Origin: Gammaproteobacteria bacterium
Lineage (GTDB): Bacteria; Pseudomonadota; Gammaproteobacteria; JBCCGL01
DNA: 64,000 nt
Direction: 5' to 3'
NCBI GenBank assembly: GCA_965277715.1
Contig: OZ255836.1
Location: forward strand, 448,001-512,000
Shown here: one piece after another, positions 1 to 64,000 of the stretch
How the letters are laid out: each line of letters opens with the position of its first letter
Position numbering within the stretch: the stretch's first letter is position 1
Notes under the pieces: generated by a model
The model's database searches: none
The model's input: the letters and a program-made list of their open reading frames with translations, nothing else
What the model was told of the DNA's origin: nothing
Position numbers and translations under genes: made by a program

Positions 1-1
1 T

Positions 2-325
2 ACAGCAGCCTATAAGCTAAAGATGATCAATCAAGCTGATGCTTGCCAGCATGGACAGCTTGGCGCTTTGCTACGCCGTGAGAAGCTTTACTCCAATCAA
101 TTGTCTCAGTGGCGAAGAGAACTGGCCGAAGGCGGTTTGTCAGGGCTATCAAAAAGCGCGCCCGGCCCTGCACCGCAAATGACGTCTGAGCAGCGCCGGA
201 TAGCGCAGCTTGAAAAACAAGTAAACCGTCTGGAAAAACAAATCGCCCTTAAGGATGACTGTCTGGAACTCCAAAAAAAAGCCTTGGCGATGCTCGACCG
301 ATTGAACAGCGGGATCGAGCAGTGA
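2..325 (+). CDS. IS3-family transposase OrfA (5'-truncated by window)
   Basis: HTH-like LLRREKLYSNQLSQWR followed by a leucine zipper. An A8G slippery run at 273-281 leads into an open -1 frame continuous with OrfB. Confidence 0.85.
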   Translation, partial: TAAYKLKMINQADACQHGQLGALLRREKLYSNQLSQWRRELAEGGLSGLSKSAPGPAPQMTSEQRRIAQLEKQVNRLEKQIALKDDCLELQKKALAMLDRLNSGIEQ

Positions 326-1401
326 ATACCGCGTTGACTGACCGCCCACCCTCAGTGTCCCAACGTCTGGCTTGTAAGGTATTGGCATTGTCACGGTCAC
401 ACGTCCGGGCCAAGCAAAGCCGCCGCCATTTCTGTGGCCCTCCCAAACCAGCAGGAACCGTGCGAATCACTTGCCATCAGCCACGCCAACTGAGTGAAGA
501 AGAATGCTCTGTGGTATTGAATACGCTCAATAGTGAAGCGTTCTATGATCAACCACCGGCGCAGGTTTACCATACCTTGCTGAGTCGCCGTATTTACCTC
601 TGCTCCATCAGCACCATGCACCGCCTGCTGCGTCAGTCCGATCAGTCGGGGGAACGCCGAAAACAGCGTCCTGGGCAAACCAACGCAGTGCCAAGGCTTT
701 CGGCCAGTCAGCCTAATGAGGTCTGGACATGGGATATTACAAAATTGGCCACCGTTAAGCGCGGCGTTTATTTATCGCTCTATGTGGTGATGGATTTATT
801 CAGTCGCTACATCGTGGCCTGGATGCTTTCCCATAAAGAAAACAGTGCACTGGCACAGCAGCTCATTCAGGAGGCCAGTACACGTTACGCGATTAGACCC
901 GACCAGCTGACGCTGCATCAGGATCGAGGGGCACCGATGACCGCACATTGCTACCTTGACTTACTGGGCGAGTTGGCGGTCACCGCTAGCCACAGCAGAC
1001 CCCGCGTGAGTAATGACAATCCTCATAGTGAAAGCCAATTTCGAACACTGAAGTATCAGCCTGACTACCCGCGTCGCTTTGATAGCTATAGCCATGCCAA
1101 TGGATGGTGCACTGAGTATATTGATTGGTATAACCATCAGCACTGTCACAGTGCGTTGGAGGGCTTCACACCTTGTCAGGTGTTTACTGGGCAGTACATA
1201 CCACTCAGTGAGGTTCGTCAGCAGGCACTCAATGAAAAGTATGTCCAACATGCAGAGCGATTTGTCAATCAGCGGCCTGTTGTCAGGATGCCGCCTGCGA
1301 AGGTCTACATTAATCCCGTGCGCGATGAACTGGGTAATATAGATCACGATGCACCCGTCAACTTCCCAACACTAAATCGGGCTAAATATATGGTAACTTG
1401 A
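322..1401 (+). CDS. IS3-family transposase OrfB (rve/DDE integrase core)
   Basis: WTWDITK, VMDLFSRYIVAW, LHQDRG and NDNPHSESQFRTLK DDE motifs. Confidence 0.92.
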   Translation: MNTALTDRPPSVSQRLACKVLALSRSHVRAKQSRRHFCGPPKPAGTVRITCHQPRQLSEEECSVVLNTLNSEAFYDQPPAQVYHTLLSRRIYLCSISTMHRLLRQSDQSGERRKQRPGQTNAVPRLSASQPNEVWTWDITKLATVKRGVYLSLYVVMDLFSRYIVAWMLSHKENSALAQQLIQEASTRYAIRPDQLTLHQDRGAPMTAHCYLDLLGELAVTASHSRPRVSNDNPHSESQFRTLKYQPDYPRRFDSYSHANGWCTEYIDWYNHQHCHSALEGFTPCQVFTGQYIPLSEVRQQALNEKYVQHAERFVNQRPVVRMPPAKVYINPVRDELGNIDHDAPVNFPTLNRAKYMVT

Positions 1402-1435
1402 GTAACTGTGGCTTGAAACAGGTTGACACCTTCCG

Positions 1436-4400
1436 CAGGAACGCTGTGTTGTCGTACTGGGAGAAGGTAAATCTGGAAAAACCCATGAGTTCAAACAACA
1501 GGTAAAAGAACTGAGTTCCCAAGGCAAGCCTGCCATCTTTCTGCCACTCGAACTGCTCCACGACAATGTAATTGAGGACGTCTTGGGAGCCGAGGATAAC
1601 CGAATATTCCAGAACTGGCTAAACTCGGAATATGGGGATGCCTATTTCTTTTTAGACGCTGTCGATGAATTGAAGCTTCGCAAAGGTTCGTGGCGAGTCA
1701 CGCTAAACAAACTTCAACGCCTCATAGGGCCAAATATTGATCGAGTACGTCTTTTTGTTTCGTGCCGTCCTTTGGACTGGAATGACGAAATCGACATAGA
1801 GGAACTCAAGTCTTGGCTAACCCAAGGTATAGAAGTACAAGAGAGAAAGCACACAAACACTATATCTACATCAGGTGAAGATGTTTTTTTATCGGCGATC
1901 AAGCAAGCAGCCGATTCAAATACCGAGTCGAGCGATACGACGAATAAACCTGCCAAGAGACAAGTGAAAACCCTTGCTTTGTTGCCACTAAGCCAGAGTG
2001 AAATTACCGAGTTTGCAAGCTTATATCGCCCTACGTATGTTGAAAAACTCAAACAGGTGTTCGAAAAAAACGAACTTTGGCATCTTTATCAAGCGCCCGC
2101 CGATATTATGGATGCGCTGGATCTATTACACGCAAACGGGCAACTGGGAAGCCTCGAAGAACAATTGCGATTTGGCATTGAAAGCAAACTTAAAGAAACT
2201 TCAAACAAGAAACGTAACGCGCTTTCAATAGCGAAAGCAAAGGAAGGTGCGGAGCGTATTGCATTGGCGTTATTCCTGATAAAACAGAGGTCAATTCAAC
2301 TTCACGGAAACCAGAACGAGGGGTTTGACGTCGCCAAATTACTCACTGATTGGGCGCAAACAGATATAGAAGAGCTTCTGGGACGACCAATATTCGACCC
2401 AACAGGTGTTGGCTCGGTTCGTTTCCATCATCGCTCTACGCAGGAATTTCTTGCGGCAAGTCGGCTTAAGTTGTTGCTTGAAAATGGTCTATCTCGCGCC
2501 GATTTAAATGGCTTGCTCTTCAACGAGGTAAGTGGCGAGCGTGTGACTATTCCCAGCATGGAACCCATTACAGCGTGGCTTGCTCTATGGGATAGCGATA
2601 TCTTACGGGAAGTCGTAGAGCGAAAGCCCACCTTACTATTTCGCGAAGGTTTGCCTGCATCCATGAATGTTGATCTGCGTGCCAAACTCCTGCGTCGGTA
2701 CGTTGAACTTTACGCCAATAGTGAATGGCGTGGCGTGGGTGTTGGCCACTCAGAATTGAAACGGGTAGCTTCACCAGAGCTGGGTGCAGTGGTGCGCGAA
2801 CTCTGGTCAACCGCCTATACCGGTGAAGATACGCGTGAAATTTTTCTGGAATTGATTTGGCTAACGCCATTACGTGACTGCCTTGATTTGGCTTATCAGG
2901 CTGCCTTTGATAAACAACTGCCACCGCATCATCGCGTCTATGCCTGCTGGTCTATTACACAGTTTGGCAGCAGCGAACAAAAAAAGGCGCTTGGTACTTC
3001 AATATTAAAACAGCATTGGCCTGAACGAGTTGTCTGGGATGTAATGCCTTATCTATTACCAGAGTCGCTTACCGTTGAGCAGTTTGCAAGGCTTTCTCTG
3101 GCTCAACAGGAAACACCGAATACTGTATATGATTTGAGCTACTCACTTTATCAAACCATGAAGTCTGACGATATCTCAGATGCCATAAAAGTTGAATTAC
3201 GTAACCGTTTCACTAATGCGGTTTGGGAAAATCGCAGGCCTGAAAGCAAAATTTATCAGGCCCATTCAAATTTTCACCACCTAAACGATGCAATATTGAC
3301 CTGCTGTAACGCGATCAGACCACACTCAGATAAAGAAATTGCAGTTTGGACATGGTCGCTTTGTGTAGCGTTTCATTTTAGCAAGCGGCACTCAAGCACT
3401 ATTGCTATAGATGACACAAATGCTCTACGTAAGTTGCTGAATACCAATACCGCATTCAAAGAAGCTTTCTATTGGGCTTGCTTTGAATTTGCTGAACAGA
3501 TTGAAGACTCGGGAAATGACTGGGAACGCTTTATTAACACTGACTACGAAACTATTAGGCCTCTCAAGTTAAACGATATACCGTGGTTACTAACCGCACT
3601 TGGCAATGTGAATCAAGAAGAACGGCGTGGCACGGCGTTCTATGCTCTGTCAGGTTTTATTAGAGCTGGTGAAAAACCGGATTTATCTGCTGAAATTAAA
3701 TCGAATATTTCTGATCGCCTCGATTTACTTCAAGAGTTAGAAAAAGCACTGAACCCACCGAAACGCGAACCACAAGACTATGAGGTCGAACGTATTAGAC
3801 GAAAAAAAAAAAACAAAAACGTAAAGAAAAAAAGCGGATCGAACAGTGGCTGGAATGGCGCCGAGAGGTTTTGAATGCGCCAAATTTTCTGTTGGATGAA
3901 AAAGAACGAGAACACACTCTTTACAATTTCCATAAAGTGTTACGAGGACATAGTGACGGGCGCTCCTCTTGGGGAAACTGGGATGCAGGTTTTATTTCAG
4001 ATGCATTTTCCAGTGACTTTTTACTTAGCTTGCGCACCGCACTGCAACTATTTTGGCGAGGCCAGAAGGTTCAGCTTTGGAGTGAGCGTCCACCAGACAA
4101 ACGAAACTCATTTTGCGACTCTTGGTTGTTATCCCTTATCGCTGTAAAAAGTGAAGCCGGGCAAAGGGGCTGGGCAGATAAACTGACTGAAAGCGAAACC
4201 AGATTGGCCGCTAGAATTTCCACACTTGAATTGAACGGTTTTGCAGGTTTTCTCCCTAGCCTTGAGCAGACCCATCCAAGCATAGTCTACGACGTTATGG
4301 GAACAGAGTTGGGAAGCCAGTTGCGCGGCTTTACAAGCAATGAAACGGCGCCATTACTACATGACCTTTTGTATCACGGCAGTATAGGTATACAGCGATC

Positions 4401-5655
4401 CGTCGCCGGCGTTATTACGGATAATTATCATTACTTACCCACAAACCTTTCCGGCAATGTGAAGAACGAGGTGAAATACGCTTTTAAGATAGTAGCCTTA
4501 CACGGCACCTGCGAAGAAAAACATGCAGCATTGCGGTTAATCCAACATCGCCTTGACGCACTAAATTCGCAGGGGAGTGAAATTGAAGCTATTTGGATTA
4601 GCCTAATGGCAAAGCTGGATTTGCGACTTGCCTGCAAGCGCATACTAAGTAAAACAAACAACCTGAATACCGGAGACGAACAGGATTGGGCCATTACTCT
4701 ATTCGCCGAAATTTTTGGTGATCGACATACTGACGCCAGACCTGGTTTTGACCAAATACCCATGTCGGAGCGGGGACAAATATTGAAGGATATGGTTATA
4801 CGCGCCTACGCCACTGTTCGCGTGGAAGACGATATACACCACGATGGGTGCTACACACCTGGGAAACGTGATCATGCTGAAACAGCCCGAAGCTATCTGT
4901 TTAGCTCACTGATTGAAACTAAGTCACCGCATACCCTGTTGACCTTATATGAATTCTCGGAAATGCCTGAATTTGCTCATATGAAGGATCGTCTTAAACA
5001 AATAGCAACAGAAGTGGCTGCTCAAATATGCGAACCAGTCCCCATGCCGCTCGATACATATCGTCGGTTCGATCAACAACAATCATATTCACCGTACGAC
5101 AAACCGTCACTATTTATGGTGATGAATAACCGAATAGCGGACTTCCGTCATCATCTATTAAAAGATGAGTTTTCTACTATTGACACATTAAGGAAGATTG
5201 ATAGTGAAACCGAGCTAAGGCGTTTTATTGCCAATTGGCTCAATCAGAATAGTCACGGTGCTTACACCATCACTCAAGAAGCAGTGAAAGTAAGTGAAAA
5301 CCGGACAGATATTCGTCTTCAACCTTATAGTGGTGATTTCCACGCGACCATAGAGCTAAAACTCGTTGGAAAGAACAAACCATACTGGAGTGGAGTTGAT
5401 CTGAAAAATGCATTGATTGATCAGTTAATAGAAAAATACCTCAGCGATGATCGCTGCACGGTCGGATGCTTGCTGATCTGCATGCGTGAGCCACGGCAGT
5501 GGCAAAACCCCGAAACAAAGAAAAAGATGAATCTAAAGCAGACAGTCGATTGGTTGCAAAGTATTGCAGATAAATTAACGGAAAATACCCCCAATTTGTG
5601 GGTTTCTGTCAAAGGTATCGATTATTCTCGCCAAGAAATTCGCCAATCCCACTAG
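1436..5655 (+). pseudogene. Large STAND/NACHT-type NTPase with C-terminal PD-(D/E)xK-like nuclease domain; N-terminus cut by IS3 and frameshifted at an A12 run (ORF pieces 1583-3874 and 3871-5655)
   Basis: The frame of 1583 is open from 1436 and reads QERCVVVLGEGKSGKT (Walker A). Also present: FFLDAVDE (Walker B), VSCRP (sensor 1), RFHHRSTQEFLAA (NACHT winged-helix motif). After A12 (3802-3813) the -1 frame reads KQKRKEKKRIEQWLEW into the second ORF. The C-terminus has E..LR..IANWL...RTDIR...IELK. Confidence 0.8.
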
Positions 5656-5840
5656 GCTAGGCTATAACGTCTATGCTACCTGTTGATCATATACCCAATT
5701 CAAAACGGGTAGCTCTCACTAAATCAAGCTCGCTACGCTTGCCTGATTTAGTCGTGTGTCAGATTAGATCTAAACTTATACCACTTGGTACGAAAATACT
5801 TGACCACTACACTACCTGGCCACTATACGAATTCTTTTAC

Positions 5841-6737
5841 CTAAATTAAATGGTCACTGCTGAGACTCTCAATCTTCCTCAAACAAAGCCTTTCCACCAT
5901 CCCCTGCAAGCACACCACGCGCTCGGCCAACCACTCAAGCTCTTCCGCCGTAATTTCATAGTGCTCAGAATAACGGGCGTCTACATAGGCTTTTTTCAAC
6001 AACTGAAACCGGCGGCGTTGTATTTTGGTATCTTGCGGAAAAACCCCGGCAATGCCTTCATGTTGCAAAATAGCCAGGGAGTTAAGTTGTTGCAAATTGT
6101 GGGTATTGGGTTTGTAGTTGGTTAATACCAATAGGAAGCAGGAATATAGTCTTTCCGTCGCCTGATGAAGTTCAAAAGCCGCTTTTTTATAACGATTTTT
6201 TCGCAAGTCATCGTGGAAGGTATCGAAGAATTCACCAGCACTCTCAAACCATTGCCTATAATACTTTTCCGCAATAGCCTTATATTGCGTTGGCGATAAA
6301 TTACCCTCTTGCACCAACTCAGTTTTGTCAAATTCATACAGCAAAACGCCCTGCTGTTTAATATCAGAAAAAAAATACTGCCCCTCCATTAAGGCATTAT
6401 TCACTTCCTTCAGGGTATGTACCAGAATATTGATAGGGGGCCGCACACGCAGGGCGACCCGCTCATCAACGGCATTCCAGAGTTTGTAGTCCTCCACCAG
6501 TTCGGCTTTATTAAGAATCACCAGAATATCGTAATCGCTGACATAACCGTGGGCCGGGTCATTCACCCACTTACCCGTGGCAAAACTGCCAAACAGAATA
6601 ATCTTGGCGATACGGCTGTGCTTTTTCTTGCCGTTGGCAAAGCCGGTTACTTGCTCAAATTCGTCACGTATTACTGAAACGATATGGGCAATATCATTTT
6701 GCTTGGAGGTGGGTAAATGATCGAGGGATCGCTGCAT
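5841..6737 (-). CDS. Fused nucleotidyltransferase (MNT)-HEPN domain protein
   Basis: ILFGSFATG...SDYDILVI nucleotidyltransferase motif. The HEPN half has AAFELHQATE, THNL and YVDARY. Confidence 0.9.
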   Translation of the reverse strand: MQRSLDHLPTSKQNDIAHIVSVIRDEFEQVTGFANGKKKHSRIAKIILFGSFATGKWVNDPAHGYVSDYDILVILNKAELVEDYKLWNAVDERVALRVRPPINILVHTLKEVNNALMEGQYFFSDIKQQGVLLYEFDKTELVQEGNLSPTQYKAIAEKYYRQWFESAGEFFDTFHDDLRKNRYKKAAFELHQATERLYSCFLLVLTNYKPNTHNLQQLNSLAILQHEGIAGVFPQDTKIQRRRFQLLKKAYVDARYSEHYEITAEELEWLAERVVCLQGMVERLCLRKIESLSSDHLI

Positions 6738-6839
6738 AAGGGCATTATACCCGCGTAATGTAATGATGGGAAAACGCTTCGTATTACCGTGTCCTATGCG
6801 TGAATTAACGTACTAACGTAAGCGCCCTTAAATCAACCT

Positions 6840-8447
6840 CTATTCCAAGGTAATGTCCAAACCGACATGCCAAGGTAGCAAGGCCTCTATCTTTTCAAGA
6901 GTATCGGCACTACCGATATGATTAAGGACGTGCAGTATGTACGCATAGGGTTCAAGACCATTAGCTTTGGCCGTTTCGATCAATGAGTAACATGTGGCAC
7001 TGGCATGGGCGCCACGGGTTGAATCGGCAAACAACCAGGCTTTTCTACCCACGGCAAAAGGCCTAATGGCATTTTCAGCCAGCACGTTGCTGATGTGTAA
7101 CCGTCCATCATCACAGTAGCCTGTGAGGGTATGCCATTGATTCAGTGCATAGTCCATGGCGTTACGCGTAAGGGACTTTTTAGCCACCTTAGTAATATGC
7201 TTATCCAGCCATTGTTTGAATTCTTCCAACACCGGTTGGCTAAGTTTTTGGCGAAACCTTTGTTTTTCTGCGGGTTCAAGCGCTTGTATCTTTTTCTCAA
7301 TGAGATAGAGCTTGCGGATTTTACCGATGGCGGCATCGGCTTTCGAGGCACGGGGGTTTTTCGTGTTTGCTTTATCGGCAGCTTTAATGGCATCAATGAA
7401 TTTTCGGCGCACATGATCCCAGCAACCGATACGTGTCAGATTTTGCTGCTCGCACACCCCGTTATACCCTGAATAGCCATCGACTTGCAGAGTGCCTTGA
7501 AAACCTTCCAGTAAGCGTTGTGGGACTTCGCCCGAACGAGAGGGGTCGTATTCAAACAACACACTGGGCTGGTCTGGAGGGCCACCGCGCGTTAGCCACA
7601 TCCATTTATCGGATTGGGCGGTTTTGCCATTTTCTTTGAGTACCTGGATACGTGTTTCGTCCATTTGCACATAATCACCGTCATTTTGACTTTCCCGCAG
7701 CAAGGTCATCAGGGGTTTAAAAACCGCTTCCAGGCGAATCATCCAGTTGGCCATGTTGGTGCGGCTCACGGCATGTCCATAACGCTTTAAAATGCTTTCC
7801 TGGCGATACAAGGGCAACCCATCGGCGTATTTGGACACCATGATGTTGGCGAGCAGAGCCGTGCTGGCAAAGCACTTACCCAAAGGGTGTATGGGGCGTT
7901 GCGCGGCGATGATGTGGTCATCACCTGCGTAGCTGAAGACGGCCTTTTCTTGCCAGTACTCTAAAACGTTGAGTTGTGCGGGAATGTATTGGAGTTCTTC
8001 TTTGACTTTCACAAAGAAAGTACGTGTAGCGCCTGATTTTTCCTCATCGCTTAAGGCTAGCTCAACGCGCACACGGGGTAAGTGGTTGGAGAAGCCGCGT
8101 TGACGTTTTTTCTTGTTCGTGACCGTAGGCTGAGGTAGCAACTCATCCGGTAGCTGGCTATCAATGTCGACAATGGCTTGTTCGAGTTCCGCTTCATCAA
8201 ACAAGTCAATCTGGAAGGCAAGCTTTTCGCTGTTAGCGCCGAACCTCTGAACCTTGGAAAGACGCAACCGTTCTTCCAGCAAACGAATGTAGTGATCGCG
8301 GTTTTTAATGGTGTTTTTGTGACGTTGAATAATTTGGTTATGGTGCGCTAATTCGGCTTCTTTTTCTGCCAGCACGGTCACTAATTCAGCCGCCGTTAAG
8401 CCGGTGTAATTGCGTTGTTTTTGTTGAATTTCCGATGCCAAAACCAT
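6840..8447 (-). CDS. tnpC: IS66 transposase TnpC
   Basis: KYADGLPLYRQ, MDETRIQVL, DGYSGY, CWDHVRRKF, SNVLAENAIRPFAVGRKAWLF, LLPW. Confidence 0.95.
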   Translation of the reverse strand: MVLASEIQQKQRNYTGLTAAELVTVLAEKEAELAHHNQIIQRHKNTIKNRDHYIRLLEERLRLSKVQRFGANSEKLAFQIDLFDEAELEQAIVDIDSQLPDELLPQPTVTNKKKRQRGFSNHLPRVRVELALSDEEKSGATRTFFVKVKEELQYIPAQLNVLEYWQEKAVFSYAGDDHIIAAQRPIHPLGKCFASTALLANIMVSKYADGLPLYRQESILKRYGHAVSRTNMANWMIRLEAVFKPLMTLLRESQNDGDYVQMDETRIQVLKENGKTAQSDKWMWLTRGGPPDQPSVLFEYDPSRSGEVPQRLLEGFQGTLQVDGYSGYNGVCEQQNLTRIGCWDHVRRKFIDAIKAADKANTKNPRASKADAAIGKIRKLYLIEKKIQALEPAEKQRFRQKLSQPVLEEFKQWLDKHITKVAKKSLTRNAMDYALNQWHTLTGYCDDGRLHISNVLAENAIRPFAVGRKAWLFADSTRGAHASATCYSLIETAKANGLEPYAYILHVLNHIGSADTLEKIEALLPWHVGLDITLE

Positions 8448-8514
8448 CGCGTAATAATACCAAATAGCCGTCTAAAAATCACTAAAATCAAACACTTTTT
8501 CACCCTTTAGCGAG

Positions 8515-8883
8515 CTAAAAAACAGACTCGTAATGCAATACTTTGTGGCCTCTCATTGCGGCTAAATCATAGCCATCAAGCAACCCGTTTATTTGCGTTC
8601 CGGTAAGTGATATGACTTCCTCATCGAGGTCAGGCCACTTAAACTGCTCTTCGGCCAAGGCTTTGTAATACAGTACAAAACCGTTGTCCTCCCACATCAG
8701 ACACTTGATTTTGTTGCGGTGGCGATTGGTGAACACGTATAAGCCACCCTCAAACAGGTTGTGACCCAGCTCTCGCTCAACAATGGCCGCAAGGCCATTG
8801 CTTTGCTTACGAAAGTCCACCGCCTCTCGGTATAAAAACACCTTTGGAATATCGAGCGATGGCCGTAAATAACGGGCCGTCAT
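8515..8883 (-). CDS. tnpB: IS66 accessory protein TnpB
   Basis: VDFRKQSNGL...FTNRHRNKIKCLMWEDNGFVLYYK. Confidence 0.93.
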   Translation of the reverse strand: MTARYLRPSLDIPKVFLYREAVDFRKQSNGLAAIVERELGHNLFEGGLYVFTNRHRNKIKCLMWEDNGFVLYYKALAEEQFKWPDLDEEVISLTGTQINGLLDGYDLAAMRGHKVLHYESVF

Positions 8884-9197
8884 AACTGCGCCAGTAACGC
8901 GCTAACTAACGTCACGTTAGCGGCGGTAATGCCAGAAATGGCACAGCCATTGGCCAGCGTAAAACACAAACCTGAATCAGCCCTTTGCCTATCAGCCACC
9001 ATCACTTGGGTAAAGCCTGCTACAGGCATGTTACTCTGCACTGCTTGAATAGTTTTACGCGAACATTTACGGCTCCAATAGTAAAACTGCTTCAAGTGGA
9101 TGCCGTTATCCTGGCAAAACTGCGCACCACTCAAACCGGATGCTTGCCATTGTTCAATTTGATTGCGCCAGTACGACGCGCGTTCTTTATTACTCAT
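8880..9197 (-). CDS. tnpA: IS66 accessory protein TnpA
   Basis: WQASGLSGAQFC...FYYW helix-turn-helix; first gene of the IS66. Confidence 0.9.
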   Translation of the reverse strand: MSNKERASYWRNQIEQWQASGLSGAQFCQDNGIHLKQFYYWSRKCSRKTIQAVQSNMPVAGFTQVMVADRQRADSGLCFTLANGCAISGITAANVTLVSALLAQL

Positions 9198-9330
9198 ATT
9201 ACACCTATGCGGGTATTGGGTTGATGTGGTGCAGTGTGAGGACCAACCCGAGTAATTGGTAGACGCCTATTCTTTGGCGCTTACGTACTAACGACCATCA
9301 ATTAGCACTTGCCTCCTCTATATCTCCTGT

Positions 9331-9630
9331 TTATGACGCTAAGGGCGCAGAATTTTGCCCAATACCATTACGGTTTTCCCCAGGGGAACGGTATTTTTTA
9401 TTCAACACCTTTTCCACGTCTTGTATGGCATGGGCAAGCAGCGTGACAATATAGCCACCCCCCGCCTCAGCACCATCAAAATCACTTAACTGTGGATTGG
9501 TATCCAGTGACTTACCGATAAAGTGCAATGAGCTGGCGATAAACGACAAGGTGTCGATGGGGTTGTCTTCTACTACGACTAAAATAGAGCGTTGTATTTC
9601 ACGCGTGGTGGGCGGGAGAGTATTGGGCAT
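9331..9630 (-). CDS. Small phage/satellite-type hypothetical protein downstream of the C4-like RNA
   Basis: GAGGA RBS before the ATG at 9630; 99 aa. The longer upstream in-frame extension runs through the RNA structure (ash-like arrangement). Confidence 0.55.
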   Translation of the reverse strand: MPNTLPPTTREIQRSILVVVEDNPIDTLSFIASSLHFIGKSLDTNPQLSDFDGAEAGGGYIVTLLAHAIQDVEKVLNKKYRSPGENRNGIGQNSAPLAS

Positions 9631-9685
9631 AATGGTTTCCTCTTCGGTATGTTTAACCACCAAAGAGGTCTCAATCTCCAATTGG

Positions 9686-9757
9686 TGGCAAGCCAACAGG
9701 GTTGAGACTACCGGCCCAAAGAACGGCCCACCTAAAGGCGGCCCCGTTGACCTGCCA
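9686..9757 (-). ncRNA. C4-like (P1 C4 / P4 CI type) antisense RNA
   Basis: 16-bp closing stem TGGCAGGTCAACGGGG/CCCTGTTGGCTTGCCA, whose G-U pairs form only on the minus strand. Inner hairpin GCCGCC-TTTA-GGTGGGC. Unpaired GTCTCAA is complementary to TTGAGAC sites upstream (~9814-9820) and downstream (~9668-9674). Confidence 0.75.
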
Positions 9758-10294
9758 TAACAATAAACTCGACTAAAAGGCATCTATCCGCCTTTTAATC
9801 GCTTCGAGCCAGGGTCTCAATCCTGACACCGGATTTTGCCGATGCCAACACAGAATAACGTGGTGGGTATTATTGTCAATCGACAAATGACGCGATGAGA
9901 ACGAGGCAAAATAAAACACTACCCAACATGTCCATCGAGGAAAGAGAGCGCTGGCAGTTTTTCAAAGTAATGCTAAAACCACGCAAAAATACCTGGACAG
10001 GCAAATCGATTGGGTATTTTACAGCCAATACTGAAGTTGCGATGTTGAATTCCACGTTGCGCAATGCTGGAACCACCAGTGGAATAGCACGATAATTCTG
10101 AGCAATTAGCGAATTGGCGGCTTTTGCATTCCATAGAATAACTCCCTATTGACTCTATCAATATCTGGATACCAAAGAGAGTCCCTAAAGCTTTCATTAA
10201 TTTTCGCTCGAAGAGAGTTACCGTGCTCGCGAGTAGCACGAATTTTACTTCGGCTTACTTCATTAGGATTTACTGAGCCAGAAAGGACTTCGCT

Positions 10295-10736
10295 ATGAGC
10301 AAATCGCCATTTCTCACGTCTATATCTGAATTTATGCAGGTGCGTCATACAGCAAGCGCACTATAAGCACTTACATTTTCTGGATTAAGGCGTTCATCAT
10401 TTTCAATGATAAAAAACACCCTAAAAACTTGGGTGACGCGGAAGTCGAATCATTTTTAACTTACCTGGCCGTCAAGCGAAAGGTTGCGGCTAGCACTCAA
10501 TCGCTGGCATTGAATGCGATTGCCTTCCTTTATAATAAATTCCTTGATTCACCTATCGGTGATTTGAGCAATATCACCGGTCTTACAGACAGCGCAAACT
10601 ACCTACCATCCTTACAGCCAGCGAAATCAAGCTGCTGTTTTCCCACCTCGAAACAAAGCATCGGTTGATGGCTTGCGTTATGTACGGATCCGGTTTACGC
10701 CGTATTGAGCTGGTAGAAATGGACTTTAAGGGATAA
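10295..10736 (+). pseudogene. intI: Integron integrase (IntI) N-terminal half, frameshifted and truncated
   Basis: Joined frames read MSKSPFL...SKRTISTYIFWIKAFI...KHPKNLGDAEVESFLTYLAVKRKVAASTQSLALNAIAFLY...RKLPTILT...MYGSGLR, then stop. Confidence 0.85.
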
Positions 10737-10773
10737 TGCTTCCGTGTAAGCACATGAAAAACATGAGAAAAGT

Positions 10774-10850
10774 TGGTAGGCGCGGAGGAACTCGAATCCC
10801 CGACCCCCACCATGTCAAGGTGGTGCTCTAACCAACTGAGCTACGCGCCT
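10774..10850 (-). tRNA. tRNA-Val(GAC)
   Basis: AGGCGCGTAGCTCAGTTGGTTAGAGCACCACCTTGACATGGTGG...TTCGAG...CGCGCCTACCA, a 77-nt cloverleaf. Confidence 0.96.
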
Positions 10851-10862
10851 GCCGAGGGGGCG

Positions 10863-10893
10863 CAAGGTATCATGCGGCTACTTTCAACGTCAA
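10863..10893 (-). promoter_or_regulatory. Putative sigma70 promoter of tRNA-Val
   Basis: TTGACG, ~18-nt spacer, TACCTT, then a GC-rich discriminator. Confidence 0.45.
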
Positions 10894-10998
10894 GAAGGAT
10901 GCGTTAAAAAAACGTGGGGTTAAGACCAAACGGGTAACATCACAGCACTAAAAACAAAGCATGGTACGCCGCCCAACTGTATAATTTGCGCGCTTTGA

Positions 10999-12444
<1,446 letters not shown>

Positions 12445-12451
12445 ATAAAGG

Positions 12452-13609
12452 ATGGAAATCCATTGGCCAATTGGGTTGAACGAGGCGCAATTCATCCACG
12501 ATTATTGGCAAAAACAGCCTTTGCTCATTCGCCAGGCGTTTCCCTGTTTTGAAAACCCATTACCCCCGGAAGAGTTAGCCGGGTTAGCCTGTGAAGAGGG
12601 CATTGCAGCCCGGCTGATAAGCCATCAGGCCGACCGTGGCTGGCAATGCAAACACGGCCCTTTCTGTGAGCATGACTTTGCTGAATTGCCAGACAGTGAC
12701 TGGTCACTATTGGTCACGGATATCGAAAAGCACTTACCGGATTTTATCGCCTACCTACAGCCTTTTCGCTTTATCCCCGACTGGCGCATCGATGATTTAA
12801 TGATAAGCCTGGCACCACCGGGTGGCTCAGTAGGCCCGCACGTTGATCAATATGATGTGTTCCTGCTCCAGGCAGAGGGGAGCCGTCGCTGGTCGATCAC
12901 AACGAATCCTGATGCCCTGCAAACAACAGCCAATACAAACCAAAACAGTCGATTAAAAATGTTGGATGGTTTTATTGCCGAGCAGGAATGGGTGTTACAA
13001 CCCGGTGATATGCTCTACTTGCCACCGGGTGTTGCGCATCACGGTGTTGCAATTGATCAGTGTATGACGTGGTCTATCGGTTTTCGTGCCCCCTCTATTC
13101 GCCAGCTTGTAACGGCGTGGTTTGAGCACTTTATTGATACATTGCCGGACGATGAACGGTTTCACGATGCACTGAAATCACCACAAACAGTGCGGGGAAG
13201 GATTGATGCCAGGACCCTGGAAAACATTGATTCGATACTCCAACCTTTATTGACCCAGGCAATGATTAACGCCAAAGACTGGTTCGGTGCCTCCATTACA
13301 GAAGCGCCGCTGGTATTGGAAGGTGGAGAGGAAAAAATTCAGGCGGACGAGCTTGTTGCGTTAATCCAGCAGGGCGCTGTGATTGAACGGCGTACCGATT
13401 GCCGTTTTGCGTTTATCGAGACCCAGAACACCTGCCTGCTATATGTTAACGGTGAGTCGTTTGTAAGTACCCCTGAGTTGGCGGCATTGCTCTGTGATGG
13501 GTATGGTTATTTGTCTATGCAGTTGGTGCCCTATATTTCAAACACGCACGATTGTGAGTTGCTTTGTTGTCTCGTCAATAATGGGGCGTTGTTTGTAACA
13601 GCTTCGTAG
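12452..13609 (+). CDS. roxA: JmjC/cupin ribosomal protein uL16 hydroxylase (YcfD/RoxA family)
   Basis: FIPDWRIDDLMIS, GPHVDQYDVFLLQ, PGDMLYLPPGVAHHG; adjacent to purB. Confidence 0.88.
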   Translation: MEIHWPIGLNEAQFIHDYWQKQPLLIRQAFPCFENPLPPEELAGLACEEGIAARLISHQADRGWQCKHGPFCEHDFAELPDSDWSLLVTDIEKHLPDFIAYLQPFRFIPDWRIDDLMISLAPPGGSVGPHVDQYDVFLLQAEGSRRWSITTNPDALQTTANTNQNSRLKMLDGFIAEQEWVLQPGDMLYLPPGVAHHGVAIDQCMTWSIGFRAPSIRQLVTAWFEHFIDTLPDDERFHDALKSPQTVRGRIDARTLENIDSILQPLLTQAMINAKDWFGASITEAPLVLEGGEEKIQADELVALIQQGAVIERRTDCRFAFIETQNTCLLYVNGESFVSTPELAALLCDGYGYLSMQLVPYISNTHDCELLCCLVNNGALFVTAS

Positions 13610-13648
13610 TAACTGATAGGTTTATGTATTACTGGTTATATACGCTCT

Positions 13649-14896
13649 TTAGGTAAATCTACTCGCAGAAAACGCGGAAATATCAATATCAGGTGATGCC
13701 CCGCAGGTTATATCGCTGATGATTTTCCCTGTAATGCCGCCCAGCGTTAACCCTATATGGTGATGCCCATAGGCAAACAGGATGTTACTGGAGACAGGCG
13801 AGGCGCCAATGACTGGCAGCGCATCCGGCAGGGTGGGACGAAAACCAATCCAATCCTGTTCGGGTTTGCCAATATCACCAAACATATGGTGTGACATGCG
13901 GGTTAGGTAATCGATTCGCCGCTGGTTTTTTGGTTTATCCAGCCCGGCGATTTCAACCGTGCCAGCAATGCGCAAACCAGCATCCATGGGCGTGCTGTAG
14001 AAACCGGCATCTGCCCAGCCCACGGGCCTGCTCAATAAACCCCTGTGTTGTGGGTATTGAATATGGTAGCCCCGCTCAGTGCCGAGCGGGGTGTGTGCCG
14101 CACCACAACCCGCAATGCGCTGTGAATGCGCGCCTGCGGCGATAACACAAAAACGCGCTGCCACTGTTTCACCGCTGTCGAGGTGTACGGATACTCCATC
14201 AGTGCTGGCTGTGGTGTGCATTGCCGACCGTGCTACATATTCACCGCCTACAGCAGTGAACTGCGCAACAAAACGCTCAACCAGTGTTTGTGGGTTAGTG
14301 ATGTAGCGTGCGCCTTTGTAGAGAAACCCTTTGTAAAGCGGCAACTTTAAGTGGGGTTCCAGCGCGAGAATATCATCGGCGTCGAGCGTCTCCATCACGT
14401 TACCATTGCGCCGCCGGGTTTCATAACCGGCGCCCGCATTGTCAAACGATTGTTTGCGTGAATAGACATACAGGCAATCGTTGGCGACCACGAGGTCTTG
14501 TGCCGCTGCCGCTTTAATTAACGGATCTAACCCGGCATTGCTGTGGCTCAACAGCCCACCTAAACTATCACTGATATGGCGGACACGTGCTTTAGTACAG
14601 TTGCGCAGGAATGCCAGTATCCACGGCATGTGCTGGATGGCATAACGCCAATCAAACGACAGAGGGCTGTCTTTGGCAAACAGCAGTGAGGGCAGTTGGC
14701 AAAATAGGGCTGGGTCGTTAATCGGCACACACCCGTAGGTTGCGATGGTGCAGGCGTTGCCGTAGGAAGTACCACTACCCGGCGGGTTTTTGTCGATTAA
14801 TAACACCTTCAGCCCCCGCATCTGCGACCATAATGCGCAACAGGCGCCAACGATGCCTGCGCCGATAATAACGACATCATAGGGTTGTTTGTTCAT
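13649..14896 (-). CDS. FAD-dependent D-amino-acid dehydrogenase family oxidoreductase
   Basis: GAGIVG, TSYGNA, GFRPTLPDALPVIG, GHHHIGLT. Confidence 0.88.
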   Translation of the reverse strand: MNKQPYDVVIIGAGIVGACCALWSQMRGLKVLLIDKNPPGSGTSYGNACTIATYGCVPINDPALFCQLPSLLFAKDSPLSFDWRYAIQHMPWILAFLRNCTKARVRHISDSLGGLLSHSNAGLDPLIKAAAAQDLVVANDCLYVYSRKQSFDNAGAGYETRRRNGNVMETLDADDILALEPHLKLPLYKGFLYKGARYITNPQTLVERFVAQFTAVGGEYVARSAMHTTASTDGVSVHLDSGETVAARFCVIAAGAHSQRIAGCGAAHTPLGTERGYHIQYPQHRGLLSRPVGWADAGFYSTPMDAGLRIAGTVEIAGLDKPKNQRRIDYLTRMSHHMFGDIGKPEQDWIGFRPTLPDALPVIGASPVSSNILFAYGHHHIGLTLGGITGKIISDITCGASPDIDISAFSASRFT

Positions 14897-15028
14897 TGTT
14901 GGCCTCGTAGGGGCGATGCCCTAATGCGTTAAAAATAGAAAGCGGGTGTTGATGGGGATTTCACGTGTTATCGTTTAACAGTTAATAGTATCAAAATTAA
15001 AACACTAAATTTGAAGGTTCAATAAATA

Positions 15029-16156
15029 ATGAATAACCCTGCTACTTACGATGTGATTGTTATTGGGGCCGGTGTCGTCGGTATCGCTGTCGCCTCGGTG
15101 CTCTCCAATGATTTGCGCGTACTGATATTGGAGCGTGAAACGGTACCAATGTACCACTCGACCAGCCGCTCGGCGGCTATGTTGATCGAAAGTTACGGGG
15201 GAAGCGCGATGGAGCAGTTTATTCGCGGTAGCCGCCCGTTCTTTGTCAACCCGCCCGCTGGTTTCTGTGATGCGCCTCTGGCCAGCCCACGCGGTATTGT
15301 TACCCTCGCCAAAATCGGCCAGGAAGCGTTACTCAAACAGGCATTTGCAGGGCAGACAGGCAGTGATTTAATGTCGATAGCGGCACTGCAACAGCGCATC
15401 CCCGCTATTCGGGCGGGAAAATTTACGGGTGGTCTGCTCGATGAAAACGCCATGGATTTGGATGTCGATCAATTGTGCCAGGGGTATCTGCGCCAATTTA
15501 AGCAATTGGGTGGTGAGTTGGTTTGTGGGGCGGAGGTGAAACAAATACAGCGACGGCAGGGGCTGTGGACGGTAGGGTCGTCGGCAGGTGATTACTCTGC
15601 ACCACGCCTGATCAATGCTGCGGGAGCCTGGGCTGACGATGTTGCGAAAATGGCGCAGCTTACCGGGCTGGGCTTGCTACCGCATCGACGCACCGCCGCT
15701 ATTGTGGCATTTGAACAGCCCGCTGGGCGTGACTGGCCAATGATCGGTGATTTTGATGAAACCTGGTACGGGCGCCCGGAAGGCGAGTGGATGATGGTGT
15801 CGCTCGCCGAGGAAACGCCGATGCAGGCGTGTGATGCCTGGCCTGATGATATTGATGTGGCGACGGGTATCGATAACTTTCAACAGGCGCTGGATTTGGG
15901 TGAAGTAACCAAAGTAGTACGTAGCTGGGCGGGCTTGCGCACGTTTTCGCCAGACCGGCACCCGGTTGTGGGCTTCGACCCGCGCCAAGAAGGTTTCTTT
16001 TGGTTGGCAGGGCAGGGGGGAAGCGGTATTCACTCAGCGCCCGCTTTAACCCATGCGGCGGCGAGCTTAATTACAGGCAATACCTTTCCTGAATGGCTAA
16101 AGGTTGATACAGCGTTAATAACGTCCTTATCGCCACGCCGGTTTATGGACAAGTGA
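15029..16156 (+). CDS. FAD-dependent oxidoreductase, DAO family (D-arginine dehydrogenase-like)
   Basis: GAGVVG, HSTSRSAA, INAAGAWAD, WAGLRTFSPD, LAGQGGSGI. Confidence 0.85.
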   Translation: MNNPATYDVIVIGAGVVGIAVASVLSNDLRVLILERETVPMYHSTSRSAAMLIESYGGSAMEQFIRGSRPFFVNPPAGFCDAPLASPRGIVTLAKIGQEALLKQAFAGQTGSDLMSIAALQQRIPAIRAGKFTGGLLDENAMDLDVDQLCQGYLRQFKQLGGELVCGAEVKQIQRRQGLWTVGSSAGDYSAPRLINAAGAWADDVAKMAQLTGLGLLPHRRTAAIVAFEQPAGRDWPMIGDFDETWYGRPEGEWMMVSLAEETPMQACDAWPDDIDVATGIDNFQQALDLGEVTKVVRSWAGLRTFSPDRHPVVGFDPRQEGFFWLAGQGGSGIHSAPALTHAAASLITGNTFPEWLKVDTALITSLSPRRFMDK

Positions 16157-16201
16157 TAGTAGAATGACACAGTTAGGTTTACGTCGACGGGGGGTAAATA
16201 A

Positions 16202-16774
16202 ATGACGGCATGGATAAAAATGATCGGCGACGACGAGGCCGATAGCACGTTACTGGCGGTGCTGGATCGGGCGCGCACGCCTCACGGTACGGTTGATAAT
16301 GTGATGCGTGTGCATAGCCTGCGCCCGCATACGATGGATGGGCATGTAGCGCTTTACCGGGCGGCTCTGCACAATGATAACAACACACTGCCGCTGTGGT
16401 TTCTGGAGTTGGTGGGCAGTTACACCAGCTTACTTAATCGCTGCGACTATAGTTACACCAACCACGCCACGAACTTTAAGGTGCAACTGGGGGATGAACA
16501 GCGCGGCGATGAAATACTCGACGCCTTACACCAGCGCGCACCTGAGCGGGTGATGCAGGGCGCGCAGCTTGCCCTGCTACGCTACACTGAAAAGCTCACC
16601 CTACACCCCGGTGATATGGTTGAGGAGGATATAGTAAAGCTGCGTGACGCCGGTGCCAGCGATGGTGAAATACTCGAAGTGAATCAGGTCTGTGGTTATT
16701 TTAGTTATGCCAATCGGTTGTTAAATGGCCTGGGCGTGTCGTTGCAGGGTGATCATGTTGGGTATTATCGTTGA
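16202..16774 (+). CDS. AhpD/carboxymuconolactone decarboxylase-like peroxidase-related protein
   Basis: VHSLRP, SLLNRCDYSYTNH, FSYANRLLNGLGV. Confidence 0.85.
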   Translation: MTAWIKMIGDDEADSTLLAVLDRARTPHGTVDNVMRVHSLRPHTMDGHVALYRAALHNDNNTLPLWFLELVGSYTSLLNRCDYSYTNHATNFKVQLGDEQRGDEILDALHQRAPERVMQGAQLALLRYTEKLTLHPGDMVEEDIVKLRDAGASDGEILEVNQVCGYFSYANRLLNGLGVSLQGDHVGYYR

Positions 16775-16793
16775 ATTATGAAGCGGTTAATCC

Positions 16794-17828
16794 ATGAATA
16801 TTGACTGGCACAAAACCAGGCTTAGCTGTGATATTGACCTGTCAAAACCAGGGCGGCAGATAGGTGATTTGCGGTTGCCATTTTCAGATAACAATACGCC
16901 CTTGGGTTATTACCCCATGCCTATTATCTCGCTGGCAAACGGTGAGGGGCCAACACTGTTGTTGTGCGGGGGCACACACGGCGATGAATACGAAGGCCCG
17001 GCGGCCATTATGGATCTTGTGCACTCACTCGATCTGCGCCAGTTGCACGGGCGCATCATTGCACTGCCCGCCAGTAATGCCCCTGCATTTGCCGGTATAT
17101 CGCGCTGTTCGCCGCTGGATGGCGGCAACCTTAACCGGGCGTATCCCGGTGATGTCGACGGCGGGCCTACGGCGATGATTGCCCATTTTATTGAGTCCTT
17201 ATTATTGCCACAATGCGATGCGGCAATTGATTTTCACGCGGGGGGCAAGGCGAGTATTTATTCGGTGTTGGCGATGATCTGTTGTAGTGATGGCGCATTG
17301 TATCGGCAGAATTTACAACTGGCCCGCGCATTTGCCCCCGATTTTATCTGGCTATTAAACGGCCCGCGAACCGGCGGCTCGGTTAATGATGCGGCAAACC
17401 GGCAGGGTGTGCCGATGTTTGCCAGTGAGTTGTTTGGTGGTGGCCGGGTGTCCAGAGAGAGCTTTCGCAGAACCAAAGAAGGCGTTTACCGGGTAATGCG
17501 GTCGCTGGGTATGTTGGCAGGTGAGATGTCTGAACCCACTACAGTGGCACTGCTGATTGAAGGCATCGAAAACGGTGGCGTGTTTGCGCGCCGCGCCGGT
17601 GTATTTGTACCCAGTATTGACCTTAATGAGGTCGTTGCCAGGGGCGATAAAGTCGGGACGCTATACAGTGTGTTGGAACCGGAGCGTGCCCCCTTGCCTT
17701 TGTACAGCCCGGTGGCGGGAACACTGATCTCGATGGTGCACCGTGGAGCGGTGGAGCGGGGCGAACGTTTGTTGTTATTTGCGCAGGTTTCGGCGCACGA
17801 ACCCTTGCCAACATTGGACAGCGTTTGA
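16794..17828 (+). CDS. Succinylglutamate desuccinylase/aspartoacylase family deacylase (DoeB-like)
   Basis: GGTHGDEYEG, NLNRAYPG and IDFHAGG zinc-ligand motifs. Confidence 0.88.
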   Translation: MNIDWHKTRLSCDIDLSKPGRQIGDLRLPFSDNNTPLGYYPMPIISLANGEGPTLLLCGGTHGDEYEGPAAIMDLVHSLDLRQLHGRIIALPASNAPAFAGISRCSPLDGGNLNRAYPGDVDGGPTAMIAHFIESLLLPQCDAAIDFHAGGKASIYSVLAMICCSDGALYRQNLQLARAFAPDFIWLLNGPRTGGSVNDAANRQGVPMFASELFGGGRVSRESFRRTKEGVYRVMRSLGMLAGEMSEPTTVALLIEGIENGGVFARRAGVFVPSIDLNEVVARGDKVGTLYSVLEPERAPLPLYSPVAGTLISMVHRGAVERGERLLLFAQVSAHEPLPTLDSV

Positions 17829-17903
17829 CACAATTTGATGCTAACCATCACAGTGGTGAGCCGGTGCAGGTTGATAAGGCACCTGGGGTTGGGTAGTAGC
17901 AGG

Positions 17904-20702
17904 CTATTGTACATAATCACATGATGGCCGCACAAAATCGGCAATCCGCCGCATGGTATAGGTATCGTAAGTTGCCGGATTGTCCGCATAGCCATCGGCG
18001 AGCCGATAGGCGGTTACCCCGTTTGGCACCATAATCACATAGTTTCCCCCCACGCCGTGCATGGTGGGCGCGACGATCCAGCAATCGTCGTCAACCTGGT
18101 ACGGTATTAACCACAGCGATGTCGCGTAGTGTGCCTGGCCACCCCGCCGGTAATACCAGCCACTCGGCAAGCCGGTCTCTCTATCGACCTCCATCAGCTT
18201 GCGGGTCAGTGCCTTGTGCAGCACTTGTTCACTTTTGTAACGCCCCTGGTTTCTGATCAGTTTTACCACTTTGGCAATATCATCGACGGTGGCAAACATT
18301 TGCCAGCCCAGCTCGGGCACGCGCCTGCGCGGGTCTGGATCATGGGCGTATGCCACCGGTAGATGGCGAATGCCGATGGGCCGGTAAACCTCGCTTAGCA
18401 TCATCTCCCACAACTGGGCATCGTCACCTTCGCGTGTCTTAAGGAAACGATCCATCGCTGCGCTCAACACAAAGGTATCGACAGTGCGGTAGCGCAATAC
18501 CTCGCCGGGTTGCCAGGGGTAACGCCCAAACGCGCCGATAGCGCGTAGCTTATCGTCGACGGTACGCGCTGCAAAAACCGCTTGCCCGAGCGGTGAGTTG
18601 TCAGCGTCGACGTAGGTGTTGACGCGCTCGGGAACGACGTTGCCAATACCGGTTGCCATGTCGATAGCATGGCGAAAGCGCACACCCTGCCAGCCGTCGT
18701 GATCGGCGGGTATATCGATATAGTCGAGGATTTTTTCGTCCAGCACATCGACACCGTATTTTTCTGCCAGGCGCAACAGGGCCAGTGCGGCTCCCATCGA
18801 CTTGGCCACCGAATACACCGAGTGGCGCATGGCATCGCAATAGGGGTAGTCGCCGTAGCGCGTATGGCAACCCCGGCTGTAGATCACGCCATCGATAATC
18901 ATACCGCTGCTGGTAATGTGCTCTTTACCGCCCTGGCTATCGAAGTAGTCGAGCAGCGCCGGATTGATGCTGTCGTATAGCACCGACCAGGGCTTGACCG
19001 GTTCGCGCCGGGCGGCGAACGCCAGGTAGTCATCGATAAGGTGTTGCGTATCGGGGGGGTGTGTTGCAACCCTTTGTGCGTTGAGCTGCCCCCAGGCGTC
19101 GAATTTATACCAGGGCGAAGACTCCTGCACGATCTGGTAGCGGAGGTTGGATATCGTCTGTTCATCGAAGGTAAACATGGCCAGACCATTGCGTGCGCTG
19201 CCATCGCGTTTACCGATCAGGGCGAAGGGAAATGAAGCACGCGAATAACCTGCATCACCGGCCTCAGACCAGATTCGGCCAGCCCCTACCAGGAGCGACC
19301 AGTTGGGGTTGTCGGTTTCCATTAACCCCGGCTCAACGGGAATCAATTGGCCCTGGTGCGAGACAAAATGAATAGTCACGGCGGGGAAGCTACCAAACCC
19401 GGTGCGCGGTACCCCACCGGCGCGTTGGCCAATAATCTCACTCGTGTCGATTTTTACACCTGCATTAAAGGCGTGAAGGGCTGCACTGTGCTCACCTACG
19501 GGTAAAAACTGACTATTCTGCAAGGGTGCCTGTAGGCTGGCGGTGTCGTCCATCAGCCCGGTGTGCCTGGCGTGTACTCGCCCGTGTGCCTTATTGGTTG
19601 TATTAGTATTGGCGGCAGTGGGGGGTGGTGCAGCAAACCTGACCACGGGCGACCGGCTGCTCAGTTCGGTGGCAATATAGATTCCCAAACCGGCCACACC
19701 TGCCGCGATAGCTATTTTGTAACCGGCGCGCAAGTGCCCAGGGGTGATGTAGGCCATTGCCTGCCTGCTGACCAGGCGGGGGTTGGCAGCTATCGATACA
19801 ATATCTGCCAGGAGTATCAAAACCACATAAATACTGGCAAAGATAACCCCACAGGCCTGAATAACCGGCACATCGCGGGCCGATACGGCATCGACAAACA
19901 AGGTGCCTAAACCGGGGTAAACGAAGATTATTTCAATAATCACCACGCCGGTAATCAACACCGCGAAGCCGAGCGAAACCGCGTTGGCAATGGTGCCGAT
20001 ATTATTGGGGATAACATGGTGCAACATAATGCGCGCTGGCGTCAGGCCTTTTAATTCGGCCATTTGCACATAGGGGGCCGACAGCGTATTAATCAGCGCG
20101 GCACGCACAATACGCATTACCGGTGGAATGGTGATAATCGCCAGGGTCAGGATCGGCAGTATCGCGGCGTGGAGTTTTTCCAACAGTGGCGCTGAGTCCT
20201 CGACCAATGCCAGGCTGGGCAACCAGCCTAGGCCAACGGCCAACATCCCCATCAGCGCATAACCGACCAGAAACTCCGGTGTCGAGATCATCACCGCCGA
20301 GCTGCCAAGCAACACCCGGTCTGTCCTTGAGTAGCGCCGCAATGCTGTGAATACCCCTAGCGCAATAGCGATGGGAAAAGACACCAGCGCGACGAAAAAT
20401 GCCAGCCACAAGGTGCGCAGCAGGCGCCTGCTGACAACCGGTTCAATGGCATAACCGGCCCAGGCACTACCAAAGTCGAACCGTACCATGCGCACCAGCC
20501 ATTGCGCATAACGCTCTGGCAGTGAGTGGTAGAGGCCGAGTTTTTCGCGGATAACATCGCCGGTCTGTTGCGAGTATTCACGCCCCAGCAGTTCTGAGGC
20601 GAAATCACCAGGCATCGCCTCGGTGCCGAGAAAAATCAGCAGAGAGGTGGCAATCAGGGTTACCAGGCCATAGAGAAATCGCTTGATAATAAGCCTGGTC
20701 AT
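17904..20702 (-). CDS. Fusion of DppB/OppB-type ABC permease with a beta-lactamase-fold serine hydrolase
   Basis: N-terminal ~310 aa: MPGD, YVQMAELKGL (EAA loop), IFVYPGLG, RDVPVIQ. C-terminal part: SVAK (SxxK), YRT and HGVGGN. Confidence 0.82.
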   Translation of the reverse strand: MTRLIIKRFLYGLVTLIATSLLIFLGTEAMPGDFASELLGREYSQQTGDVIREKLGLYHSLPERYAQWLVRMVRFDFGSAWAGYAIEPVVSRRLLRTLWLAFFVALVSFPIAIALGVFTALRRYSRTDRVLLGSSAVMISTPEFLVGYALMGMLAVGLGWLPSLALVEDSAPLLEKLHAAILPILTLAIITIPPVMRIVRAALINTLSAPYVQMAELKGLTPARIMLHHVIPNNIGTIANAVSLGFAVLITGVVIIEIIFVYPGLGTLFVDAVSARDVPVIQACGVIFASIYVVLILLADIVSIAANPRLVSRQAMAYITPGHLRAGYKIAIAAGVAGLGIYIATELSSRSPVVRFAAPPPTAANTNTTNKAHGRVHARHTGLMDDTASLQAPLQNSQFLPVGEHSAALHAFNAGVKIDTSEIIGQRAGGVPRTGFGSFPAVTIHFVSHQGQLIPVEPGLMETDNPNWSLLVGAGRIWSEAGDAGYSRASFPFALIGKRDGSARNGLAMFTFDEQTISNLRYQIVQESSPWYKFDAWGQLNAQRVATHPPDTQHLIDDYLAFAARREPVKPWSVLYDSINPALLDYFDSQGGKEHITSSGMIIDGVIYSRGCHTRYGDYPYCDAMRHSVYSVAKSMGAALALLRLAEKYGVDVLDEKILDYIDIPADHDGWQGVRFRHAIDMATGIGNVVPERVNTYVDADNSPLGQAVFAARTVDDKLRAIGAFGRYPWQPGEVLRYRTVDTFVLSAAMDRFLKTREGDDAQLWEMMLSEVYRPIGIRHLPVAYAHDPDPRRRVPELGWQMFATVDDIAKVVKLIRNQGRYKSEQVLHKALTRKLMEVDRETGLPSGWYYRRGGQAHYATSLWLIPYQVDDDCWIVAPTMHGVGGNYVIMVPNGVTAYRLADGYADNPATYDTYTMRRIADFVRPSCDYVQ

Positions 20703-20715
20703 GGCATTTTAAGGC

Positions 20716-22788
20716 TTAACCTCCGGCGGCTACCAACGGTATTTCCCGACGAAACAAGTGTGCGTATTGATCCGCCCCCGATTCAAATAAGCGTGCCGCC
20801 TCGTGCCCGGCATACACGGCGGTGGCCACTGTACCGGGCACTTCACAATCGCCAATTGCCTGGAGTGTTTTAAACTGTGTGGGGCTTTCTATCAACGCCT
20901 GATACAAGGCATCGTTTGACGTTTTCGATGTCACCACAACCAACGTATCCGCCGCTAAGGATTGTGTTTGCCGGGTGTCATTCACGGTGTCAAACACATT
21001 GTAAACCGTCAGCTCAGCAGGGTTGACCCCGGCGATGGCGTGCGAGGTGATCAGCCTGACGCCTATACCTAACAACCTGGCTTGAATTTTATCTTGCTCC
21101 AGCGTGTTAACCGTCCAGCTCGACACCAGTGGTTCCGGGGTGAGCAGGGTGACATCGATGCCGCTTTCGCGCAGCTTTTCAGCCAGTGCGCCCCCCATAA
21201 AGTAGTGATCGTCATCGTAAATAACCACCCGGCCACGGGTTTCTGCGCCATTGAAAATATCGTCGGGTGTCAGTACGTGTGCGCTGTCGAGGCCATCAAT
21301 CGGCTGGTGATGGTAGCGACCAACGCCATCGCGCCGCCACTGCGCTCCGGTAGCGATAAACACATGGGGAATATCCAGCGCGCAAATCTCGCTGGCACTG
21401 AGTGCATTGCCGGGGAAAATCTGTACATTTGGGTGCCGTTGCAATTGGGTAACGCGGTAGTCACGCACACGGATAAAGCTGGATAAGCCGGGCAGGGTAC
21501 TCTCTGGGACGACACGCCCGCCCAGCGTTTCCCTGGTTTCTGCCAGCATCACCGGGTAGCCACGGTTGGCCATTTGCAGCGCGCACTCCAGCCCGGCCGG
21601 GCCAGCACCGACTACCAACACCGCATCATCACTGGCGGCAGGGGCGATGTGCTCCGGGTGCCAGTTGCGTTTCCACTCCTCGCCCTGCGTTGGGTTTTGT
21701 GTACAGCGAATCGGCCCGCCCATATTGTCTTGCGCCACGCAAATATTACAGCCGATGCACTCGCGGATTTCATCGATGCGGTCTTCTCGAATTTTATTAG
21801 GCAAAAACGGGTCGGCGATTGAGGGCCGTGCCGCGCCAATAAAGTCCAGCACACCACGGGTAATTTGCGACACCATCGCATCGGCTGAGGTAAACCGGCC
21901 AACACCGACCACGGGTTTGGTGGTCAGGGATTTGACAAACGCGGTGTATTTTTCCTGGTAACCTTCGTTCGGTTCAAAGCGTGCAGTGGCGGAATCGTTG
22001 CCCCAGTCGGAGACATTGACATCCCATAAGTCGGGGATTTCGGCGAGCATTGCCACCACATCGTGGCCTTCGCCGTGCGCCTGTAAACCGTGTTCGCCAA
22101 GCAGTTCGTCAACCGCAAAGCGCAGGGCGATGGCACAACTATCACCGACGGCTTCTTTAACATCGGTCAATGTCTCGCGCAGAAAACGCACGCGATTTTC
22201 CAGTGAACCCCCATATTCGTCGATGCGCTGGTTCATCTGCGGTTTTAAAAAGTGCATCAACGTGACCATATCGTGCCCGGCGTAGACATAGACAATATCG
22301 TAGCCCGCACGTCTGGCACGCTTTGCCGATTCAACGTGCCAGCGGCGTACATTGTGGATATCCGCTTTCGTCATGCCACGCGCCTGGATTGGCATATTGC
22401 CGTGGACGATGGTTGGGCTGGGCGCCATCGGTGCCAAACGACTGTACAGATTGCTGGCGTGATGGCCGTTGTAGGCCAACTCAATGCCCGCCAGTGCGCC
22501 GTGCGCATGCACCGCATCGGTCATAAGCTGGTGTTGGGGGATGTCATCGTCGTCCCACAGGCGCCCCTCAACATAGGGAGTTAGCTCCGAGCTGGGGTGG
22601 ATTTCGACCTCCTGTGTACATACCACCCCCCAGCCGCCTTCCGCTTTAACGCCACGGTTGTGTGCCTCTGCGCGTGGTCGCGCATGGCCCAGGACATTGC
22701 AATGAGGTACCTGGTAAAAACGGTTTTTTGCCGTTACCGGGCCAATTTGTACGGGTTCAAACAGAATGTCATAGCGTGATTGGGTCAT
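20716..22788 (-). CDS. Trimethylamine/histamine dehydrogenase-like flavoprotein (OYE barrel + 4Fe-4S + Rossmann)
   Basis: KNRFYQVPHC, VYAGH, ARPSIADPFLP, ECIGCNIC...CTQN, GAGPAG. Confidence 0.88.
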   Translation of the reverse strand: MTQSRYDILFEPVQIGPVTAKNRFYQVPHCNVLGHARPRAEAHNRGVKAEGGWGVVCTQEVEIHPSSELTPYVEGRLWDDDDIPQHQLMTDAVHAHGALAGIELAYNGHHASNLYSRLAPMAPSPTIVHGNMPIQARGMTKADIHNVRRWHVESAKRARRAGYDIVYVYAGHDMVTLMHFLKPQMNQRIDEYGGSLENRVRFLRETLTDVKEAVGDSCAIALRFAVDELLGEHGLQAHGEGHDVVAMLAEIPDLWDVNVSDWGNDSATARFEPNEGYQEKYTAFVKSLTTKPVVGVGRFTSADAMVSQITRGVLDFIGAARPSIADPFLPNKIREDRIDEIRECIGCNICVAQDNMGGPIRCTQNPTQGEEWKRNWHPEHIAPAASDDAVLVVGAGPAGLECALQMANRGYPVMLAETRETLGGRVVPESTLPGLSSFIRVRDYRVTQLQRHPNVQIFPGNALSASEICALDIPHVFIATGAQWRRDGVGRYHHQPIDGLDSAHVLTPDDIFNGAETRGRVVIYDDDHYFMGGALAEKLRESGIDVTLLTPEPLVSSWTVNTLEQDKIQARLLGIGVRLITSHAIAGVNPAELTVYNVFDTVNDTRQTQSLAADTLVVVTSKTSNDALYQALIESPTQFKTLQAIGDCEVPGTVATAVYAGHEAARLFESGADQYAHLFRREIPLVAAGG

Positions 22789-22939
22789 GGCGATACAATA
22801 CCGAAGCGTTGCGAACAAAGCGCCACTGTAGCAGACAGTCGGCCTGTCTGAAAACACAATAGAGTAGCGCTGTGCGGCAATGTCCTATAGTCTCGCGGCT
22901 CACCAGATAACCGGTAAAACGGATTGACTAATAGAGTAG

Positions 22940-23806
22940 GTGCAATTGCACAATAATAATATTAAGGCCGCTATGCTGGTGGTGTTGGCAACCACGATGA
23001 TCACCACAAATGACGCACTGTTTAAGCACCTCTCGCAGATGTTTAGTGTGGGGCAGATTATGTTTATTCGCGGTGTGCTGGTGTGCGCAATTTTTACCGT
23101 GGTGCTGCTCGCCTCAAAGCAGGCGGTGTTTAATAAACGGGCATTACACCGTTGGAATATTATTCGGGCGCTATTGGAATTGGCGGCGACACTGGTTTTT
23201 CTGACCGGCTTATCACTGCTACCCCTGGCAATTGCCTCAACGCTGGCGTTTTCCTCGCCCATTGTCCTGGCCATACTGGCAGCGGTTTTTTTGCGAGAGC
23301 AGGTTGATTGGGTACGTTGGGTGGCGATTATCGCCGGTTTCATCGGCGTGGCGATGATCGCTAATCCATTTGCCGATGAGGTTAACTGGGCAGTGTTGTT
23401 TCCGATAGCCTGCGCCATACTTGTCGCTCTGCGCGATCTGGCGATTCGCTATGTTCCCGATGATATTCCCTCATTGCACGTGGCATTTACCAACGCCTGG
23501 ATGGTGATGCTGGGCGGTGGTCTATTGTGTTTGTTTCAGGGTTGGCGCCCCGTCGATATTACCTGGTATTTTTGGTTTGCTGGCCTGGCGGTGGCTATTC
23601 TCGGTGGTTACACCTGCTATGTGATGGGTACGCGGCTGGGCGAGTTATCATTCTTGGCGCCGTTTAAATACGTCAGTGTATTGCTGGCTATTGCCATCGG
23701 TTACTTTGTGTGGAGTGATGTTCCCACTGTGCTAATGCTGTCGGGTGCGGCAGTGATTGTGGGTGCGGGCATCGTATTGCTGGTGGGGGAGAAGAGAAGA
23801 CTATGA
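22940..23806 (+). CDS. DMT/EamA family transporter
   Basis: About 10 hydrophobic segments; FLREQV..RW; LAPFKY. Confidence 0.88.
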   Translation: MQLHNNNIKAAMLVVLATTMITTNDALFKHLSQMFSVGQIMFIRGVLVCAIFTVVLLASKQAVFNKRALHRWNIIRALLELAATLVFLTGLSLLPLAIASTLAFSSPIVLAILAAVFLREQVDWVRWVAIIAGFIGVAMIANPFADEVNWAVLFPIACAILVALRDLAIRYVPDDIPSLHVAFTNAWMVMLGGGLLCLFQGWRPVDITWYFWFAGLAVAILGGYTCYVMGTRLGELSFLAPFKYVSVLLAIAIGYFVWSDVPTVLMLSGAAVIVGAGIVLLVGEKRRL

Positions 23807-24990
23807 CTGACACCGTGAAACATAACCGCTTTTTGCTTGGCTCACTTGCGCTTGGCCACCTGACCAATGATTGGGTGGCTGGCACCTTATGGCTATTGGC
23901 ACCGGCTATTGCCGCCAGTATGGGGTTGGGGCCAACGGAAGTGGGTCTACTGCTGACAATAAACGGCATCGGTGCGGGTTTGGTGTATATCCCCGCCGGT
24001 ATCCTGACAGACCGCGCTACACGCCCTGGGTGGTTAATGGTGATTACTTTCTGGTGGGTGGCGATTGGTTATTTTTGTGCCACCCTGGCACCGGGTTTTT
24101 GGGCGGTTACCTTATTGCTGGCATTCGGTGTTATGGGTGATGCATTTTGGCATCCAGTTGCCACTGGCGTGCTGGTCAAACGCATGCCCGGGCGGCGCGC
24201 ACAAGTACTGGGTATCCACGCGATGGGTGGCAGTATTGGCGCGGAGGTGTTGGGGCCGATAACGGCGGGGTTTCTGCTCGGTTATTTTGACTGGCAAACC
24301 AGCCTGCAGATTCTGGTGATCCCGGCAGTTGTGATGGGGGTTTTATTTATTCCGGTAGCCAGGCGGATTGGCACCTTCACGCAAAAGAAAATGTCGGCGC
24401 TCGACTTTAAAAACCTGATTGTGCGCTGGCGGTCTGTGCGGGGTATACAACTGGTATTGCTAATGATTCTTTACAATATGTCATTGATGGCTATTTTGGC
24501 GATGACTCCCTTGTATTTGCAAACCAAACACGCCCTGGAACCATTCGCGACCAGTGTTATCTTTGCCGCCATGCTCTTGGTCGGCACGGCTTTTCAGCCC
24601 TTTATAGGGCAGTTCTCGGATCATATCGGGCGCAAATCGATCATTCTCTGTGTGTTGCTTACCGCCACCGTTTTTTCATTAATGGCTGGGTTTGCCGACA
24701 GTTTGCTGCTTTTTATCAGTTTGATATTCGTGTCGGCTGCGCTGCTAACGGCTGTACGACCTGTCGTGTTGGCGGCTGCGGTGGATTTTTCTGCCGAGTC
24801 AGAGGCGACCACACTCGGCATCGTGTTTGCCACACTCGATGGCGTAGGTGCCTTTGGTGCGCTTTGCGCGGGCTATGCCGGTGAGTTTGATTTGAGTTAT
24901 GCCTACGCCCTATCGGCGGCGTTGTCGTTGGCCTCGGCGGTATTGTGCAGTCAATTTGTATTTGCCGCTTCGACAAAAAATGCAGAATAG
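23803..24990 (+). CDS. MFS transporter
   Basis: About 12 hydrophobic segments; GHLTND, FWHP, GQFSDHIGRK motif A. Confidence 0.9.
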   Translation: MTDTVKHNRFLLGSLALGHLTNDWVAGTLWLLAPAIAASMGLGPTEVGLLLTINGIGAGLVYIPAGILTDRATRPGWLMVITFWWVAIGYFCATLAPGFWAVTLLLAFGVMGDAFWHPVATGVLVKRMPGRRAQVLGIHAMGGSIGAEVLGPITAGFLLGYFDWQTSLQILVIPAVVMGVLFIPVARRIGTFTQKKMSALDFKNLIVRWRSVRGIQLVLLMILYNMSLMAILAMTPLYLQTKHALEPFATSVIFAAMLLVGTAFQPFIGQFSDHIGRKSIILCVLLTATVFSLMAGFADSLLLFISLIFVSAALLTAVRPVVLAAAVDFSAESEATTLGIVFATLDGVGAFGALCAGYAGEFDLSYAYALSAALSLASAVLCSQFVFAASTKNAE

Positions 24991-25046
24991 GCGTTGCTCT
25001 TTATTTTAAATAACAACGTGAGAAAACTACCCAGAGGAGAAGTGAT

Positions 25047-26204
25047 ATGTTGGCACTGACAAAAAAACGCACATTGGCATTTCAGTCGAGGTTGCGCGAC
25101 GCGGGTATCGACCTTGCGATCCTGGCCGATGAAGACAGTATTGCCTACTACGGCGGATTTTGGGGGTATCTCGGTGTGGAGTTTGGCCGCCCCACGATGA
25201 TGTTAGTGCCCGCAGAAGGTGAGTGCAGCGTTATCACACCGTTAATGGAATCCGAGATGGTCACCGCTATGACCTGGGTAGAGAAGGTCATTCCCTGGCA
25301 GGATGCCGGTACCGAACGCTGGGAGAACGTGCTACGACGCGCCTTACCCAGGCAAGGTTCACAGGCGGTGATTGGCTGGGAGGCGATGAAAACCCCGACG
25401 CTGGTGAGTGAGTGCATTGATGAATTGATCGGGCGGGAAAAAATCCGCGAAGTCAGCGGTATCGTCGGTGATATGCGCATGATTAAATCGGCAGAGGAAA
25501 TCGAGATTATGCATCAGGCCGGGCAGGTGGCAATAGCCATGCTCGACGCCGGTAAAGCGGCACTCGGTGAAGGTGTCCCGGAATACGAAGTGGCACTGGC
25601 TGTGCTCGGCGGCGGCACCCGCAAGGCCGCCAGCTTCCTCACAGATAAAGGCTGGGAGGCATTTGTATCGCCGACCGTGCACAACCTGCAAGTGCTGCAA
25701 TCCGGGCACGATACTTCGATGGTGCATCGCCGTTCAAATGTGCGGGAATTGCAACGCGGTGACCCTATCTACTTCTGCTTTTGCGGGATGGTGAATTTTA
25801 AACAGTACAAGCTGGGGTTTGATCGTGAGATTTTTATTGGTGAGGCGACCGACGAGCAAACCCACGTATACGAAACTACCATCAAAGCCCAGTTGGCGGC
25901 CCTTGCAGAAGTGCGCCCTGGTGTATTGGCAGAGGAGGTGCACAATGCGGCCAATGACGTCTATCGGTCTGCTGGGTTTAGTCCCGGCTACCGCACGGGC
26001 AGAGCGATAGGGTGCTCTTTTCTGGAAATGCCAGAAATCAAAGAAGGGGACAAAACACCGCTGCAAGCGGGCATGACCTTCGCCATCGATGGGGGGATTA
26101 CACTGCCCGGCAAGTTTGGTGGCCGGGTCGGTGATTCGATTGTAGTGACAGAGGACGGTTTTGAATACTTCACGCCCTATGCGAAAGACTTGTGTATTGT
26201 GTAA
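25047..26204 (+). CDS. M24 (Xaa-Pro peptidase/creatinase/ectoine hydrolase-like) family protein
   Basis: MRMIKSAEEIE and pita-bread motifs. Metal ligands are non-canonical (YRTGRAIG instead of HxxGHxxG). Confidence 0.85.
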   Translation: MLALTKKRTLAFQSRLRDAGIDLAILADEDSIAYYGGFWGYLGVEFGRPTMMLVPAEGECSVITPLMESEMVTAMTWVEKVIPWQDAGTERWENVLRRALPRQGSQAVIGWEAMKTPTLVSECIDELIGREKIREVSGIVGDMRMIKSAEEIEIMHQAGQVAIAMLDAGKAALGEGVPEYEVALAVLGGGTRKAASFLTDKGWEAFVSPTVHNLQVLQSGHDTSMVHRRSNVRELQRGDPIYFCFCGMVNFKQYKLGFDREIFIGEATDEQTHVYETTIKAQLAALAEVRPGVLAEEVHNAANDVYRSAGFSPGYRTGRAIGCSFLEMPEIKEGDKTPLQAGMTFAIDGGITLPGKFGGRVGDSIVVTEDGFEYFTPYAKDLCIV

Positions 26205-26236
26205 GTTATTGATTGTTTGTAAAGGTATAAAAACGC

Positions 26237-27448
26237 GTGGTTGAAGAAATACAGGCAACACAAAACGGCACAACCTGTGACTGGGCGCTGGACCCGATTA
26301 TTCAGTGGTTATTTAAACACGCCCGGCTGATAGACGACCAAACCGAATTTGTACACGAACTGTCGCAACGTATCCTGCAGGCAGGCGCGCCAATCGACCG
26401 GCTGACGGTTACCTTTCTCACCATAAACCCACTGGTGCTGGTGACTACGGCCACCTGGTCAAGCGATACTGGAAAAACCATCCCCGCTCAGGCACGGCAT
26501 GGAGTGCGGGAAAGTGAGCGCTATATTGGCAGCCCGATGCAGCAAGTGAACGAAACCAAACGCAGCCTTCGCCAGTCACTGCTTACATTGCCGGAAGATG
26601 CACATTTGGCTTTTACCGAACTGGCTGGTGATGGGTATATCGATTACTACGCGATGCCAATCAGTTTCAGTAACGGGCTGGGTAGCATATTTATCGTTGT
26701 CACCAAAGCCAAGCAGGGGTTTTCCGCGTGTGATGTGAAAAATTTAAAACGCCTGCGCGATTACTTTGCGCCTATTCTTGAAGTATTTTCATTGCGGCAT
26801 ACGTCCCTGTCGTTGATGAATACTTATCTGGGCAGGCGCACCAGCCAAAAAGTGTTGTCGGGTATGATTAAGCGTGGTGATGCCGATGTGATTAATGCCG
26901 CGCTGTGGTTTAGTGATCTGCGTGATTTCACCCATCTGACAGAAATACTGCCCGCCCAGCAGATACTGGACATGCTCAATGAATATTTTGAGTTTATTGC
27001 CGCAGCGGTAACTGCATATGGCGGTGAGATCCTGCGGTTTATTGGTGATGCCATGCTGATTGTTTTCCCCATTGATGAAAAAGTCAGCAAAAAATCGGCT
27101 TGCACCGCAGCGCTTAATGCGGCCAGAGATGCACAGCAGACACTGGCTGTGCTGAACTATCGACGGCGGCGCAATGCACAGGCAGAAATCTGTTTCGGCG
27201 TGGGCCTGAACGTCGGTGAAGTGATTTATGGCAATGTCGGGGCGCCAGACAGGCTGGATTTTACCGTTATGGGGCCTGCCGTTAACCGTACTGCCCGGCT
27301 GGAATCGCTAACCAAAACCGTCGGTGAAAATATACTCGTTTCAGAGGCGTTTGCCGAAACAGTGGATTGCCCCATGCGCGCCTTTGGTAAACACGCTATG
27401 AAGGGTATTGCGCAGCCACAGGCAGTATTTGCCCCGGATAATGGGTAG
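26237..27448 (+). CDS. Class III adenylate/guanylate cyclase with N-terminal GAF-like region
   Basis: WFSDLRDFT, FIGDAML, GNVGAPDRLDFTVMGPAVNRTARLE. Confidence 0.9.
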   Translation: MVEEIQATQNGTTCDWALDPIIQWLFKHARLIDDQTEFVHELSQRILQAGAPIDRLTVTFLTINPLVLVTTATWSSDTGKTIPAQARHGVRESERYIGSPMQQVNETKRSLRQSLLTLPEDAHLAFTELAGDGYIDYYAMPISFSNGLGSIFIVVTKAKQGFSACDVKNLKRLRDYFAPILEVFSLRHTSLSLMNTYLGRRTSQKVLSGMIKRGDADVINAALWFSDLRDFTHLTEILPAQQILDMLNEYFEFIAAAVTAYGGEILRFIGDAMLIVFPIDEKVSKKSACTAALNAARDAQQTLAVLNYRRRRNAQAEICFGVGLNVGEVIYGNVGAPDRLDFTVMGPAVNRTARLESLTKTVGENILVSEAFAETVDCPMRAFGKHAMKGIAQPQAVFAPDNG

Positions 27449-27491
27449 CGTTAAAAATGCATTATCTTTAGCACTGCCTTAACGCGTGTGC

Positions 27492-27671
27492 TTAAACAAT
27501 AGCCATCAATAAGACAACAAACCCAACAACCGCAGCGATAGGTAAAACCACACCGCCCCAATCACCTTTTTCGGCTTTTGGACTGTTTGTTAACATTTGT
27601 TTTGCACGGGGAAAGACCATCACAATCATCATTACTAACAGCAGTGCTGAGCCAATTTTGAACCAGTCCAT
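27492..27671 (-). CDS. Small two-TM membrane protein (59 aa; not in the ORF track)
   Basis: MDWFKIGSALLLVMMIVMVFPRAKQMLTNSPKAEKGDWGGVVLPIAAVVGFVVLLMAIV, with GAGGGG upstream. Confidence 0.7.
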   Translation of the reverse strand: MDWFKIGSALLLVMMIVMVFPRAKQMLTNSPKAEKGDWGGVVLPIAAVVGFVVLLMAIV

Positions 27672-27682
27672 ACCTACCCCTC

Positions 27683-27712
27683 AAAAAAACCCCGGGCAAG
27701 CCGGGGTTTTTG
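27683..27712. terminator. Rho-independent terminator after yccA (potentially bidirectional)
   Basis: AAAAAAACCCCGG-GCAAG-CCGGGGTTTTT. Confidence 0.8.
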
Positions 27713-27739
27713 TTGTTTCACAGTGTAAAAAAGCAAAGA

Positions 27740-28405
27740 TCAGTCGTCACTATTGGCAAAACCGAGGATGTGTAGCAGAGAGGTGAATATATTAAACATA
27801 TTGATATACAGGCTAACGGTCATCATTATGTAATTTTCGCCCTGACCATGCACCATACGGCTGGTGTCATACAGGATAAACCCACTCATCAACATAATAA
27901 CCACAGCAGAAATAGCCAGTGACAGCGCGGGTATATTCAGAAAAATATTGGCCAGCGCAATGAACAATACCATCAGTATGCCCGCGAACAGGAAGCCGCC
28001 CATGAAATTGAAGTTTTTGCGGGTGGTGAGTGCATACCCGGACAAGCCCAGAAAAATGGTGCCGGTGCCGCCAAATGCAGTCGCGACCAGTTGTGGGCCA
28101 TTGGGTAGCGCGAGATAGGCTTGCAGCAATGGCCCCAGTGCGAAGCCCATCAGGCCGGTAATAGCAAAAACGACCCAAAGACCAGATGCTGAATTGGCTG
28201 TTTTGGGCAGTACAAAAAACATCAATAGAAAAGCGCCACCGATACCCAGCAGATAGGTCATGGGTGGCATATTCAGCATAACCGACACACCTGCCATGAT
28301 GGCGCTAAAAAACAGCGTAACCGAGAGCAGGGTATAGGTATTTTTAATCAGCTTGTTCGTCGCAAGGGTTGCTGTATTCGCAGACTGAACACTATAGGTA
28401 GACAT
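27740..28405 (-). CDS. yccA: Bax inhibitor-1/YccA membrane protein
   Basis: NKLIKNTYTLLS, GFILYDTS, ENYIMMTVSLYI; divergent from tRNA-Ser as in enterobacteria. Confidence 0.92.
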   Translation of the reverse strand: MSTYSVQSANTATLATNKLIKNTYTLLSVTLFFSAIMAGVSVMLNMPPMTYLLGIGGAFLLMFFVLPKTANSASGLWVVFAITGLMGFALGPLLQAYLALPNGPQLVATAFGGTGTIFLGLSGYALTTRKNFNFMGGFLFAGILMVLFIALANIFLNIPALSLAISAVVIMLMSGFILYDTSRMVHGQGENYIMMTVSLYINMFNIFTSLLHILGFANSDD

Positions 28406-28617
28406 TGTCTTTCTCCAAATCAGTTAAATGGTCAAACGGTGATTTTTGGCAGCCCTATTGAACAAAACCGCCCACAATCGCCGATGGCGCTATCTTACGA
28501 TACTACAATCTTGTGTCAATTAAGCCTGTTTCAAGTGTAATACAACTTAATGTTATTTATCCTGATACAAACGGTAGCATATTCCCTGTCGATTAAGTAT
28601 TATGCCCCGCGTTTACA

Positions 28618-28722
28618 GGGGCGCTGGCTGAGTGGTCTGAAAAATCGTCTGGAACGATTTTTCACCGAGCGAAGCGAAGGCCCCGAAGGGGTGAGGGCAC
28701 GGACAGCCCGAATAAAGCGGCG
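28618..28722 (+). repeat. Degenerate tRNA-Ser 5' copy interrupted by a multi-hairpin tRNA-associated repeat
   Basis: GCTGGCTGAGTGGTC and AAAGCGGCG match the downstream tRNA D-arm. They are separated by ~73 nt with hairpins TGAAAAATCGT/ACGATTTTTCA, CCCC-GAA-GGGG and GGGC...GCCC. Confidence 0.65.
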
Positions 28723-28789
28723 CGCCGCTTGAGACCTTACGGAGTTGGATTGAGTACAGAAGCTAAGTGCACATGATGTAGTAAAGACG

Positions 28790-28877
28790 GGAGAGCTGGC
28801 TGAGTGGTCGAAAGCGGCGGTCTTGAAAACCGTTGAACCGTGAGGTTCCGGGGGTTCGAATCCCTCGCTCTCCGCCA
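28790..28877 (+). tRNA. tRNA-Ser(TGA)
   Basis: GGAGAGCTGGCTGAGTGGTCGAAAGCGGCGGTCTTGAAAACCG, long variable arm, GGTTCGAATCCCTCGCTCTCCGCCA. Confidence 0.96.
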
Positions 28878-29020
28878 AATTAAACTTATTAAGATATTGT
28901 TTTTAAAGGAAAAAATATGAAAAACATGCCTAATACCTGAAAGAGATAGACCCGCAAAAACTAATAATATACTCTTACACATTCCTTACACAAAACTTCA
29001 CATTTTGGAGGAATGTTCAA

Positions 29021-30175
29021 GTGGCGGAAAAGCACTCAATTCTTGGTGGAAAAGTCCACGTCTACAAGCGAACGGGAAGCCCTGTATGGCAATGTTCAGC
29101 CTATTTAGCGGGTAAAAATCACCGAGTAAGTTCAAAAGAAGAGAGTTTGGCAGCAGCCAAGGATTTTGCTGAAGACTGGTATTTAACACTTCAGGATAAA
29201 AACCGCCGTGGAGAATTGCTCACAGAGAAAACGTTCCGGCACGCCGCTGAGCGTTTCAAACTTGAATATGAAGTTTTAACCGAAGGTGAGCGAAACGCCG
29301 TGTGGGTGAGAGATCACTATCGGCGCATTGATAAGCATTTGACTCCTTTCTTTGGCAAGATGGGACTTTCAACTATCACATCTGGAACAGTTCAAGATTA
29401 TCGGATTAGCCGTTTAAAGCCGGAAGATGGGAAACATATACCCTCCAGAAGCACCCTGCATCACGAAATGGTAACGCTACGTATGGTAATGAAGGCGGCA
29501 GTGAGGCATGGGTGGCTTCAATACCTGCCTGATCTCTCTGAACCATATCGTGTTTCAAATAAAGTGGTTCACCGTGCGTGGTTTTCGCCAAGCGAATATC
29601 AGCTATTGTATAAAACCACTCGTAAGAAATTAAAGGAGAAAAAAGACGACAAATATGGGTATATCTGGGCGAATCTCCACGACAAGATATTATTTATGGC
29701 CAATACCGGTATTCGTCCTGATGAAGCCAACTGCCTTGAATATCGGGATGTCGAGATTGTCAAAGACGACGCCACCGGCGAGACAATTCTCGAAATAGAG
29801 GTGCGCGGTAAGCGCGGTGTAGGATATTGCAAAAGCACCACCGGTGCTGTTAGACCTTTTGAAAGAATGAAGGAGCGAAATCAGCCAGAATCGACCGACC
29901 GTCTCTTTCCGACTGATAACCATAGACACTTTAATGAAGTGTTGACAGAAATTGATTTAAAATTTGATCGGCAGGGGAACCGCAGAACACTCTATTCTCT
30001 CCGCCATAGTTATATTTCATTTAGGTTGCTGGAAGGCGCTGATATATATCAGATCGCAAAAAACTGCCGTACCAGTGTTGAGATGATTGAGAAGCACTAT
30101 GCTGTGCATTTAAAGAACAATCTGGATACAGCGGCAATCAATGTAAGGAAAGGCCGTTTGTTTCATCCTGCTTAA
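29021..30175 (+). CDS. Tyrosine integrase of the tRNA-Ser island
   Basis: Arm-binding N-terminus; NTGIRPDE, RGKRG, YSLRHSY, TSVEMIEKHY. Confidence 0.92.
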   Translation: MAEKHSILGGKVHVYKRTGSPVWQCSAYLAGKNHRVSSKEESLAAAKDFAEDWYLTLQDKNRRGELLTEKTFRHAAERFKLEYEVLTEGERNAVWVRDHYRRIDKHLTPFFGKMGLSTITSGTVQDYRISRLKPEDGKHIPSRSTLHHEMVTLRMVMKAAVRHGWLQYLPDLSEPYRVSNKVVHRAWFSPSEYQLLYKTTRKKLKEKKDDKYGYIWANLHDKILFMANTGIRPDEANCLEYRDVEIVKDDATGETILEIEVRGKRGVGYCKSTTGAVRPFERMKERNQPESTDRLFPTDNHRHFNEVLTEIDLKFDRQGNRRTLYSLRHSYISFRLLEGADIYQIAKNCRTSVEMIEKHYAVHLKNNLDTAAINVRKGRLFHPA

Positions 30176-30492
30176 CCTGTGCTATTTCGTTTAATTTTTT
30201 GTAGCTAATGGACGAAATTTAAAGTAATAATACCCTCCTAAGTGTCAGTTTTTTGCTCTAAGTAGACACTGGAAAAGCTCACTACTTGCAGACTTATCGG
30301 TAATCTGGTGAGATAAATACTTAAACAAAATAGAGCTACTTGGAAGTTAGCGAGAATAGACTTGCATTCAGCATTTAAATTAGTACCCTGAATACTGACC
30401 CGTAGGTCACCGAGAGAAATAATTTTCTTGGGTTGCGAGCACATGCTTAATTCAATGATAGAGCGAAATTTGCCGTTAATATCGGGAAGAAA

Positions 30493-30541
30493 CGGGCTCA
30501 TAACCCGAAGGTCGTTGGTTCGAATCCAGCCTCCGCGACCA
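30493..30541 (+). repeat. Orphan 3' fragment of an initiator-type tRNA-Met(CAT), probable att site of an inner element
   Basis: CGGGCTCATAACCCGAAGGTCGTTGGTTCGAATCCAGCCTCCGCGACCA covers anticodon arm to CCA with no 5' half. It lies ~90 bp upstream of a recombinase. Confidence 0.8.
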
Positions 30542-30632
30542 AGTTTCTAGATTATCAGTGGTATAATGGGTTTTCAAACCAGTAAAAAAGCGCTCTCAGT
30601 GACCTATGGGCTAAGCCCTAACCCCACAGAGA

Positions 30633-31544
30633 ATGTCAGAAATTTACCACCAGCTTCACGCCTTCTGCGAGTACTCTCTCGTTTTTAAAGGTAACACCGA
30701 GCGTTCCGTTGACACCTACCGTCGCGAACTAAGTGCTTATATCAAGTTTAGCGATGCACAAACCGTCGCCGATATAGACCAGTCGCAAATACAAAAATAC
30801 ATAATGCGTGGCAAGCTAGAACTTAACTGGTCGGCCAAGACGATTCGCAATAGAATTATCTCTCTTAGAATATTTTTAGATTGGTGTCTCAAACAAGGGT
30901 TAGTGACAGATAATCCTGCACGTACCATTGACCTTCCTCGACTACCCAAAACTCTCCCTCGTTCGTTGTCTAAAAACGATGCTTTTACCTTGCTCGAATG
31001 GGCGGCAAACTATCGATATACCTATAAATTCGAGCAGACGCGAGCTATTGCCATTCTCTCTTTGTTTATCTTCACCGGTATTCGCTTAAAAGAGCTGTAC
31101 GGCCTCAAAATGCAGGATATTAGGCTGACCGAAAGAAGTGTGTTTGTCTGTTCGGGTAAAGGACAAAAAGACCGCCTAATTCCGATGAACCACGATTTAG
31201 CGATTGCACTACAAGCCTACATTAAAGAGCGTGATCGTCGTAAACGCCATTGCCCTTACTTATTCGTTTCTCTCAAGCACGATATTCGTATGGGTGACAA
31301 AGTTGTGCCTCGTTTAGTTAACAAATTGCGCGAATGTAGCGACATCTATTTTTATCCACATATGCTGAGACATACCTTTGCGACTCTCATGTTAGAAGGC
31401 GGGGCGGATATTTTTGCCATCAGCAAAATGATGGGGCACAGCGATATCAAAACGACCACTATTTATCTATCGGTCACCACCGCTCACCTTCAAGCGGAAG
31501 TGGCCAAACACCCTCTTGGCACTATAAAAGCCTTATCTCACTAA
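30633..31544 (+). CDS. XerC/XerD-like tyrosine recombinase A
   Basis: LPRSLS, FTGIRLKE, GKGQKDR, PHMLRHTFAT, MGHSDIKTTTIY (full R-K-H-R-H-Y). Confidence 0.93.
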   Translation: MSEIYHQLHAFCEYSLVFKGNTERSVDTYRRELSAYIKFSDAQTVADIDQSQIQKYIMRGKLELNWSAKTIRNRIISLRIFLDWCLKQGLVTDNPARTIDLPRLPKTLPRSLSKNDAFTLLEWAANYRYTYKFEQTRAIAILSLFIFTGIRLKELYGLKMQDIRLTERSVFVCSGKGQKDRLIPMNHDLAIALQAYIKERDRRKRHCPYLFVSLKHDIRMGDKVVPRLVNKLRECSDIYFYPHMLRHTFATLMLEGGADIFAISKMMGHSDIKTTTIYLSVTTAHLQAEVAKHPLGTIKALSH

Positions 31545-32409
31545 TGCTACTCTTTAAGCTCTCAGTCGAAACGGAAAGGTAGGTCAATGTAGTGGTAATG
31601 CAGGAATGCCCCAATATTTCTTTAATTTTAAACACATCAACGTTGGCTTCAACCAGCAGCCGAGCACAAGTGTGCCGCAACATATGCGGCGTAAAATAAA
31701 TCCCTGTTTCGTGTGATAGTTTTTGGCAAACAGTACGCACATTTTTTCCCGAAATTGGTTTTTCAGATTGAGCGCCTGTGAAAAAATACCGGCTATAGTT
31801 TCGGCGAGATTTACGTTCTGCAAGGTAATTTTTTAGGATGGGTAACAACCGAGGATGAATAGGGACGATGCGATCTTTCTGCCCTTTTCCTTGACGTACC
31901 AGAATTTCTCGACTGACTAAATTTACATCTGGCACTTCTAAATCCAACATTTCTTGCAACCGGAGGCCGGTGTAAACTAATAGATAAAGCATCGTTTCGT
32001 TGCGGATAGCTTCAAATCGATACCGCCAAGCAAACCATCTAACGCCGTTTAGAACCGACTGAATATCCTCTCTGCACAGGCAACGCGGTAATCGCTGGGG
32101 AAGTTTGGGTTTTTCTATGCCATCAATCGGATTGATTTTAATCAATTGTTGTTTAACGCACCAACTGAAAAATGATCGTAAATATTGCCAGTTATTGCGA
32201 AAGGTTCGCGCTTCCCATGCCCGTTCTTCTTTACCCCAGTAAAGAAAAGCCCGCACTGTTCCACAATCTAGTTGCGTAATTTCTACCGTATCCGCCCACA
32301 CGCAAAGTGCGTTTACCGTAGCCATGATGCTGCGAAAACTTTTAGGTCGCATCCCGCGTTCGTGCAGGGCATAACGTTTAAAGGCATACACCACATCATT
32401 TACTTTCAT
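31522..32409 (-). CDS. XerC/XerD-like tyrosine recombinase B, convergent paralog of A
   Basis: LPRCL, YTGLRLQE, GKGQKDR, PHMLRHTCA, LGHSCITTTLTY; the two 3' ends overlap by 23 bp. Confidence 0.93.
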   Translation of the reverse strand: MKVNDVVYAFKRYALHERGMRPKSFRSIMATVNALCVWADTVEITQLDCGTVRAFLYWGKEERAWEARTFRNNWQYLRSFFSWCVKQQLIKINPIDGIEKPKLPQRLPRCLCREDIQSVLNGVRWFAWRYRFEAIRNETMLYLLVYTGLRLQEMLDLEVPDVNLVSREILVRQGKGQKDRIVPIHPRLLPILKNYLAERKSRRNYSRYFFTGAQSEKPISGKNVRTVCQKLSHETGIYFTPHMLRHTCARLLVEANVDVFKIKEILGHSCITTTLTYLSVSTESLKSSISEIRLL

Positions 32410-33262
32410 TACTGGTGGGGGTAGGAAGCGGAAAAGGATTAGCAGGCGTATTGTCGGCAAAATGCCAGCCTCCCGAAAAATTTGTGTTCAGATCATCTAA
32501 GGCACGAAACACAAAATTGTGTTTAAAAGGAGCAAACTCTGGATGTGCGTTTAGCCGCGTTTTAACGCTGGCTAGCACGCTGGCTTGATGGTGTACCGAA
32601 CAGATAATGGGGTGGCCTGCATAACCAAACTGCTGTTGAACCACGCCACTTTTGATGACTTCACAATACCGATTCAGTTGCTCGGTGACGGCTTTGCTTT
32701 GGGTCGAGCGATGAATCTCTACCAAGTACACCGCTGTCTGACCTGTATTCAAGCCAACGGCAAATACTCCATCAGGAATGACCGTATTAATTAAACTGGA
32801 CACCACCAGCTCTGTGGCTGATTTGCCGCGCCCTTGGCCAGCGTTTCCATGGCGGATAAAATCTTGCAGTTCCAGTAACACCTCAGCATCGCCTCGCTGT
32901 TCTGTCCATTGCCTCAAACCAATCTGAAAGTCCACCTGTGCAAAGCGGTGACGGGCAAAAAGCGCGGAAAATGGCTGTTTTTTGTTTGAAGGTACAGGTT
33001 CGCTTTCTATCCGCTCGATTTCCTGCAAAATACTGCGTCCCCTGTTGGTCAAATGGTGAACGTCCGGCAAAAACGAACCTATTTTTTCTGAATGAATGTA
33101 CTTGTGGTGTCGGAGAGCGAACAAGGTTTTATCGCGTAATGACTTCGCATTCTTAGAAATACCTAATTGCAGCATTTGCTCTACGGTTAGAAACCGATAC
33201 AGGTGCAAGGCTTGCATTACGCGCCACTGTTGGGGACTCACAACCGAAAAAGCCGTAGTCAT
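32396..33262 (-). CDS. Replication-relaxation (Replic_Relax / MOBC-like) protein 1
   Basis: N-terminal wHTH (YRFLTVEQM...HHLTNRG) and PD-(D/E)xK-like PDGVF...YLVEIHRST; directly downstream of a coupling protein. Confidence 0.75.
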   Translation of the reverse strand: MTTAFSVVSPQQWRVMQALHLYRFLTVEQMLQLGISKNAKSLRDKTLFALRHHKYIHSEKIGSFLPDVHHLTNRGRSILQEIERIESEPVPSNKKQPFSALFARHRFAQVDFQIGLRQWTEQRGDAEVLLELQDFIRHGNAGQGRGKSATELVVSSLINTVIPDGVFAVGLNTGQTAVYLVEIHRSTQSKAVTEQLNRYCEVIKSGVVQQQFGYAGHPIICSVHHQASVLASVKTRLNAHPEFAPFKHNFVFRALDDLNTNFSGGWHFADNTPANPFPLPTPTSNESK

Positions 33263-33275
33263 AAGAAAAATACAA

Positions 33276-34988
33276 TTAGAAAAAGTACGGCGTCCAATCC
33301 GTTTCAGAATGGAGTTTTTGCTCGCTATCACTTTGGGGGGAGGGTTTGCGATAGTAATCTTTGACCTGCTGTCGCGTCACTTTTCCCCACTCTTTGGGTG
33401 TCATAGCGAATCGGCGACCGATAAAACGAAGGCGCTGGCGAACGGTGGGCTTATCACCAACCACTCGAAAAAAAGATAAATTAGGTAGGGTACGAATCTG
33501 TGCCGTCCCTAAATCGGTTTCCTTCGCTAGTTTTTCGGCGGTGGTGTGACGCGAAGCCCCCACCCAAATAGTACCAACGTTGCCTAAAATGGCGTCTTGC
33601 AAATCGGGATCAAGCCGTTCGACCCGCTGGGTGGCCAACGTGGCATAAAGCCCAAACTTTCGGCTTTCGCCCAATATGTCGGCAATGGTCGGACTAACGA
33701 AATACTGGCATTCATCCACAAATAAATGAATCGGCTGCCGCTTGTAAGGCGTCCGTCCCAGCACATGGCTCAAAATGGCGGCATTGAGTAACTGACCAAT
33801 AGCGCGGATAGTGTCGGCACTTTGTTTTGACGGGTCAAAACACACCACTAACACCTTGCCAGAATCCAACACTTTTCCCAGATCAAAACTGCTTCTATGA
33901 CAGGTAAAGCGTCGCACAAAGGGATCACGCACCACATCAGTCAAGCGAGCCACTAAAGCTTGTTTGGTGGCGCGGTAGTGCGACTTGGCAAAGGTGGCGA
34001 TAAAGAACTGTCGGTCAATAATATTAGGCAAGTTCTCTTTTCCGTAGCGCACCAGATCAACATTTTGCTCGTCTTGCAGCAAGCGCACCAAATCCACCAA
34101 GGTCATATCGGGTTTGTGAAGCATGACCCCCAAACACGCTCGCATCAGTGTTCTCTGGATCGGCGTAAATGACTGGCCGATGATTTGTTCTATAGCACCG
34201 GAAAACTGCAACTGGGCGCGATTAAGTTTTTGCTCGGTGGGATGGGCTAAATCGAACGGGTTGAGGTGCACATGCTGGCCAGCAATGCCATTAAAGTTGA
34301 GATAGACCAACCGGTTATTTTTACGGTTTACCCGATCACGCACGATAGATCGGGCTAAGTCTCCGTGTGGATCAAGCACTACCAAAGATGGTTTTTTGTT
34401 CCACACCAAATAATGACGGATGAGGTTGTGCAGTAATACAGATTTACCCACACCTGTGCGCCCGACGATAAAGGTGTGTAGCCTCCGAAGATGTTCATTG
34501 ACGAAAAACCAGATAGGTAACATGGCTCCAAGTAACTGGCCGAACCAAAGCAGGATACGAAAAAAACCAGTGGTAATAAGCCACCAAATACTGTCAAAAC
34601 ATAGCGTCATTAATCGCACCGATAAGGCGTGTCGATAGAAAAAATTTCTAACGTGTTTGGGGTCTTGTTTTTGTCTTTGCATGGCTTCCAGAATAACGGA
34701 GGAACACACGACTTGTGAAACATTACGACTAGCGTTAACCCCTTTGAAATGGGAGTGTAGGGCGTTTTGAAAGGGGTATCGATTGAGACTTGCAAAGTGG
34801 TTTTTCAGGTGGTTTAGAAAGTGGTTACAAGAGAGATTTTTAACGGTGGTGTAAAGTATGTTTTGATATACGTATTCGAGGTAGCCCCGATGCCTTGCAA
34901 AAACCGTTTGCCAAAGCAAAAAAGTTCCCCATTCTCGGTGTAAAAATATCTGAATCAGTAGATAGGGGGATAAAAAAATCGATGCCAT
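33276..34988 (-). CDS. VirD4/TraD-like type IV coupling ATPase 1
   Basis: HTFIVGRTGVGKS, LDPHGDL, LFVDECQ, ESRKFG...ATQ, ILGNVG; N-terminal hydrophobic segment. Confidence 0.85.
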   Translation of the reverse strand: MASIFLSPYLLIQIFLHREWGTFLLWQTVFARHRGYLEYVYQNILYTTVKNLSCNHFLNHLKNHFASLNRYPFQNALHSHFKGVNASRNVSQVVCSSVILEAMQRQKQDPKHVRNFFYRHALSVRLMTLCFDSIWWLITTGFFRILLWFGQLLGAMLPIWFFVNEHLRRLHTFIVGRTGVGKSVLLHNLIRHYLVWNKKPSLVVLDPHGDLARSIVRDRVNRKNNRLVYLNFNGIAGQHVHLNPFDLAHPTEQKLNRAQLQFSGAIEQIIGQSFTPIQRTLMRACLGVMLHKPDMTLVDLVRLLQDEQNVDLVRYGKENLPNIIDRQFFIATFAKSHYRATKQALVARLTDVVRDPFVRRFTCHRSSFDLGKVLDSGKVLVVCFDPSKQSADTIRAIGQLLNAAILSHVLGRTPYKRQPIHLFVDECQYFVSPTIADILGESRKFGLYATLATQRVERLDPDLQDAILGNVGTIWVGASRHTTAEKLAKETDLGTAQIRTLPNLSFFRVVGDKPTVRQRLRFIGRRFAMTPKEWGKVTRQQVKDYYRKPSPQSDSEQKLHSETDWTPYFF

Positions 34989-35253
34989 AAAAGAATTAAA
35001 AAATAAAATATGTCAGTAGTTTATGATAAAAATTGGTAGAGACTGAGCTTTGGGTATGACGTAAGAAGCCAGATTTTATTGACAGCCGATTTTAACGTAA
35101 ATCTCAGGTAACAAGGCCACTTCCTTATTTAAAATTAATAAAACAACAGTAAGTACATACTGATTCACCGCAAATAATGAAAATTTGATGAAGTTGTGGT
35201 ATCACATCGAAGTGTAATTTCGTTAAAGTGCTGGCTCTTAACCCTTTTCACTT

Positions 35254-35703
35254 ATGGACGATACCGAATTGCAATACTGGTATAAATATCAAACGCAGCT
35301 AGATCAAAACGGTTATGACGAGCTAGCCTCGCGGGTAGAGTTAATCACCAAGGTAGCAGCACCGGCGGCGACCGAAATAGAAAAAACAATCCGCATCTGT
35401 ACGCTTAACGATGTCTTACGGATTACCGGTATTGGCGGCGAAATTTATATGACTACAGGCATACAAGCTCTTTCTGAAAATACCCAAAATAGTGTCCTGC
35501 TTGCTATCCGTACATTTGTCGATTTTAACAACGACAATGACCCCTACAAAAAGCATGATTGCGCGATCCTTCAGTCAACAAATCCCCGTTCAATGTTCAA
35601 GATTGATTATTACGACAAGACCAAGACCTATGGATCAGAAGCACCGGAAAACCCAAGTGTCACGAGCCGCGTAATGACGATGATGACACCAGGCGAGTAT
35701 TAA
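35254..35703 (+). CDS. DUF3768-like protein
   Basis: LND.LR...MTTGI...FNNDNDPY..HD...FKIDYYD...RVMTMMTPGEY. Confidence 0.75.
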   Translation: MDDTELQYWYKYQTQLDQNGYDELASRVELITKVAAPAATEIEKTIRICTLNDVLRITGIGGEIYMTTGIQALSENTQNSVLLAIRTFVDFNNDNDPYKKHDCAILQSTNPRSMFKIDYYDKTKTYGSEAPENPSVTSRVMTMMTPGEY

Positions 35704-36188
35704 ACAGGCGAAAAAAGCATCATTTTTTTAATTTTTCCTGTGATTCTTTGTAGCGCCGTCTGCTCAACTCAACTGTTTTCAGGTGTAGCCGCAAATGGGT
35801 TGGTGCTGGCTTGAAACTGTTCCTGTTTTCTCTATTTGGTCGTTTTTTGGCACTCCCGTCGACTTTTTCGCCGATATCTTGCTCTGTTCACTATTACTAT
35901 AGTACAAAATATAAAAAAAACATGGGTTTTTTATCATATATGATATGCATACCTCTAAATGATAATAGACAAATTCATGCATAATACAGTCGTTTTAAGG
36001 TATGAATATTGATATAAAAGACAGTTCTGGAAACTGGGAGAATGTTTGTGTTTAGATTTTTTCGACTTGGATTTTTAGTAATTAAGTATTGACTTTGATA
36101 CCCGCAGTACATGGGCTTTACGTCTTAACCTTCCTAATCTACTGGTGGAAGGTGTTGTGCAATATAAAAATAAGAGATTGAATTGTGA

Positions 36189-36569
36189 TTAAAGGCATTG
36201 GTTTGATAATAAAGAAGTTTTTCTGCGCATTTTTTCTATTAGTAATACTCGTTGCAGGGCTTGCGCCACTTCGTGCGGAGTGAAGTATTGGCCGAGGGAT
36301 TTTCGACCGTAGTTGGTGGCTAAGGCTTGGTATGTTTCGCCCAGAATATCGGCAAACGGTTGGGCTATTATTTGCTGGGCGTAAAGCCTTCCTAACTCGA
36401 ATAGGTGCGTGTTGGTAGGTTCGTCCCACGGGGTGTTTAGTTTGTGGCTAAAACTGGCCATGTTGTCGTCTAAAAAGTGCTCAAACCACTGCGTGGCGGT
36501 TTTGCCTTGGTGGTTATGCGATTTGATGATTTCGGTGGTCAGGGACTCGGTGGGGCTGGTTTTTGCCAT
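36189..36569 (-). pseudogene. Truncated N-6 DNA methylase (N-terminal part only)
   Basis: DILGETYQ...GQYFTPHEVA, then similarity is lost; no DPxCGSG or NPPF motifs. Confidence 0.7.
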
Positions 36570-37261
36570 TGGCTCCCACGGTAGAGAGTGGGGCTAAAAA
36601 GGCAAATTTACAACCGAGACACAAAATCCATGTTCCCGCACAAAATGGCAATAACTGAGACAGTCAATGTGTGATCGTGAACCTGATTTGGTGTCGATAG
36701 CGCCGTATAATATGGCCAGCTTAGCTTGATTTTTCAGTTGTAAGCCCATATTAAGTCTCTCTAGTAAACGAACTGTGTTTAATTGAAGAACAATAAACAC
36801 AAACATTGCTTTTTTGTAATATATTAGAAAAATTCTTATATATCAAATAGATAATGATTCTCGGTGATTTGTAGGTTGCTTTTGGCCAATTTGTGCAAAA
36901 AAGCTAATATTTACAGAAGGTTATATCTTTTCTGTGCAAGAGTTTTATTTGAATTTTGACGTTTGTGAAGGTTGCGTGAGTGATAATTGCTAGACAACTG
37001 CATGGCGGCTTCTATAATTATCTCTCAAGCGGGTTCAAAAGCCTGCTTATCGGTGGGAGCGCTTTTTGCTACCTTGTTGAAGCCAGTTCCCAGACAAGCA
37101 GCCTATCCAGGCATTCCATGGTATCTTCATCTTATGCTAAAGATATGCCCAAATTGGTCGATATCTAAGGAGCCTCTTATGCTTTTTGGCAGTTCTATTT
37201 GCAAACTTCTCTCAGTGAGTAAACTGAGAGTGTCTCAATTAATTACTAATTTCTTAACACG

Positions 37262-38011
37262 ATGGAAAATGAATTTAACAAGCAAAAGGAGCCAGATGTG
37301 AACAATTTCACCATACTTGATCATATCATAGTAGATAGAATAGATCGTTTAAAACCAAATCCAAAGTACAGAAAATTTGTGGCTAGGATTGAAGACGCAA
37401 GAAATAATGATGAAAATATCAATATTCAAATATCTGATGTAGAAAACCATTTGATATATAAGTTATTTGCCTTTCAAGAGCTAATAAAAAACGCTAAAGA
37501 AAATATAAATATATTTAGTCGGAATTTACCCTCTCAAATATATGATAACCCTCATATACTTTATCATCTCTCTGAATGGTTAAAAGCTGGTGAAGATAGA
37601 AAAATAAAAGTGCTGCTTAAAGAATCAGTTGATTTGAAGGGAAGATCTATTGGCGCTATTTTGTGTTCAGAATATTTTAAAGATAGAATTTCAATAGAAG
37701 TATCTAACCTTCGAGAAATTGACCAGTGCTATCGTAGCTGTGTTCTTTTTGATGATAATGCCTTTATGGCTGGTGAAGCGAATCCGTCAGGTGATATTGA
37801 AATTGCTATTTTTAATTTTCATGACAAGAAGGCTGTCAACTCTTTAAGTCGAGTTTACAATGCAGCTTATAATTTATCTAAGGAAACGAATCCGATTCAA
37901 AGCGAAGAAAATATAGTTGAGAGTAAGATTAATGAAATAATCCACTCGTCAGATCCTGTATCTATACCTCCTTATTTTGTTGCCCATAATATATATCAAC
38001 CGCATGGATAG
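37262..38011 (+). CDS. Hypothetical protein (AT-rich cargo)
   Basis: 249-aa ORF with GGAG upstream; INIFSRNL...IKVLL suggests a non-catalytic PLD-like alpha/beta fold. Confidence 0.6.
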   Translation: MENEFNKQKEPDVNNFTILDHIIVDRIDRLKPNPKYRKFVARIEDARNNDENINIQISDVENHLIYKLFAFQELIKNAKENINIFSRNLPSQIYDNPHILYHLSEWLKAGEDRKIKVLLKESVDLKGRSIGAILCSEYFKDRISIEVSNLREIDQCYRSCVLFDDNAFMAGEANPSGDIEIAIFNFHDKKAVNSLSRVYNAAYNLSKETNPIQSEENIVESKINEIIHSSDPVSIPPYFVAHNIYQPHG

Positions 38012-38120
38012 AATTAAGTATTAGAAGTTGAATGAGTAATATTTTAGTTTATATCTATAATAGTCGTTTTGGTCAACCTTGTAAGCATAATATTCTACAA
38101 TAAAGTAAATAAAGGGCGGA

Positions 38121-38669
38121 ATGACAGATATAATTCCTTTAGCGAGTCTGATACTGGGGGTTGTTGGTGCAGTAGGTGTTTTTGCTTTTTTGCAGAGCTG
38201 TAGAGATATTCCTATTGTGGTAACAAAAAAGATAATTGATGGATATGGACTGCAAGAAAAAATATACAAGAAAAAATATTATGCTGCCTTAGCCGATGGA
38301 TTATCTGAGGGAGTATATGTTAGTGGGAGAGGTATTGACAAAAAAGGATCCGATTCTGATTTATTAAGGTTTCACAACAAAAAGTATTTTGAAGACTATA
38401 TAAACTCTGTGAAAAGAGCCCTTCGTCTAACTGCTTTTATATGTTTTTTTACTTCATTTGGTGTGTTGCTTATAGCGAGTATAGTGTTGTTGCCTTTTAA
38501 AATATCGACCAGTCCAATTTTCCTTCAATTTAAATTGGTTTTTATTTTTACTATGCTAACTGTTTTTTTCTTTCAGTCAATTGAAGCTATTTTTCTAAGG
38601 CCGAAGCGTCAAGGGAAAGCGATGATTGAACGCATAAAAGATGAGATAAACAAAGTAGAGGGCATGTGA
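38121..38669 (+). CDS. Hypothetical membrane protein (3 TM)
   Basis: 182-aa ORF with one N-terminal and two C-terminal hydrophobic segments. Confidence 0.6.
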   Translation: MTDIIPLASLILGVVGAVGVFAFLQSCRDIPIVVTKKIIDGYGLQEKIYKKKYYAALADGLSEGVYVSGRGIDKKGSDSDLLRFHNKKYFEDYINSVKRALRLTAFICFFTSFGVLLIASIVLLPFKISTSPIFLQFKLVFIFTMLTVFFFQSIEAIFLRPKRQGKAMIERIKDEINKVEGM

Positions 38670-38750
38670 TAAAGATATCAAAAGAACATCGTCCCTAAGA
38701 AGCTGAGCTATGGCTTACCCTGTGCTCAATATATATAGAATAACAAGCAA

Positions 38751-38848
38751 GTAGTTGTGGCAAGCACCGCTTTCATCAGACTATTAAAGCTAACTCTTTA
38801 ATCAGTCGTTCCATTCTTTTGGCACACTCTTTCAAATTTGAGTCATAT
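38751..38848. repeat. Direct repeat copy 1 (61 bp identical, ~100 bp similar) of 40327-40424
   Basis: GTAGTTGTGGCAAGCACCGCTTTCATCAGACTATTAAAGCTAACTCTTTAATCAGTCGTTC at 38751 and 40327. Confidence 0.92.
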
Positions 38849-39137
38849 CTAAGGCGGTGGTAACTTTGGTGGCCAGTATGCCAATCGCTATTTTATCGCT
38901 TAGTTGAATTCTGTTCATTTCATCTTGGATTTGATCGAATCGGCTTTGCACCAAATTGGCTTATTTTTCCAGATTCATCATTCGTTCTTGCAAGCTCTCG
39001 GTTGAACGTCGCATAGCTCTCTGTTCTTCCCGAATTTTGAAAAATTGCCGATTGGTATAGGTTTTGAAACCCTTGGATTCTTCCTTGAAGGATTTGAGTA
39101 ATTCGTAGAGTTGTTCGTTGGTAATCTTTTTGTCCAT
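38832..39137 (-). pseudogene. Third, stop-interrupted paralog of the 41660/42023 coiled-coil genes
   Basis: MDKKITNEQLYELLKSFK...TNRQF...LEK*ANL...GILATKVTTA. Shares upstream AAATTTGACGAA with the 41660 gene. Confidence 0.7.
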
Positions 39138-39385
39138 CAGAAGTAGGTTATACCTGTCCTTAATTTCTGATAATTTTTACGTTTTCGTCAAATTTTGCTA
39201 CATTGCAGGGTCAATTTTACGTTTTGTAGAAGGTGAGGATTTGTAGTTTTTAGAAAAGATTAAGCTTTTTATAAAAAAAGACTATATCTTTTTTAATTTA
39301 GGAAAAATAGTTGTTTTTTAAAATTTATTATTTAAAAAAAAATTTTCTCTAGATTTAAATATGAATTTAATTACCTTTCTATTTA

Positions 39386-40165
39386 ATGACTCATCTTTTA
39401 CGAAACTCAAAGAAACTTTTATTATTAATTCTATTTTCTTCATTTTTCGCTACCAGTGCTTTTTCACACTCTGGAAGAACTAACTCATCAGGTTGTCATA
39501 ACAACAATAAAACTGGTGGATATCACTGTCATAATAGTGGTTCAAGTTCTAGCACTTCCTCTAGTAGTTTATATAATTCATACAAGCCGTCATCAACATA
39601 TAGCTTTAAGCCTGCTCAAATTTCCAGTTCTGATGTTTGGGTTAATGGTTATTACAGATCAAATGGAACTTACGTAAACGGACATTATAGATCTAAGCCA
39701 GATGGTGTATTTTCAAATAATTGGTCTACGTTCGGTAATGTTAACCTTTATACAGGTAAATTAGGAACTAAAGTGGCTCCTAGTACTAATTCAAGATATA
39801 ACTACAATAGATCTTCTTCAAAAACAAACTCTATCTCTACATACTCTAACGTAGATAAGTCATTGCCTATAGTTAACACTGTAAAAAAACCTCAAAAAAA
39901 ATTGCACACTCCCAGATCCCACAAGAGGCCAACTTTAATATCAGCTAACCGAAATAGAAAAAATTCATCGGTAAAAGCCGTTCAGTCGACCAATTGGGAA
40001 GATTTTATCAGTTCAAGAAAAGCTATTTGTAGAAATAATGGTATTAGCATTTTAGCCTCTATTTATTATGAAAAAATAATGTTAGATGAATCAGTCATTA
40101 ACTCAATTCCAGCCAGAATAAAGCCTGAAGTTGCTAAATGTTTAGATTTTCTTCAGGACTTATAA
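39386..40165 (+). CDS. Secreted YHYH-domain protein
   Basis: Signal peptide then HSGRTNSSGCHN...GYHCH; also WVNGYYRSNGTYVNGHYRS..D....NNWST.GNVN.YTG. Confidence 0.82.
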   Translation: MTHLLRNSKKLLLLILFSSFFATSAFSHSGRTNSSGCHNNNKTGGYHCHNSGSSSSTSSSSLYNSYKPSSTYSFKPAQISSSDVWVNGYYRSNGTYVNGHYRSKPDGVFSNNWSTFGNVNLYTGKLGTKVAPSTNSRYNYNRSSSKTNSISTYSNVDKSLPIVNTVKKPQKKLHTPRSHKRPTLISANRNRKNSSVKAVQSTNWEDFISSRKAICRNNGISILASIYYEKIMLDESVINSIPARIKPEVAKCLDFLQDL

Positions 40166-40326
40166 TTTCTATGGAAGAAAAATAATTTACCTTTACTGAA
40201 AAAAAGTAATTTTCTGATAGATTAATTTTTAATAAATTTAAAAATAGTTAGATACAAATACCTATAATAAAAAATTCATTACTTGGTCTTTTTTGTCGGT
40301 TTTGGGCGGATTGCTATTCGTTGTAT

Positions 40327-40424
40327 GTAGTTGTGGCAAGCACCGCTTTCATCAGACTATTAAAGCTAACTCTTTAATCAGTCGTTCTGCAATTTCGACG
40401 CACTCTTTCAATTTTGGGTCATAC
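40327..40424. repeat. Direct repeat copy 2; overlaps the 3' end of the 40352-40630 gene
   Basis: Matches copy 1 at an offset of 1576 bp. Confidence 0.92.
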
Positions 40425-40630
40425 TCAAAACGGTTTTTTATTTCTGTCAGCAGTTCGCTGGCTTTTTTTTGCACTTGTTCGTGGCTCCACTCTGTGCCAG
40501 TATTTTTGCTTAATCTCATGGCTTCACCGGCTAGATCACAGTGATCTAATCCGTAGTTATTGACCGAGAGAACTACCAGTTTGATGCCTAAATTTTGAGC
40601 CAATTGATAAGCGATTTTTGATTGTTGCAT
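40352..40630 (-). CDS. Small hypothetical protein
   Basis: 92-aa helical ORF. Its C-terminal coding sequence is conserved at the amino-acid level in the duplicated copy (YDSNLKEC..vs YDPKLKEC..). Confidence 0.55.
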   Translation of the reverse strand: MQQSKIAYQLAQNLGIKLVVLSVNNYGLDHCDLAGEAMRLSKNTGTEWSHEQVQKKASELLTEIKNRFEYDPKLKECVEIAERLIKELALIV

Positions 40631-40831
40631 GGAAAATTTGTTAAAGTTGCACTCCAAACATACTTGCTTTTTTGAAAAGCGAACCTAAAAAGCCCTTGTT
40701 TCTTAACGTAATTTTCATCTTTCCTCATACTATCCCCAATACTAAGCGCGTTAGCAGCCTCAGCGTAATTGAATAAAACTAATATAATACGTTCGCTTTT
40801 CAAATAAGCGCACTGATAGCTCCTAAACTCC

Positions 40832-41605
40832 ATGAAAAACGTGACGAGCCACAATGGTGGTGCTCAGATACAAAGTCAGTCAACGCCCTTGAACACCAAA
40901 AGAAAAAAGAAACGCGGTGGTGGCTGGAACAAAGGCAAAGCGCAAGGACAGAAAAGACCTTTCGAGCCCACAGAAACAGACATTTTATCCGAAATGTTCA
41001 TCAACGAGGAAAATTGGCACGATCTGGCTTTGCTATCCCTTGGCACCGACAGTTTTTTTCGGTCTGTCGATCTGCTTTCTTTGCGTTGCATCGATGTGTG
41101 CTATTCAACTGGGCAAGTCAAAGAGGTGTTACCCAAACAGCAAAAGAAAACATCGGGAGTGGTTTACCCTCCTTTAACCCCAGTAACACAAGCCAATTTG
41201 CAACACTGGATAGATGTTTCTGGCAAAAAATCAGCGGATTTTTTGTTCACTGGCACCAAGAAAAAGTCAAAAGGTCTGACACAACCTATTACCAGATACC
41301 ACTTGAGCCGCAAGGTAAAGACATGGGCGGAGTGGTTGGGGTATCCACCAGACGATTATGCTTCTCATTCATTGAGGCGTACCAAAGCCGCTTTGATGTA
41401 CAAAAAAGGCGAACCAATCGAGCATATATCGGAACTACTCGGTCACAAATCGACCAAGGTAACCCTGCGGTATTTAGGTATCACGCTGGAAGAAATCCAC
41501 GCTTCGGCGTTGCGGCATACCATGACCCGATCCTTCGACAGCCGCAAAACAGGCCGAACAAAACAGGAAATCCGGCGAGAATTTTTGACCAAGAAAAAGA
41601 AATAA
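40832..41605 (+). CDS. Tyrosine recombinase (catalytic domain only, plasmid/resolvase-like)
   Basis: WNKGK..GQKRPF, SFFRSVDL, SHSLRRTKA, LLGHKSTKVTLRYLG. Confidence 0.88.
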   Translation: MKNVTSHNGGAQIQSQSTPLNTKRKKKRGGGWNKGKAQGQKRPFEPTETDILSEMFINEENWHDLALLSLGTDSFFRSVDLLSLRCIDVCYSTGQVKEVLPKQQKKTSGVVYPPLTPVTQANLQHWIDVSGKKSADFLFTGTKKKSKGLTQPITRYHLSRKVKTWAEWLGYPPDDYASHSLRRTKAALMYKKGEPIEHISELLGHKSTKVTLRYLGITLEEIHASALRHTMTRSFDSRKTGRTKQEIRREFLTKKKK

Positions 41606-41659
41606 ATTTGACGAACTGTTTATTTTGGGTAGATATTAAAGATACAAAACCCTTTATTT

Positions 41660-42010
41660 TTGATGACGGCTCAAATTACCAACGACCAACTCAACCAAAA
41701 AATCGATCACCTCGACCAGAAATTAGGTCAATTATACGAATTGATGAAGGATTTCAAAGCCGACACCAATCGGCAATTCGACCGAATCGATACACGAATG
41801 GGTCGTATCGAGGAGGATGTGCGAGTGCTCGACCAGCGAACGCAGCGCCTCGAACAACAAACCAATCAAACCCAAAACGAGTTGGCTCAAGTCACGGCCA
41901 AAATCGGCCAAATACACGTTTCTTGGAACCACAAACTTGTAGGTGGTGTATTGGCTACCAGCGTGACCGCTTCGGCTTTGGTGGTTTTGTTAATTCATCA
42001 TGCTTTGTAA
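41660..42010 (+). CDS. Small coiled-coil protein with C-terminal TM helix (paralog 1)
   Basis: Heptad repeats and C-terminal LVGGVLATSVTASALVVLLI; TTGACG promoter-like motif upstream. Confidence 0.75.
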   Translation: MMTAQITNDQLNQKIDHLDQKLGQLYELMKDFKADTNRQFDRIDTRMGRIEEDVRVLDQRTQRLEQQTNQTQNELAQVTAKIGQIHVSWNHKLVGGVLATSVTASALVVLLIHHAL

Positions 42011-42022
42011 CTCTCTTTTACA

Positions 42023-42307
42023 ATGATGACCCAAGTTACCAACGACCAACTTTACGAACTCCTCAAGGAGTTCAAAGCCGATATGAATCAATTCAAAACC
42101 GAGATGTACCAGTTCAAATCGGATACGCAGAGAGGCTTGTCTCAGCTCGATTTCGACCTGCGAGCACTCGACCAGCGAACGCAACGCCTCGAAACCAAAG
42201 TCGATGGTATTCACGTTTCTTGGAACCACAAACTCGTGGGCAGTGTACTAGCTACCAGCGTGACCGCTTCGGCTTTGGTGGCTTTATTAATGCAACATGT
42301 TTCTTAA
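42023..42307 (+). CDS. Small coiled-coil protein with C-terminal TM helix (paralog 2)
   Basis: Tandem paralog sharing LDQRTQRLE and IHVSWNHKLVG.VLATSVTASALV. Confidence 0.75.
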   Translation: MMTQVTNDQLYELLKEFKADMNQFKTEMYQFKSDTQRGLSQLDFDLRALDQRTQRLETKVDGIHVSWNHKLVGSVLATSVTASALVALLMQHVS

Positions 42308-42327
42308 ACTTTTTAACCTTTTTAAAA

Positions 42328-42744
42328 ATGGCTTTAAACCAATTCGGTACCGGCGTGGCAGCAGCAGCATTGGCTCTTTCCGCCAATAATGCTTTGGCTG
42401 ATGAACCAGCCACGGGCTTAGAACACCTTGCCCCAGCCGTAGTAGAGCAAATCGCGGAGAACTATCGAGCGTGTATTGAGGAAAATATTTTAGCGTCTGA
42501 TTGGAATGGTGACGGAAAAATTTCTAACACCGGTTCACCCGATGGCTACGAAGAAGCAGACGCTTTAGCTGACTTAAACGACAGTTGTGATGAAAATGTT
42601 GAACAAGACATCACTCTGGCCGAACTGAAACAACGAATTGCTGTAGCAAAACAAGAGGGTGCTGAGGCTGACATAGCCATTGCTGCCATAACGACCAAGT
42701 TGATGGAGGAACTTAGAGTCAAATTCAATCAAGAAAATAACTAA
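42328..42744 (+). CDS. Secreted acidic protein with EF-hand-like loop
   Basis: Signal peptide MALNQFGTGVAAAALALSANNALA; DWNGDGKIS loop; two Cys. Confidence 0.7.
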   Translation: MALNQFGTGVAAAALALSANNALADEPATGLEHLAPAVVEQIAENYRACIEENILASDWNGDGKISNTGSPDGYEEADALADLNDSCDENVEQDITLAELKQRIAVAKQEGAEADIAIAAITTKLMEELRVKFNQENN

Positions 42745-42758
42745 GCGGTTAACCTGCG

Positions 42759-44195
42759 ATGAATGACCAGCTATCGTCAGCCCCCAGCGAAGACCAGCAC
42801 GCTCTTGAAAAGCAAGCCTACTGCGCGGCCTGTACCACTGAGCGCGCCGCCTTACAGCAAGAGGTTGAGCCACCAGAAAACCGGGTAGCCGTGTTTGCAC
42901 AATTAACCATTGCCGGTGGCAAGTGGGAGAAGCTCGAACCCCAAGACCGGCAAGCCGAAGCCTGCCAAATTTTGTGTGACTACGAAATAGATAAACGTGA
43001 AAGAACGCCCGCATTTGACCTGACAAGTCGGCCTATTCAGTTTGTTCAAAGACTCGTTAATCAAAACCTCACCACGGTTAGTAAGGACACCGCAATCAAT
43101 GATGAAGAACAACAGGCGCAAAAAGAAGAAACGGTAAAACAAAAAAAACAATCTACGCAAGCCGACTATCAGAACTTTATAAGTGAACTAATCGCTACCC
43201 CCGAATGGCAAAAGCTATCATTCATCGAGCAAATGAATCAATTAGTCACCGAGCCAGCCGTGCCCGAAACAGAAAAAGCCAAACTGCGCCAGTTCCAAAA
43301 GATTTTGGATTTATCACAGGCCGTACCAGCCGACCAAGCCATTATCGAGCAGCGCTTAAACACGCTGGATTTTAGCCAAGGCATCCCCAGCCCCACGGCC
43401 TTTATCCAACAGGCTATTTTTAGTTCGCCAGAGTATGACAGCGGCATAAGTGCGGCCACCCAAAACGCCATTGCCACCGAGTTTAAACTGACCCCACGCT
43501 CGATTAAAACCGGCAGCGATTACACCGCCGCCATGAGCGCCACAAAAACGAATGCCAACGGCCAAGTGTCACCCGCGTTTCCCGAAAGCGCACCGCTCAA
43601 GTTTCGCCCCGGGTTGGAAGGGTTTACTTCCAATAACGGCCAAGATGAATTTATGCGAGCCACCACCTCGCACGGTGACCGCTGGCAAGTAGAAGTAACC
43701 GACTGGACTCCCAACGATAAAGCGCTCGCCGCTGAGTTATTGCAACTGTGGGCGATGACCGAAGAAGCCGGAGAAAGTGGTTATTTAATGTCGCTAACCC
43801 AACTAGATTGGGCGGCCACCAGCCGTATAGACCCACTCAAATTAAAAGACGCCGCCCAAATTATCAACGCCACTTTTGGCGGATTTTCGGGGTACAACGG
43901 CGAAATTTTTTACGGTGATGACGAACTCAACATGATTCGCTGGCAAGCCCAACTTAAAACCCCCAAAGGAGACGCAGCGCGTAGTGACCGCAATATGAGC
44001 ATGACCGACGACGCTTTAAAAGGCTTAAAAATTCGCGATAATGAAGGGAATGTAGATTTAGACGTATTGCGAGCCTTCGGTGAATATTCCAGAGACAACT
44101 GTTTTGTCACCCCCGACTATGAGGCGGTACAAACCCATTTGGCAACATTATTTCCAGAAAAATTCAAGAACGACAAAAACCGCCGGAACTTTTGA
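42759..44195 (+). CDS. Hypothetical protein (478 aa)
   Basis: Long ORF with natural composition; no recognised motif. Confidence 0.7.
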   Translation: MNDQLSSAPSEDQHALEKQAYCAACTTERAALQQEVEPPENRVAVFAQLTIAGGKWEKLEPQDRQAEACQILCDYEIDKRERTPAFDLTSRPIQFVQRLVNQNLTTVSKDTAINDEEQQAQKEETVKQKKQSTQADYQNFISELIATPEWQKLSFIEQMNQLVTEPAVPETEKAKLRQFQKILDLSQAVPADQAIIEQRLNTLDFSQGIPSPTAFIQQAIFSSPEYDSGISAATQNAIATEFKLTPRSIKTGSDYTAAMSATKTNANGQVSPAFPESAPLKFRPGLEGFTSNNGQDEFMRATTSHGDRWQVEVTDWTPNDKALAAELLQLWAMTEEAGESGYLMSLTQLDWAATSRIDPLKLKDAAQIINATFGGFSGYNGEIFYGDDELNMIRWQAQLKTPKGDAARSDRNMSMTDDALKGLKIRDNEGNVDLDVLRAFGEYSRDNCFVTPDYEAVQTHLATLFPEKFKNDKNRRNF

Positions 44196-44248
44196 CATTG
44201 GCATAATCATGTGTATGCTAATGACATACATATAACCGATCTAAAAAA

Positions 44249-44515
44249 ATGCCATCTAGTTCTATACTGAGCGTCCGAGTCAGCCCAGACGAAAAAATAA
44301 TGATCCAACACGCCGCCGAACGTACCCGCTCGTCCGTGGCCGAATTTATGCGCCGCAAAGCCTTAGAAGGGGCAGAATTAGAGTTGATGGAGCGTCGAGT
44401 GGTACAGATTGCCCCCGATCAGTGGGCAAACTTTGAAGCCATGCTGGCGGCACCTGCTACCGATATTCCAAACTTAAAAAAACTGTCTCAACGCCCGCCT
44501 GCATGGGAAAAATAA
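44249..44515 (+). CDS. DUF1778 RHH antitoxin (TacA/AtaR-like)
   Basis: LSVRVS..EK..I..AA...SVAEF...QWANFEAML..P; upstream of a GNAT gene. Confidence 0.88.
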   Translation: MPSSSILSVRVSPDEKIMIQHAAERTRSSVAEFMRRKALEGAELELMERRVVQIAPDQWANFEAMLAAPATDIPNLKKLSQRPPAWEK

Positions 44516-45009
44516 CCGCGCCACGCCCGCTGGCGCAAACCGACAACCGAGATAATTTTGATTGTGGCCACGAGAGCCTTAATCATTGGTTCAAACGCCA
44601 CGCGTGGGGTAATGAGCGCCAAAATGCGTCACGTACCTATGTGGTTTTTGATAAAGAAATCGACCAAGTAGCAGGCTATGTGACTTTGGCGACCGGACAG
44701 ATTGAGCGAGCGTACTTGCAAAAAACCAAGCAGCGAAACTTGCCCGACCCCGTACCGGTTTTGATATTAGGACGGCTCGCCATTGATATTAAATATCAGG
44801 GGCAAGGCCTCGGTGCCGACTTGCTCAAGTTCGCCCTGCAACTCACGGTTGCCATCTCACAGTCTGTGGGCATTGTTGGCGTGTTAACTCACCCGTTATA
44901 TGCAGATGTTAGACCCTTCTACGAACGACAAGGATTTTTGGCAGTGCCGGGAGACCCCAAAGGGAGTCTATTTTTGACCGTCAAGCAACTAAAGCAAAAT
45001 GGGTTTTGA
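44503..45009 (+). CDS. GNAT acetyltransferase toxin (TacT/AtaT-like)
   Basis: FDCGHESLN.W, PVPVLILGRLAID..YQGQGLG, FYERQGF. Confidence 0.9.
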   Translation: MGKITAPRPLAQTDNRDNFDCGHESLNHWFKRHAWGNERQNASRTYVVFDKEIDQVAGYVTLATGQIERAYLQKTKQRNLPDPVPVLILGRLAIDIKYQGQGLGADLLKFALQLTVAISQSVGIVGVLTHPLYADVRPFYERQGFLAVPGDPKGSLFLTVKQLKQNGF

Positions 45010-45057
45010 CACCTCTATTGAGCACGCTAAAATAACCATAAACTAACATTACCCCTT

Positions 45058-46917
45058 ATGCCCCATCGCGCTGTTGGTGTTTACCCAGACCAAGACGGCG
45101 AAATATTCGTCAACTTTGAAAGCGGTCAAAAAGGGGTTCGGCTTAAAAATCTCATCCCAAAAAGTGCTCGGGGTGAGGCATTCGATGATTTTGATGTCAG
45201 CGGCTACTTTAGCTTGGCACAAATGGTTTTAGTCACCCCCGAAGACTTGGCCGTTTTTAACCACGACTCAAAAATTAAAGGATTAAGAGAAGCCCCTTTA
45301 CCCTCCATAAACACCGTTGGCCTTGGACTTTGTGAACCAAACGGAGACTTGAACCCCGACCGAACGGCCGAGCTTTTTAACGTAGTGGCGGCCTATTGGG
45401 AATACAAAGACAAAATGGGGCTAGAACTTGGCTATGTGGCGACCCTGTGGGAGCGTACCAATAATGCGGAAGAAATTATTAAGTTTATCAAAGACAACAC
45501 GCAACAAAACCCACAAACCGGAAAGCCTGAATTGGTTTTTCCAAAAGCCGCCCCAGAGGAAGCATTAGTTGCGGCACTATTACCACTCGATGCACCGTTT
45601 GCAGAAATAACCAAAGAAAAGCTGGAAGCCTTGACCGAATGGCTAAGCTCCGTCCCTCGTGGCCACGCTATCTACGAAAATCCTAAAAGCAGGGCTGCAG
45701 ATTTGGTCTTTTTAGGCTTGGTTGATGCTTCTAGCAAGATAGATAAAACCACCGCCGATGCCGCCAAAAACTACCTTTGGGAACGGCTCGACCAGCCACC
45801 AAACTATCCGGCACTATGGCGACACATACAAGCGACTAAAGGTCTCTATCCTGCCGATGATTTGGAGGCCGATTACAACGCGTATAACCTGCATTTGGCC
45901 GAACTAGCCGACAACGGTGTTAGTAATGTGGCTCTTGTAAAAGCCATTCTTGCGCTTGCCAAAACCAACGTAGCGATACCCACGGAACGACTGTATCGGG
46001 CTGCACGAGTAATGTGGGAACTGGAACAAGCCAAAGATCATCGCGGCACTATGGAAAAGACGCTTAATCAAGAAACACTAGAGGTGGGTAGTTGGTTATT
46101 TTTTGATAAGGCTATAAATTTTACGCGGACGGCACAAAAAATGGTGGTCTCTGGAGCGTCTAAGGTTGAATTGGAAGCTTACCTAGAGACCTCACTAAGC
46201 AAGGCCAGTTCGCCAGATTATATTCGCTCTTTTAAAAATTTTTACCAAAGACCGGAGTACCCCAAAACGTTGCAAGAGATTGGGGTGATAGATGAAAGGG
46301 GAAAGTGGTCTGAAGTGGGTTTTATACGGCAACAAATCTTAATAGCCGAAGCTGAACAGAAAGAGGTTTCACCGTCCTTGGAGTGGCTGAGATTGGCATT
46401 ACACCTTCGTTACCATCCCGAAGATACCATGCCGTTTGCGTGGGCGTTGCAGGATGGTAAATTAACCACAAAATCTTTAAAAAATGCACGTCTTTTGGCA
46501 AGTATGGCCTTATCTGGTGGAATGACCGGCTCAAAATTTCAGATTGGCGAAGTTATCACGCCAGAGCAGTTCCAACTACTCTGGAAATTTGGGGCTTGGT
46601 TGGCTGATGATGTAACGGTTTACCTCAACTATGAGTACCCTAGTTTGTGTTGGTTGGCAAAATATACCCAACACCCACGTTTTTGCGTAGAAGACTGGCA
46701 GGAGATTTGTGATTTTGTCTTTGGCAAGATCCATCAAGATCCAGATCCAAACTTGCTATGGGACTACTTAACACAAAAGGGAATAATCTCTCCAGATTGG
46801 CAAGAAGACGATTATCAGCAAAATTCAGCCTCGCCATTTAAAAACGCAAAAATTGGCCGCAATGACCCTTGTCCTTGTGGGTCAGAGAAAAAATATAAAA
46901 AATGTTGTGGGCGGTGA
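45058..46917 (+). CDS. Hypothetical protein with C-terminal SEC-C zinc motif
   Basis: Ends KIGRNDPCPCGSEKKYKKCCG; no SecA ATPase motifs. Confidence 0.8.
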   Translation: MPHRAVGVYPDQDGEIFVNFESGQKGVRLKNLIPKSARGEAFDDFDVSGYFSLAQMVLVTPEDLAVFNHDSKIKGLREAPLPSINTVGLGLCEPNGDLNPDRTAELFNVVAAYWEYKDKMGLELGYVATLWERTNNAEEIIKFIKDNTQQNPQTGKPELVFPKAAPEEALVAALLPLDAPFAEITKEKLEALTEWLSSVPRGHAIYENPKSRAADLVFLGLVDASSKIDKTTADAAKNYLWERLDQPPNYPALWRHIQATKGLYPADDLEADYNAYNLHLAELADNGVSNVALVKAILALAKTNVAIPTERLYRAARVMWELEQAKDHRGTMEKTLNQETLEVGSWLFFDKAINFTRTAQKMVVSGASKVELEAYLETSLSKASSPDYIRSFKNFYQRPEYPKTLQEIGVIDERGKWSEVGFIRQQILIAEAEQKEVSPSLEWLRLALHLRYHPEDTMPFAWALQDGKLTTKSLKNARLLASMALSGGMTGSKFQIGEVITPEQFQLLWKFGAWLADDVTVYLNYEYPSLCWLAKYTQHPRFCVEDWQEICDFVFGKIHQDPDPNLLWDYLTQKGIISPDWQEDDYQQNSASPFKNAKIGRNDPCPCGSEKKYKKCCGR

Positions 46918-47070
46918 TGAGGGGCGTAAAAGGCTAAAGTTCTCATGCCAAGCGTAGAAAATGGAATCATCGGTTATCGTCACGACCTTCTCGAATCTCG
47001 GCTATAACGTCACGAATTTGACAAATAACCAGCCAGTGTTAGCATGAGGACTATACTAAAACCAGTATCT

Positions 47071-47340
47071 ATGAAAACAACCAATATGCACACTATTACA
47101 AAGCAAGTACCTGTTAGCGAAGTGCCTCAGCAGTGGCGTGCAGGGTTAAGCAACAGCGCATTGATTAAAGTGACATTAGAAACCGTTCCTGAAAAGCCGA
47201 GTTCTCGACAAGTAGACCGCCAGAAAATCATCCAACAAGTTGCGGGTATTTGGAAAGACCGCGAGGATATTTCTGCCTTGTACGAAGACATGCGGCAAGC
47301 AGATAAGACAAAACTCGATTCCACTATACCCAAAAATTAA
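47071..47340 (+). CDS. Putative antitoxin upstream of VapC
   Basis: Short ORF abutting vapC, with AGIWKDRED-type antitoxin C-terminus. Confidence 0.65.
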   Translation: MKTTNMHTITKQVPVSEVPQQWRAGLSNSALIKVTLETVPEKPSSRQVDRQKIIQQVAGIWKDREDISALYEDMRQADKTKLDSTIPKN

Positions 47341-47715
47341 ATGGCGGTGCCTCTGCTCGATACTTGTATCTTGATCGACATCTTGCGAGGCAAACCCTCC
47401 GCAGTTGATCTTTACAGCAACCTCGAAGCCGAAGCGGCTGTGTCTGTAGTATCAGTGCAAGAGCTACTTGCAGGCGCACGGCCTGCGGAGTTAAAAGACA
47501 TTCAAGCCTTGCTCGCCACCTTTACCCATGTACCGGTTGATTTTGACGTGGCTTACAAATCAGGCGAATACCTCAACCAGTATTTTCGGAGCCATGGCGT
47601 TGGCTCTAATGATAGTTTCATAGCGGCCACAGCCACCCTTTTTAACTACCAGTTGCTAACGCTAAATTTAAAACACTTCCCGATGATTCCTGACTTAAAA
47701 AAAGCTTATTTGTAA
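47341..47715 (+). CDS. vapC: VapC/PIN-domain toxin
   Basis: LLDTCILID, SVQELLAG, DSFIAATA, TLNLKHF. Confidence 0.9.
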   Translation: MAVPLLDTCILIDILRGKPSAVDLYSNLEAEAAVSVVSVQELLAGARPAELKDIQALLATFTHVPVDFDVAYKSGEYLNQYFRSHGVGSNDSFIAATATLFNYQLLTLNLKHFPMIPDLKKAYL

Positions 47716-47744
47716 TTTTTTTACGAAAAACTCATTGTTAAATA

Positions 47745-47875
47745 TCATGCAATTTTCCAAAGATCAAGCAGCGCTCTAGCATGATATAAATGATCGCCTT
47801 CGGGTATACCGAGTTGATTCAATAGTGCTGGCGGCAGTTTTACTGAGACATCTCTTTCGAGTACCGAACTTGATA
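47745..47875 (-). pseudogene. Possible AbrB/MazE-type antitoxin remnant
   Basis: Minus frame reads SVKLPPALLNQLGIPEGDHL; no clear start codon. Confidence 0.35.
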
Positions 47876-47965
47876 TGCTACCTCTTATGCATATTAGCTA
47901 GATACGTATTAAGACTACTTAAATATGCCAGAAGGTTCTATAGTGTGGTTAATTTTCAATAAAGT

Positions 47966-47997
47966 AAAAACCCGATGGATGAGAGTCCATCGGGTTT
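47966..47997 (-). terminator. Rho-independent terminator after the methyltransferase gene
   Basis: AAACCCGATGGA-TGAGAG-TCCATCGGGTTT, giving a U-tail on the minus strand. Confidence 0.8.
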
Positions 47998-48004
47998 GAC
48001 GAGG

Positions 48005-48619
48005 CTACCGAAACTGTTTGGTGGGTAACCACCAGAAAGTTGGGCGACCAGTATACCGAGGTGTCCAGATAGCCCAGTAATACTGTTGCTTGGCTATTCT
48101 GGCTTGCCGTGAGGTTGGTTTTCCCTCCGGCCAGCAGGTTAGATCATCCAAAGCATAAATAGCGCTGGGTGGGGTTTTAGTAAATTTTGGTGTCCTATCA
48201 GGATTACACAATGACCGTAGGTTTAAGAGCATGGCCACGGTGCCACCGGTTTTTTGGCAGTGCATGAGGGCTTTTCGGACAAAGGCATCGCCTAAACCGT
48301 GCATACCATAGGGCGGATTGGTAACGATATTTTTAGCCAACGGTTGCGTCGATTTTAGGAAATTTTGGTTGCCTTGACCATAGCCACGGTCGATAAGATC
48401 GGTAGAAACTACGCGGTAACCGGCATTTTCCAGTTCTTTGGAAATATCGCCTGTGCCACAAGCAGGTTCCCAAATATCACCAGAAAAATTTTCAACAGAC
48501 AGCAAGGCGCGCGTAGCTTCTGGCGGCGTTGGGTAGAACTCAAAAGGCGCACGACCAGTGTATTGGGAATGGTTTTTTGTGCTCGTAGCGCAACGTGAGC
48601 GGTAGTTTGGGGTGTTCAT
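48005..48619 (-). CDS. Small phage-type amino-DNA methyltransferase
   Basis: FYPTPP, IWEPACGTG (motif I), IVTNPPY (motif IV). Confidence 0.85.
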   Translation of the reverse strand: MNTPNYRSRCATSTKNHSQYTGRAPFEFYPTPPEATRALLSVENFSGDIWEPACGTGDISKELENAGYRVVSTDLIDRGYGQGNQNFLKSTQPLAKNIVTNPPYGMHGLGDAFVRKALMHCQKTGGTVAMLLNLRSLCNPDRTPKFTKTPPSAIYALDDLTCWPEGKPTSRQARIAKQQYYWAIWTPRYTGRPTFWWLPTKQFR

Positions 48620-48868
48620 GATTTATAGGGTTAAGAAATAGTGAACACCTTGGCACTAAGCAAATGGTTTTAGCGGAACTGTCAAAGGAGGAACCCGTAG
48701 GGGCAAATCCTTGATAGTGTAGTGCCATTTGCAGGGTCAAAGGAGGGCAATTTTTCTGAACCCTATAACTGAAGACCATTGACGCTGGCGGTATGTCGCT
48801 ACCCAAAAAAACCAGCTTAATAGCTGACCAGCTCTGGTGTGGTAACTCACAATGATGCTCGGAATCTA

Positions 48869-49354
48869 CTACGCCTTGTTGTCCACGTTTTCCAAAATGG
48901 TATTGGTAACCTCTTGGGCAAGGTGCAAAGCCAATTCTGGTTTGGCCAATAGCCAAGCTTGATCTTCCGACACGGGAGTTTTAGTGTCTACCGACAACTT
49001 TCCCTTAAAATCAAACTCGGTCAAAAATGGCTGGCGCTGCGATTCCCACTGGGTATTTCGCCGTGAGTCCACTTTGTAATTAAAGGCCACGCTAGGGGCA
49101 ACATCACAGCCATTAGGGGCCATTTCGTAAGCTGAGTGGGTCATACCTACCAGAGCGTCAGCAGTGGCTTGTTCTACTTGGGTGCTGAGCAGCGCCATAA
49201 TTTCAGCGGTAGTCATATTTTCTAATGGTTTATCGCCATTAACTTTTACTGTTAAATCCCAGTCAATATCGTGCTGGCGGTGCTCGCCGTAATCTTGCGG
49301 TTTATAATGACCAGTCGGGCAGGTAACGCTAATGGGAACATAGTTTTCTTCCAT
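48869..49354 (-). CDS. Hypothetical protein
   Basis: 161-aa ORF co-oriented with the relaxase operon. Confidence 0.65.
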   Translation of the reverse strand: MEENYVPISVTCPTGHYKPQDYGEHRQHDIDWDLTVKVNGDKPLENMTTAEIMALLSTQVEQATADALVGMTHSAYEMAPNGCDVAPSVAFNYKVDSRRNTQWESQRQPFLTEFDFKGKLSVDTKTPVSEDQAWLLAKPELALHLAQEVTNTILENVDNKA

Positions 49355-49411
49355 GAAATAAAATTACTAAGTCACTGTATTATAACATATTTATAGAAAA
49401 AACCTAATAAG

Positions 49412-50308
49412 TCACCGAATAAGGCTAATTATCTTTCCTTGTGAGGTTTGCCAAATGTCCCCTTTTAAGAGAGTTGTTGCTGTCACTTGTTTATGATCGG
49501 TTACTAGCGTAGTCGGTTTGCACTGCATTTCGTTAATCAGGCGTACCATGTTGGCCGCCCGACGGGGGCTATTGGTCTGAAATAGCACAATAAAGCGGTC
49601 AAAGTCACCATATTTAGAATAAAGTCTGTGGGTGGCGTAGAGGTGATAGGCGGCTATTTTCCGGCGGATGGTTTCTAACCCCTCCGTGCCCCGATCAATC
49701 TCAACAAAAAAGAGGCGTTTTGCTTCATTTTGAGGGCTTTCTAAAATAACGGCGGCGTCAGGAAAAAACACCGTGGTTTGCCCAGTAGCCGGATCACGAA
49801 TTTCCTCGTAAAGTCGATACCGTTTCAGGCCAGTAAGTGAAGTAGCGCCTTCTTTGAGGAGAAAGTCCGGCACAAACAGGCGTAGCGTCAAACTCTCCGC
49901 TTGTTGCAAAGCCAATTCTAAATTGACGCGAAACTCCGCTAAATCCAAGGCGTGAAGCTGGGGGTTATGTTTTAGTCGCTTTTTGGTGCGTGAAAAAACA
50001 AGACCAATACCATTCTCATTGAGGCACTTTGCTCCAGCCTGATCGAGAAAATAAGCAACTTCTGAATTTTGACCCTCGTTGCCATACTGTAAAAACGGAT
50101 GGGCGCGACCTAGATACTTATTGTGAAACAAGAGCTTTAGGCGTTTTTGGCAGCTTTGCGACGATTGATTTTCGGGAAAAATCAACCGTTTAATTTGGCC
50201 GGTGCGCATGTAACGATAGCGGTTCACCGCCTTGAGAATATCAATATCTCGCTCGGTTACTCGAAAAGCCACGCCTCCTTTTATACGCTGTGTCCGAGCG
50301 TTACTCAT
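49412..50308 (-). CDS. Replication-relaxation (Replic_Relax / MOBC-like) protein 2
   Basis: TERDIDIL...YRYMRTGQI..L.F (wHTH), H.L, FPDA...FFVEIDRGTE. Confidence 0.85.
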   Translation of the reverse strand: MSNARTQRIKGGVAFRVTERDIDILKAVNRYRYMRTGQIKRLIFPENQSSQSCQKRLKLLFHNKYLGRAHPFLQYGNEGQNSEVAYFLDQAGAKCLNENGIGLVFSRTKKRLKHNPQLHALDLAEFRVNLELALQQAESLTLRLFVPDFLLKEGATSLTGLKRYRLYEEIRDPATGQTTVFFPDAAVILESPQNEAKRLFFVEIDRGTEGLETIRRKIAAYHLYATHRLYSKYGDFDRFIVLFQTNSPRRAANMVRLINEMQCKPTTLVTDHKQVTATTLLKGDIWQTSQGKIISLIR

Positions 50309-52764
50309 ACATTAAACAGACCGTCGGTGTCCCCATCATCTTCAATAAGGGGCATAGCCTCTAAATCCATTTCGTTAAGTTGTAGCGGCTCACCAAAAAA
50401 GGGGATTTGCCGGTTATGGGCTTCTTGTTCTATGGTTAATTTTGGAGCGTAATATCTGGGGTTGGCCGTTTGCAAACGGATTTTGGTTTGGGCTAGTTTT
50501 TTAGCGGAGGAACGCTCAGTAATCGCAATCGGTTTGACGTAAGGAATCTTGATATAGGCTGGTGTCCCCCCTTCATTGTTAAACAGGGCTATACCAGTAG
50601 GCAGGGTCATTAAATCACCTTGTTGCATGGCTTGGAGTTCTGGCAAACTCCAAAAGGTGGTACTAGAAATTTCTTGATATTCTTCTTTTTCGTCATAAGG
50701 GGCGGTGGTTTTCGACCGGCTGACAGCTTTGCTGTGACTCACGCTGTCACTGGTGCCTTGACTGCCGCCGGTGCTATGGCTTTGGGTGTGGGTGTTGGTA
50801 TGAGACTGACCACGAGCGTCGGCATAGCCAGTACCGCCGGAATGTCCTTCACTGTGAACTTGGCTTTTTCCCTGACCACCTCCACGGCTCGCACTGGTAC
50901 TGGAACTGCCGCCCCAATTGCTGCCGCTTGTCTTGGTGTCGGTGTAATTAGCACCAGAACTAAAGCCCTTCGTGTCGTTGGTGTTAGAGCCTGAACCGGT
51001 CGTAGCGCTTTCATTTTTGGTATGACTGTTTGACTTGGTTTTACTACGGCTTTCTGATTCGCTTTCACCAGAACTTGAGGTGCTGCTTTCGCTAAAAGCA
51101 TTTGCTACCGTTTGGCCGCCTGAATCGCTGTGTATAGCGGTAGTTGTGCCTACGCCGTCAGGGATGTATTGCGTATTTTTCCCCTGATTTTGGCTTTCGC
51201 TGTTAGTGCGTCCTGAGCTATAGCTGTAGTTGTTACTCCTAGAGCGGCTGACACCGTAAGTGTCGGCTTCGCTTTCTGTTTCTGAGGTGCCGTGTGTGAC
51301 GGAGTCGTTTTTACTCGTACCGTAGCTATGGCTTGCGTTCTTGCTTTGTGAAGTCCCATAGCTATCGGCTTGGCTGTTACTTTTCCCCCAGTTGTTGCCG
51401 CTATTTTGCCCTCTATTCCAAGTACTGTTTTGAGTCTGGCCGTGAGCGTTGGCGGTGTTCCAGCCTTCTTGCTCACTTTCGGTATGAGTCTGGGTTTCTC
51501 CGTCGCTGTAACCATCGCTAACACCATCAGAATAGTTTGTTCCCTCACTGTCGGTATGCGTTATACCATCGGCCACGGTGTGACCTTCGGAGATACTGGT
51601 TCGGGTGCTTTCTTTGGTACGAACTTTCGTTACCCACGTATTATGCTTCTCTTGCTTTAGATCATATTTGCCCGTCCAAATGAGCTTTGAAATTTGGTCG
51701 GCGTCATAAGGCGTTAACCCACCAAAGGCCACTTTAAGACGGCAGTTAGTCATAACCGAATTAAGGATTTGCTTGCCCATTTCGTCATTTTCCAACTGGG
51801 CTAAATGCTGGTGAGCCACGGTAAAAAAGATATTTTTTTTACGAATTTCATCGAGGGCGGCGGCCACTACTGGCGTTACATACTGGCCAAACTCGTCTAC
51901 GTACATATGAAATGGGGGATTGTCACGCCGTTCGTTGCGTTGCATGCCCACACGGTAAATTTCGCTCAAAAGCATGATCCCCAACATGCGTAAGTTAGCC
52001 GGATGAACACGGCCATAGTTACGTAAACTAACCAGCACAATTTTGCGCTCGGACATGATGCTGGCAAAGTCTAGGGCATTCTCTTGTTGCGACAAAACAA
52101 GCCGCATATGCTCGCTATTTAAGAGTCGAAACAACCGGTTTTGCACGCCTTCCAACATTTTGAGTTTTTCGGTACTAGAAAGCGTTTCAAAACTATCCCA
52201 AGCCGATCTAACTTGCATCGAGCTAACCCCAGACAACAATGCTTGTCGCTCGGCTTTGGCATATAAACTAATCATCGGTAGGGCTTCAACCAACGTTAGC
52301 TTATTGGCCAGTACCGGATAAAGCACATTGTAGAGCCACGATTTTAGGCGTGGAAAAGCTTCTTCCCCTTGTCCCCACGCAAACAAAATGCTTTCAATAA
52401 TGCCATCTACCGCATTGGGGAGACTGTCATAATCGCGTGGTATAGGATTAAATCCAGTGATTTGGTCGGTTTGAGCGGCTGGCTCAAATAAAATTATCCG
52501 GCTGGCCAAGTGGGGGGCTTTGTGGGCGACGTAGTCCATAATGTCATCGACTAACGCCCCGTGTGGGTCAATCACGCATGCGCCAACTTTGCGGTTTTTT
52601 AAGTCCTGCCGGATAAGCCGTTCCAAAAACTTAGATTTGCCTTTACCGGACGCACCAATAACGTGCATATGTGCTTTGCGGTCTTTGGCGTTTACCCGAA
52701 ACTCGGCACCGGTTTCGTCACGTCCAAACAGATAACTCTCTTTTTTGGAGGAGGCACTACTCAT
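50305..52764 (-). CDS. VirD4/TraD-like coupling ATPase 2 with ~300-aa Ser/Gly/Thr-rich insert
   Basis: HMHVIGASGKGKS, IDPHG, YVDEFGQ, EIRK...AHQ, VMTNC; low-complexity tract at ~50705-51610. Confidence 0.85.
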   Translation of the reverse strand: MSSASSKKESYLFGRDETGAEFRVNAKDRKAHMHVIGASGKGKSKFLERLIRQDLKNRKVGACVIDPHGALVDDIMDYVAHKAPHLASRIILFEPAAQTDQITGFNPIPRDYDSLPNAVDGIIESILFAWGQGEEAFPRLKSWLYNVLYPVLANKLTLVEALPMISLYAKAERQALLSGVSSMQVRSAWDSFETLSSTEKLKMLEGVQNRLFRLLNSEHMRLVLSQQENALDFASIMSERKIVLVSLRNYGRVHPANLRMLGIMLLSEIYRVGMQRNERRDNPPFHMYVDEFGQYVTPVVAAALDEIRKKNIFFTVAHQHLAQLENDEMGKQILNSVMTNCRLKVAFGGLTPYDADQISKLIWTGKYDLKQEKHNTWVTKVRTKESTRTSISEGHTVADGITHTDSEGTNYSDGVSDGYSDGETQTHTESEQEGWNTANAHGQTQNSTWNRGQNSGNNWGKSNSQADSYGTSQSKNASHSYGTSKNDSVTHGTSETESEADTYGVSRSRSNNYSYSSGRTNSESQNQGKNTQYIPDGVGTTTAIHSDSGGQTVANAFSESSTSSSGESESESRSKTKSNSHTKNESATTGSGSNTNDTKGFSSGANYTDTKTSGSNWGGSSSTSASRGGGQGKSQVHSEGHSGGTGYADARGQSHTNTHTQSHSTGGSQGTSDSVSHSKAVSRSKTTAPYDEKEEYQEISSTTFWSLPELQAMQQGDLMTLPTGIALFNNEGGTPAYIKIPYVKPIAITERSSAKKLAQTKIRLQTANPRYYAPKLTIEQEAHNRQIPFFGEPLQLNEMDLEAMPLIEDDGDTDGLFNV

Positions 52765-54247
52765 TGGTTAAATCCTCGTCGGTTAAGGCGCCGGTTTTAA
52801 CTTCTGCTGACGACATCAACGCGTCTATGGCTCGTTCTTTTACTTCGTCTGGCCAGTTATCACGGGCATTAATGGTATTGATTTTTTGCGCCAGGACGTC
52901 ATACATGGCTTCTAACTCATCATACTTATTTTGCGTGTTAAGCAATGAGGCTGTTTCTGGTGCGGCTACGCCTTGAGAGTCCGTTACTAGCTGGTTGAGC
53001 TTGAAAGCCAAGGTTCGTAATTGTGGGCGTTCTAAAAGGGCTACTTTTGCACCACCCTCAACGAGGGTGTAAAGTCGTTGGGTAACGGCTTCTAGTTCCA
53101 GCTTTTCGGCGTTGTCTTTGATTTGTTGTAGCTGTTGGGTAGCTTCATCTTTGATAGCTTTGGCTTCTTTGTGGGCTGCGGCTTTGATATCGGCGGCGTC
53201 TTTGTGAGTGATCGCTATTATTTCTTGGGCTTTACTTTCAGCCGAACTGACTATTTGACTGGCTTCATCCTCCGCTTGTTTTTTAGCCTCTAGCGCTTCG
53301 CGTTCTTGCTGTTTTACACGTTCCAAAATAGCGTTTTTTTGAGTTCCAGCTTCCGTTTTAATTTTGGTCGCTACTTGGGTGGCCGCTTGTGCGCCGTGTG
53401 TTCTGGCTATTTCGATAAGGTTTTCGGCTGCTTTATTGGCCTTGGTGATAATTTCTTTAGCTGTCGTGTGTGCTTTATCAACTACCTTTTTGGCTTTTTG
53501 GGTAGCATTAGTAATGCTATCGGTGATCTGTTCCTGTTTTGCTTGGTCTTTTTTGATTAGCTTTTGCAAGGATTCAATTTCTTTCTCAAGCGTTTTTTTT
53601 TGCCCCCTAAGCACCTCTACATCATCTTTTAGTTTTGCTTCATCCGCCTCTTTTTTGAGTTTATTATCAAATCTTGTTGCCCACTCCTTCGGCATTAGTT
53701 CAACCAGGGGCTGATTACGCCTCACGTATGTACCTAGATTATCATCAGGTATTAGCCACCTAACAATCTTAAAGTTATGGAAGTCTAGTCCTTGAGTTGC
53801 GTAATATAATAACTCAGTTTTTGAATCAAAGCTTATTATCTTGCGATTATTTCGATAAGCTTTTTTATTAAACGGAGAAACAAGTGTAAATTGAAATAAA
53901 GACATATCCTCAACATCTACAAGGTCTTGTGCAATAGCTTCAGAGAGAGAAATATAGGACATAACATTGAGGCATCCACGACCATCGCTAATATCTACTA
54001 ATTCTCTCTTATTTTCTTCATTTTGATAGTGATAAATTCTCTCGCCATTCTCGTAATTGAGATGTGTTACGTACCCATCCCCGTAAGCTTTCAATGGTTC
54101 AAAATAACCATCGTTTCCCTCGATACATCCAATAATTTGATGTTTAAAAATCAAATCTTTAGGTTTAACAAAAAGGGTAATCGTACACTCCTCCTCATTG
54201 TATACACCTAGATCGGCCTGAATAAAAAACTTTTTTTGTAAGCTCAA
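52757..54247 (-). CDS. Hypothetical protein with long Ala/Lys/Glu coiled coil
   Basis: Repeated A..I...A..EA periodicity in the C-terminal half; stop overlaps the T4CP start. Confidence 0.75.
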   Translation of the reverse strand: MSLQKKFFIQADLGVYNEEECTITLFVKPKDLIFKHQIIGCIEGNDGYFEPLKAYGDGYVTHLNYENGERIYHYQNEENKRELVDISDGRGCLNVMSYISLSEAIAQDLVDVEDMSLFQFTLVSPFNKKAYRNNRKIISFDSKTELLYYATQGLDFHNFKIVRWLIPDDNLGTYVRRNQPLVELMPKEWATRFDNKLKKEADEAKLKDDVEVLRGQKKTLEKEIESLQKLIKKDQAKQEQITDSITNATQKAKKVVDKAHTTAKEIITKANKAAENLIEIARTHGAQAATQVATKIKTEAGTQKNAILERVKQQEREALEAKKQAEDEASQIVSSAESKAQEIIAITHKDAADIKAAAHKEAKAIKDEATQQLQQIKDNAEKLELEAVTQRLYTLVEGGAKVALLERPQLRTLAFKLNQLVTDSQGVAAPETASLLNTQNKYDELEAMYDVLAQKINTINARDNWPDEVKERAIDALMSSAEVKTGALTDEDLTNE

Positions 54248-54444
54248 TTTTCTATCACTCTTGCTATCGATATGAACACATCATATCCTTACCCTGCGAA
54301 CAAAAATTTGGCTGTCTAGTCTTACCCACAGATACCGGCTTATTTTTTGTGTAGTTTGCGTTGGTTGCTTGATTCGCTCAATTGACTAACAAAAAACCGC
54401 GTTTTTAGTTCTTAACCCCTTATTGGTTATGCAAAACCAAAAAA

Positions 54445-54880
54445 CGGCTGCCGCACCGCTTCAAGGCGCACGGCTCTACTTTCCGGGCTATTTCCCAAAG
54501 GGAAACGCCCCGTATGTAGAGTTGGGAACGGGTTCTAGACCCCTACCCACTGATCGACGTTGGATCATTCCGCGTCCGATCTGTAATGCTCTTTGGGCAT
54601 TCTTGTTTGGGTTTCCACCTAAACAGTCGACTTCTCGTCGTCGTTAATCAGCGAAAAGCCAGTGTGTTAACCCACACTGGCTTACCTTTTATGGTCTCGT
54701 ATGCAACCAAGGCCAAATGCCGCACCCCTCACGATATACGCCTTCACTATTCCGTCAAGTTTTCACCCGAAGCACCAAGATCGAGCGCCCGAAAACAAGC
54801 AGAGGGCTTGCCTTACCTACTACAGGGTCTCATCAAAAAGCATTCCGATTATTGGGGGGCTTTTTCGCACGCGAAAAAGA
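54445..54880. other. Hairpin-dense non-coding region (candidate structured RNA or ssDNA origin)
   Basis: CTCTAC..GTAGAG enclosing TTTCCC/GGGAAA; TGTTTGGG/CCTAAACA; perfect AAGCCAGTGTG/CACACTGGCTT; CTTTTTCG/CGAAAAAG. Confidence 0.5.
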
Positions 54881-54967
54881 GAGCCTTGAAGGGATCGAAT
54901 ACCCAGATATTTTCATACCACAAAAAACGTTAAATATCGGATCAAAAACCGCTCCTGTCAAGGCGTC

Positions 54968-55137
54968 GGGTTGTTAGGGTGTATCCCTGACCCCACCCCG
55001 CTTATGAAAAACTGTTAAAACGAGGGGTGGGGTCAGGGATTTATTGAGCCAATTATTTCTCCTTATCCACATTTACCCGACAGGGGAAGCGTGGATAAGG
55101 TACTGAAATAAAAGTGAAATAACAGACCTGACAACCC
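54968..55137. repeat. Nested inverted repeats with DnaA-box pair (candidate oriT/oriV)
   Basis: 17-bp perfect IR at 54983-54999/55024-55040. 10-bp IR at 55061-55070/55091-55100, overlapping TTATCCACA (55063-55071). Outer 11-bp IR with one mismatch at 54968-54978/55127-55137. Confidence 0.7.
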
Positions 55138-55575
55138 ACCCCCCAATGTGGCCAATGCCGCGCTCCCTGTATAGTCTGACTTTATACCCTCTTTATGGGT
55201 AACTTTATAGGTAAGTGTATAGTCTTCCAGTAATATTTTTGCTTTTTTTGACCTACCACACTGATGGCCTGACTCGAAGGAGAAAACAAAGCTATGAAAT
55301 CATTGAGAAGCTTTAGACCCTGATACCCCCTATCACTAAAAACTCCCAGCTCAAGTGGAACCTTGAAAGCTATAGCGAAGTTATAGGCATTTTTTAATTT
55401 CGACATCCGCACCCAACTAGAGTAGGCATCAAAATATCATCAGGAAAGTGTAAGTGTTACTAATATGAAAGTTTTTCAGCGGATGAATTATAAGTTTTAC
55501 TTGCACAAAAACTTTCACAATTATTATTTTTGTAAATTTTTTATTATATAAAACAATTGGTTATATTATTTATAC

Positions 55576-55636
55576 GCGGTCTTGAAAACCGTTGAACCGT
55601 GAGGTTCCGGGGGTTCGAATCCCTCGCTCTCCGCCA
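55576..55636 (+). repeat. attR, duplicated 3' part of tRNA-Ser
   Basis: Identical to 28817-28877. Confidence 0.95.
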
Positions 55637-55737
55637 TTTGGTTTGGCCATGAGGCTTGTCAATTACAAACAAGGGATGAATAAAACGTAAAGGACAATAA
55701 GTACTTTCAAATAAACCTCATATCTGGGGTTGGTTAG

Positions 55738-56994
55738 TTATAGGCGATGCATACCATCCAGTGCAGTTACAGCCTGGGCAAACGGCCCCATCGGCATGTC
55801 AAAAATCCCGCCACCGATACGCCCTGCCTGGCCCTGGCAATCGAGTATGCCGAGGCTAACCAAGGGTGTGCTCGCCTGATCAACTACACGGTGAGCAGTT
55901 AAGCCGGTGAGGAAATTCAATGTGCCGAATCCGGGGTGAGTGCGTGCAAATAATTCACCGGGCCGCTGCATACCTTTGTCTGGCATAAATGCACCCAGCA
56001 GGGATTGCTGCGTTGTTGAATAATGCATGGCCATTGCGCCAAAGCCGCAGATATCGACAATCGCACTGTCGCCAATGGCGCCGAGCGCACGTTCAGCCGG
56101 GTATCCGGGGGTGTCACCACGCGGCGGGGTTGCGGTGTCCTCGAACCATTGGCCGGTCAGTCCGGCAAGCTGAATACCAACCCGTAGGCCATTGCCACCA
56201 GCGGCGGTGATAACGCTGCTGCCCGGTATCCCTGTCGCGGCACTTAATTGGCACTTACACGCGGCCATCCACAGGTTTAAAAAGAAACTGGGGCTGTCCT
56301 GTAAAAAAGCCAGTGCCTGCTGGTGCTCACCCATACCGGGTTGTAGGGCGTTGATGGTTTCACGTGTGCCCACAGGTGTGCGACCGTGGCAGTCGTCGTC
56401 TTCGGTGAGTGCGGTGGCGGCAATATCAATCAGATCGATGGGGGTGCGGTGGGCATCCACTAATGCCTCAGCAAATTCTCCGTTTAACCATTGTATATGA
56501 TGTAATACTGCCTGGTTGCATAAGCCCAGACGCATAGCCGCGCCGTTACCGCCATTAATCGGCGTATAGGTGCAGTGCGTTGGGGCGTGGCTATCGATCA
56601 CTTCGTGTACCCACATACTGGCTGATACTACGGCGGCGAGCGGTGTCACCAGATTGAAATCCTGTGCGGCTTTTAGCTGGATTTCACCGTGGCGGATTTT
56701 CGCCTCGGCTTGCGCAAAATTATCTGCCAGGCCTTCAAATACTGAGGCGATGCAGGCGGAATTCAGGATCGGTTGAGTAATTTCCCGGGGGGATGAAAAG
56801 GGTGGCCCGGCGTGTAATAACACGTTTGCCGGAAGATCAACCACATCGGCCAGTTTTTTTGAACTGCGCCAGACGGGCCGTACAGCGAGGATTGCGTCCA
56901 GCGCTTTTTCATCGGCCAATAGTTTATTCTCATGCATGTCGTTTGCTCTTTGCGCACTATTGAGGAGAAAAGAACGCATGGAACGTTCTTTCAC
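55738..56994 (-). CDS. DUF1116 (YlbE/AllG/YahG-like) protein
   Basis: LLHAGPP, DDCHGR, FFLNLWMAACK, GNG...GIQLAG, IGDSAIVDICGFG. Confidence 0.78.
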   Translation of the reverse strand: MKERSMRSFLLNSAQRANDMHENKLLADEKALDAILAVRPVWRSSKKLADVVDLPANVLLHAGPPFSSPREITQPILNSACIASVFEGLADNFAQAEAKIRHGEIQLKAAQDFNLVTPLAAVVSASMWVHEVIDSHAPTHCTYTPINGGNGAAMRLGLCNQAVLHHIQWLNGEFAEALVDAHRTPIDLIDIAATALTEDDDCHGRTPVGTRETINALQPGMGEHQQALAFLQDSPSFFLNLWMAACKCQLSAATGIPGSSVITAAGGNGLRVGIQLAGLTGQWFEDTATPPRGDTPGYPAERALGAIGDSAIVDICGFGAMAMHYSTTQQSLLGAFMPDKGMQRPGELFARTHPGFGTLNFLTGLTAHRVVDQASTPLVSLGILDCQGQAGRIGGGIFDMPMGPFAQAVTALDGMHRL

Positions 56995-57042
56995 GCCAGC
57001 CTTGGAAGGGGCAGGTATAAGGGTATACCTGACAATAGTGGC

Positions 57043-57669
57043 TCAACTGAGGCATTCGGGTTTAATCCAGGTTTCCGCAAAGTAGAGGAACGCTGTGGTG
57101 GTTTCGATGCCCGCCTGTACGCGGGGCACTGGCACGCCGGGCAATGCCTCGCCATCAATACGAATTGTGGCTTTTTGGGATTCGACCAGTAGGGTGTACA
57201 TCTCCCGGTCTTTTGGGCCAGTGAGTTCGGGCGGTAATTCCAGAGCGACGGGTTTGCCCAGCTCGCGCCACTCCAGCTCGACGGTAAACGTGTCGGTTTC
57301 GATGGTTTCACTGTAAACACTGCGATGATCACCGGCGGTGGTTATCGCGTTGGCCGTAATATAGCGTAGGTTGGCAAACGCTGGCGCGCCGCTAAACGTG
57401 GCCAGTTTGGCAATAAAGTGTTCGACCAGGTAGTGCGCCATCGCTTGATTGTCGCTGATCATGACATTGCGTATGGTGGGCAGACTGAGGGTGCTTTGCG
57501 GGTCTTCATACAACAGCAGTGCCTGACCCCGACCGGCAGGGGAATAGGCGATACGGAAAAATAAAGCCATCGCAGTAAAGGGGCCATCGGGGTCGGTTTT
57601 TAATAAAATGCCGGGGTTTTCGCCAGACCAGTCGATATCACCGGGATTGATTGTAGGTTGAATAGGCAT
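57043..57669 (-). CDS. Hypothetical protein (paralog of 57671-58336)
   Basis: Start MPIQPTINPGDIDWSGENPGI with GGAG RBS; shares NPG..WSG.NPGI, SP.GRG.A and AFL...ETW.KP with its neighbour. Confidence 0.78.
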   Translation of the reverse strand: MPIQPTINPGDIDWSGENPGILLKTDPDGPFTAMALFFRIAYSPAGRGQALLLYEDPQSTLSLPTIRNVMISDNQAMAHYLVEHFIAKLATFSGAPAFANLRYITANAITTAGDHRSVYSETIETDTFTVELEWRELGKPVALELPPELTGPKDREMYTLLVESQKATIRIDGEALPGVPVPRVQAGIETTTAFLYFAETWIKPECLS

Positions 57670-57670
57670 A

Positions 57671-58336
57671 TTAATCTCCCTGTGGAATGGGCTTGACCCA
57701 GGTTTCCGACATAGCGAGAAAAGCTGAGCGCATGCTAATCCCGAAGAAGGGGCGGTCGACGACCTGCCCTGTGAGTGGCTGGCCGTTAATCGCGATAGAG
57801 GCATCCTCCGCCTGCATAAAAAAACTGTACATATCGTGCTCACCGGTAGCCGATTGTTCTGGCGATGCCTCGACGGCAAAGGGTTCGCCAATCTGTTTCC
57901 AGTGCATTGTCAGGCTGGTTGTCTTGTTGTTTTGGTTGCTGATAAGCGTTTCACTGTATTCACCGCCCGGTATCGGATTGCCGGTGGAGTGGTGTTGGTC
58001 CATCGGTAGTTGGGTCATGTGTTGCAGGCCAACCCGACCCCGAAAGGTGGGGAATTTGCAGAGAAACGTCTCAACCAGGTAGTGCACCATCGCCGGGTTA
58101 TCGCTGATACACAAGTTGCCTGCCTGTTGGCCAGCGGCTTGGTCTGGCTCGCCGAGCACCAGCATTGCCTTGCCCCGGCCGTGTGGTGATAGCACGATAT
58201 TGAAGTACAGGGCCAGCCGCCGCCAATCGCTATTATTTGTGCCCTCTCTATTGCCATCCTTCAGGTAAATGCCGGGATTATCGCCGGACCACTCTACTGT
58301 TCCGGGGTTGACCGGTGTTCGCTGACGTTGTTGCAT
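57671..58336 (-). CDS. Hypothetical protein (paralog of 57043-57669)
   Basis: VNPGTVEWSGDNPGIYL...SAFLAMSETWVKP. Confidence 0.78.
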   Translation of the reverse strand: MQQRQRTPVNPGTVEWSGDNPGIYLKDGNREGTNNSDWRRLALYFNIVLSPHGRGKAMLVLGEPDQAAGQQAGNLCISDNPAMVHYLVETFLCKFPTFRGRVGLQHMTQLPMDQHHSTGNPIPGGEYSETLISNQNNKTTSLTMHWKQIGEPFAVEASPEQSATGEHDMYSFFMQAEDASIAINGQPLTGQVVDRPFFGISMRSAFLAMSETWVKPIPQGD

Positions 58337-58566
58337 AGTGTTTACCGAAAACCTGGTGATGAATATTCACTGTATATTCGATGCCTGCCTGTGCTCCGTC
58401 AAGTAACAAAATAGAGTGGATAAATAACCAGGTGTTATGTTGAGCCTGGAGGGGCTAATTAAATATATGATATTTGAATATGCATCGATAAAAATAAATC
58501 ACTATAATTTATGTTAACGCTACTTATACTGAAGTCACTTAATTGCGCGGGAGGTATAAAAATAGC

Positions 58567-59928
58567 ATGTCTGATGAGATCAGGTGGTGTGAGAAACCTT
58601 ATAGCGGCTACGCTATCCGCAATCCGATAGCCCCCGATTTTGATTTTCTGCGCGTAGGACCTGCCACGCCGGGTGGTGAGTATCTACGCCGTTTTTGGCA
58701 CCCGGTTGCGATGTCAGAGCAACTGGGTGATAAACCGCTGGCCATCCGTGTGCTCGGTGAAGACCTGGTTGTTTTCCGCGATCTATCCGGTCGTGTTGGC
58801 CTGTTGCACAGGCATTGTGCACACCGGCGGGCGTCGCTGGAGTTTGGCCGTATCGCCGAACATGGGTTGCGTTGTTGCTATCACGGCTGGCACTTCGATG
58901 TTGACGGCACTATTCTGGAAACGCCCGGTGAGCCGGTGAACAGCCCCATCCGTCACAAAATCTGCCAGGGTGCATACCCCGTGCACGAGTTTAAAGGCCT
59001 GGTCTTTGCCTATATGGGGCCACCTGAGGAAAAACCAGCGTTTCCCTGCCTGGATTCGATGGATATCCCCGACCACGAAATGTTGCCGTATTCGATTCAC
59101 TCGCCGAATAACTGGCTACAAGAAACTGAAAACGCCATTGATCCTTTTCACAGCGTCTTTTTACACGGGCGAATCAATGGACCACAGTTTCCTGGGCTGG
59201 AGCATTTTGTCGAGTTGCCCGTGGTGCGTTATTTTCAACGCGATGAGGGGTTTGTCTACGCCCATGCGCGGCGTACCGGGGATTTGGTGTTGCTGCGGTT
59301 TCACGATTACCTACTGCCTAATCTGGCGCAAAATGGTGGCATGTTTCAAGTGCTCGACCACCCCAATACCTTTGGCCGCACCAGCCTGACCAAGTGGGTG
59401 GTGCCCGTTGATGATGTGAATAGCCGCAAATTTGGCTGGCGTCATTTTAATGAAAAGGACGAAGTATTGCGCCAGGGGGAGCGGGATCAGATCGGTTGGG
59501 AAAAAGTCGATTTTTATGGCCAGACAAGCCATCGCAGTTATCAGGAAATGCAAAATAACCCCGGTGACTGGGAAGCGTGGAGTAGTCAGGGGGCAATGAA
59601 TGTGCACCAGCGTGAATACCTTGGCACCACCGATCAGGGGGTGGCCATGCTGCGTTCGCGGCTGAAGAAAGACATACGTGCAGTTGCTGAAGGGCAATCG
59701 ATTGCCACGATGGCCGGTAGTATGGCTGGTAGCGCAGCCAGGCCGTATCACACTTACGGTGGTGATACGATTCTGCGCATACCCAAAAGTGACGATGACA
59801 AAGCCGTTCAGCAGCGTTTGATGCAGGAGGTTATGGCCATTTACTTTGCCGCAGATCAATACGAAGCGGATGAGCGCAGTGACTTTATCCGCCGTGAGGT
59901 GGCGGCAAAGTACCCGCAGGCCTTGTAG
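58567..59928 (+). CDS. Rieske non-heme iron oxygenase (phthalate 4,5-dioxygenase/LigXa-like)
   Basis: VGPATPGGEYLRRFWHP, CAHRR...CCYHGW, ENAIDPFHSVFLH, LGTTDQGV. Confidence 0.92.
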   Translation: MSDEIRWCEKPYSGYAIRNPIAPDFDFLRVGPATPGGEYLRRFWHPVAMSEQLGDKPLAIRVLGEDLVVFRDLSGRVGLLHRHCAHRRASLEFGRIAEHGLRCCYHGWHFDVDGTILETPGEPVNSPIRHKICQGAYPVHEFKGLVFAYMGPPEEKPAFPCLDSMDIPDHEMLPYSIHSPNNWLQETENAIDPFHSVFLHGRINGPQFPGLEHFVELPVVRYFQRDEGFVYAHARRTGDLVLLRFHDYLLPNLAQNGGMFQVLDHPNTFGRTSLTKWVVPVDDVNSRKFGWRHFNEKDEVLRQGERDQIGWEKVDFYGQTSHRSYQEMQNNPGDWEAWSSQGAMNVHQREYLGTTDQGVAMLRSRLKKDIRAVAEGQSIATMAGSMAGSAARPYHTYGGDTILRIPKSDDDKAVQQRLMQEVMAIYFAADQYEADERSDFIRREVAAKYPQAL

Positions 59929-59940
59929 GGGGTGCGGCGT

Positions 59941-61062
59941 ATGAATGAGCCAAACCGACCTCAACCACGTGCAGGTATCCTGCGCATCAAACCGCATATG
60001 TTGGTTGCGGATGCACTGCCTATAGATCAATCACCCACAAACCACCCGCCTATTAATATTGCCTCAAATGAAAGTGCCTACGGGCCAAGCCCACATGCGC
60101 TAGGCGCTGCACAAGGGGCAATAAATTCAATACAGCGCTATGCCGAAACGGCGCAACAGCAACTGGCCAACGCGATTGCCAGGCAATTTAACCTGAACCC
60201 GGAGGGTGTCGTGTGTGGGCACGGTTCGGATGACTTACTGGCGCGGATTGCGCGCACGTATCTGTCGCCGGGGGATGAGTTGATTTTTAGCTGCAATGGC
60301 TATCAAAAAATACCCAACTACGCCTACGCCAACGACGCCGAGGCAATCGCTGCCAGTGATAATGACTTTACCGTCGATGTCGATGCGATTCTCGCCTGTG
60401 TCAGTGATCGCACCCGGATAGTGATGATTGCCAACCCGGACAACCCGACCGGAACATATATACCATCGTCTGAAATACGGCGTTTACACGCCCACCTGGC
60501 GCCGCATATTTTGCTGGTGCTGGATTCGGCCTACCTGGAATACGTCGATGCCGACGACTACGAAACACCTCAACACCTGATTGAAAACCACCACAATGTG
60601 TTGATGACGCGTACCTTTTCAAAAGTCTATGGCCTGGCCGGTGCGCGTTTGGGATGGCTGTATGCCCCCGTGGAAACCGCCGATGTGTTACGCCGTATCG
60701 GTATTACCTTTCCCGTGTCGTCGCCTGCGCTGGCAGCGGGTGTTGCCGCGTTGCAGGATCGTGCGCACACACAGTGGGTGCTCGAACAAAACAGGCGGGT
60801 GCGCCAGCAGTTTGCCCAGGTATTGACGCAACTGGGTGCCAGGGTCTACCCCAGCCAAACCAATTTCTTACTGGTGCAATTTACAGATAAAGCCTCAACA
60901 GCGTCTGAGGTCTACAATTACCTTGAGGCCAATGGGGTTGTCGCACGTCGTTTTGCCGCACAGGCGTTTTCTGACTGTGTGCGCTTCACAATTGGCCTCG
61001 AAGCAGAAATGCACCGCGCCGGTGATTTACTGACTGCATTTTTTAACTTACGTGAGCACTGA
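59941..61062 (+). CDS. HisC-family PLP-dependent aminotransferase
   Basis: ASNESAYGPS, ANPDNPTG, DSAYLEY, RTFSKVYGLAGARLG. Confidence 0.9.
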   Translation: MNEPNRPQPRAGILRIKPHMLVADALPIDQSPTNHPPINIASNESAYGPSPHALGAAQGAINSIQRYAETAQQQLANAIARQFNLNPEGVVCGHGSDDLLARIARTYLSPGDELIFSCNGYQKIPNYAYANDAEAIAASDNDFTVDVDAILACVSDRTRIVMIANPDNPTGTYIPSSEIRRLHAHLAPHILLVLDSAYLEYVDADDYETPQHLIENHHNVLMTRTFSKVYGLAGARLGWLYAPVETADVLRRIGITFPVSSPALAAGVAALQDRAHTQWVLEQNRRVRQQFAQVLTQLGARVYPSQTNFLLVQFTDKASTASEVYNYLEANGVVARRFAAQAFSDCVRFTIGLEAEMHRAGDLLTAFFNLREH

Positions 61063-61063
61063 T

Positions 61064-61594
61064 ATGGCGGTGAACCTTCATCCACACCGGCTCCAGGGCG
61101 GTGCAATTGTCCACGCTATCAAGCAGGCGAAGGTAAACACTGTCGTGGCTCTGCCGGATATCGTCACCTGTGAAAGCACCTTGTGGCCAATCTCCGGTGA
61201 CCCGGATTTAACCCTGGTGCCGGTGTGTAAGGAAGATGAAGGGGTGTCGATTTGTGCGGGGTTGTCCTATTGTGAGCAGCGTGCCGTATTGTTGATTCAA
61301 CACACCGGTTTTCTCGATTCGATCAACGCGATTCGGGCTATTGCCATCGAGTACGCGTTGCCCGTTGTAATGATCGTCGGTTTGCAGGGTATGGAAGCTG
61401 ATCGCCTGCCAGCCGATTCAGAAAAATATGGCTTGAAAATCCTGCAACCTATTTGCCAGGCAATGGCGCTCGACTATCACTGGTTGGTTGATGAATCCGA
61501 CACAGCGACAATTACCCACACCATAGAGCAGGCTTACCAGCATTCACGGCCGGTCGTGATGTTTGTCGTGCACAGCCCGGAGTGTTCGCAATGA
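61064..61594 (+). CDS. ThDP-dependent decarboxylase alpha subunit (ComD/phosphonopyruvate decarboxylase-like)
   Basis: ALPD, CKEDEGVSICAG, IQHTGFLDSINA. Confidence 0.85.
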   Translation: MAVNLHPHRLQGGAIVHAIKQAKVNTVVALPDIVTCESTLWPISGDPDLTLVPVCKEDEGVSICAGLSYCEQRAVLLIQHTGFLDSINAIRAIAIEYALPVVMIVGLQGMEADRLPADSEKYGLKILQPICQAMALDYHWLVDESDTATITHTIEQAYQHSRPVVMFVVHSPECSQ

Positions 61595-62166
61595 TGAAAC
61601 GCGATCAGGCATTGCGTGTATTGGCACGGCACTACCCTGACGGCATCGTCGTGCCGGTCTACCAATCGGCCTTCGACTGGATGGCGATTCGACCGCATCC
61701 ATTAAACTATTTGTGTACCGGTGCGATGGGACAGGCATCATCGCACGCACTGGGGCTGGCGCTGGGGGCGCCCAGCGAAAAAGTGGTCGTGTTAGACGGT
61801 GATGGCAGCTTGCTGATGAACCTCGGCAGTCTGGTGACGATTGCCAATATGGCGCCAAAAAACCTTGTGCACTTTGTTAGCCACAACGGCATTTACGAGG
61901 TGAATGGAAGGTTTCCGATACCGGGTGGGTGTGCATTGCGGTTTGATGGTATGGCGCGTGAGGCGGGGTATGCCAGCACCTGGTCATTTGATGATATTGA
62001 TGACTTCGAGCGGGATATTGAGCAAGTGTTGAATACACAGGGGCCGGTATTTGTTAGCTTGCAGGTAGAGGCGGGGGAGTACCACCCCTGGGATTATGTG
62101 GCTATTCACAGCGCTGAGTCGCGTGCGATATTTCGGGCCGCTTTGCGGGAGCGTTTGTCGGTTTAA
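61591..62166 (+). CDS. ThDP-dependent decarboxylase beta subunit (ComE-like)
   Basis: GAMGQASSHALGLA, DGDGSLLMNLG, NGIYE. Confidence 0.87.
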   Translation: MMKRDQALRVLARHYPDGIVVPVYQSAFDWMAIRPHPLNYLCTGAMGQASSHALGLALGAPSEKVVVLDGDGSLLMNLGSLVTIANMAPKNLVHFVSHNGIYEVNGRFPIPGGCALRFDGMAREAGYASTWSFDDIDDFERDIEQVLNTQGPVFVSLQVEAGEYHPWDYVAIHSAESRAIFRAALRERLSV

Positions 62167-62478
62167 GCTAACGGGGCACAATAATGTGTTTTTTGGCAAG
62201 GTGCTAATCTGGTCATACCAATCCGTGAGTGTTGAGATAAAGATTAGCAGGGTACTTTTATGCAGATAGACGGTGTACTAGGTTTTTAGATTGGAAAGTA
62301 GTGCCATGTGTGTATCATAAGCTAAGCAGCTAATGACCGCCGTTTAACGCCAGCACTTACAAACCGTGATCACCCATTACCAGCAAAAAGCGCGTGAGGA
62401 ATTGCAAGCGATGAGAGAAACGGTATTTTCCAAGTTGCCGGATAAAAATATTCCTCAATATCAAAATGAGTCTGATCG

Positions 62479-63268
62479 CAATGGCACTAAGTTAAGCCGC
62501 TTTAGCTTGCCAATATTCAGTTTTTAAAACGTTCCTTGGTCGAGTCATTAATGCCCGTGGTTTAGGTCGCCTTTTTACCACTCTTGGTTCAAATCTAAAA
62601 GGTCGATGAAGCACACGATCATCCGCAATCGCTGCATATAAATAATCAAGATATTGCCGTCTTTTTTGTGCTGGACTCTGCCCACTACCAAGTGATGAAG
62701 TGCTTTGTCGGAGTGTTTGCAAAACACCTTTAAGACTTAGCCGATCAACCGGTGTGTCATGTCGGCATGAAGCGACACACATGATGTGCCTGATTGTGTT
62801 GTAAACAATCATGTGTATGATGATTTCCTTACGAACCATATCAGGTGTTTTACAGCGTAATATATCCATACCCATGGTGGTTTTAATATCGCGAAAATAC
62901 AGCTCCACATTCCAGCGCTGTGCATAGAGATCAATAATTTCTATAGCGGGATATTGCTGAGCATCAAGTAGTGTCGTGATGATATAAAAATGGTTCGTCC
63001 TAAATCCTTTTCGTACAATACTGACGTGTATTTGTCGTAAAGTTAAGGTCTTTGGAAGGTCGCTATGCTGCTCTTTTGTGTAACGGGTCGCTTTTGTGTG
63101 TCTAGGTTTTTGCCATTCGATATGAAGGTCATTATCGGCTATCTTCTTTTTGGCCTGGGAGGCAGTGCTGGGTGTTCTCCGGGCCAATGTAACGACACTG
63201 TCAACCGTTCGTCGAGAGAGGCAGTCAATATCGTAGAAGCTGCAAAAACCTTTATCACCTAAGAAAAT
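62479..63268 (-). mobile_element. IS4-family element, 3' part (transposase C-terminus 62492-63268) interrupted by ISL3
   Basis: GDKGF, Y..RW..E..FR..K (YREK motif), EPRVVKRRPK; end IR CAATGGCACTAAGTTAA at 62479. Confidence 0.85.
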
Positions 63269-63269
63269 G

Positions 63270-64000
63270 GGTTCCTCCCCGGTTTGTGTGAGGTTATAGT
63301 ATTTCATCCCCCTTTGCTATTGAGAGGCTCCGGTGCTATCGAGCCTTGAAGAACACTACAGCCAGCTCCTGGGCCTGACAGATGATTGGTCAGTGACATC
63401 AGTTGATTTAGACCCTTCAGGGTTAAAAGTATCCATTTCGTTTGAGTTTAGCGGCAACCACGGCCCTTGTTCGCACTGTGGAGAAGTGAGTCCGTTCTAT
63501 GATCACCGTTCACAAGAGCGATCCTGGAGACACCTGGATACTATGCAGTTTGAAACGCGCCTACACAGTCGCATTCCCCGAGTAAATTGTCTGGAGCATG
63601 GTGTTAAAAGTATGGTGTTACCCTGGGCAAGCAAGCGCAGTCGTTTTACGTTGTTGTTTGAATTATTTTCCATCAGGGTGTTGCAAGCCTCACGTAGCGT
63701 CGAAGAGACGCGTAAGTTACTGGGACTTAGCTGGAACGCAGTGGAAGCCATCAAAGCCCGCGCTGTCGAACGGGGACTTTCGCGTCGGGAATTGGTGACA
63801 ATTGAGTACCTGGGTATTGATGAGAAGTCCCACCGTAAAGGGCATGACTATGTGACGCTCATCAATGATATCGATGGAGGGCGAGTATTGGATGGAGTGA
63901 AAGATCACACCCAGGCAGCCTGTGAGGAGGCGTTGGAGGTTGCGCTGACGGATAACCAGCGAGAACAGGTGAAAGCCGTTGCGATTGATATGTGGCCTGC
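63270..64000 (+). mobile_element. ISL3-family element (transposase from ~63333, runs off window)
   Basis: GGTTCCTCC terminus. The ORF reads YSQLLGL..W, CSHCG..DH..RSWRHLDTMQF, PRVNC..HG, SRFT, GIDEK, VAIDMWPA. Confidence 0.9.

Follow-up and report, generated by a model that had tools for sequence, protein, structure and literature searches.

In ICEPmu1/ICEMh1-type elements of Pasteurellaceae, the integration module is a XerC/XerD-like recombinase pair, and the direct repeat corresponds to the anticodon loop of tRNA-Leu (UUG), with one whole tRNA being rebuilt and one partial copy being left (PMC6861422). The island described here, located in the window (the whole 64,000-nt stretch of gammaproteobacterial DNA that was analysed), likewise carries two adjacent XerC/D-like tyrosine recombinases. 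In ICEPmu1/ICEMh1, integration is the work of this pair, whose repeats form the ends of the element, whereas here the site of the pair is single and appears unrecombined, and the island is bounded by tRNA-Ser repeats belonging to another integrase, with a single initiator-tRNA core inside. The tripartite ICEs (ICE3) of Mesorhizobium encode IntS, IntG and IntM, each with its own att, and their origin was attributed by their authors to recombination among single-part integrating elements (PMC5882170). With ICE3, the island shares several tyrosine integrases with an att of their own (the outer integrase with the tRNA-Ser repeats, the inner pair with a putative fMet attP). ICE3 forms three separate chromosomal pieces with all att sites recombined, whereas the window's island is an uninterrupted block in which one att pair has recombined and the attP of the other module appears untouched, both arms kept. 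By analogy, the island looks like an ICE3-type state before the split.

Classical tRNA-gene islands with P4-type integrases have the integrase adjoining the tRNA gene and a repeat that begins in the anticodon stem and runs through the 3' end, and they vary between strains. The present island, which only some strains carry, agrees with them in all three respects, but P4-type islands are a single module without a second attP for another tRNA. SGI1 reportedly undergoes tandem integration, forming arrays with internal attP. An internal att-like site within a larger integrated block, as in such arrays or accretion, was also found here; however, in tandem arrays at one att site the internal and flanking att agree, both being of one target, whereas here the inner core is of the initiator type, the flanks are tRNA-Ser and both arms are kept. 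RIT (recombinase in trio) elements carry three tyrosine recombinase genes in one operon. Several tyrosine recombinase genes side by side at one island end are common to RIT/GInts and the present island, which differs in having two convergent recombinases and a third ORF that is relaxase-like (Replic_Relax-like).

Table 1. Features of the island and its flanking tRNA gene (positions in the window).
Feature	Position	Strand	Evidence or remark
tRNA-Ser(UGA) gene, attL	28790..28877	+	ARAGORN; Rfam tRNA 58.6 bits; 3' 61 nt = left repeat
Outer tyrosine integrase, 384 aa	29021..30175	+	phrog_1 integrase, E 3.7e-27
Left-arm element of putative inner attP, CTGACCCGTAGGTCACC	30395..30411	+	93 nt upstream of anticodon loop
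Core of putative inner attP, initiator-tRNA positions 28 to CCA, 49 nt	30493..30541	+	Sequence reading; single copy
Dyad-symmetric element abutting inner integrase start codon	30595..30632	+	14-pair dyad over 26 sequences
Inner integrase, XerC/D-like, 303 aa	30633..31544	+	PF00589, E 9e-33
Yrec2, partner tyrosine recombinase, 312 aa, convergent with inner integrase	31522..32460	-	PF00589, E 1e-33
orf311, distant Replic_Relax-like protein	32396..33331	-	hhalign vs. 298-aa family 95.3%, E 2.2e-8
T4CP/HerA-like ATPase, 570 aa	33276..34988	-	TrwB_AAD_bind, DUF87, T4SS-DNA_transf
DUF3768 protein	35254..35703	+	PF12599, E 5e-29
Yrec3, short tyrosine recombinase	40832..41605	+	PF00589, E 8.5e-15
Cargo: TacA-like antitoxin and GNAT toxin pair, SEC-C protein, PIN-domain gene with small upstream ORF	44249..47715	+	Pfam
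Second mobilization module: Replic_Relax 298 aa, TraG-D-type coupling protein 819 aa, coiled-coil protein 496 aa	49412..54247	-	Pfam
Near-perfect palindrome, 26-nt arms, inside right end of island	54983..55040	.	Inverted repeat I7
Right direct repeat, attR	55576..55636	+	3' 61 nt of tRNA-Ser, 100% identity to 28817-28877

The 26.8-kb island at tRNA-Ser(UGA) is bounded by exact 61-nt direct repeats (spacing 26,759) that correspond to tRNA-Ser positions 28 to CCA, and an integrase ORF begins 144 nt past the tRNA gene; both had been recognized in an earlier, sequence-only reading of this DNA. A Pfam scan of this outer integrase returned weak SAM-like matches only. In 10 of 20 loci, its homologues (56–70% identity) lay 100–150 nt downstream of a whole tRNA gene, and four of the five differences from the sponge-metagenome copy were synonymous. 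From its position and its relatives, the outer integrase is the presumptive module in use for the tRNA-Ser insertion. Presence of the island was shown to be strain-variable, its left part being missing from a close strain found in one sponge metagenome: population X7 had the left flank at a depth of ~1020 with 11 differences in 1,427 nt, and a depth of 0 over 29008-30481 and 30616-31400, both in the island's left part, while the island is present in populations X1, X4 and X5. Neither module showed an excision or integration product in the runs, all of them stored as contigs, in which rare forms would go unseen. The mobilization genes comprise Replic_Relax and a TraG-D coupling protein (this module has G001 homologues at 40 and 39% identity) as well as a second, distant pair; no other T4SS families, and thereby no full mating apparatus, were found among the 33 ORFs scanned. 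With its tRNA repeats, adjoining integrase, mobilization genes and strain-variable presence, the island is probably an integrative mobilizable element in a tRNA gene.

As also noted earlier, an anticodon-to-CCA piece of an initiator tRNA precedes a second recombinase; it ends 92 nt upstream of that gene. ARAGORN and Rfam made no call on the piece, as expected for half a tRNA, and fMet-type fragment-only sites, where read, had tRNA identity starting at positions 28–32. The claim that no second copy is present was upheld across the window, where a 25-mer and a 17-mer, with up to three mismatches each, gave one match apiece (chance expectation 0.00 and 0.12, respectively). In a plasmid collection, only the stretch of the piece was matched, to tRNA-fMet genes (best 92.9% over 56 nt). 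Of 160 relatives fetched, 41 had the geometry of the window (L036 was added to the count by eye), with 34 containing the fragment only and 7 a whole tRNA. The GGTC of the left-arm element begins at −96 to −85 in 24 of the 34 fragment-only relatives and occurred elsewhere in their 160-nt left flanks only once. The element was missing in five of six sites with a whole tRNA and host DNA at the left (L010, L015, L022, L118 and L119, the last with ddl preceding tRNA-Asn in its left flank); L016, a whole-tRNA site, has it. Because the left arm is conserved beside the core and missing where host DNA abuts a whole tRNA, the 49-nt piece is, by comparison of these loci, the probable core of an intact, unrecombined attP and not a junction left by an inner element. 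For an unrecombined attP, no second core copy would be expected. At the start codon, 76.4% of the cells of the dyad were paired over the 26 sequences, vs. 68.4% in shuffles and 18–39% when slid, with compensatory changes at nine pairs; its right arm is degenerate in the window's clade. Tests for arm motifs were weak: a left/right 11-mer repeat was significant in 4 of the 34 fragment-only sites, a left/right 12-mer test gave p ≤ 0.05 in 14 of the 34 (8/12 and p 0.77 for the window itself), and 7-mer enumeration performed no better than shuffles.

The 3' acceptor strand of the piece reads CTCCGCG-A-CCA, as previously stated, with G at tRNA position 72 (30537). Host-depth contigs aligned only to 30493-30546, and over 50–54 nt the piece and the tRNA-fMet of the host type have 5 letters that do not agree. 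In all three proxy genomes, the best other match to the core in the same genome was 86–88% identical. These comparisons showed the core to be foreign to the host, as had been proposed; the part of that proposal that took CTCCGCG as a host signature did not hold. The closest relatives, L115 and L117, have the same core with A72, making G72 a private substitution, which is also retained in the X4 copy. The usual initiator tRNA has a 1:72 mismatch. With G72, a rebuilt initiator tRNA would have a 1:72 pair, which argues for relaxed selection on the core here.

The inner integrase matched TIGR02225 (XerD) at 200 bits, under the cut-off of 329.6, and together with Yrec2 it matched XerC/XerD models at 156–200 bits, below the equivalog cut-offs of 330–335. 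Columns consistent with a catalytic R..K..HxxR..H..Y were among the A1 invariant columns, this assignment being our own reading. Both ORFs are full length, and the inner integrase differs from the X4 copy at two positions, both synonymous; these are apparently signs of constraint. Across loci, Yrec2 keeps its place beside the inner integrase in either of two layouts, and in layout B the att site sits between both recombinase genes. The orf311 product had no Pfam match and no significant pairwise BLASTP hit, and its Atlas features (0.96; 30/30 matches) pointed to Replic_Relax. The 570-aa ATPase is 78% identical to that of L016 and 62% to that of G001, and is paralogous to the 819-aa ATPase. DUF3768 is a frequent companion of the inner module, with homologues adjoining the recombinase pair in L053, L063 and L122.

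Four carriers (the window and three other genomes), picked for a whole other tRNA nearby on a long contig and not a random sample, were delimited, and all of them were bounded by repeats of a different tRNA and had another integrase. The G001 island (29.9 kb, 46-bp tRNA-Met repeats, outer integrase 68% identical, inner attP(Thr)) shares the whole backbone, including the inner pair (52 and 75% identical), two relaxase-like plus ATPase modules and Yrec3. With this backbone recurring within its own outer-tRNA repeats, the minimal outer island suggested earlier was not borne out. A second G001 locus combines a whole initiator tRNA, the outer integrase (70%) and attP(Thr); its inner integrase is truncated (247 aa) and the partner is absent, indicating that such modules do decay. 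In the islands of both G002 (46.9 kb, 46-bp tRNA-Lys repeats) and G003 (32.7 kb, 63-nt tRNA-Leu repeats), a Bacteroidetes-type integrase lies at attR and 0.7 kb separate attL from the inner cassette; the G003 cassette lacks the ATPase and relaxase-like genes. The two modules exist apart, which answers the refuting condition set in the earlier reading: the outer-integrase family occurred without the inner module in 18 of 19 genomes, and the inner module stands beside unrelated outer integrases in Bacteroidota. An apparently idle second attP-integrase unit for another tRNA, inside islands with unrelated outer integrases, is a recurring arrangement, and the module occurs within islands of several bacterial phyla. 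The cores copy real tRNA 3' halves up to CCA, with five or more tRNAs represented (fMet, Pro, Asn, Thr, Lys), and the tRNA identity differs between related composites (fMet here, Thr in G001) with the architecture intact. Three features are retained from phylum to phylum, namely the palindrome, the left-arm element and a core geometry with the T-stem at −115 to −124.

We consider it probable, at roughly 0.6, that a single integrative mobilizable island spans the 26.8 kb and has two integration modules, of which the first is in use while the second is a reserve or a hitchhiker. The first module is the 384-aa integrase; the two exact repeats would result from its recombination of the host gene with an attP that contained the final 61 nt of tRNA-Ser(UGA). 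The second, idle here, would consist of a complete attP (left arm, 49-nt core and start-codon palindrome), the XerC/D-like integrase and its partner recombinase, followed by the relaxase-like protein, the coupling-type ATPase and DUF3768. The family of this module seems to be widespread; it would cross over at tRNA anticodon loops and donate a tRNA 3' half, being truly integrated in a minority of relatives and mostly lying unrecombined in islands that another integrase put into another tRNA. We infer that the second module may still be functional and offer a second landing site after transfer, or may be the core of a small mobilizable element carried as a passenger. The composite may stem from fusion of two small mobilizable elements, as hinted at by its two paralogous relaxase-like plus ATPase modules, but four outer-integrase islands without the cassette had none of the other backbone genes in common, leaving a two-element fusion without direct support.

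It is rather unlikely that the inner attP and recombinase pair are instead a decaying, functionless relic and that the island moves only via the tRNA-Ser module. Such decay would fit the private G72 retained even in X4, the degenerate palindrome arm, the truncated integrase in the second G001 composite, the mismatches between the core and the host tRNA-fMet, and the large share of unrecombined relatives. It sits poorly with two full-length ORFs whose putative catalytic columns are among the invariant ones, with the purely synonymous differences between the inner integrase and its X4 copy, and with a left arm, core geometry and palindrome conserved across phyla; moreover, a change of core from fMet to Thr with the architecture intact is unlike decay.

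Less plausible still is that the cassette does not integrate into the chromosome of its carriers but acts at one site of the excised circle, for instance by resolving multimers or cointegrates through the recombinase pair and the neighbouring ATPase. A single site, a XerC/D-like pair and an adjacent FtsK/HerA-like ATPase do have the make-up of a resolution system, and the unrecombined state is the rule, yet tRNA 3' halves of several identities reaching CCA are needed only for rebuilding a tRNA gene, true attL states with host genes at the left exist, and the cassette of G003 does without ATPase and relaxase-like genes. The nesting originally proposed, in which a ~24.6-kb inner element integrated via its own att at a secondary site in a minimal outer island, is very unlikely. 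The linear map, with the outer integrase alone at the left and all else between it and attR, and the two paralogous mobilization modules would suit it, but to the left of the piece lies the left arm typical of the family and not target DNA, which contradicts a scar at a secondary site; a second partial copy is absent in the window, and G001 has the same backbone with the same left-end order. What stands of that proposal is a composite with two recombination modules aimed at two tRNAs. The idea that the fragment is an internal att between two elements inserted successively in a tRNA-fMet gene can practically be dismissed, since, although such joints do occur (L090 has a provirus, with a 430-aa integrase of its own, that ends in a tRNA-Lys fragment, after which comes an outer-type integrase), the map contradicts it, with only 1.6 kb from the piece to the tRNA-Ser gene, holding just the outer integrase and no tRNA-fMet gene.

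Beyond this locus, and tentatively, attP and integrase, with or without the partner, might form a portable integration cassette that is mainly an unrecombined passenger in elements of unrelated backbones (Pseudomonadota, Bacteroidota), switches its tRNA core and gives a second landing site; its firing in cis at a chromosomal tRNA gene might seed chromosome rearrangements as well as multipartite elements in split form. An island in a tRNA gene is usually taken to mean one integrase with one site, whereas this one has another attP-integrase unit that lies idle, complete and apparently under constraint. If the spare module works, it would explain host-range widening of mobilizable islands and tRNA-target swapping by integrases, and would show how multipartite elements with several integrases, ICE3 among them, begin. 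In annotation, a tRNA fragment beside an integrase within an island is not necessarily an island boundary.

In the remainder of the island, the 17-mer arm of the right-end palindrome was found nowhere else in the window, and Yrec3 is flanked by inverted copies of the 5' parts of genes (inverted repeats I1, I3, I10 and I13).

Analysis of the island bore out the observations of the sequence-only reading in every detail, namely the 61-nt repeats, the integrase, the 49-nt tRNA piece, the adjoining recombinase and the single copy of the piece within the window, while its interpretation as a nested inner element was only partly supported. The island is strain-variable, is bounded by tRNA-Ser repeats with an adjoining integrase, and contains a complete initiator-tRNA attP together with a conserved pair of recombinases. 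This combination of an island with a spare attP recurred with other tRNAs and other outer integrases. The G+C content was approximately 0.53–0.58 in the flanks vs. 0.32–0.49 within the island. The half-tRNA was called by neither ARAGORN nor Rfam, and an 87-aa ORF (30238–30501) was taken as spurious, since it extends into the attP arm and relatives of it were absent from the loci. A 23-nt stretch at 28615–28637, 172 nt upstream of tRNA-Ser, showed 87% identity to the tRNA's own 5′ part; no tRNA was called there, and an older rearrangement at tRNA-Ser may have left this stretch behind.

Features of the island, with positions in the window
Feature	Position	Remarks
tRNA-Ser(UGA)	28790–28877	last 61 nt repeated exactly at 55576–55636
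Outer tyrosine integrase	29021–30175	begins 144 nt past tRNA-Ser; phrog_1, E 3.7e-27; weak SAM-like matches only in Pfam
Left element of attP	30395–30411	
Initiator-type tRNA copy, 49 nt	30493–30541	position 28 (anticodon stem 5′ strand) to CCA
Inner recombinase, XerC/D-like, 303 aa	30633–31544	start 92 nt past tRNA piece
Second XerC/D-like recombinase (partner)	31522–32460	convergent with inner integrase
311-aa ORF (orf311), T4CP/HerA-like ATPase, DUF3768		around inner recombinase pair
AT-rich cargo, short third recombinase (Yrec3), toxin-antitoxin-type genes		further right
Second mobilization set: Replic_Relax (298 aa), TraG-D coupling protein (819 aa), coiled-coil protein		further right

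An alignment was built from the 30 relatives nearest to the inner integrase in the database; 80 loci from species-representative genomes were retrieved with it as query and 80 from metagenomes with the protein alone. In most of the fetched loci, a tRNA or tRNA piece was located directly upstream of the integrase gene. The geometry of the window, in which the start codon follows the beginning of the T-stem by 119 nt and the end of the tRNA by 92 nt, was common to 41 loci (T-stem at 115–124 nt, or a whole tRNA ending 87–95 nt before the start), with the 3′ piece alone in 34 and a whole tRNA in 7; in this count L036 was entered by eye, and the two members of L127/L129 and of L119/L120 have the same sequence. 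The pieces were of the fMet, Pro, Asn, Thr and Lys types and their tRNA identity began, without exception, at positions 28–32, suggesting that the inner integrase family probably acts at anticodon loops and donates the 3′ half of its target. The three nearest relatives (L115, L116 and L117; 66, 65 and 59% identical, respectively) were fragment-only, and the cores of L115 and L117 agreed letter for letter with that of the window but had A rather than G at position 72.

Other arrangements were also observed. In a more distant branch (L045, L047, L053, L063), a whole tRNA-Thr(GGT) was located between the partner-type recombinase and the integrase, with a relaxase, a coupling protein and DUF3768 to its left; two copies with identical upstream DNA were present in one Myxococcota chromosome, and the attP of these elements seems to include an entire tRNA gene. 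At five loci (L012, L037, L038, L051, L056) the integrase was preceded by a tRNA 5′ half that stops at the anticodon loop and gives way to unrelated DNA, which is the reverse polarity of tRNA restoration. No match to the inner integrase was found on plasmids (tblastn, 1e-40), and in a comparison of DNA 30200–45000 with the plasmid collection the tRNA piece alone matched, to tRNA-fMet genes. Two Acinetobacter plasmids (L082, L083; 9.8–14.6 kb) contained a ~50-nt stretch 92% identical to the piece, and no tyrosine recombinase was annotated adjoining it.

The piece had been regarded as the junction of an inner element integrated at a secondary site. In that case target DNA would be expected on its left, which was not observed: the left flank holds a conserved element instead. 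This element, CC-N-GTAGGTCA, was common to the fragment-only sites, approximately 90 nt left of the anticodon loop; GGTC began at −96 to −85 in 24/34 of these sites, with one other start in their 160-nt left flanks. It was missing in L010, L015, L022, L118 and L119, where a whole tRNA was preceded by host-type genes, including D-Ala-D-Ala ligase (L119) and, further upstream, alanyl-tRNA synthetase (L015). Because the left element was present, L016 was read as an attP with a whole tRNA-Thr rather than as a separate inner element inserted at this tRNA. In a further layout (layout B, eleven loci), the site had the partner recombinase gene on one side and the integrase gene on the other, a position that likewise rules out a host junction.

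On the right side, a 14-pair dyad adjoined the start codon, with 76.4% of cells paired (26 sequences), compensatory changes in 9 pairs and a covariation score that was reached by 0/500 shuffles. The left element resembled the 3′ arm of this dyad at p ≤ 0.05 in 14/34 loci; the window was not one of them, because the right arm is degenerate in its clade. A TAGAGCG-like arm motif noticed by eye was discarded as a general feature (4/34 in one test, not above shuffles in the other). Positions 30395–30632 are an intact, unrecombined attP, so the absence of a second copy is expected.

Nine public runs contained the left part of the island; three are isolate runs from a single organism and the others are sponge metagenomes belonging to three further studies, and none was listed as an RNA run. 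Four runs (X1, X4, X5 and X7) were aligned to 27400–31400, and no excision joints were seen in their contigs, a form of data that would not show them. The isolate run X1 showed zero differences from the window over this range. In the sponge metagenomes X4 and X5 the island was present with few changes; between the window and X4, five changes separated the outer integrases (4 synonymous, 1 replacement) and two, both synonymous, the inner ones. In X7, the left flank was recovered on a contig at a depth of ~1020 with 11 differences in 1,427 nt, and depth was 0 across 29008–30481 and 30616–31400. This near-identical flank with zero depth over those stretches indicated a very close strain without at least the island's left part. 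Contigs at host depth in X7 and X4 aligned to 30493–30546 alone, with 5 letters different, and upstream of 30493 they contained the initiator tRNA 5′ half, indicating a host-type tRNA-fMet ~90% identical to the core, with identity starting exactly at position 28. The piece is not the host's own, as had been suggested. G72 was also present in the X4 copy. In three proxy genomes, the best other match of the inner core within the same genome was 86–88% over 34–51 nt.

Four carriers of the cassette were delimited; these had been picked for a nearby upstream whole other tRNA on a long contig and are not a random sample. All four are inserted in another tRNA via another integrase, and the cassette attP is untouched.

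Delimited carriers of the cassette
Carrier	Outer repeat	Length	Outer integrase	Cassette
This window	61-nt tRNA-Ser	26.8 kb	384 aa, at attL	attP(fMet), 1.6 kb from attL
G001 (MAG titled Rhizobiaceae)	46-bp exact tRNA-Met(cat)	29.9 kb	outer-integrase homologue, 68%	attP(Thr)
G002 (Bacteroidota MAG)	46-bp exact tRNA-Lys	46.9 kb	Bacteroidetes-type, at attR	≤0.7 kb from attL
G003 (Bacteroidota MAG)	63-nt, 94% tRNA-Leu	32.7 kb	Bacteroidetes-type, at attR	≤0.7 kb from attL

Compared to the window, G001 showed identities of 52% for the inner integrase, 75% for the partner recombinase and 36% for Yrec3, and of 65, 62, 40 and 39% for orf311, the ATPase, Replic_Relax and the coupling protein, respectively. 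At a second G001 locus, a complete initiator-type tRNA was followed by an outer integrase (70% identical) and then by an attP(Thr) that had both the left element and the dyad; the inner integrase there was shortened to 247 aa. Among these related composites the outer targets were Ser, Met and initiator Met and the inner ones fMet and Thr; both modules likely switched tRNA targets as the composites diverged. The Bacteroidetes-type integrases of G002 and G003 were 404–423 aa long, and both islands additionally contained a relaxase, a coupling protein and restriction or defence cargo. Upstream of the cassette in Bacteroidota carriers (L007, L008, L009, L011, L019, L023, L029, L030), a small ORF of ~70–85 aa on the opposite strand shared ..IIKLLR..Y.EDP.C.GDI.FLF, and in L007, L008, L009, L019 and L023 a whole outer tRNA was located just before it; this ORF could encode an excision factor.

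The two modules were also found apart. The outer-integrase family was present in 22/401 sampled genomes of the class of G001, directly after a whole tRNA at 10/20 loci, and the inner family occurred in one of 19 genomes with the outer family, G001 itself. Four cassette-free outer-type islands had no other backbone gene in common with the window, and pairing of the outer integrase with the right-hand mobilization module was unsupported in 4/4 of them. L090, considered as stacked modules, was better read as the joint of a tandem array. Two outer-type integrase genes in tandem after one tRNA-Met were observed at L187/L208 and at L214 (genomes G187, G185).

The spare module is putatively functional and may provide a second landing site in hosts with a matching tRNA. 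Alternatively, it may represent the core of a small mobilizable element carried as a passenger. G72 in the core and the truncated inner integrase copy in G001 speak for a reading of attP and recombinase pair as a dead relic, which we consider unlikely. Readings of the island as a recombinase trio or as a tandem array were rejected. Should the spare attP ever recombine in cis with a tRNA-fMet gene of the chromosome, the chromosome would be inverted or split around the island, and this outcome is the condition reported for tripartite ICEs (excerpt of PMC5882170). As a whole, the island looks like a forerunner of multi-integrase ICEs that is still in one piece. In ICEPmu1 and ICEMh1, an XerC/D-like pair was proposed to act at the tRNA-Leu anticodon loop (excerpt of PMC6861422); the inner pair may work in a similar way but, in contrast to the pair described there, does not bound the element. 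A limited search of the literature on internal or second attP sites and on recombinase pairs at tRNAs gave no account of unrecombined attP-integrase cassettes within other tRNA islands. The interest lies mainly in an arrangement that is recurrent across phyla and directly testable.

For orf311, no match was found in Pfam. Its language-model features pointed to Replic_Relax (0.96, 30/30 matches), and profile-profile comparison with the family of the 298-aa Replic_Relax gave 95.3% (E 2.2e-8), pairwise BLASTP between the two being not significant. The two ATPases of the island are paralogues (24% identical, E 2e-12). Together, these comparisons indicated two sets of relaxase-like protein and coupling-type ATPase, which hints that two small mobilizable elements fused.

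Yrec3 (40832–41605) is flanked by inverted copies of the 5′ parts of two small tandem paralogous ORFs (41660–42010 and 42023–42307), with repeats at 39060–39124/42036–42100, 39043–39074/41747–41778 and 39102–39125/41675–41698, and 38900–42900 looks like a shufflon-type invertible segment. In G001, Yrec3 and the neighbouring 478-aa gene were in reverse order compared to the window. Further right, a palindrome at 54983–55040 (26-nt arms, 85% complementary, ending in GGGGTCAGGGAT) was unique within the window.

Follow-up and report, generated by a model that had tools for sequence, protein, structure and literature searches.

Convergent Xer-like recombinases, a tRNA-fMet-type attachment site and transfer genes in a probable integrative mobilisable element backbone

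Reading the open reading frames (ORFs) of the window, the whole 64-kb stretch of DNA analysed here, revealed an attachment (att) site, two convergent recombinase genes, a candidate relaxase gene and a type IV coupling protein (T4CP) gene at 30397-34988. When the ORFs and the att copy were recomputed, the positions, the att site and the twin convergent recombinases were as reported in an earlier note on this DNA. The features are as follows (L and G numbers below are our handles for loci and genomes).

28790-28877, + strand: tRNA-Ser(TGA), the island's integration target (ARAGORN; Rfam tRNA 58.6 bits)
28817-28877, + strand: left copy of the island's direct repeat, the last 61 nt of tRNA-Ser (repeat search)
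29021-30175, + strand: Int384, candidate divergent tyrosine recombinase, 144 nt 3' of tRNA-Ser
30399-30416, + strand: L site, core-like half-site CCCGTAGGTC(ACCGAGAG), 98 nt 5' of the anticodon-loop copy
30494-30541, + strand: attP core, 48-nt copy of the tRNA-fMet 3' half from anticodon stem to CCA
30559-30567, + strand: TGnTATAAT, possible extended -10 of YrA (read from sequence)
30593-30627, no strand: R site, imperfect palindrome of two core-like half-sites, ending 6 nt before the YrA start
30633-31544, + strand: YrA (303 aa), recombinase A of the earlier note, Xer-like simple tyrosine recombinase and att-proximal pair member
31522-32409, - strand: YrB (295 aa from the likely ATG at 32409), recombinase B of that note, paralogue of YrA
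32396-33262, - strand: relaxase candidate (288 aa from the likely ATG at 33262), divergent Replic_Relax, MOBC-type
33276-34988, - strand: T4CP (570 aa), VirD4/TraD/TrwB-like ATPase
35254-35703, + strand: DUF3768 gene (Pfam 100.4 bits), divergent from T4CP
55576-55636, + strand: right copy of the island's direct repeat (displaced tRNA-Ser 3' part) and island right end, 100% identical to 28817-28877

YrA and YrB overlap tail-to-tail by 23 nt (31522-31544). The open frame of YrB extends over 31522-32460 (- strand; 312 aa in full) and that of the relaxase candidate over 32396-33331 (- strand). By their coordinates, the T4CP and relaxase genes are spaced by 13 nt and the relaxase and YrB genes overlap by 14 nt, in agreement with the tightly packed operon described earlier, and YrB is the last gene of this T4CP-relaxase-YrB string.

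The two recombinases are 35% identical (101/285, E 2e-67) and match Pfam Phage_integrase with 113.9 (YrA) and 116.8 bits (YrB; cut-off 27.1). Their N-terminal SAM-like domains occupy residues 10-89 of YrA and 26-112 of YrB (312-aa frame), and because this domain begins near residue 10-30, neither protein has space for an arm-binding domain. The catalytic sets of YrA (R151/K176/H243/R246/H269/Y278) and YrB (R150/K175/H242/R245/H268/Y277) are complete and invariant in 8 and 7 orthologues, respectively. YrA and YrB are Xer-like 'simple' tyrosine recombinases with a core-binding SAM-like domain only, which bears out the earlier description of two similar ~300-aa recombinases with complete catalytic residues and no arm-binding domain. 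The best NCBIfam models for the pair are XerD and XerC; identity as housekeeping XerD (YrA, 200 bits against an equivalog cut-off of 329.6) or XerC (YrB, 166.3 against 335.15) was rejected. The nearest solved relatives of YrA are XerA (4a8e), XerD (1a0p, E 7.7e-27) and Brujita Int (gp33; 5vfz, E 5.9e-17). Relatives of YrB form 140 protein clusters at E<=1e-40, whose source names are merely XerD or tyrosine recombinase, and the family, which ranges over several phyla, has no name of its own.

In the tree, the pair was set apart from generic Xer-like matches (support 100/100), and the pairA (99/99) and pairB (100/99) clades branched alike. Every YrB-type gene found had a YrA-type gene no more than 5 kb away (15/15 loci). 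Because the two proteins form separate, supported clades that branch similarly and the YrB type never occurs alone, they do not stem from unrelated neighbouring elements, which the earlier note had named as a refuting outcome; by the tree, they are ancient duplicates inherited as a pair. Solitary YrA-type recombinases occur in L024 and L145 (pairA clade) and in 4/7 rows of the sister clade, so that YrB is perhaps dispensable for integration.

The tRNA-fMet copy in the attP core occurs once in the window and was matched in 0/100 shuffles; of 67 loci that match the 45-nt tRNA 3' half (4 degenerate positions), 59 are complete tRNA-fMet genes. Crossover is presumed to take place in the loop CTCATAA (30497-30503), followed by the right half-site CCCGAAGGTC (30504-30513). 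The L site and 30593-30610 form the left and right arms of an 18-nt inverted repeat, and the R site consists of an inverted CCCATAGGTCAC (30599-30610) and a degenerate direct copy (30615-30627). Counting both strands of the 64-kb window, 6 10-mers lie within one mismatch of CCCGTAGGTC, and 3 of these fall inside 212 nt (30399, 30504 and 30601). The geometry of L(-98), core(+7) and R(+102 to +104, inverted) is identical in L156 and L162 (Saprospiraceae; Bacteroidota) and in L140. An L site is found at the equivalent place in these three loci, in L127 (about -92) and in the attR of the integrated Gracilibacteria element, and an R site is equivalently placed in L140, L156 and L162 and present on attL in L004 and L145. 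The left arm is homologous among the window, L127, L140 and L001, and since likeness to relatives reaches at least 150 nt leftward, both att arms are part of the element. Because R is near-symmetric and the left half of the core is not conserved, differing between close relatives, there was no hint of two DNA specificities. By these features, the att site reads as a complete, unrecombined attP of L, core and R with arms about 100 bp from the core, and the R site as accessory, perhaps doubling as an operator for YrA. For the TATAAT promoter that the earlier note gave to YrA, the extended -10 stood; lacking a -35 hexamer, it was not listed by a consensus promoter scan, whose count was itself near expectation (9 sites versus 8.3 expected), so that this promoter is plausible from sequence only.

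Most pair loci, the window included, carry the attP form, and because clear attL forms were limited to L004 (pair) and L145 (YrA-type only), documented integrations by the pair are few. In the Gracilibacteria genome G003, YrA is abutted by a complete tRNA-fMet gene with the R site behind it, and G+C drops from 0.55 to 0.41 at this tRNA; on another contig, a 45-nt copy of the tRNA 3' half lies at a G+C drop, with an L site CCCGAAGGTC 97 nt leftward. In its sequence, this pattern matches the attL and attR expected from L-core-R crossed with the tRNA. The attL form of L145 has a complete tRNA and the R site, and the L site is absent. In the sister clade, a 1.85-kb element lies between tRNA-Lys and a 28-nt repeat of the tRNA 3' end (L026). 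Some relatives have an att copy of Asn- or Thr-like type. In L140 the L and R sites enclose a complete tRNA-Thr, which is not a product of simple attP x attB recombination. Anatomy and conservation of the module, its attP/attL/attR logic and the family memberships are established by these observations.

Conservation elsewhere, which the earlier note had made decisive, was found: the complete order att-YrA-YrB-relaxase-T4CP also occurs in two other genomes (L001, L140). Pair loci span Pseudomonadota, SAR324, Bacteroidota and two candidate phyla (five phylum-level groups), and a tRNA-like 3' half lies 5' of YrA in all 15. The pair is convergent at 8/15 loci and co-directional at 7/15; in the latter the att site lies between the two recombinase genes, and it stays with YrA regardless of YrB orientation. 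Tight tail-to-tail pairs occur in four phyla (23-nt overlap in the window, 8 nt in L001, 4 nt in L004), and the recombinase genes abut tail-to-tail within 10 nt in L156, L162 and L163. The spacing is a 57-nt gap in L140, and in L127 4.3 kb of cargo separates convergent YrA and YrB genes (59% and 69% identical to those of the window). Convergent overlap is thus not a conserved trait, and with orientation and spacing varying among the 15 loci, the idea of an antisense overlap acting as a directionality switch found no support. YrB of L127 is split over two frames, perhaps through sequencing error, since assembly coverage is about 2.5x. Relaxase and T4CP genes directly ahead of YrB, as the earlier note described for this locus, were present in three loci only (window, L001, L140); in seven loci, the place ahead of YrB is taken by a DUF3768 gene or small ORF instead of transfer genes. 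The DUF3768 gene is directly 5' of YrB in Terasakiella-type relatives, a Toprim-primase gene lies farther 5' of YrB in L002/L003, and the neighbours of the pair in L005, L006 and L007 include ParA and ParE-type stability genes. The genome of L001 contains a second T4CP-Replic_Relax-tyrosine recombinase string, in which the recombinase is short and unrelated.

The Replic_Relax label of the earlier note was supported through relatives and not by the protein itself. The relaxase candidate gave no match to PF13814 (Replic_Relax) even at E<=10, and BLASTP against a second, genuine Replic_Relax protein encoded in the window gave an E of 0.35. However, 17/25 aligned homologues match PF13814 (best E 3.7e-9), 43/87 database homologues carry it, and hhalign against the window's PF13814 protein yielded a probability of 80% (E 1.5e-5, 202 columns). 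In this comparison IPDG...VEIHR aligns with FPDA...VEIDR. D164 is invariant and E182 and H184 are nearly so; the D...E-x-(H/D/K) motif, behind a putative N-terminal winged-helix domain, may be nuclease-like. The protein is thus a candidate divergent Replic_Relax (MOBC-type) subfamily member, recognised via relatives and profiles. Of 45 homologues on contigs of at least 4 kb, 17 or more have a longest contig equal in length to that of a YrB homologue, which gives an indirect minimum for co-occurrence. The coupling ATPase is supported by matches to TrwB_AAD_bind and T4SS-DNA_transf (35.3 and 30.2 bits; cut-offs 20.5 and 20.1, respectively), and its sequence shows a Walker A motif, GRTGVGKS, and a Walker B-like one, HLFVDE; it falls outside every named subfamily, as all NCBIfam models score far under cut-off. 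T4CP identity is 54% in L001 and 78% in L140 (C-terminal part only). CloDF13-type mobilisable plasmids likewise combine a MobC (Replic_Relax) relaxase with their own VirD4 coupling protein. No oriT was identified for the module.

The 61-nt repeats bound a 26.7-kb region, near whose right end, at 56 kb, G+C climbs from 0.43 to 0.55, while the 4.6-kb module's own att site is single in the window. On this evidence, a composite island (28878-55636) sits in tRNA-Ser and carries the module as a passenger; its genes comprise two sets of relaxase plus T4CP and no fewer than four recombinases. VirB4 or another mating-pore family was found in none of 29 island ORFs (31 scanned; ORFs >=60 aa). An own integration module and a relaxase, with no T4SS genes found in the scanned ORFs, is the combination that defines an integrative mobilisable element (IME). 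Both the unrecombined state of the attP and the island in tRNA-Ser beside a third recombinase, Int384, had been overlooked in the earlier note. An Int384 homologue 85% identical adjoins tRNA-Ser(CGA) in L139, and in L005 and L109 homologues 59-62% identical lie beside a complete tRNA-fMet gene; Int384 is absent from G001, G002 and G003 (4 pair loci, L001-L004). Its homologues match Phage_integrase weakly, Int384 itself has just N-terminal SAM-like matches under cut-off, and its fold model is poor (pLDDT 52). Profile comparison with the alignment of YrA gave a probability of 49% (E 1.8e-4) with Arg and LRH motifs aligned, weak profile evidence on which we call Int384 a candidate recombinase; it is probably the island's integrase that made the tRNA-Ser insertion.

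We consider 30397-34988, with its attP, YrA/YrB, relaxase and T4CP, to be probably the integration-and-transfer backbone of an IME. In the scheme that we infer, which takes in the assignment of proteins to sites, the promoter, the oriT and every activity, YrA, most likely with YrB as an XerC/D-like pair, would bind core, L and R and recombine attP with a host tRNA-fMet gene at its anticodon loop, restoring the gene upon integration. After excision, the relaxase would nick an oriT and the element's T4CP would dock the DNA to the type IV secretion system of a helper element. YrA reads away from attP, possibly from its own promoter with the R site as operator, and YrB would be translationally coupled to the MOBC-type relaxase and T4CP.

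Joint action of YrA and YrB is plausible from their sequences, and two other divisions of labour were weighed. It is possible, if somewhat unlikely, that YrA is the sole integrase and YrB has another task, such as circle multimer resolution, a second site, or excision or regulation only. Single YrA-type genes adjoin complete tRNAs (L145, L026-L028), the 1.85-kb element carries only the recombinase, recognisable half-sites are all of one type with R nearly symmetric, and the att site goes with YrA, the YrB of L127 being broken; yet YrB-type genes lie within 5 kb of a YrA-type gene at every pair locus, their clades branch alike, the surroundings of YrB showed no further conserved site, and the L127 break may be an artefact. 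Decidedly more doubtful is an obligate heteromer in which YrB is supplied only with the transfer operon on, coupling excision to transfer, and the 3' overlap serves as an antisense switch. The position of YrB at three loci (window, L001 and L140), as the last gene and translationally coupled behind relaxase and T4CP, would suit it, as would the second string in the L001 genome, the tight packing in four phyla and the complete catalytic residues of both proteins. Against it stand the seven co-directional loci, the separated genes of L127 and L140, the seven loci with YrB behind a DUF3768 gene or small ORF, and the YrA-type singletons.

The remaining alternatives concern the nature of the locus. 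Accessory sequences flank the core at cer and psi, as they do here, unrecombined sites are the usual state in contigs, and stability genes stand by the pair in L005, L006 and L007, all of which would fit plasmid-style multimer resolution (XerCD at cer/psi) instead of integration; we hold this to be very improbable, because a 45-48-nt tRNA copy running to CCA is the signature of sites that rebuild a tRNA gene and because attL and attR occur in G003 and attL in L145. That YrA and YrB came from two unrelated elements and are adjacent by chance has the composite nature of the island in its favour, but deserves almost no credence given the 15 loci in five phylum-level groups, stop codons overlapping or abutting in several, and the congruent clades.

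An IME backbone of this kind has published counterparts. XerCD-like recombinase pairs aimed at a tRNA anticodon loop are described for ICEs: in the part of the source drawn on here, the pair of ICEPmu1/ICEMh1 (Pasteurellaceae, tRNA-Leu) is thought to act in tandem, and the anticodon-loop target is argued to widen host range (PMC6861422). Shared with the present module are two Xer-like tyrosine recombinases on a transferable island and the anticodon-loop target. Compared by description, ICEPmu1/ICEMh1 are large self-transmissible ICEs with, in the same portion of that account, 11-13-bp repeats in tRNA-Leu, whereas here a 4.6-kb mobilisation backbone has a 45-48-nt tRNA-fMet copy with L and R sites. 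IMEs with a MobC relaxase and their own T4CP are likewise in print, including two putative Streptococcus IMEs (PMC5704250, as excerpted). As far as this excerpt describes them, they share with our module a MOBC-kind relaxase and an element-encoded T4CP without a mating-pore gene; here, in contrast, the relaxase is divergent and under the Pfam threshold, hosts are Proteobacteria and other phyla, and a recombinase gene stands in the same string. The kind of element is thus already known, and 'novel', as the earlier note had it, is too strong in view of these sources as excerpted (PMC6861422, PMC5704250); the recombinase family itself is without a name.

Among recombination systems, XerC/XerD (dif, cer, psi) are alike in fold, catalytic set, a possible two-paralogue heterotetramer and accessory DNA by the core, but the present proteins score far under the equivalog cut-offs, form a separate clade, have a tRNA target and are encoded by adjacent, element-borne genes. 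Tn4430 TnpI/IRS, too, has no arm-binding domain and uses extra core-type motif copies beside the core as accessory sites; it serves transposon cointegrate resolution with one recombinase, whereas here a tRNA-directed attP goes with two paralogues. Simple tyrosine-recombinase integrases such as Brujita Int and Helicobacter XerT are, in the portion of the source used, relatives of Xer, about 300 aa long, that carry out both integration and excision of mobile elements (PMC8138268). They resemble YrA in having no arm-binding domain but are single recombinases, whereas YrA is accompanied by a conserved paralogue. RIT genes are described, in the section of the source at hand, as neighbours that overlap and share one direction, the whole unit measuring about 3.5 kb (PMC3414803). 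With Int384, YrA and YrB, the window and Terasakiella-type loci likewise have three tyrosine recombinase genes near each other; identity as a RIT element was rejected, as Int384 (+), a 457-nt gap, YrA (+) and YrB (-) are not co-directional. Unlike RIT elements, these loci show mixed orientations and gaps of 457-1700 nt, and Int384 is missing from the three genomes named above.

A mobilisation module at 30397-34988, made up of an attachment site (attP), the recombinases YrA and YrB, a relaxase candidate and a type IV coupling protein (T4CP), is real and well delimited, and its kind is more ordinary than the earlier note proposed. It sits in a larger island. The final 61 nt of a tRNA-Ser(TGA) gene recur exactly at 55576-55636 in a repeat search of the window, and G+C content is 0.32-0.50 inside the 61-nt repeats compared with 0.53-0.58 beyond them; together, this repeat and this contrast delimit a 26.7-kb island, 28878-55636, which is inserted in tRNA-Ser. 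The main features are as follows.

Features of the tRNA-Ser island
28790-28877, tRNA-Ser(TGA)
29021-30175, Int384, third tyrosine recombinase candidate, 384-aa ORF, first gene after the tRNA, 144 nt downstream of it
30399, L site of attP, CCCGTAGGTC
30504, core 10-mer of attP, CCCGAAGGTC, the tRNA's own anticodon-stem and variable-loop segment
30601, R site of attP, CCCATAGGTC, inverted, within an imperfect palindrome ending 6 nt short of the YrA start
30633-31544, plus strand, YrA
31522-32460, minus strand, YrB, probable start 32409
32396-33331, minus strand, relaxase candidate, 288-311-aa ORF
33276-34988, minus strand, T4CP, 570-aa ORF
44503-47715, cargo genes: GNAT acetyltransferase; 619-aa SEC-C protein; 98-aa ORF and PIN-domain protein
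49412-54247, minus strand, second mobilisation set
49412-50308, minus strand, bona fide Replic_Relax protein (PF13814, E 2e-20)
50305-52764, minus strand, second T4CP, 819 aa, 24% identical to the first T4CP
within 49412-54247, minus strand, coiled-coil DivIVA-like protein, 496 aa

The island is composite, since it also carries this second mobilisation set. A 23-nt stretch at 28615-28637, 172 nt upstream of the tRNA-Ser gene, is 87% identical to the 5' start of that gene and may be what remains of a tRNA 5' half; ARAGORN and Rfam both call no tRNA at this place.

The description of YrA and YrB as two alike recombinases with complete catalytic residues, lacking an arm-binding domain and overlapping tail-to-tail, was borne out. 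Each is a Xer-like tyrosine recombinase that has a SAM-like core-binding domain and lacks an arm-binding domain; they share 35% identity, overlap by 23 nt from stop to stop, keep all six catalytic residues invariant among 8 YrA and 7 YrB orthologues, and score far under the NCBIfam cut-offs for true XerC and XerD. A tree of 42 recombinases placed the YrA-type and the YrB-type proteins in a clade each (99/99 and 100/99), similar in internal order and both within a 30-row group (100/100) set apart from generic Xer matches; the two paralogues are inherited together. The sister clade consists of single recombinases adjoining tRNA-Lys or tRNA-Thr genes and includes a 1.85-kb element with little beyond a recombinase and a 28-nt repeat. 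Database names for YrB relatives are generic (140 clusters called XerD or tyrosine recombinase), and plasmid matches to YrB had less than 31% identity in every case. Kinship with RIT recombinases via the best plasmid match was discarded, as that match is an IS91-associated recombinase and not a RIT. The locus search based on the YrA alignment picked up generic motifs and mostly ordinary Xer genes (80 kept of 588 relatives), with L024-L031 alone informative.

The predicted coupling ATPase was confirmed, with TrwB_AAD_bind and T4SS-DNA_transf both above the Pfam cut-off in the 570-aa protein. The Replic_Relax label (PF13814, the MOBC-type relaxase family) held through relatives but not through the protein itself: the relaxase candidate alone fails against PF13814 in Pfam and showed no similarity by BLASTP to the island's second, bona fide Replic_Relax protein, whereas PF13814 was found in 17 of 25 aligned homologues and is carried by 43 of 87 database homologues (our own count). 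Profile comparison with bona fide Replic_Relax gave 80% probability (E 1.5e-5), aligning IPDG...VEIHR with FPDA...VEIDR, and we accept the 32396-33331 product as a divergent Replic_Relax subfamily. A PDB search with the relaxase profile returned nothing useful, and 72,556 plasmid records contained only 3 weak relaxase matches (25-31% identity) and no plasmid form of the module.

The att site that had been suggested also stands. Positions 30494-30541 are a copy of initiator tRNA-Met from the anticodon stem through the CCA end, and a pattern made from the tRNA-fMet 3' half matched 67 loci in species-representative genomes, 59 of which are complete tRNA-fMet genes. Three versions of one 10-mer, of which only 6 matches exist across both strands of the window, surround this copy at -98, +7 and +104 relative to the loop copy's first base. 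The geometry is fixed across phyla: two Saprospiraceae MAGs have their 10-mers at -98, +7 and +102 to +104, and in locus L140 they lie at -234, -129 and -32 from the YrA start, the same as in the window. Locus L127 has its L site at -228 and its core at -122 from the YrA start, and no R site with up to 2 mismatches allowed. Since the DNA left of the core is homologous in the window, L127, L140 and L001, both arms belong to the element, which makes the site an attP and rules out an island junction. No second copy of the YrA/YrB site was found within the window, where this attP is unused.

Two further candidate sites were rejected. A second, distinct half-site type, implying two DNA specificities, fell away when the second half of the R site proved to be a degenerate copy of the first (12/17 positions by eye), and what looked like an L site, upstream of the complete L004 tRNA, is an 11-mer with one mismatch, at chance level. 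YrA had been credited with its own TATAAT promoter; a TGnTATAAT motif is present at 30559-30567 and may serve as one, but a consensus promoter scan gave it no statistical support. An 87-aa ORF between Int384 and YrA (30238-30501, minus strand), which runs into the left attP arm and matches no family, is probably not a gene.

An integrated form of the site was found in a Gracilibacteria MAG (G003). There, a complete tRNA-fMet abuts YrA, with the R site beyond the tRNA and YrB convergent, and G+C content falls from 0.55 to 0.41 exactly at this tRNA; on another contig, a 45-nt copy of the tRNA 3' half, starting from the loop CTCATAA, lies at a G+C fall, with the L site, CCCGAAGGTC(AC), 97 nt away on the element side. 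The L-core-R arrangement is thus split into attR (carrying L) and attL (carrying R), as a crossover within the anticodon loop would predict. The attL form is also seen at Peribacteria locus L145, with a complete tRNA and an R site and no L site. In L140 (3228-3560, minus strand), a complete tRNA-Thr(TGT) replaces the tRNA-fMet half between L and R sites at exactly the spacing of the window, which could represent a tandem junction or an attP with an entire tRNA gene inside it. The anticodon-side half-site of L140, CCCGTAGGTC, is identical to the L-site motif of the window, and this identity may explain a switch of target. Other islands use the same tRNA-fMet anticodon-loop site, namely L125 (G002:C65, 722-8783) and L124 (G003:C7), with different integrases that have an arm domain and with their own Replic_Relax and T4CP set, and tRNA-fMet seems to be a hot spot common to such elements.

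How far the arrangement recurs was addressed with both recombinases, the relaxase and the att pattern as queries, which yielded 15 loci carrying YrA as well as YrB.

Orientation of the recombinase pair at 15 loci
Convergent, 8/15: window, L001, L004, L127, L140, L156, L162, L163
Co-directional with the att site between the genes, 7/15: L002, L003, L005, L006, L007, L128, L109

These 15 loci are not independent events: L005, L006, L007 and L128 are near-identical to one another, a single MAG supplied both L002 and L003, and L109 holds a divergent pair outside the YrA-type and YrB-type clades. A metagenome scan gave 2 useful loci out of 11. The pair family extends over Proteobacteria, Bacteroidota, SAR324 and two candidate phyla, and all 15 pair loci have a tRNA-like 3' half about 85-145 nt upstream of YrA, mostly fMet-like, Asn-like in the SAR324 loci and of unassigned type in L109; at this position L004 has a whole tRNA-fMet and L140 a whole tRNA-Thr. 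The expected synteny of a convergent pair with Replic_Relax and TraD near tRNAs was recovered only in part, as the pair with its tRNA-like site is constant but convergence is not, and the complete T4CP-relaxase-YrB string occurs in the window, L001 and L140. Likewise, YrB ends a T4CP-relaxase operon in these three, but elsewhere it is preceded by a DUF3768 gene in L005, L006, L128 and L109 and by a small ORF in L004, where RadC is nearby, and in L002 and L003, where a gene for a Toprim-primase lies further upstream; this upstream context covers all pair loci but L127, L007 and the three from the pattern scan. For 17 of 45 relaxase homologues on contigs of at least 4 kb, the longest contig equals in size that of a YrB homologue, an indirect lower bound from a test that misses the known positives L001 and L140 and has L139 as a true negative. 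The YrB homologue of L127 (14-971, plus strand; 69-75% identical) is split over two frames with a break near position 680, for which either gene decay or a sequencing error could account; contig coverage is about 2.5x.

Int384 matches Pfam with N-terminal SAM-like hits only, all sub-threshold. Its sequence holds NTGIRPDE, LRHSY and a C-terminal HY, which align with the recombinase motifs of the YrA alignment (profile comparison: probability 49%, E 1.8e-4); an AlphaFold model from a 6-sequence alignment was too poor for fold search (mean pLDDT 52.3), and a PDB sequence search gave nothing useful. An 85% identical homologue adjoins tRNA-Ser(CGA) in a Rhizobiaceae MAG (L139) that also holds a 77% identical relaxase and a truncated T4CP, with IS3 and serine-recombinase genes in the place expected for YrA/YrB. 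Homologues with 59-62% identity adjoin complete tRNA-fMet genes in Terasakiella (L005, L109), 1-2 kb from a YrA/YrB pair, and the genome of L005 has a displaced tRNA-fMet fragment on a large contig. Int384 is probably the tRNA-side integrase of the tRNA-Ser island. The genomes of L001, L002 and L004 yielded no homologue of Int384, and we conclude that the YrA/YrB module is able to exist without it. The annotation now tells apart three layers that the earlier note had run together: the tRNA-Ser island with its integrase, a passenger backbone of an integrative mobilisable element (IME) whose attP is unused, and the other mobilisation set.

The earlier suggestion of a novel kind of module did not hold against the accessible parts of the literature. 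A XerCD-like pair presumed to work in tandem at the tRNA-Leu anticodon loop is described there for ICEPmu1/ICEMh1 (PMC6861422), and MobC relaxases with their own VirD4 protein have been reviewed for IMEs and mobilisable plasmids (PMC5704250). Brujita Int and XerT are discussed as simple integrases related to Xer (PMC8138268). RIT trios consist of adjacent, overlapping and co-directional recombinase genes (PMC3414803); in contrast, Int384, YrA and YrB are not adjacent, overlapping and co-directional. The module is a new and widely spread example of the IME backbone with Xer-like integrase(s), a MOBC relaxase and its own T4CP; within mostly open-access literature, no paper on the YrA/YrB family was found, and none beyond ICEPmu1/ICEMh1 on a tRNA-fMet-directed recombinase pair. 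What merits specialist attention is the conserved paralogue pair and the sharply defined three-part attP mimicking initiator tRNA. The backbone joins integration and mobilisation in about 4.6 kb, with an attP precisely mapped to L, tRNA-fMet core and R at fixed spacing.

Direction control by integrases without an arm-binding domain is poorly understood, and the core-like accessory sites and conserved second paralogue make it amenable to plasmid assays here. In the mechanism we propose, YrA and YrB would act together at attP, extra recombinase protomers would occupy the L and R sites, the R site might double as an operator, and relaxase and T4CP would mobilise the excised circle via the secretion system of a helper. 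We regard true joint catalysis by YrA and YrB as about evenly balanced. A stricter version is unlikely, in which an IME family that crosses phyla has the pair as its obligate heterotetrameric integrase of XerC/D-like type, with YrA on the tRNA-side half-site, L and R, and YrB, supplied from a transfer or replication operon, setting the strand pair exchanged first and hence directionality. Against an obligate heteromer, YrA-type genes without a partner exist (L024, L145), the R site is a near-symmetric palindrome, and close relatives show no conservation of the left half of the attP core. If the stricter version were true, a recombinase paralogue would do the job of the Xis-type factors and arm-binding domains of classical integrases and, the initiator-tRNA anticodon arm being nearly universal, insertion would be possible in almost any bacterium, candidate-phyla lineages included. 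The idea that the convergent 3' overlap of YrA and YrB is an antisense directionality switch is unsupported, as 7/15 loci are co-directional and 4.3 kb of cargo separates the genes in L127.

Several other island contents were recorded. The stretch 37000-41000 has very low G+C content (0.32-0.36) with DUF7931 and DUF2207_C-like ORFs, and a 108-nt direct repeat (38751-38858 and 40327-40434, 86% identical) flanks a 259-aa ORF at 39386-40165, which may mark a small inserted element. At 40832-44195 (plus strand), a short tyrosine recombinase (257 aa) precedes a pair of paralogous mini-ORFs of coiled-coil type (41660-42010 and 42023-42307; repeat families D1, D4, D6 and D8) and a 478-aa protein that matches no known family. 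Homologues of this string in the genome of L001 (L108, 10434-16129, minus strand) are ordered T4CP, Replic_Relax, recombinase (259 aa), 145 aa, 493 aa and 577 aa, which is a second case of a recurrent transfer operon that ends with a recombinase. Among the cargo genes, the 98-aa ORF and PIN-domain protein are likely a toxin-antitoxin pair, and the 619-aa protein has a C-terminal SEC-C motif to which a weak PADLOC PDC-S12 match is confined. The module stretch is present as contigs in 7 public sequencing runs from 4 studies, with no RNA run among them; for 30300-35300, at least half of the sampled words occur in contigs of six runs from at least three studies, several being labelled sponge metagenome, and the best-matching run may be the window's own source sample.
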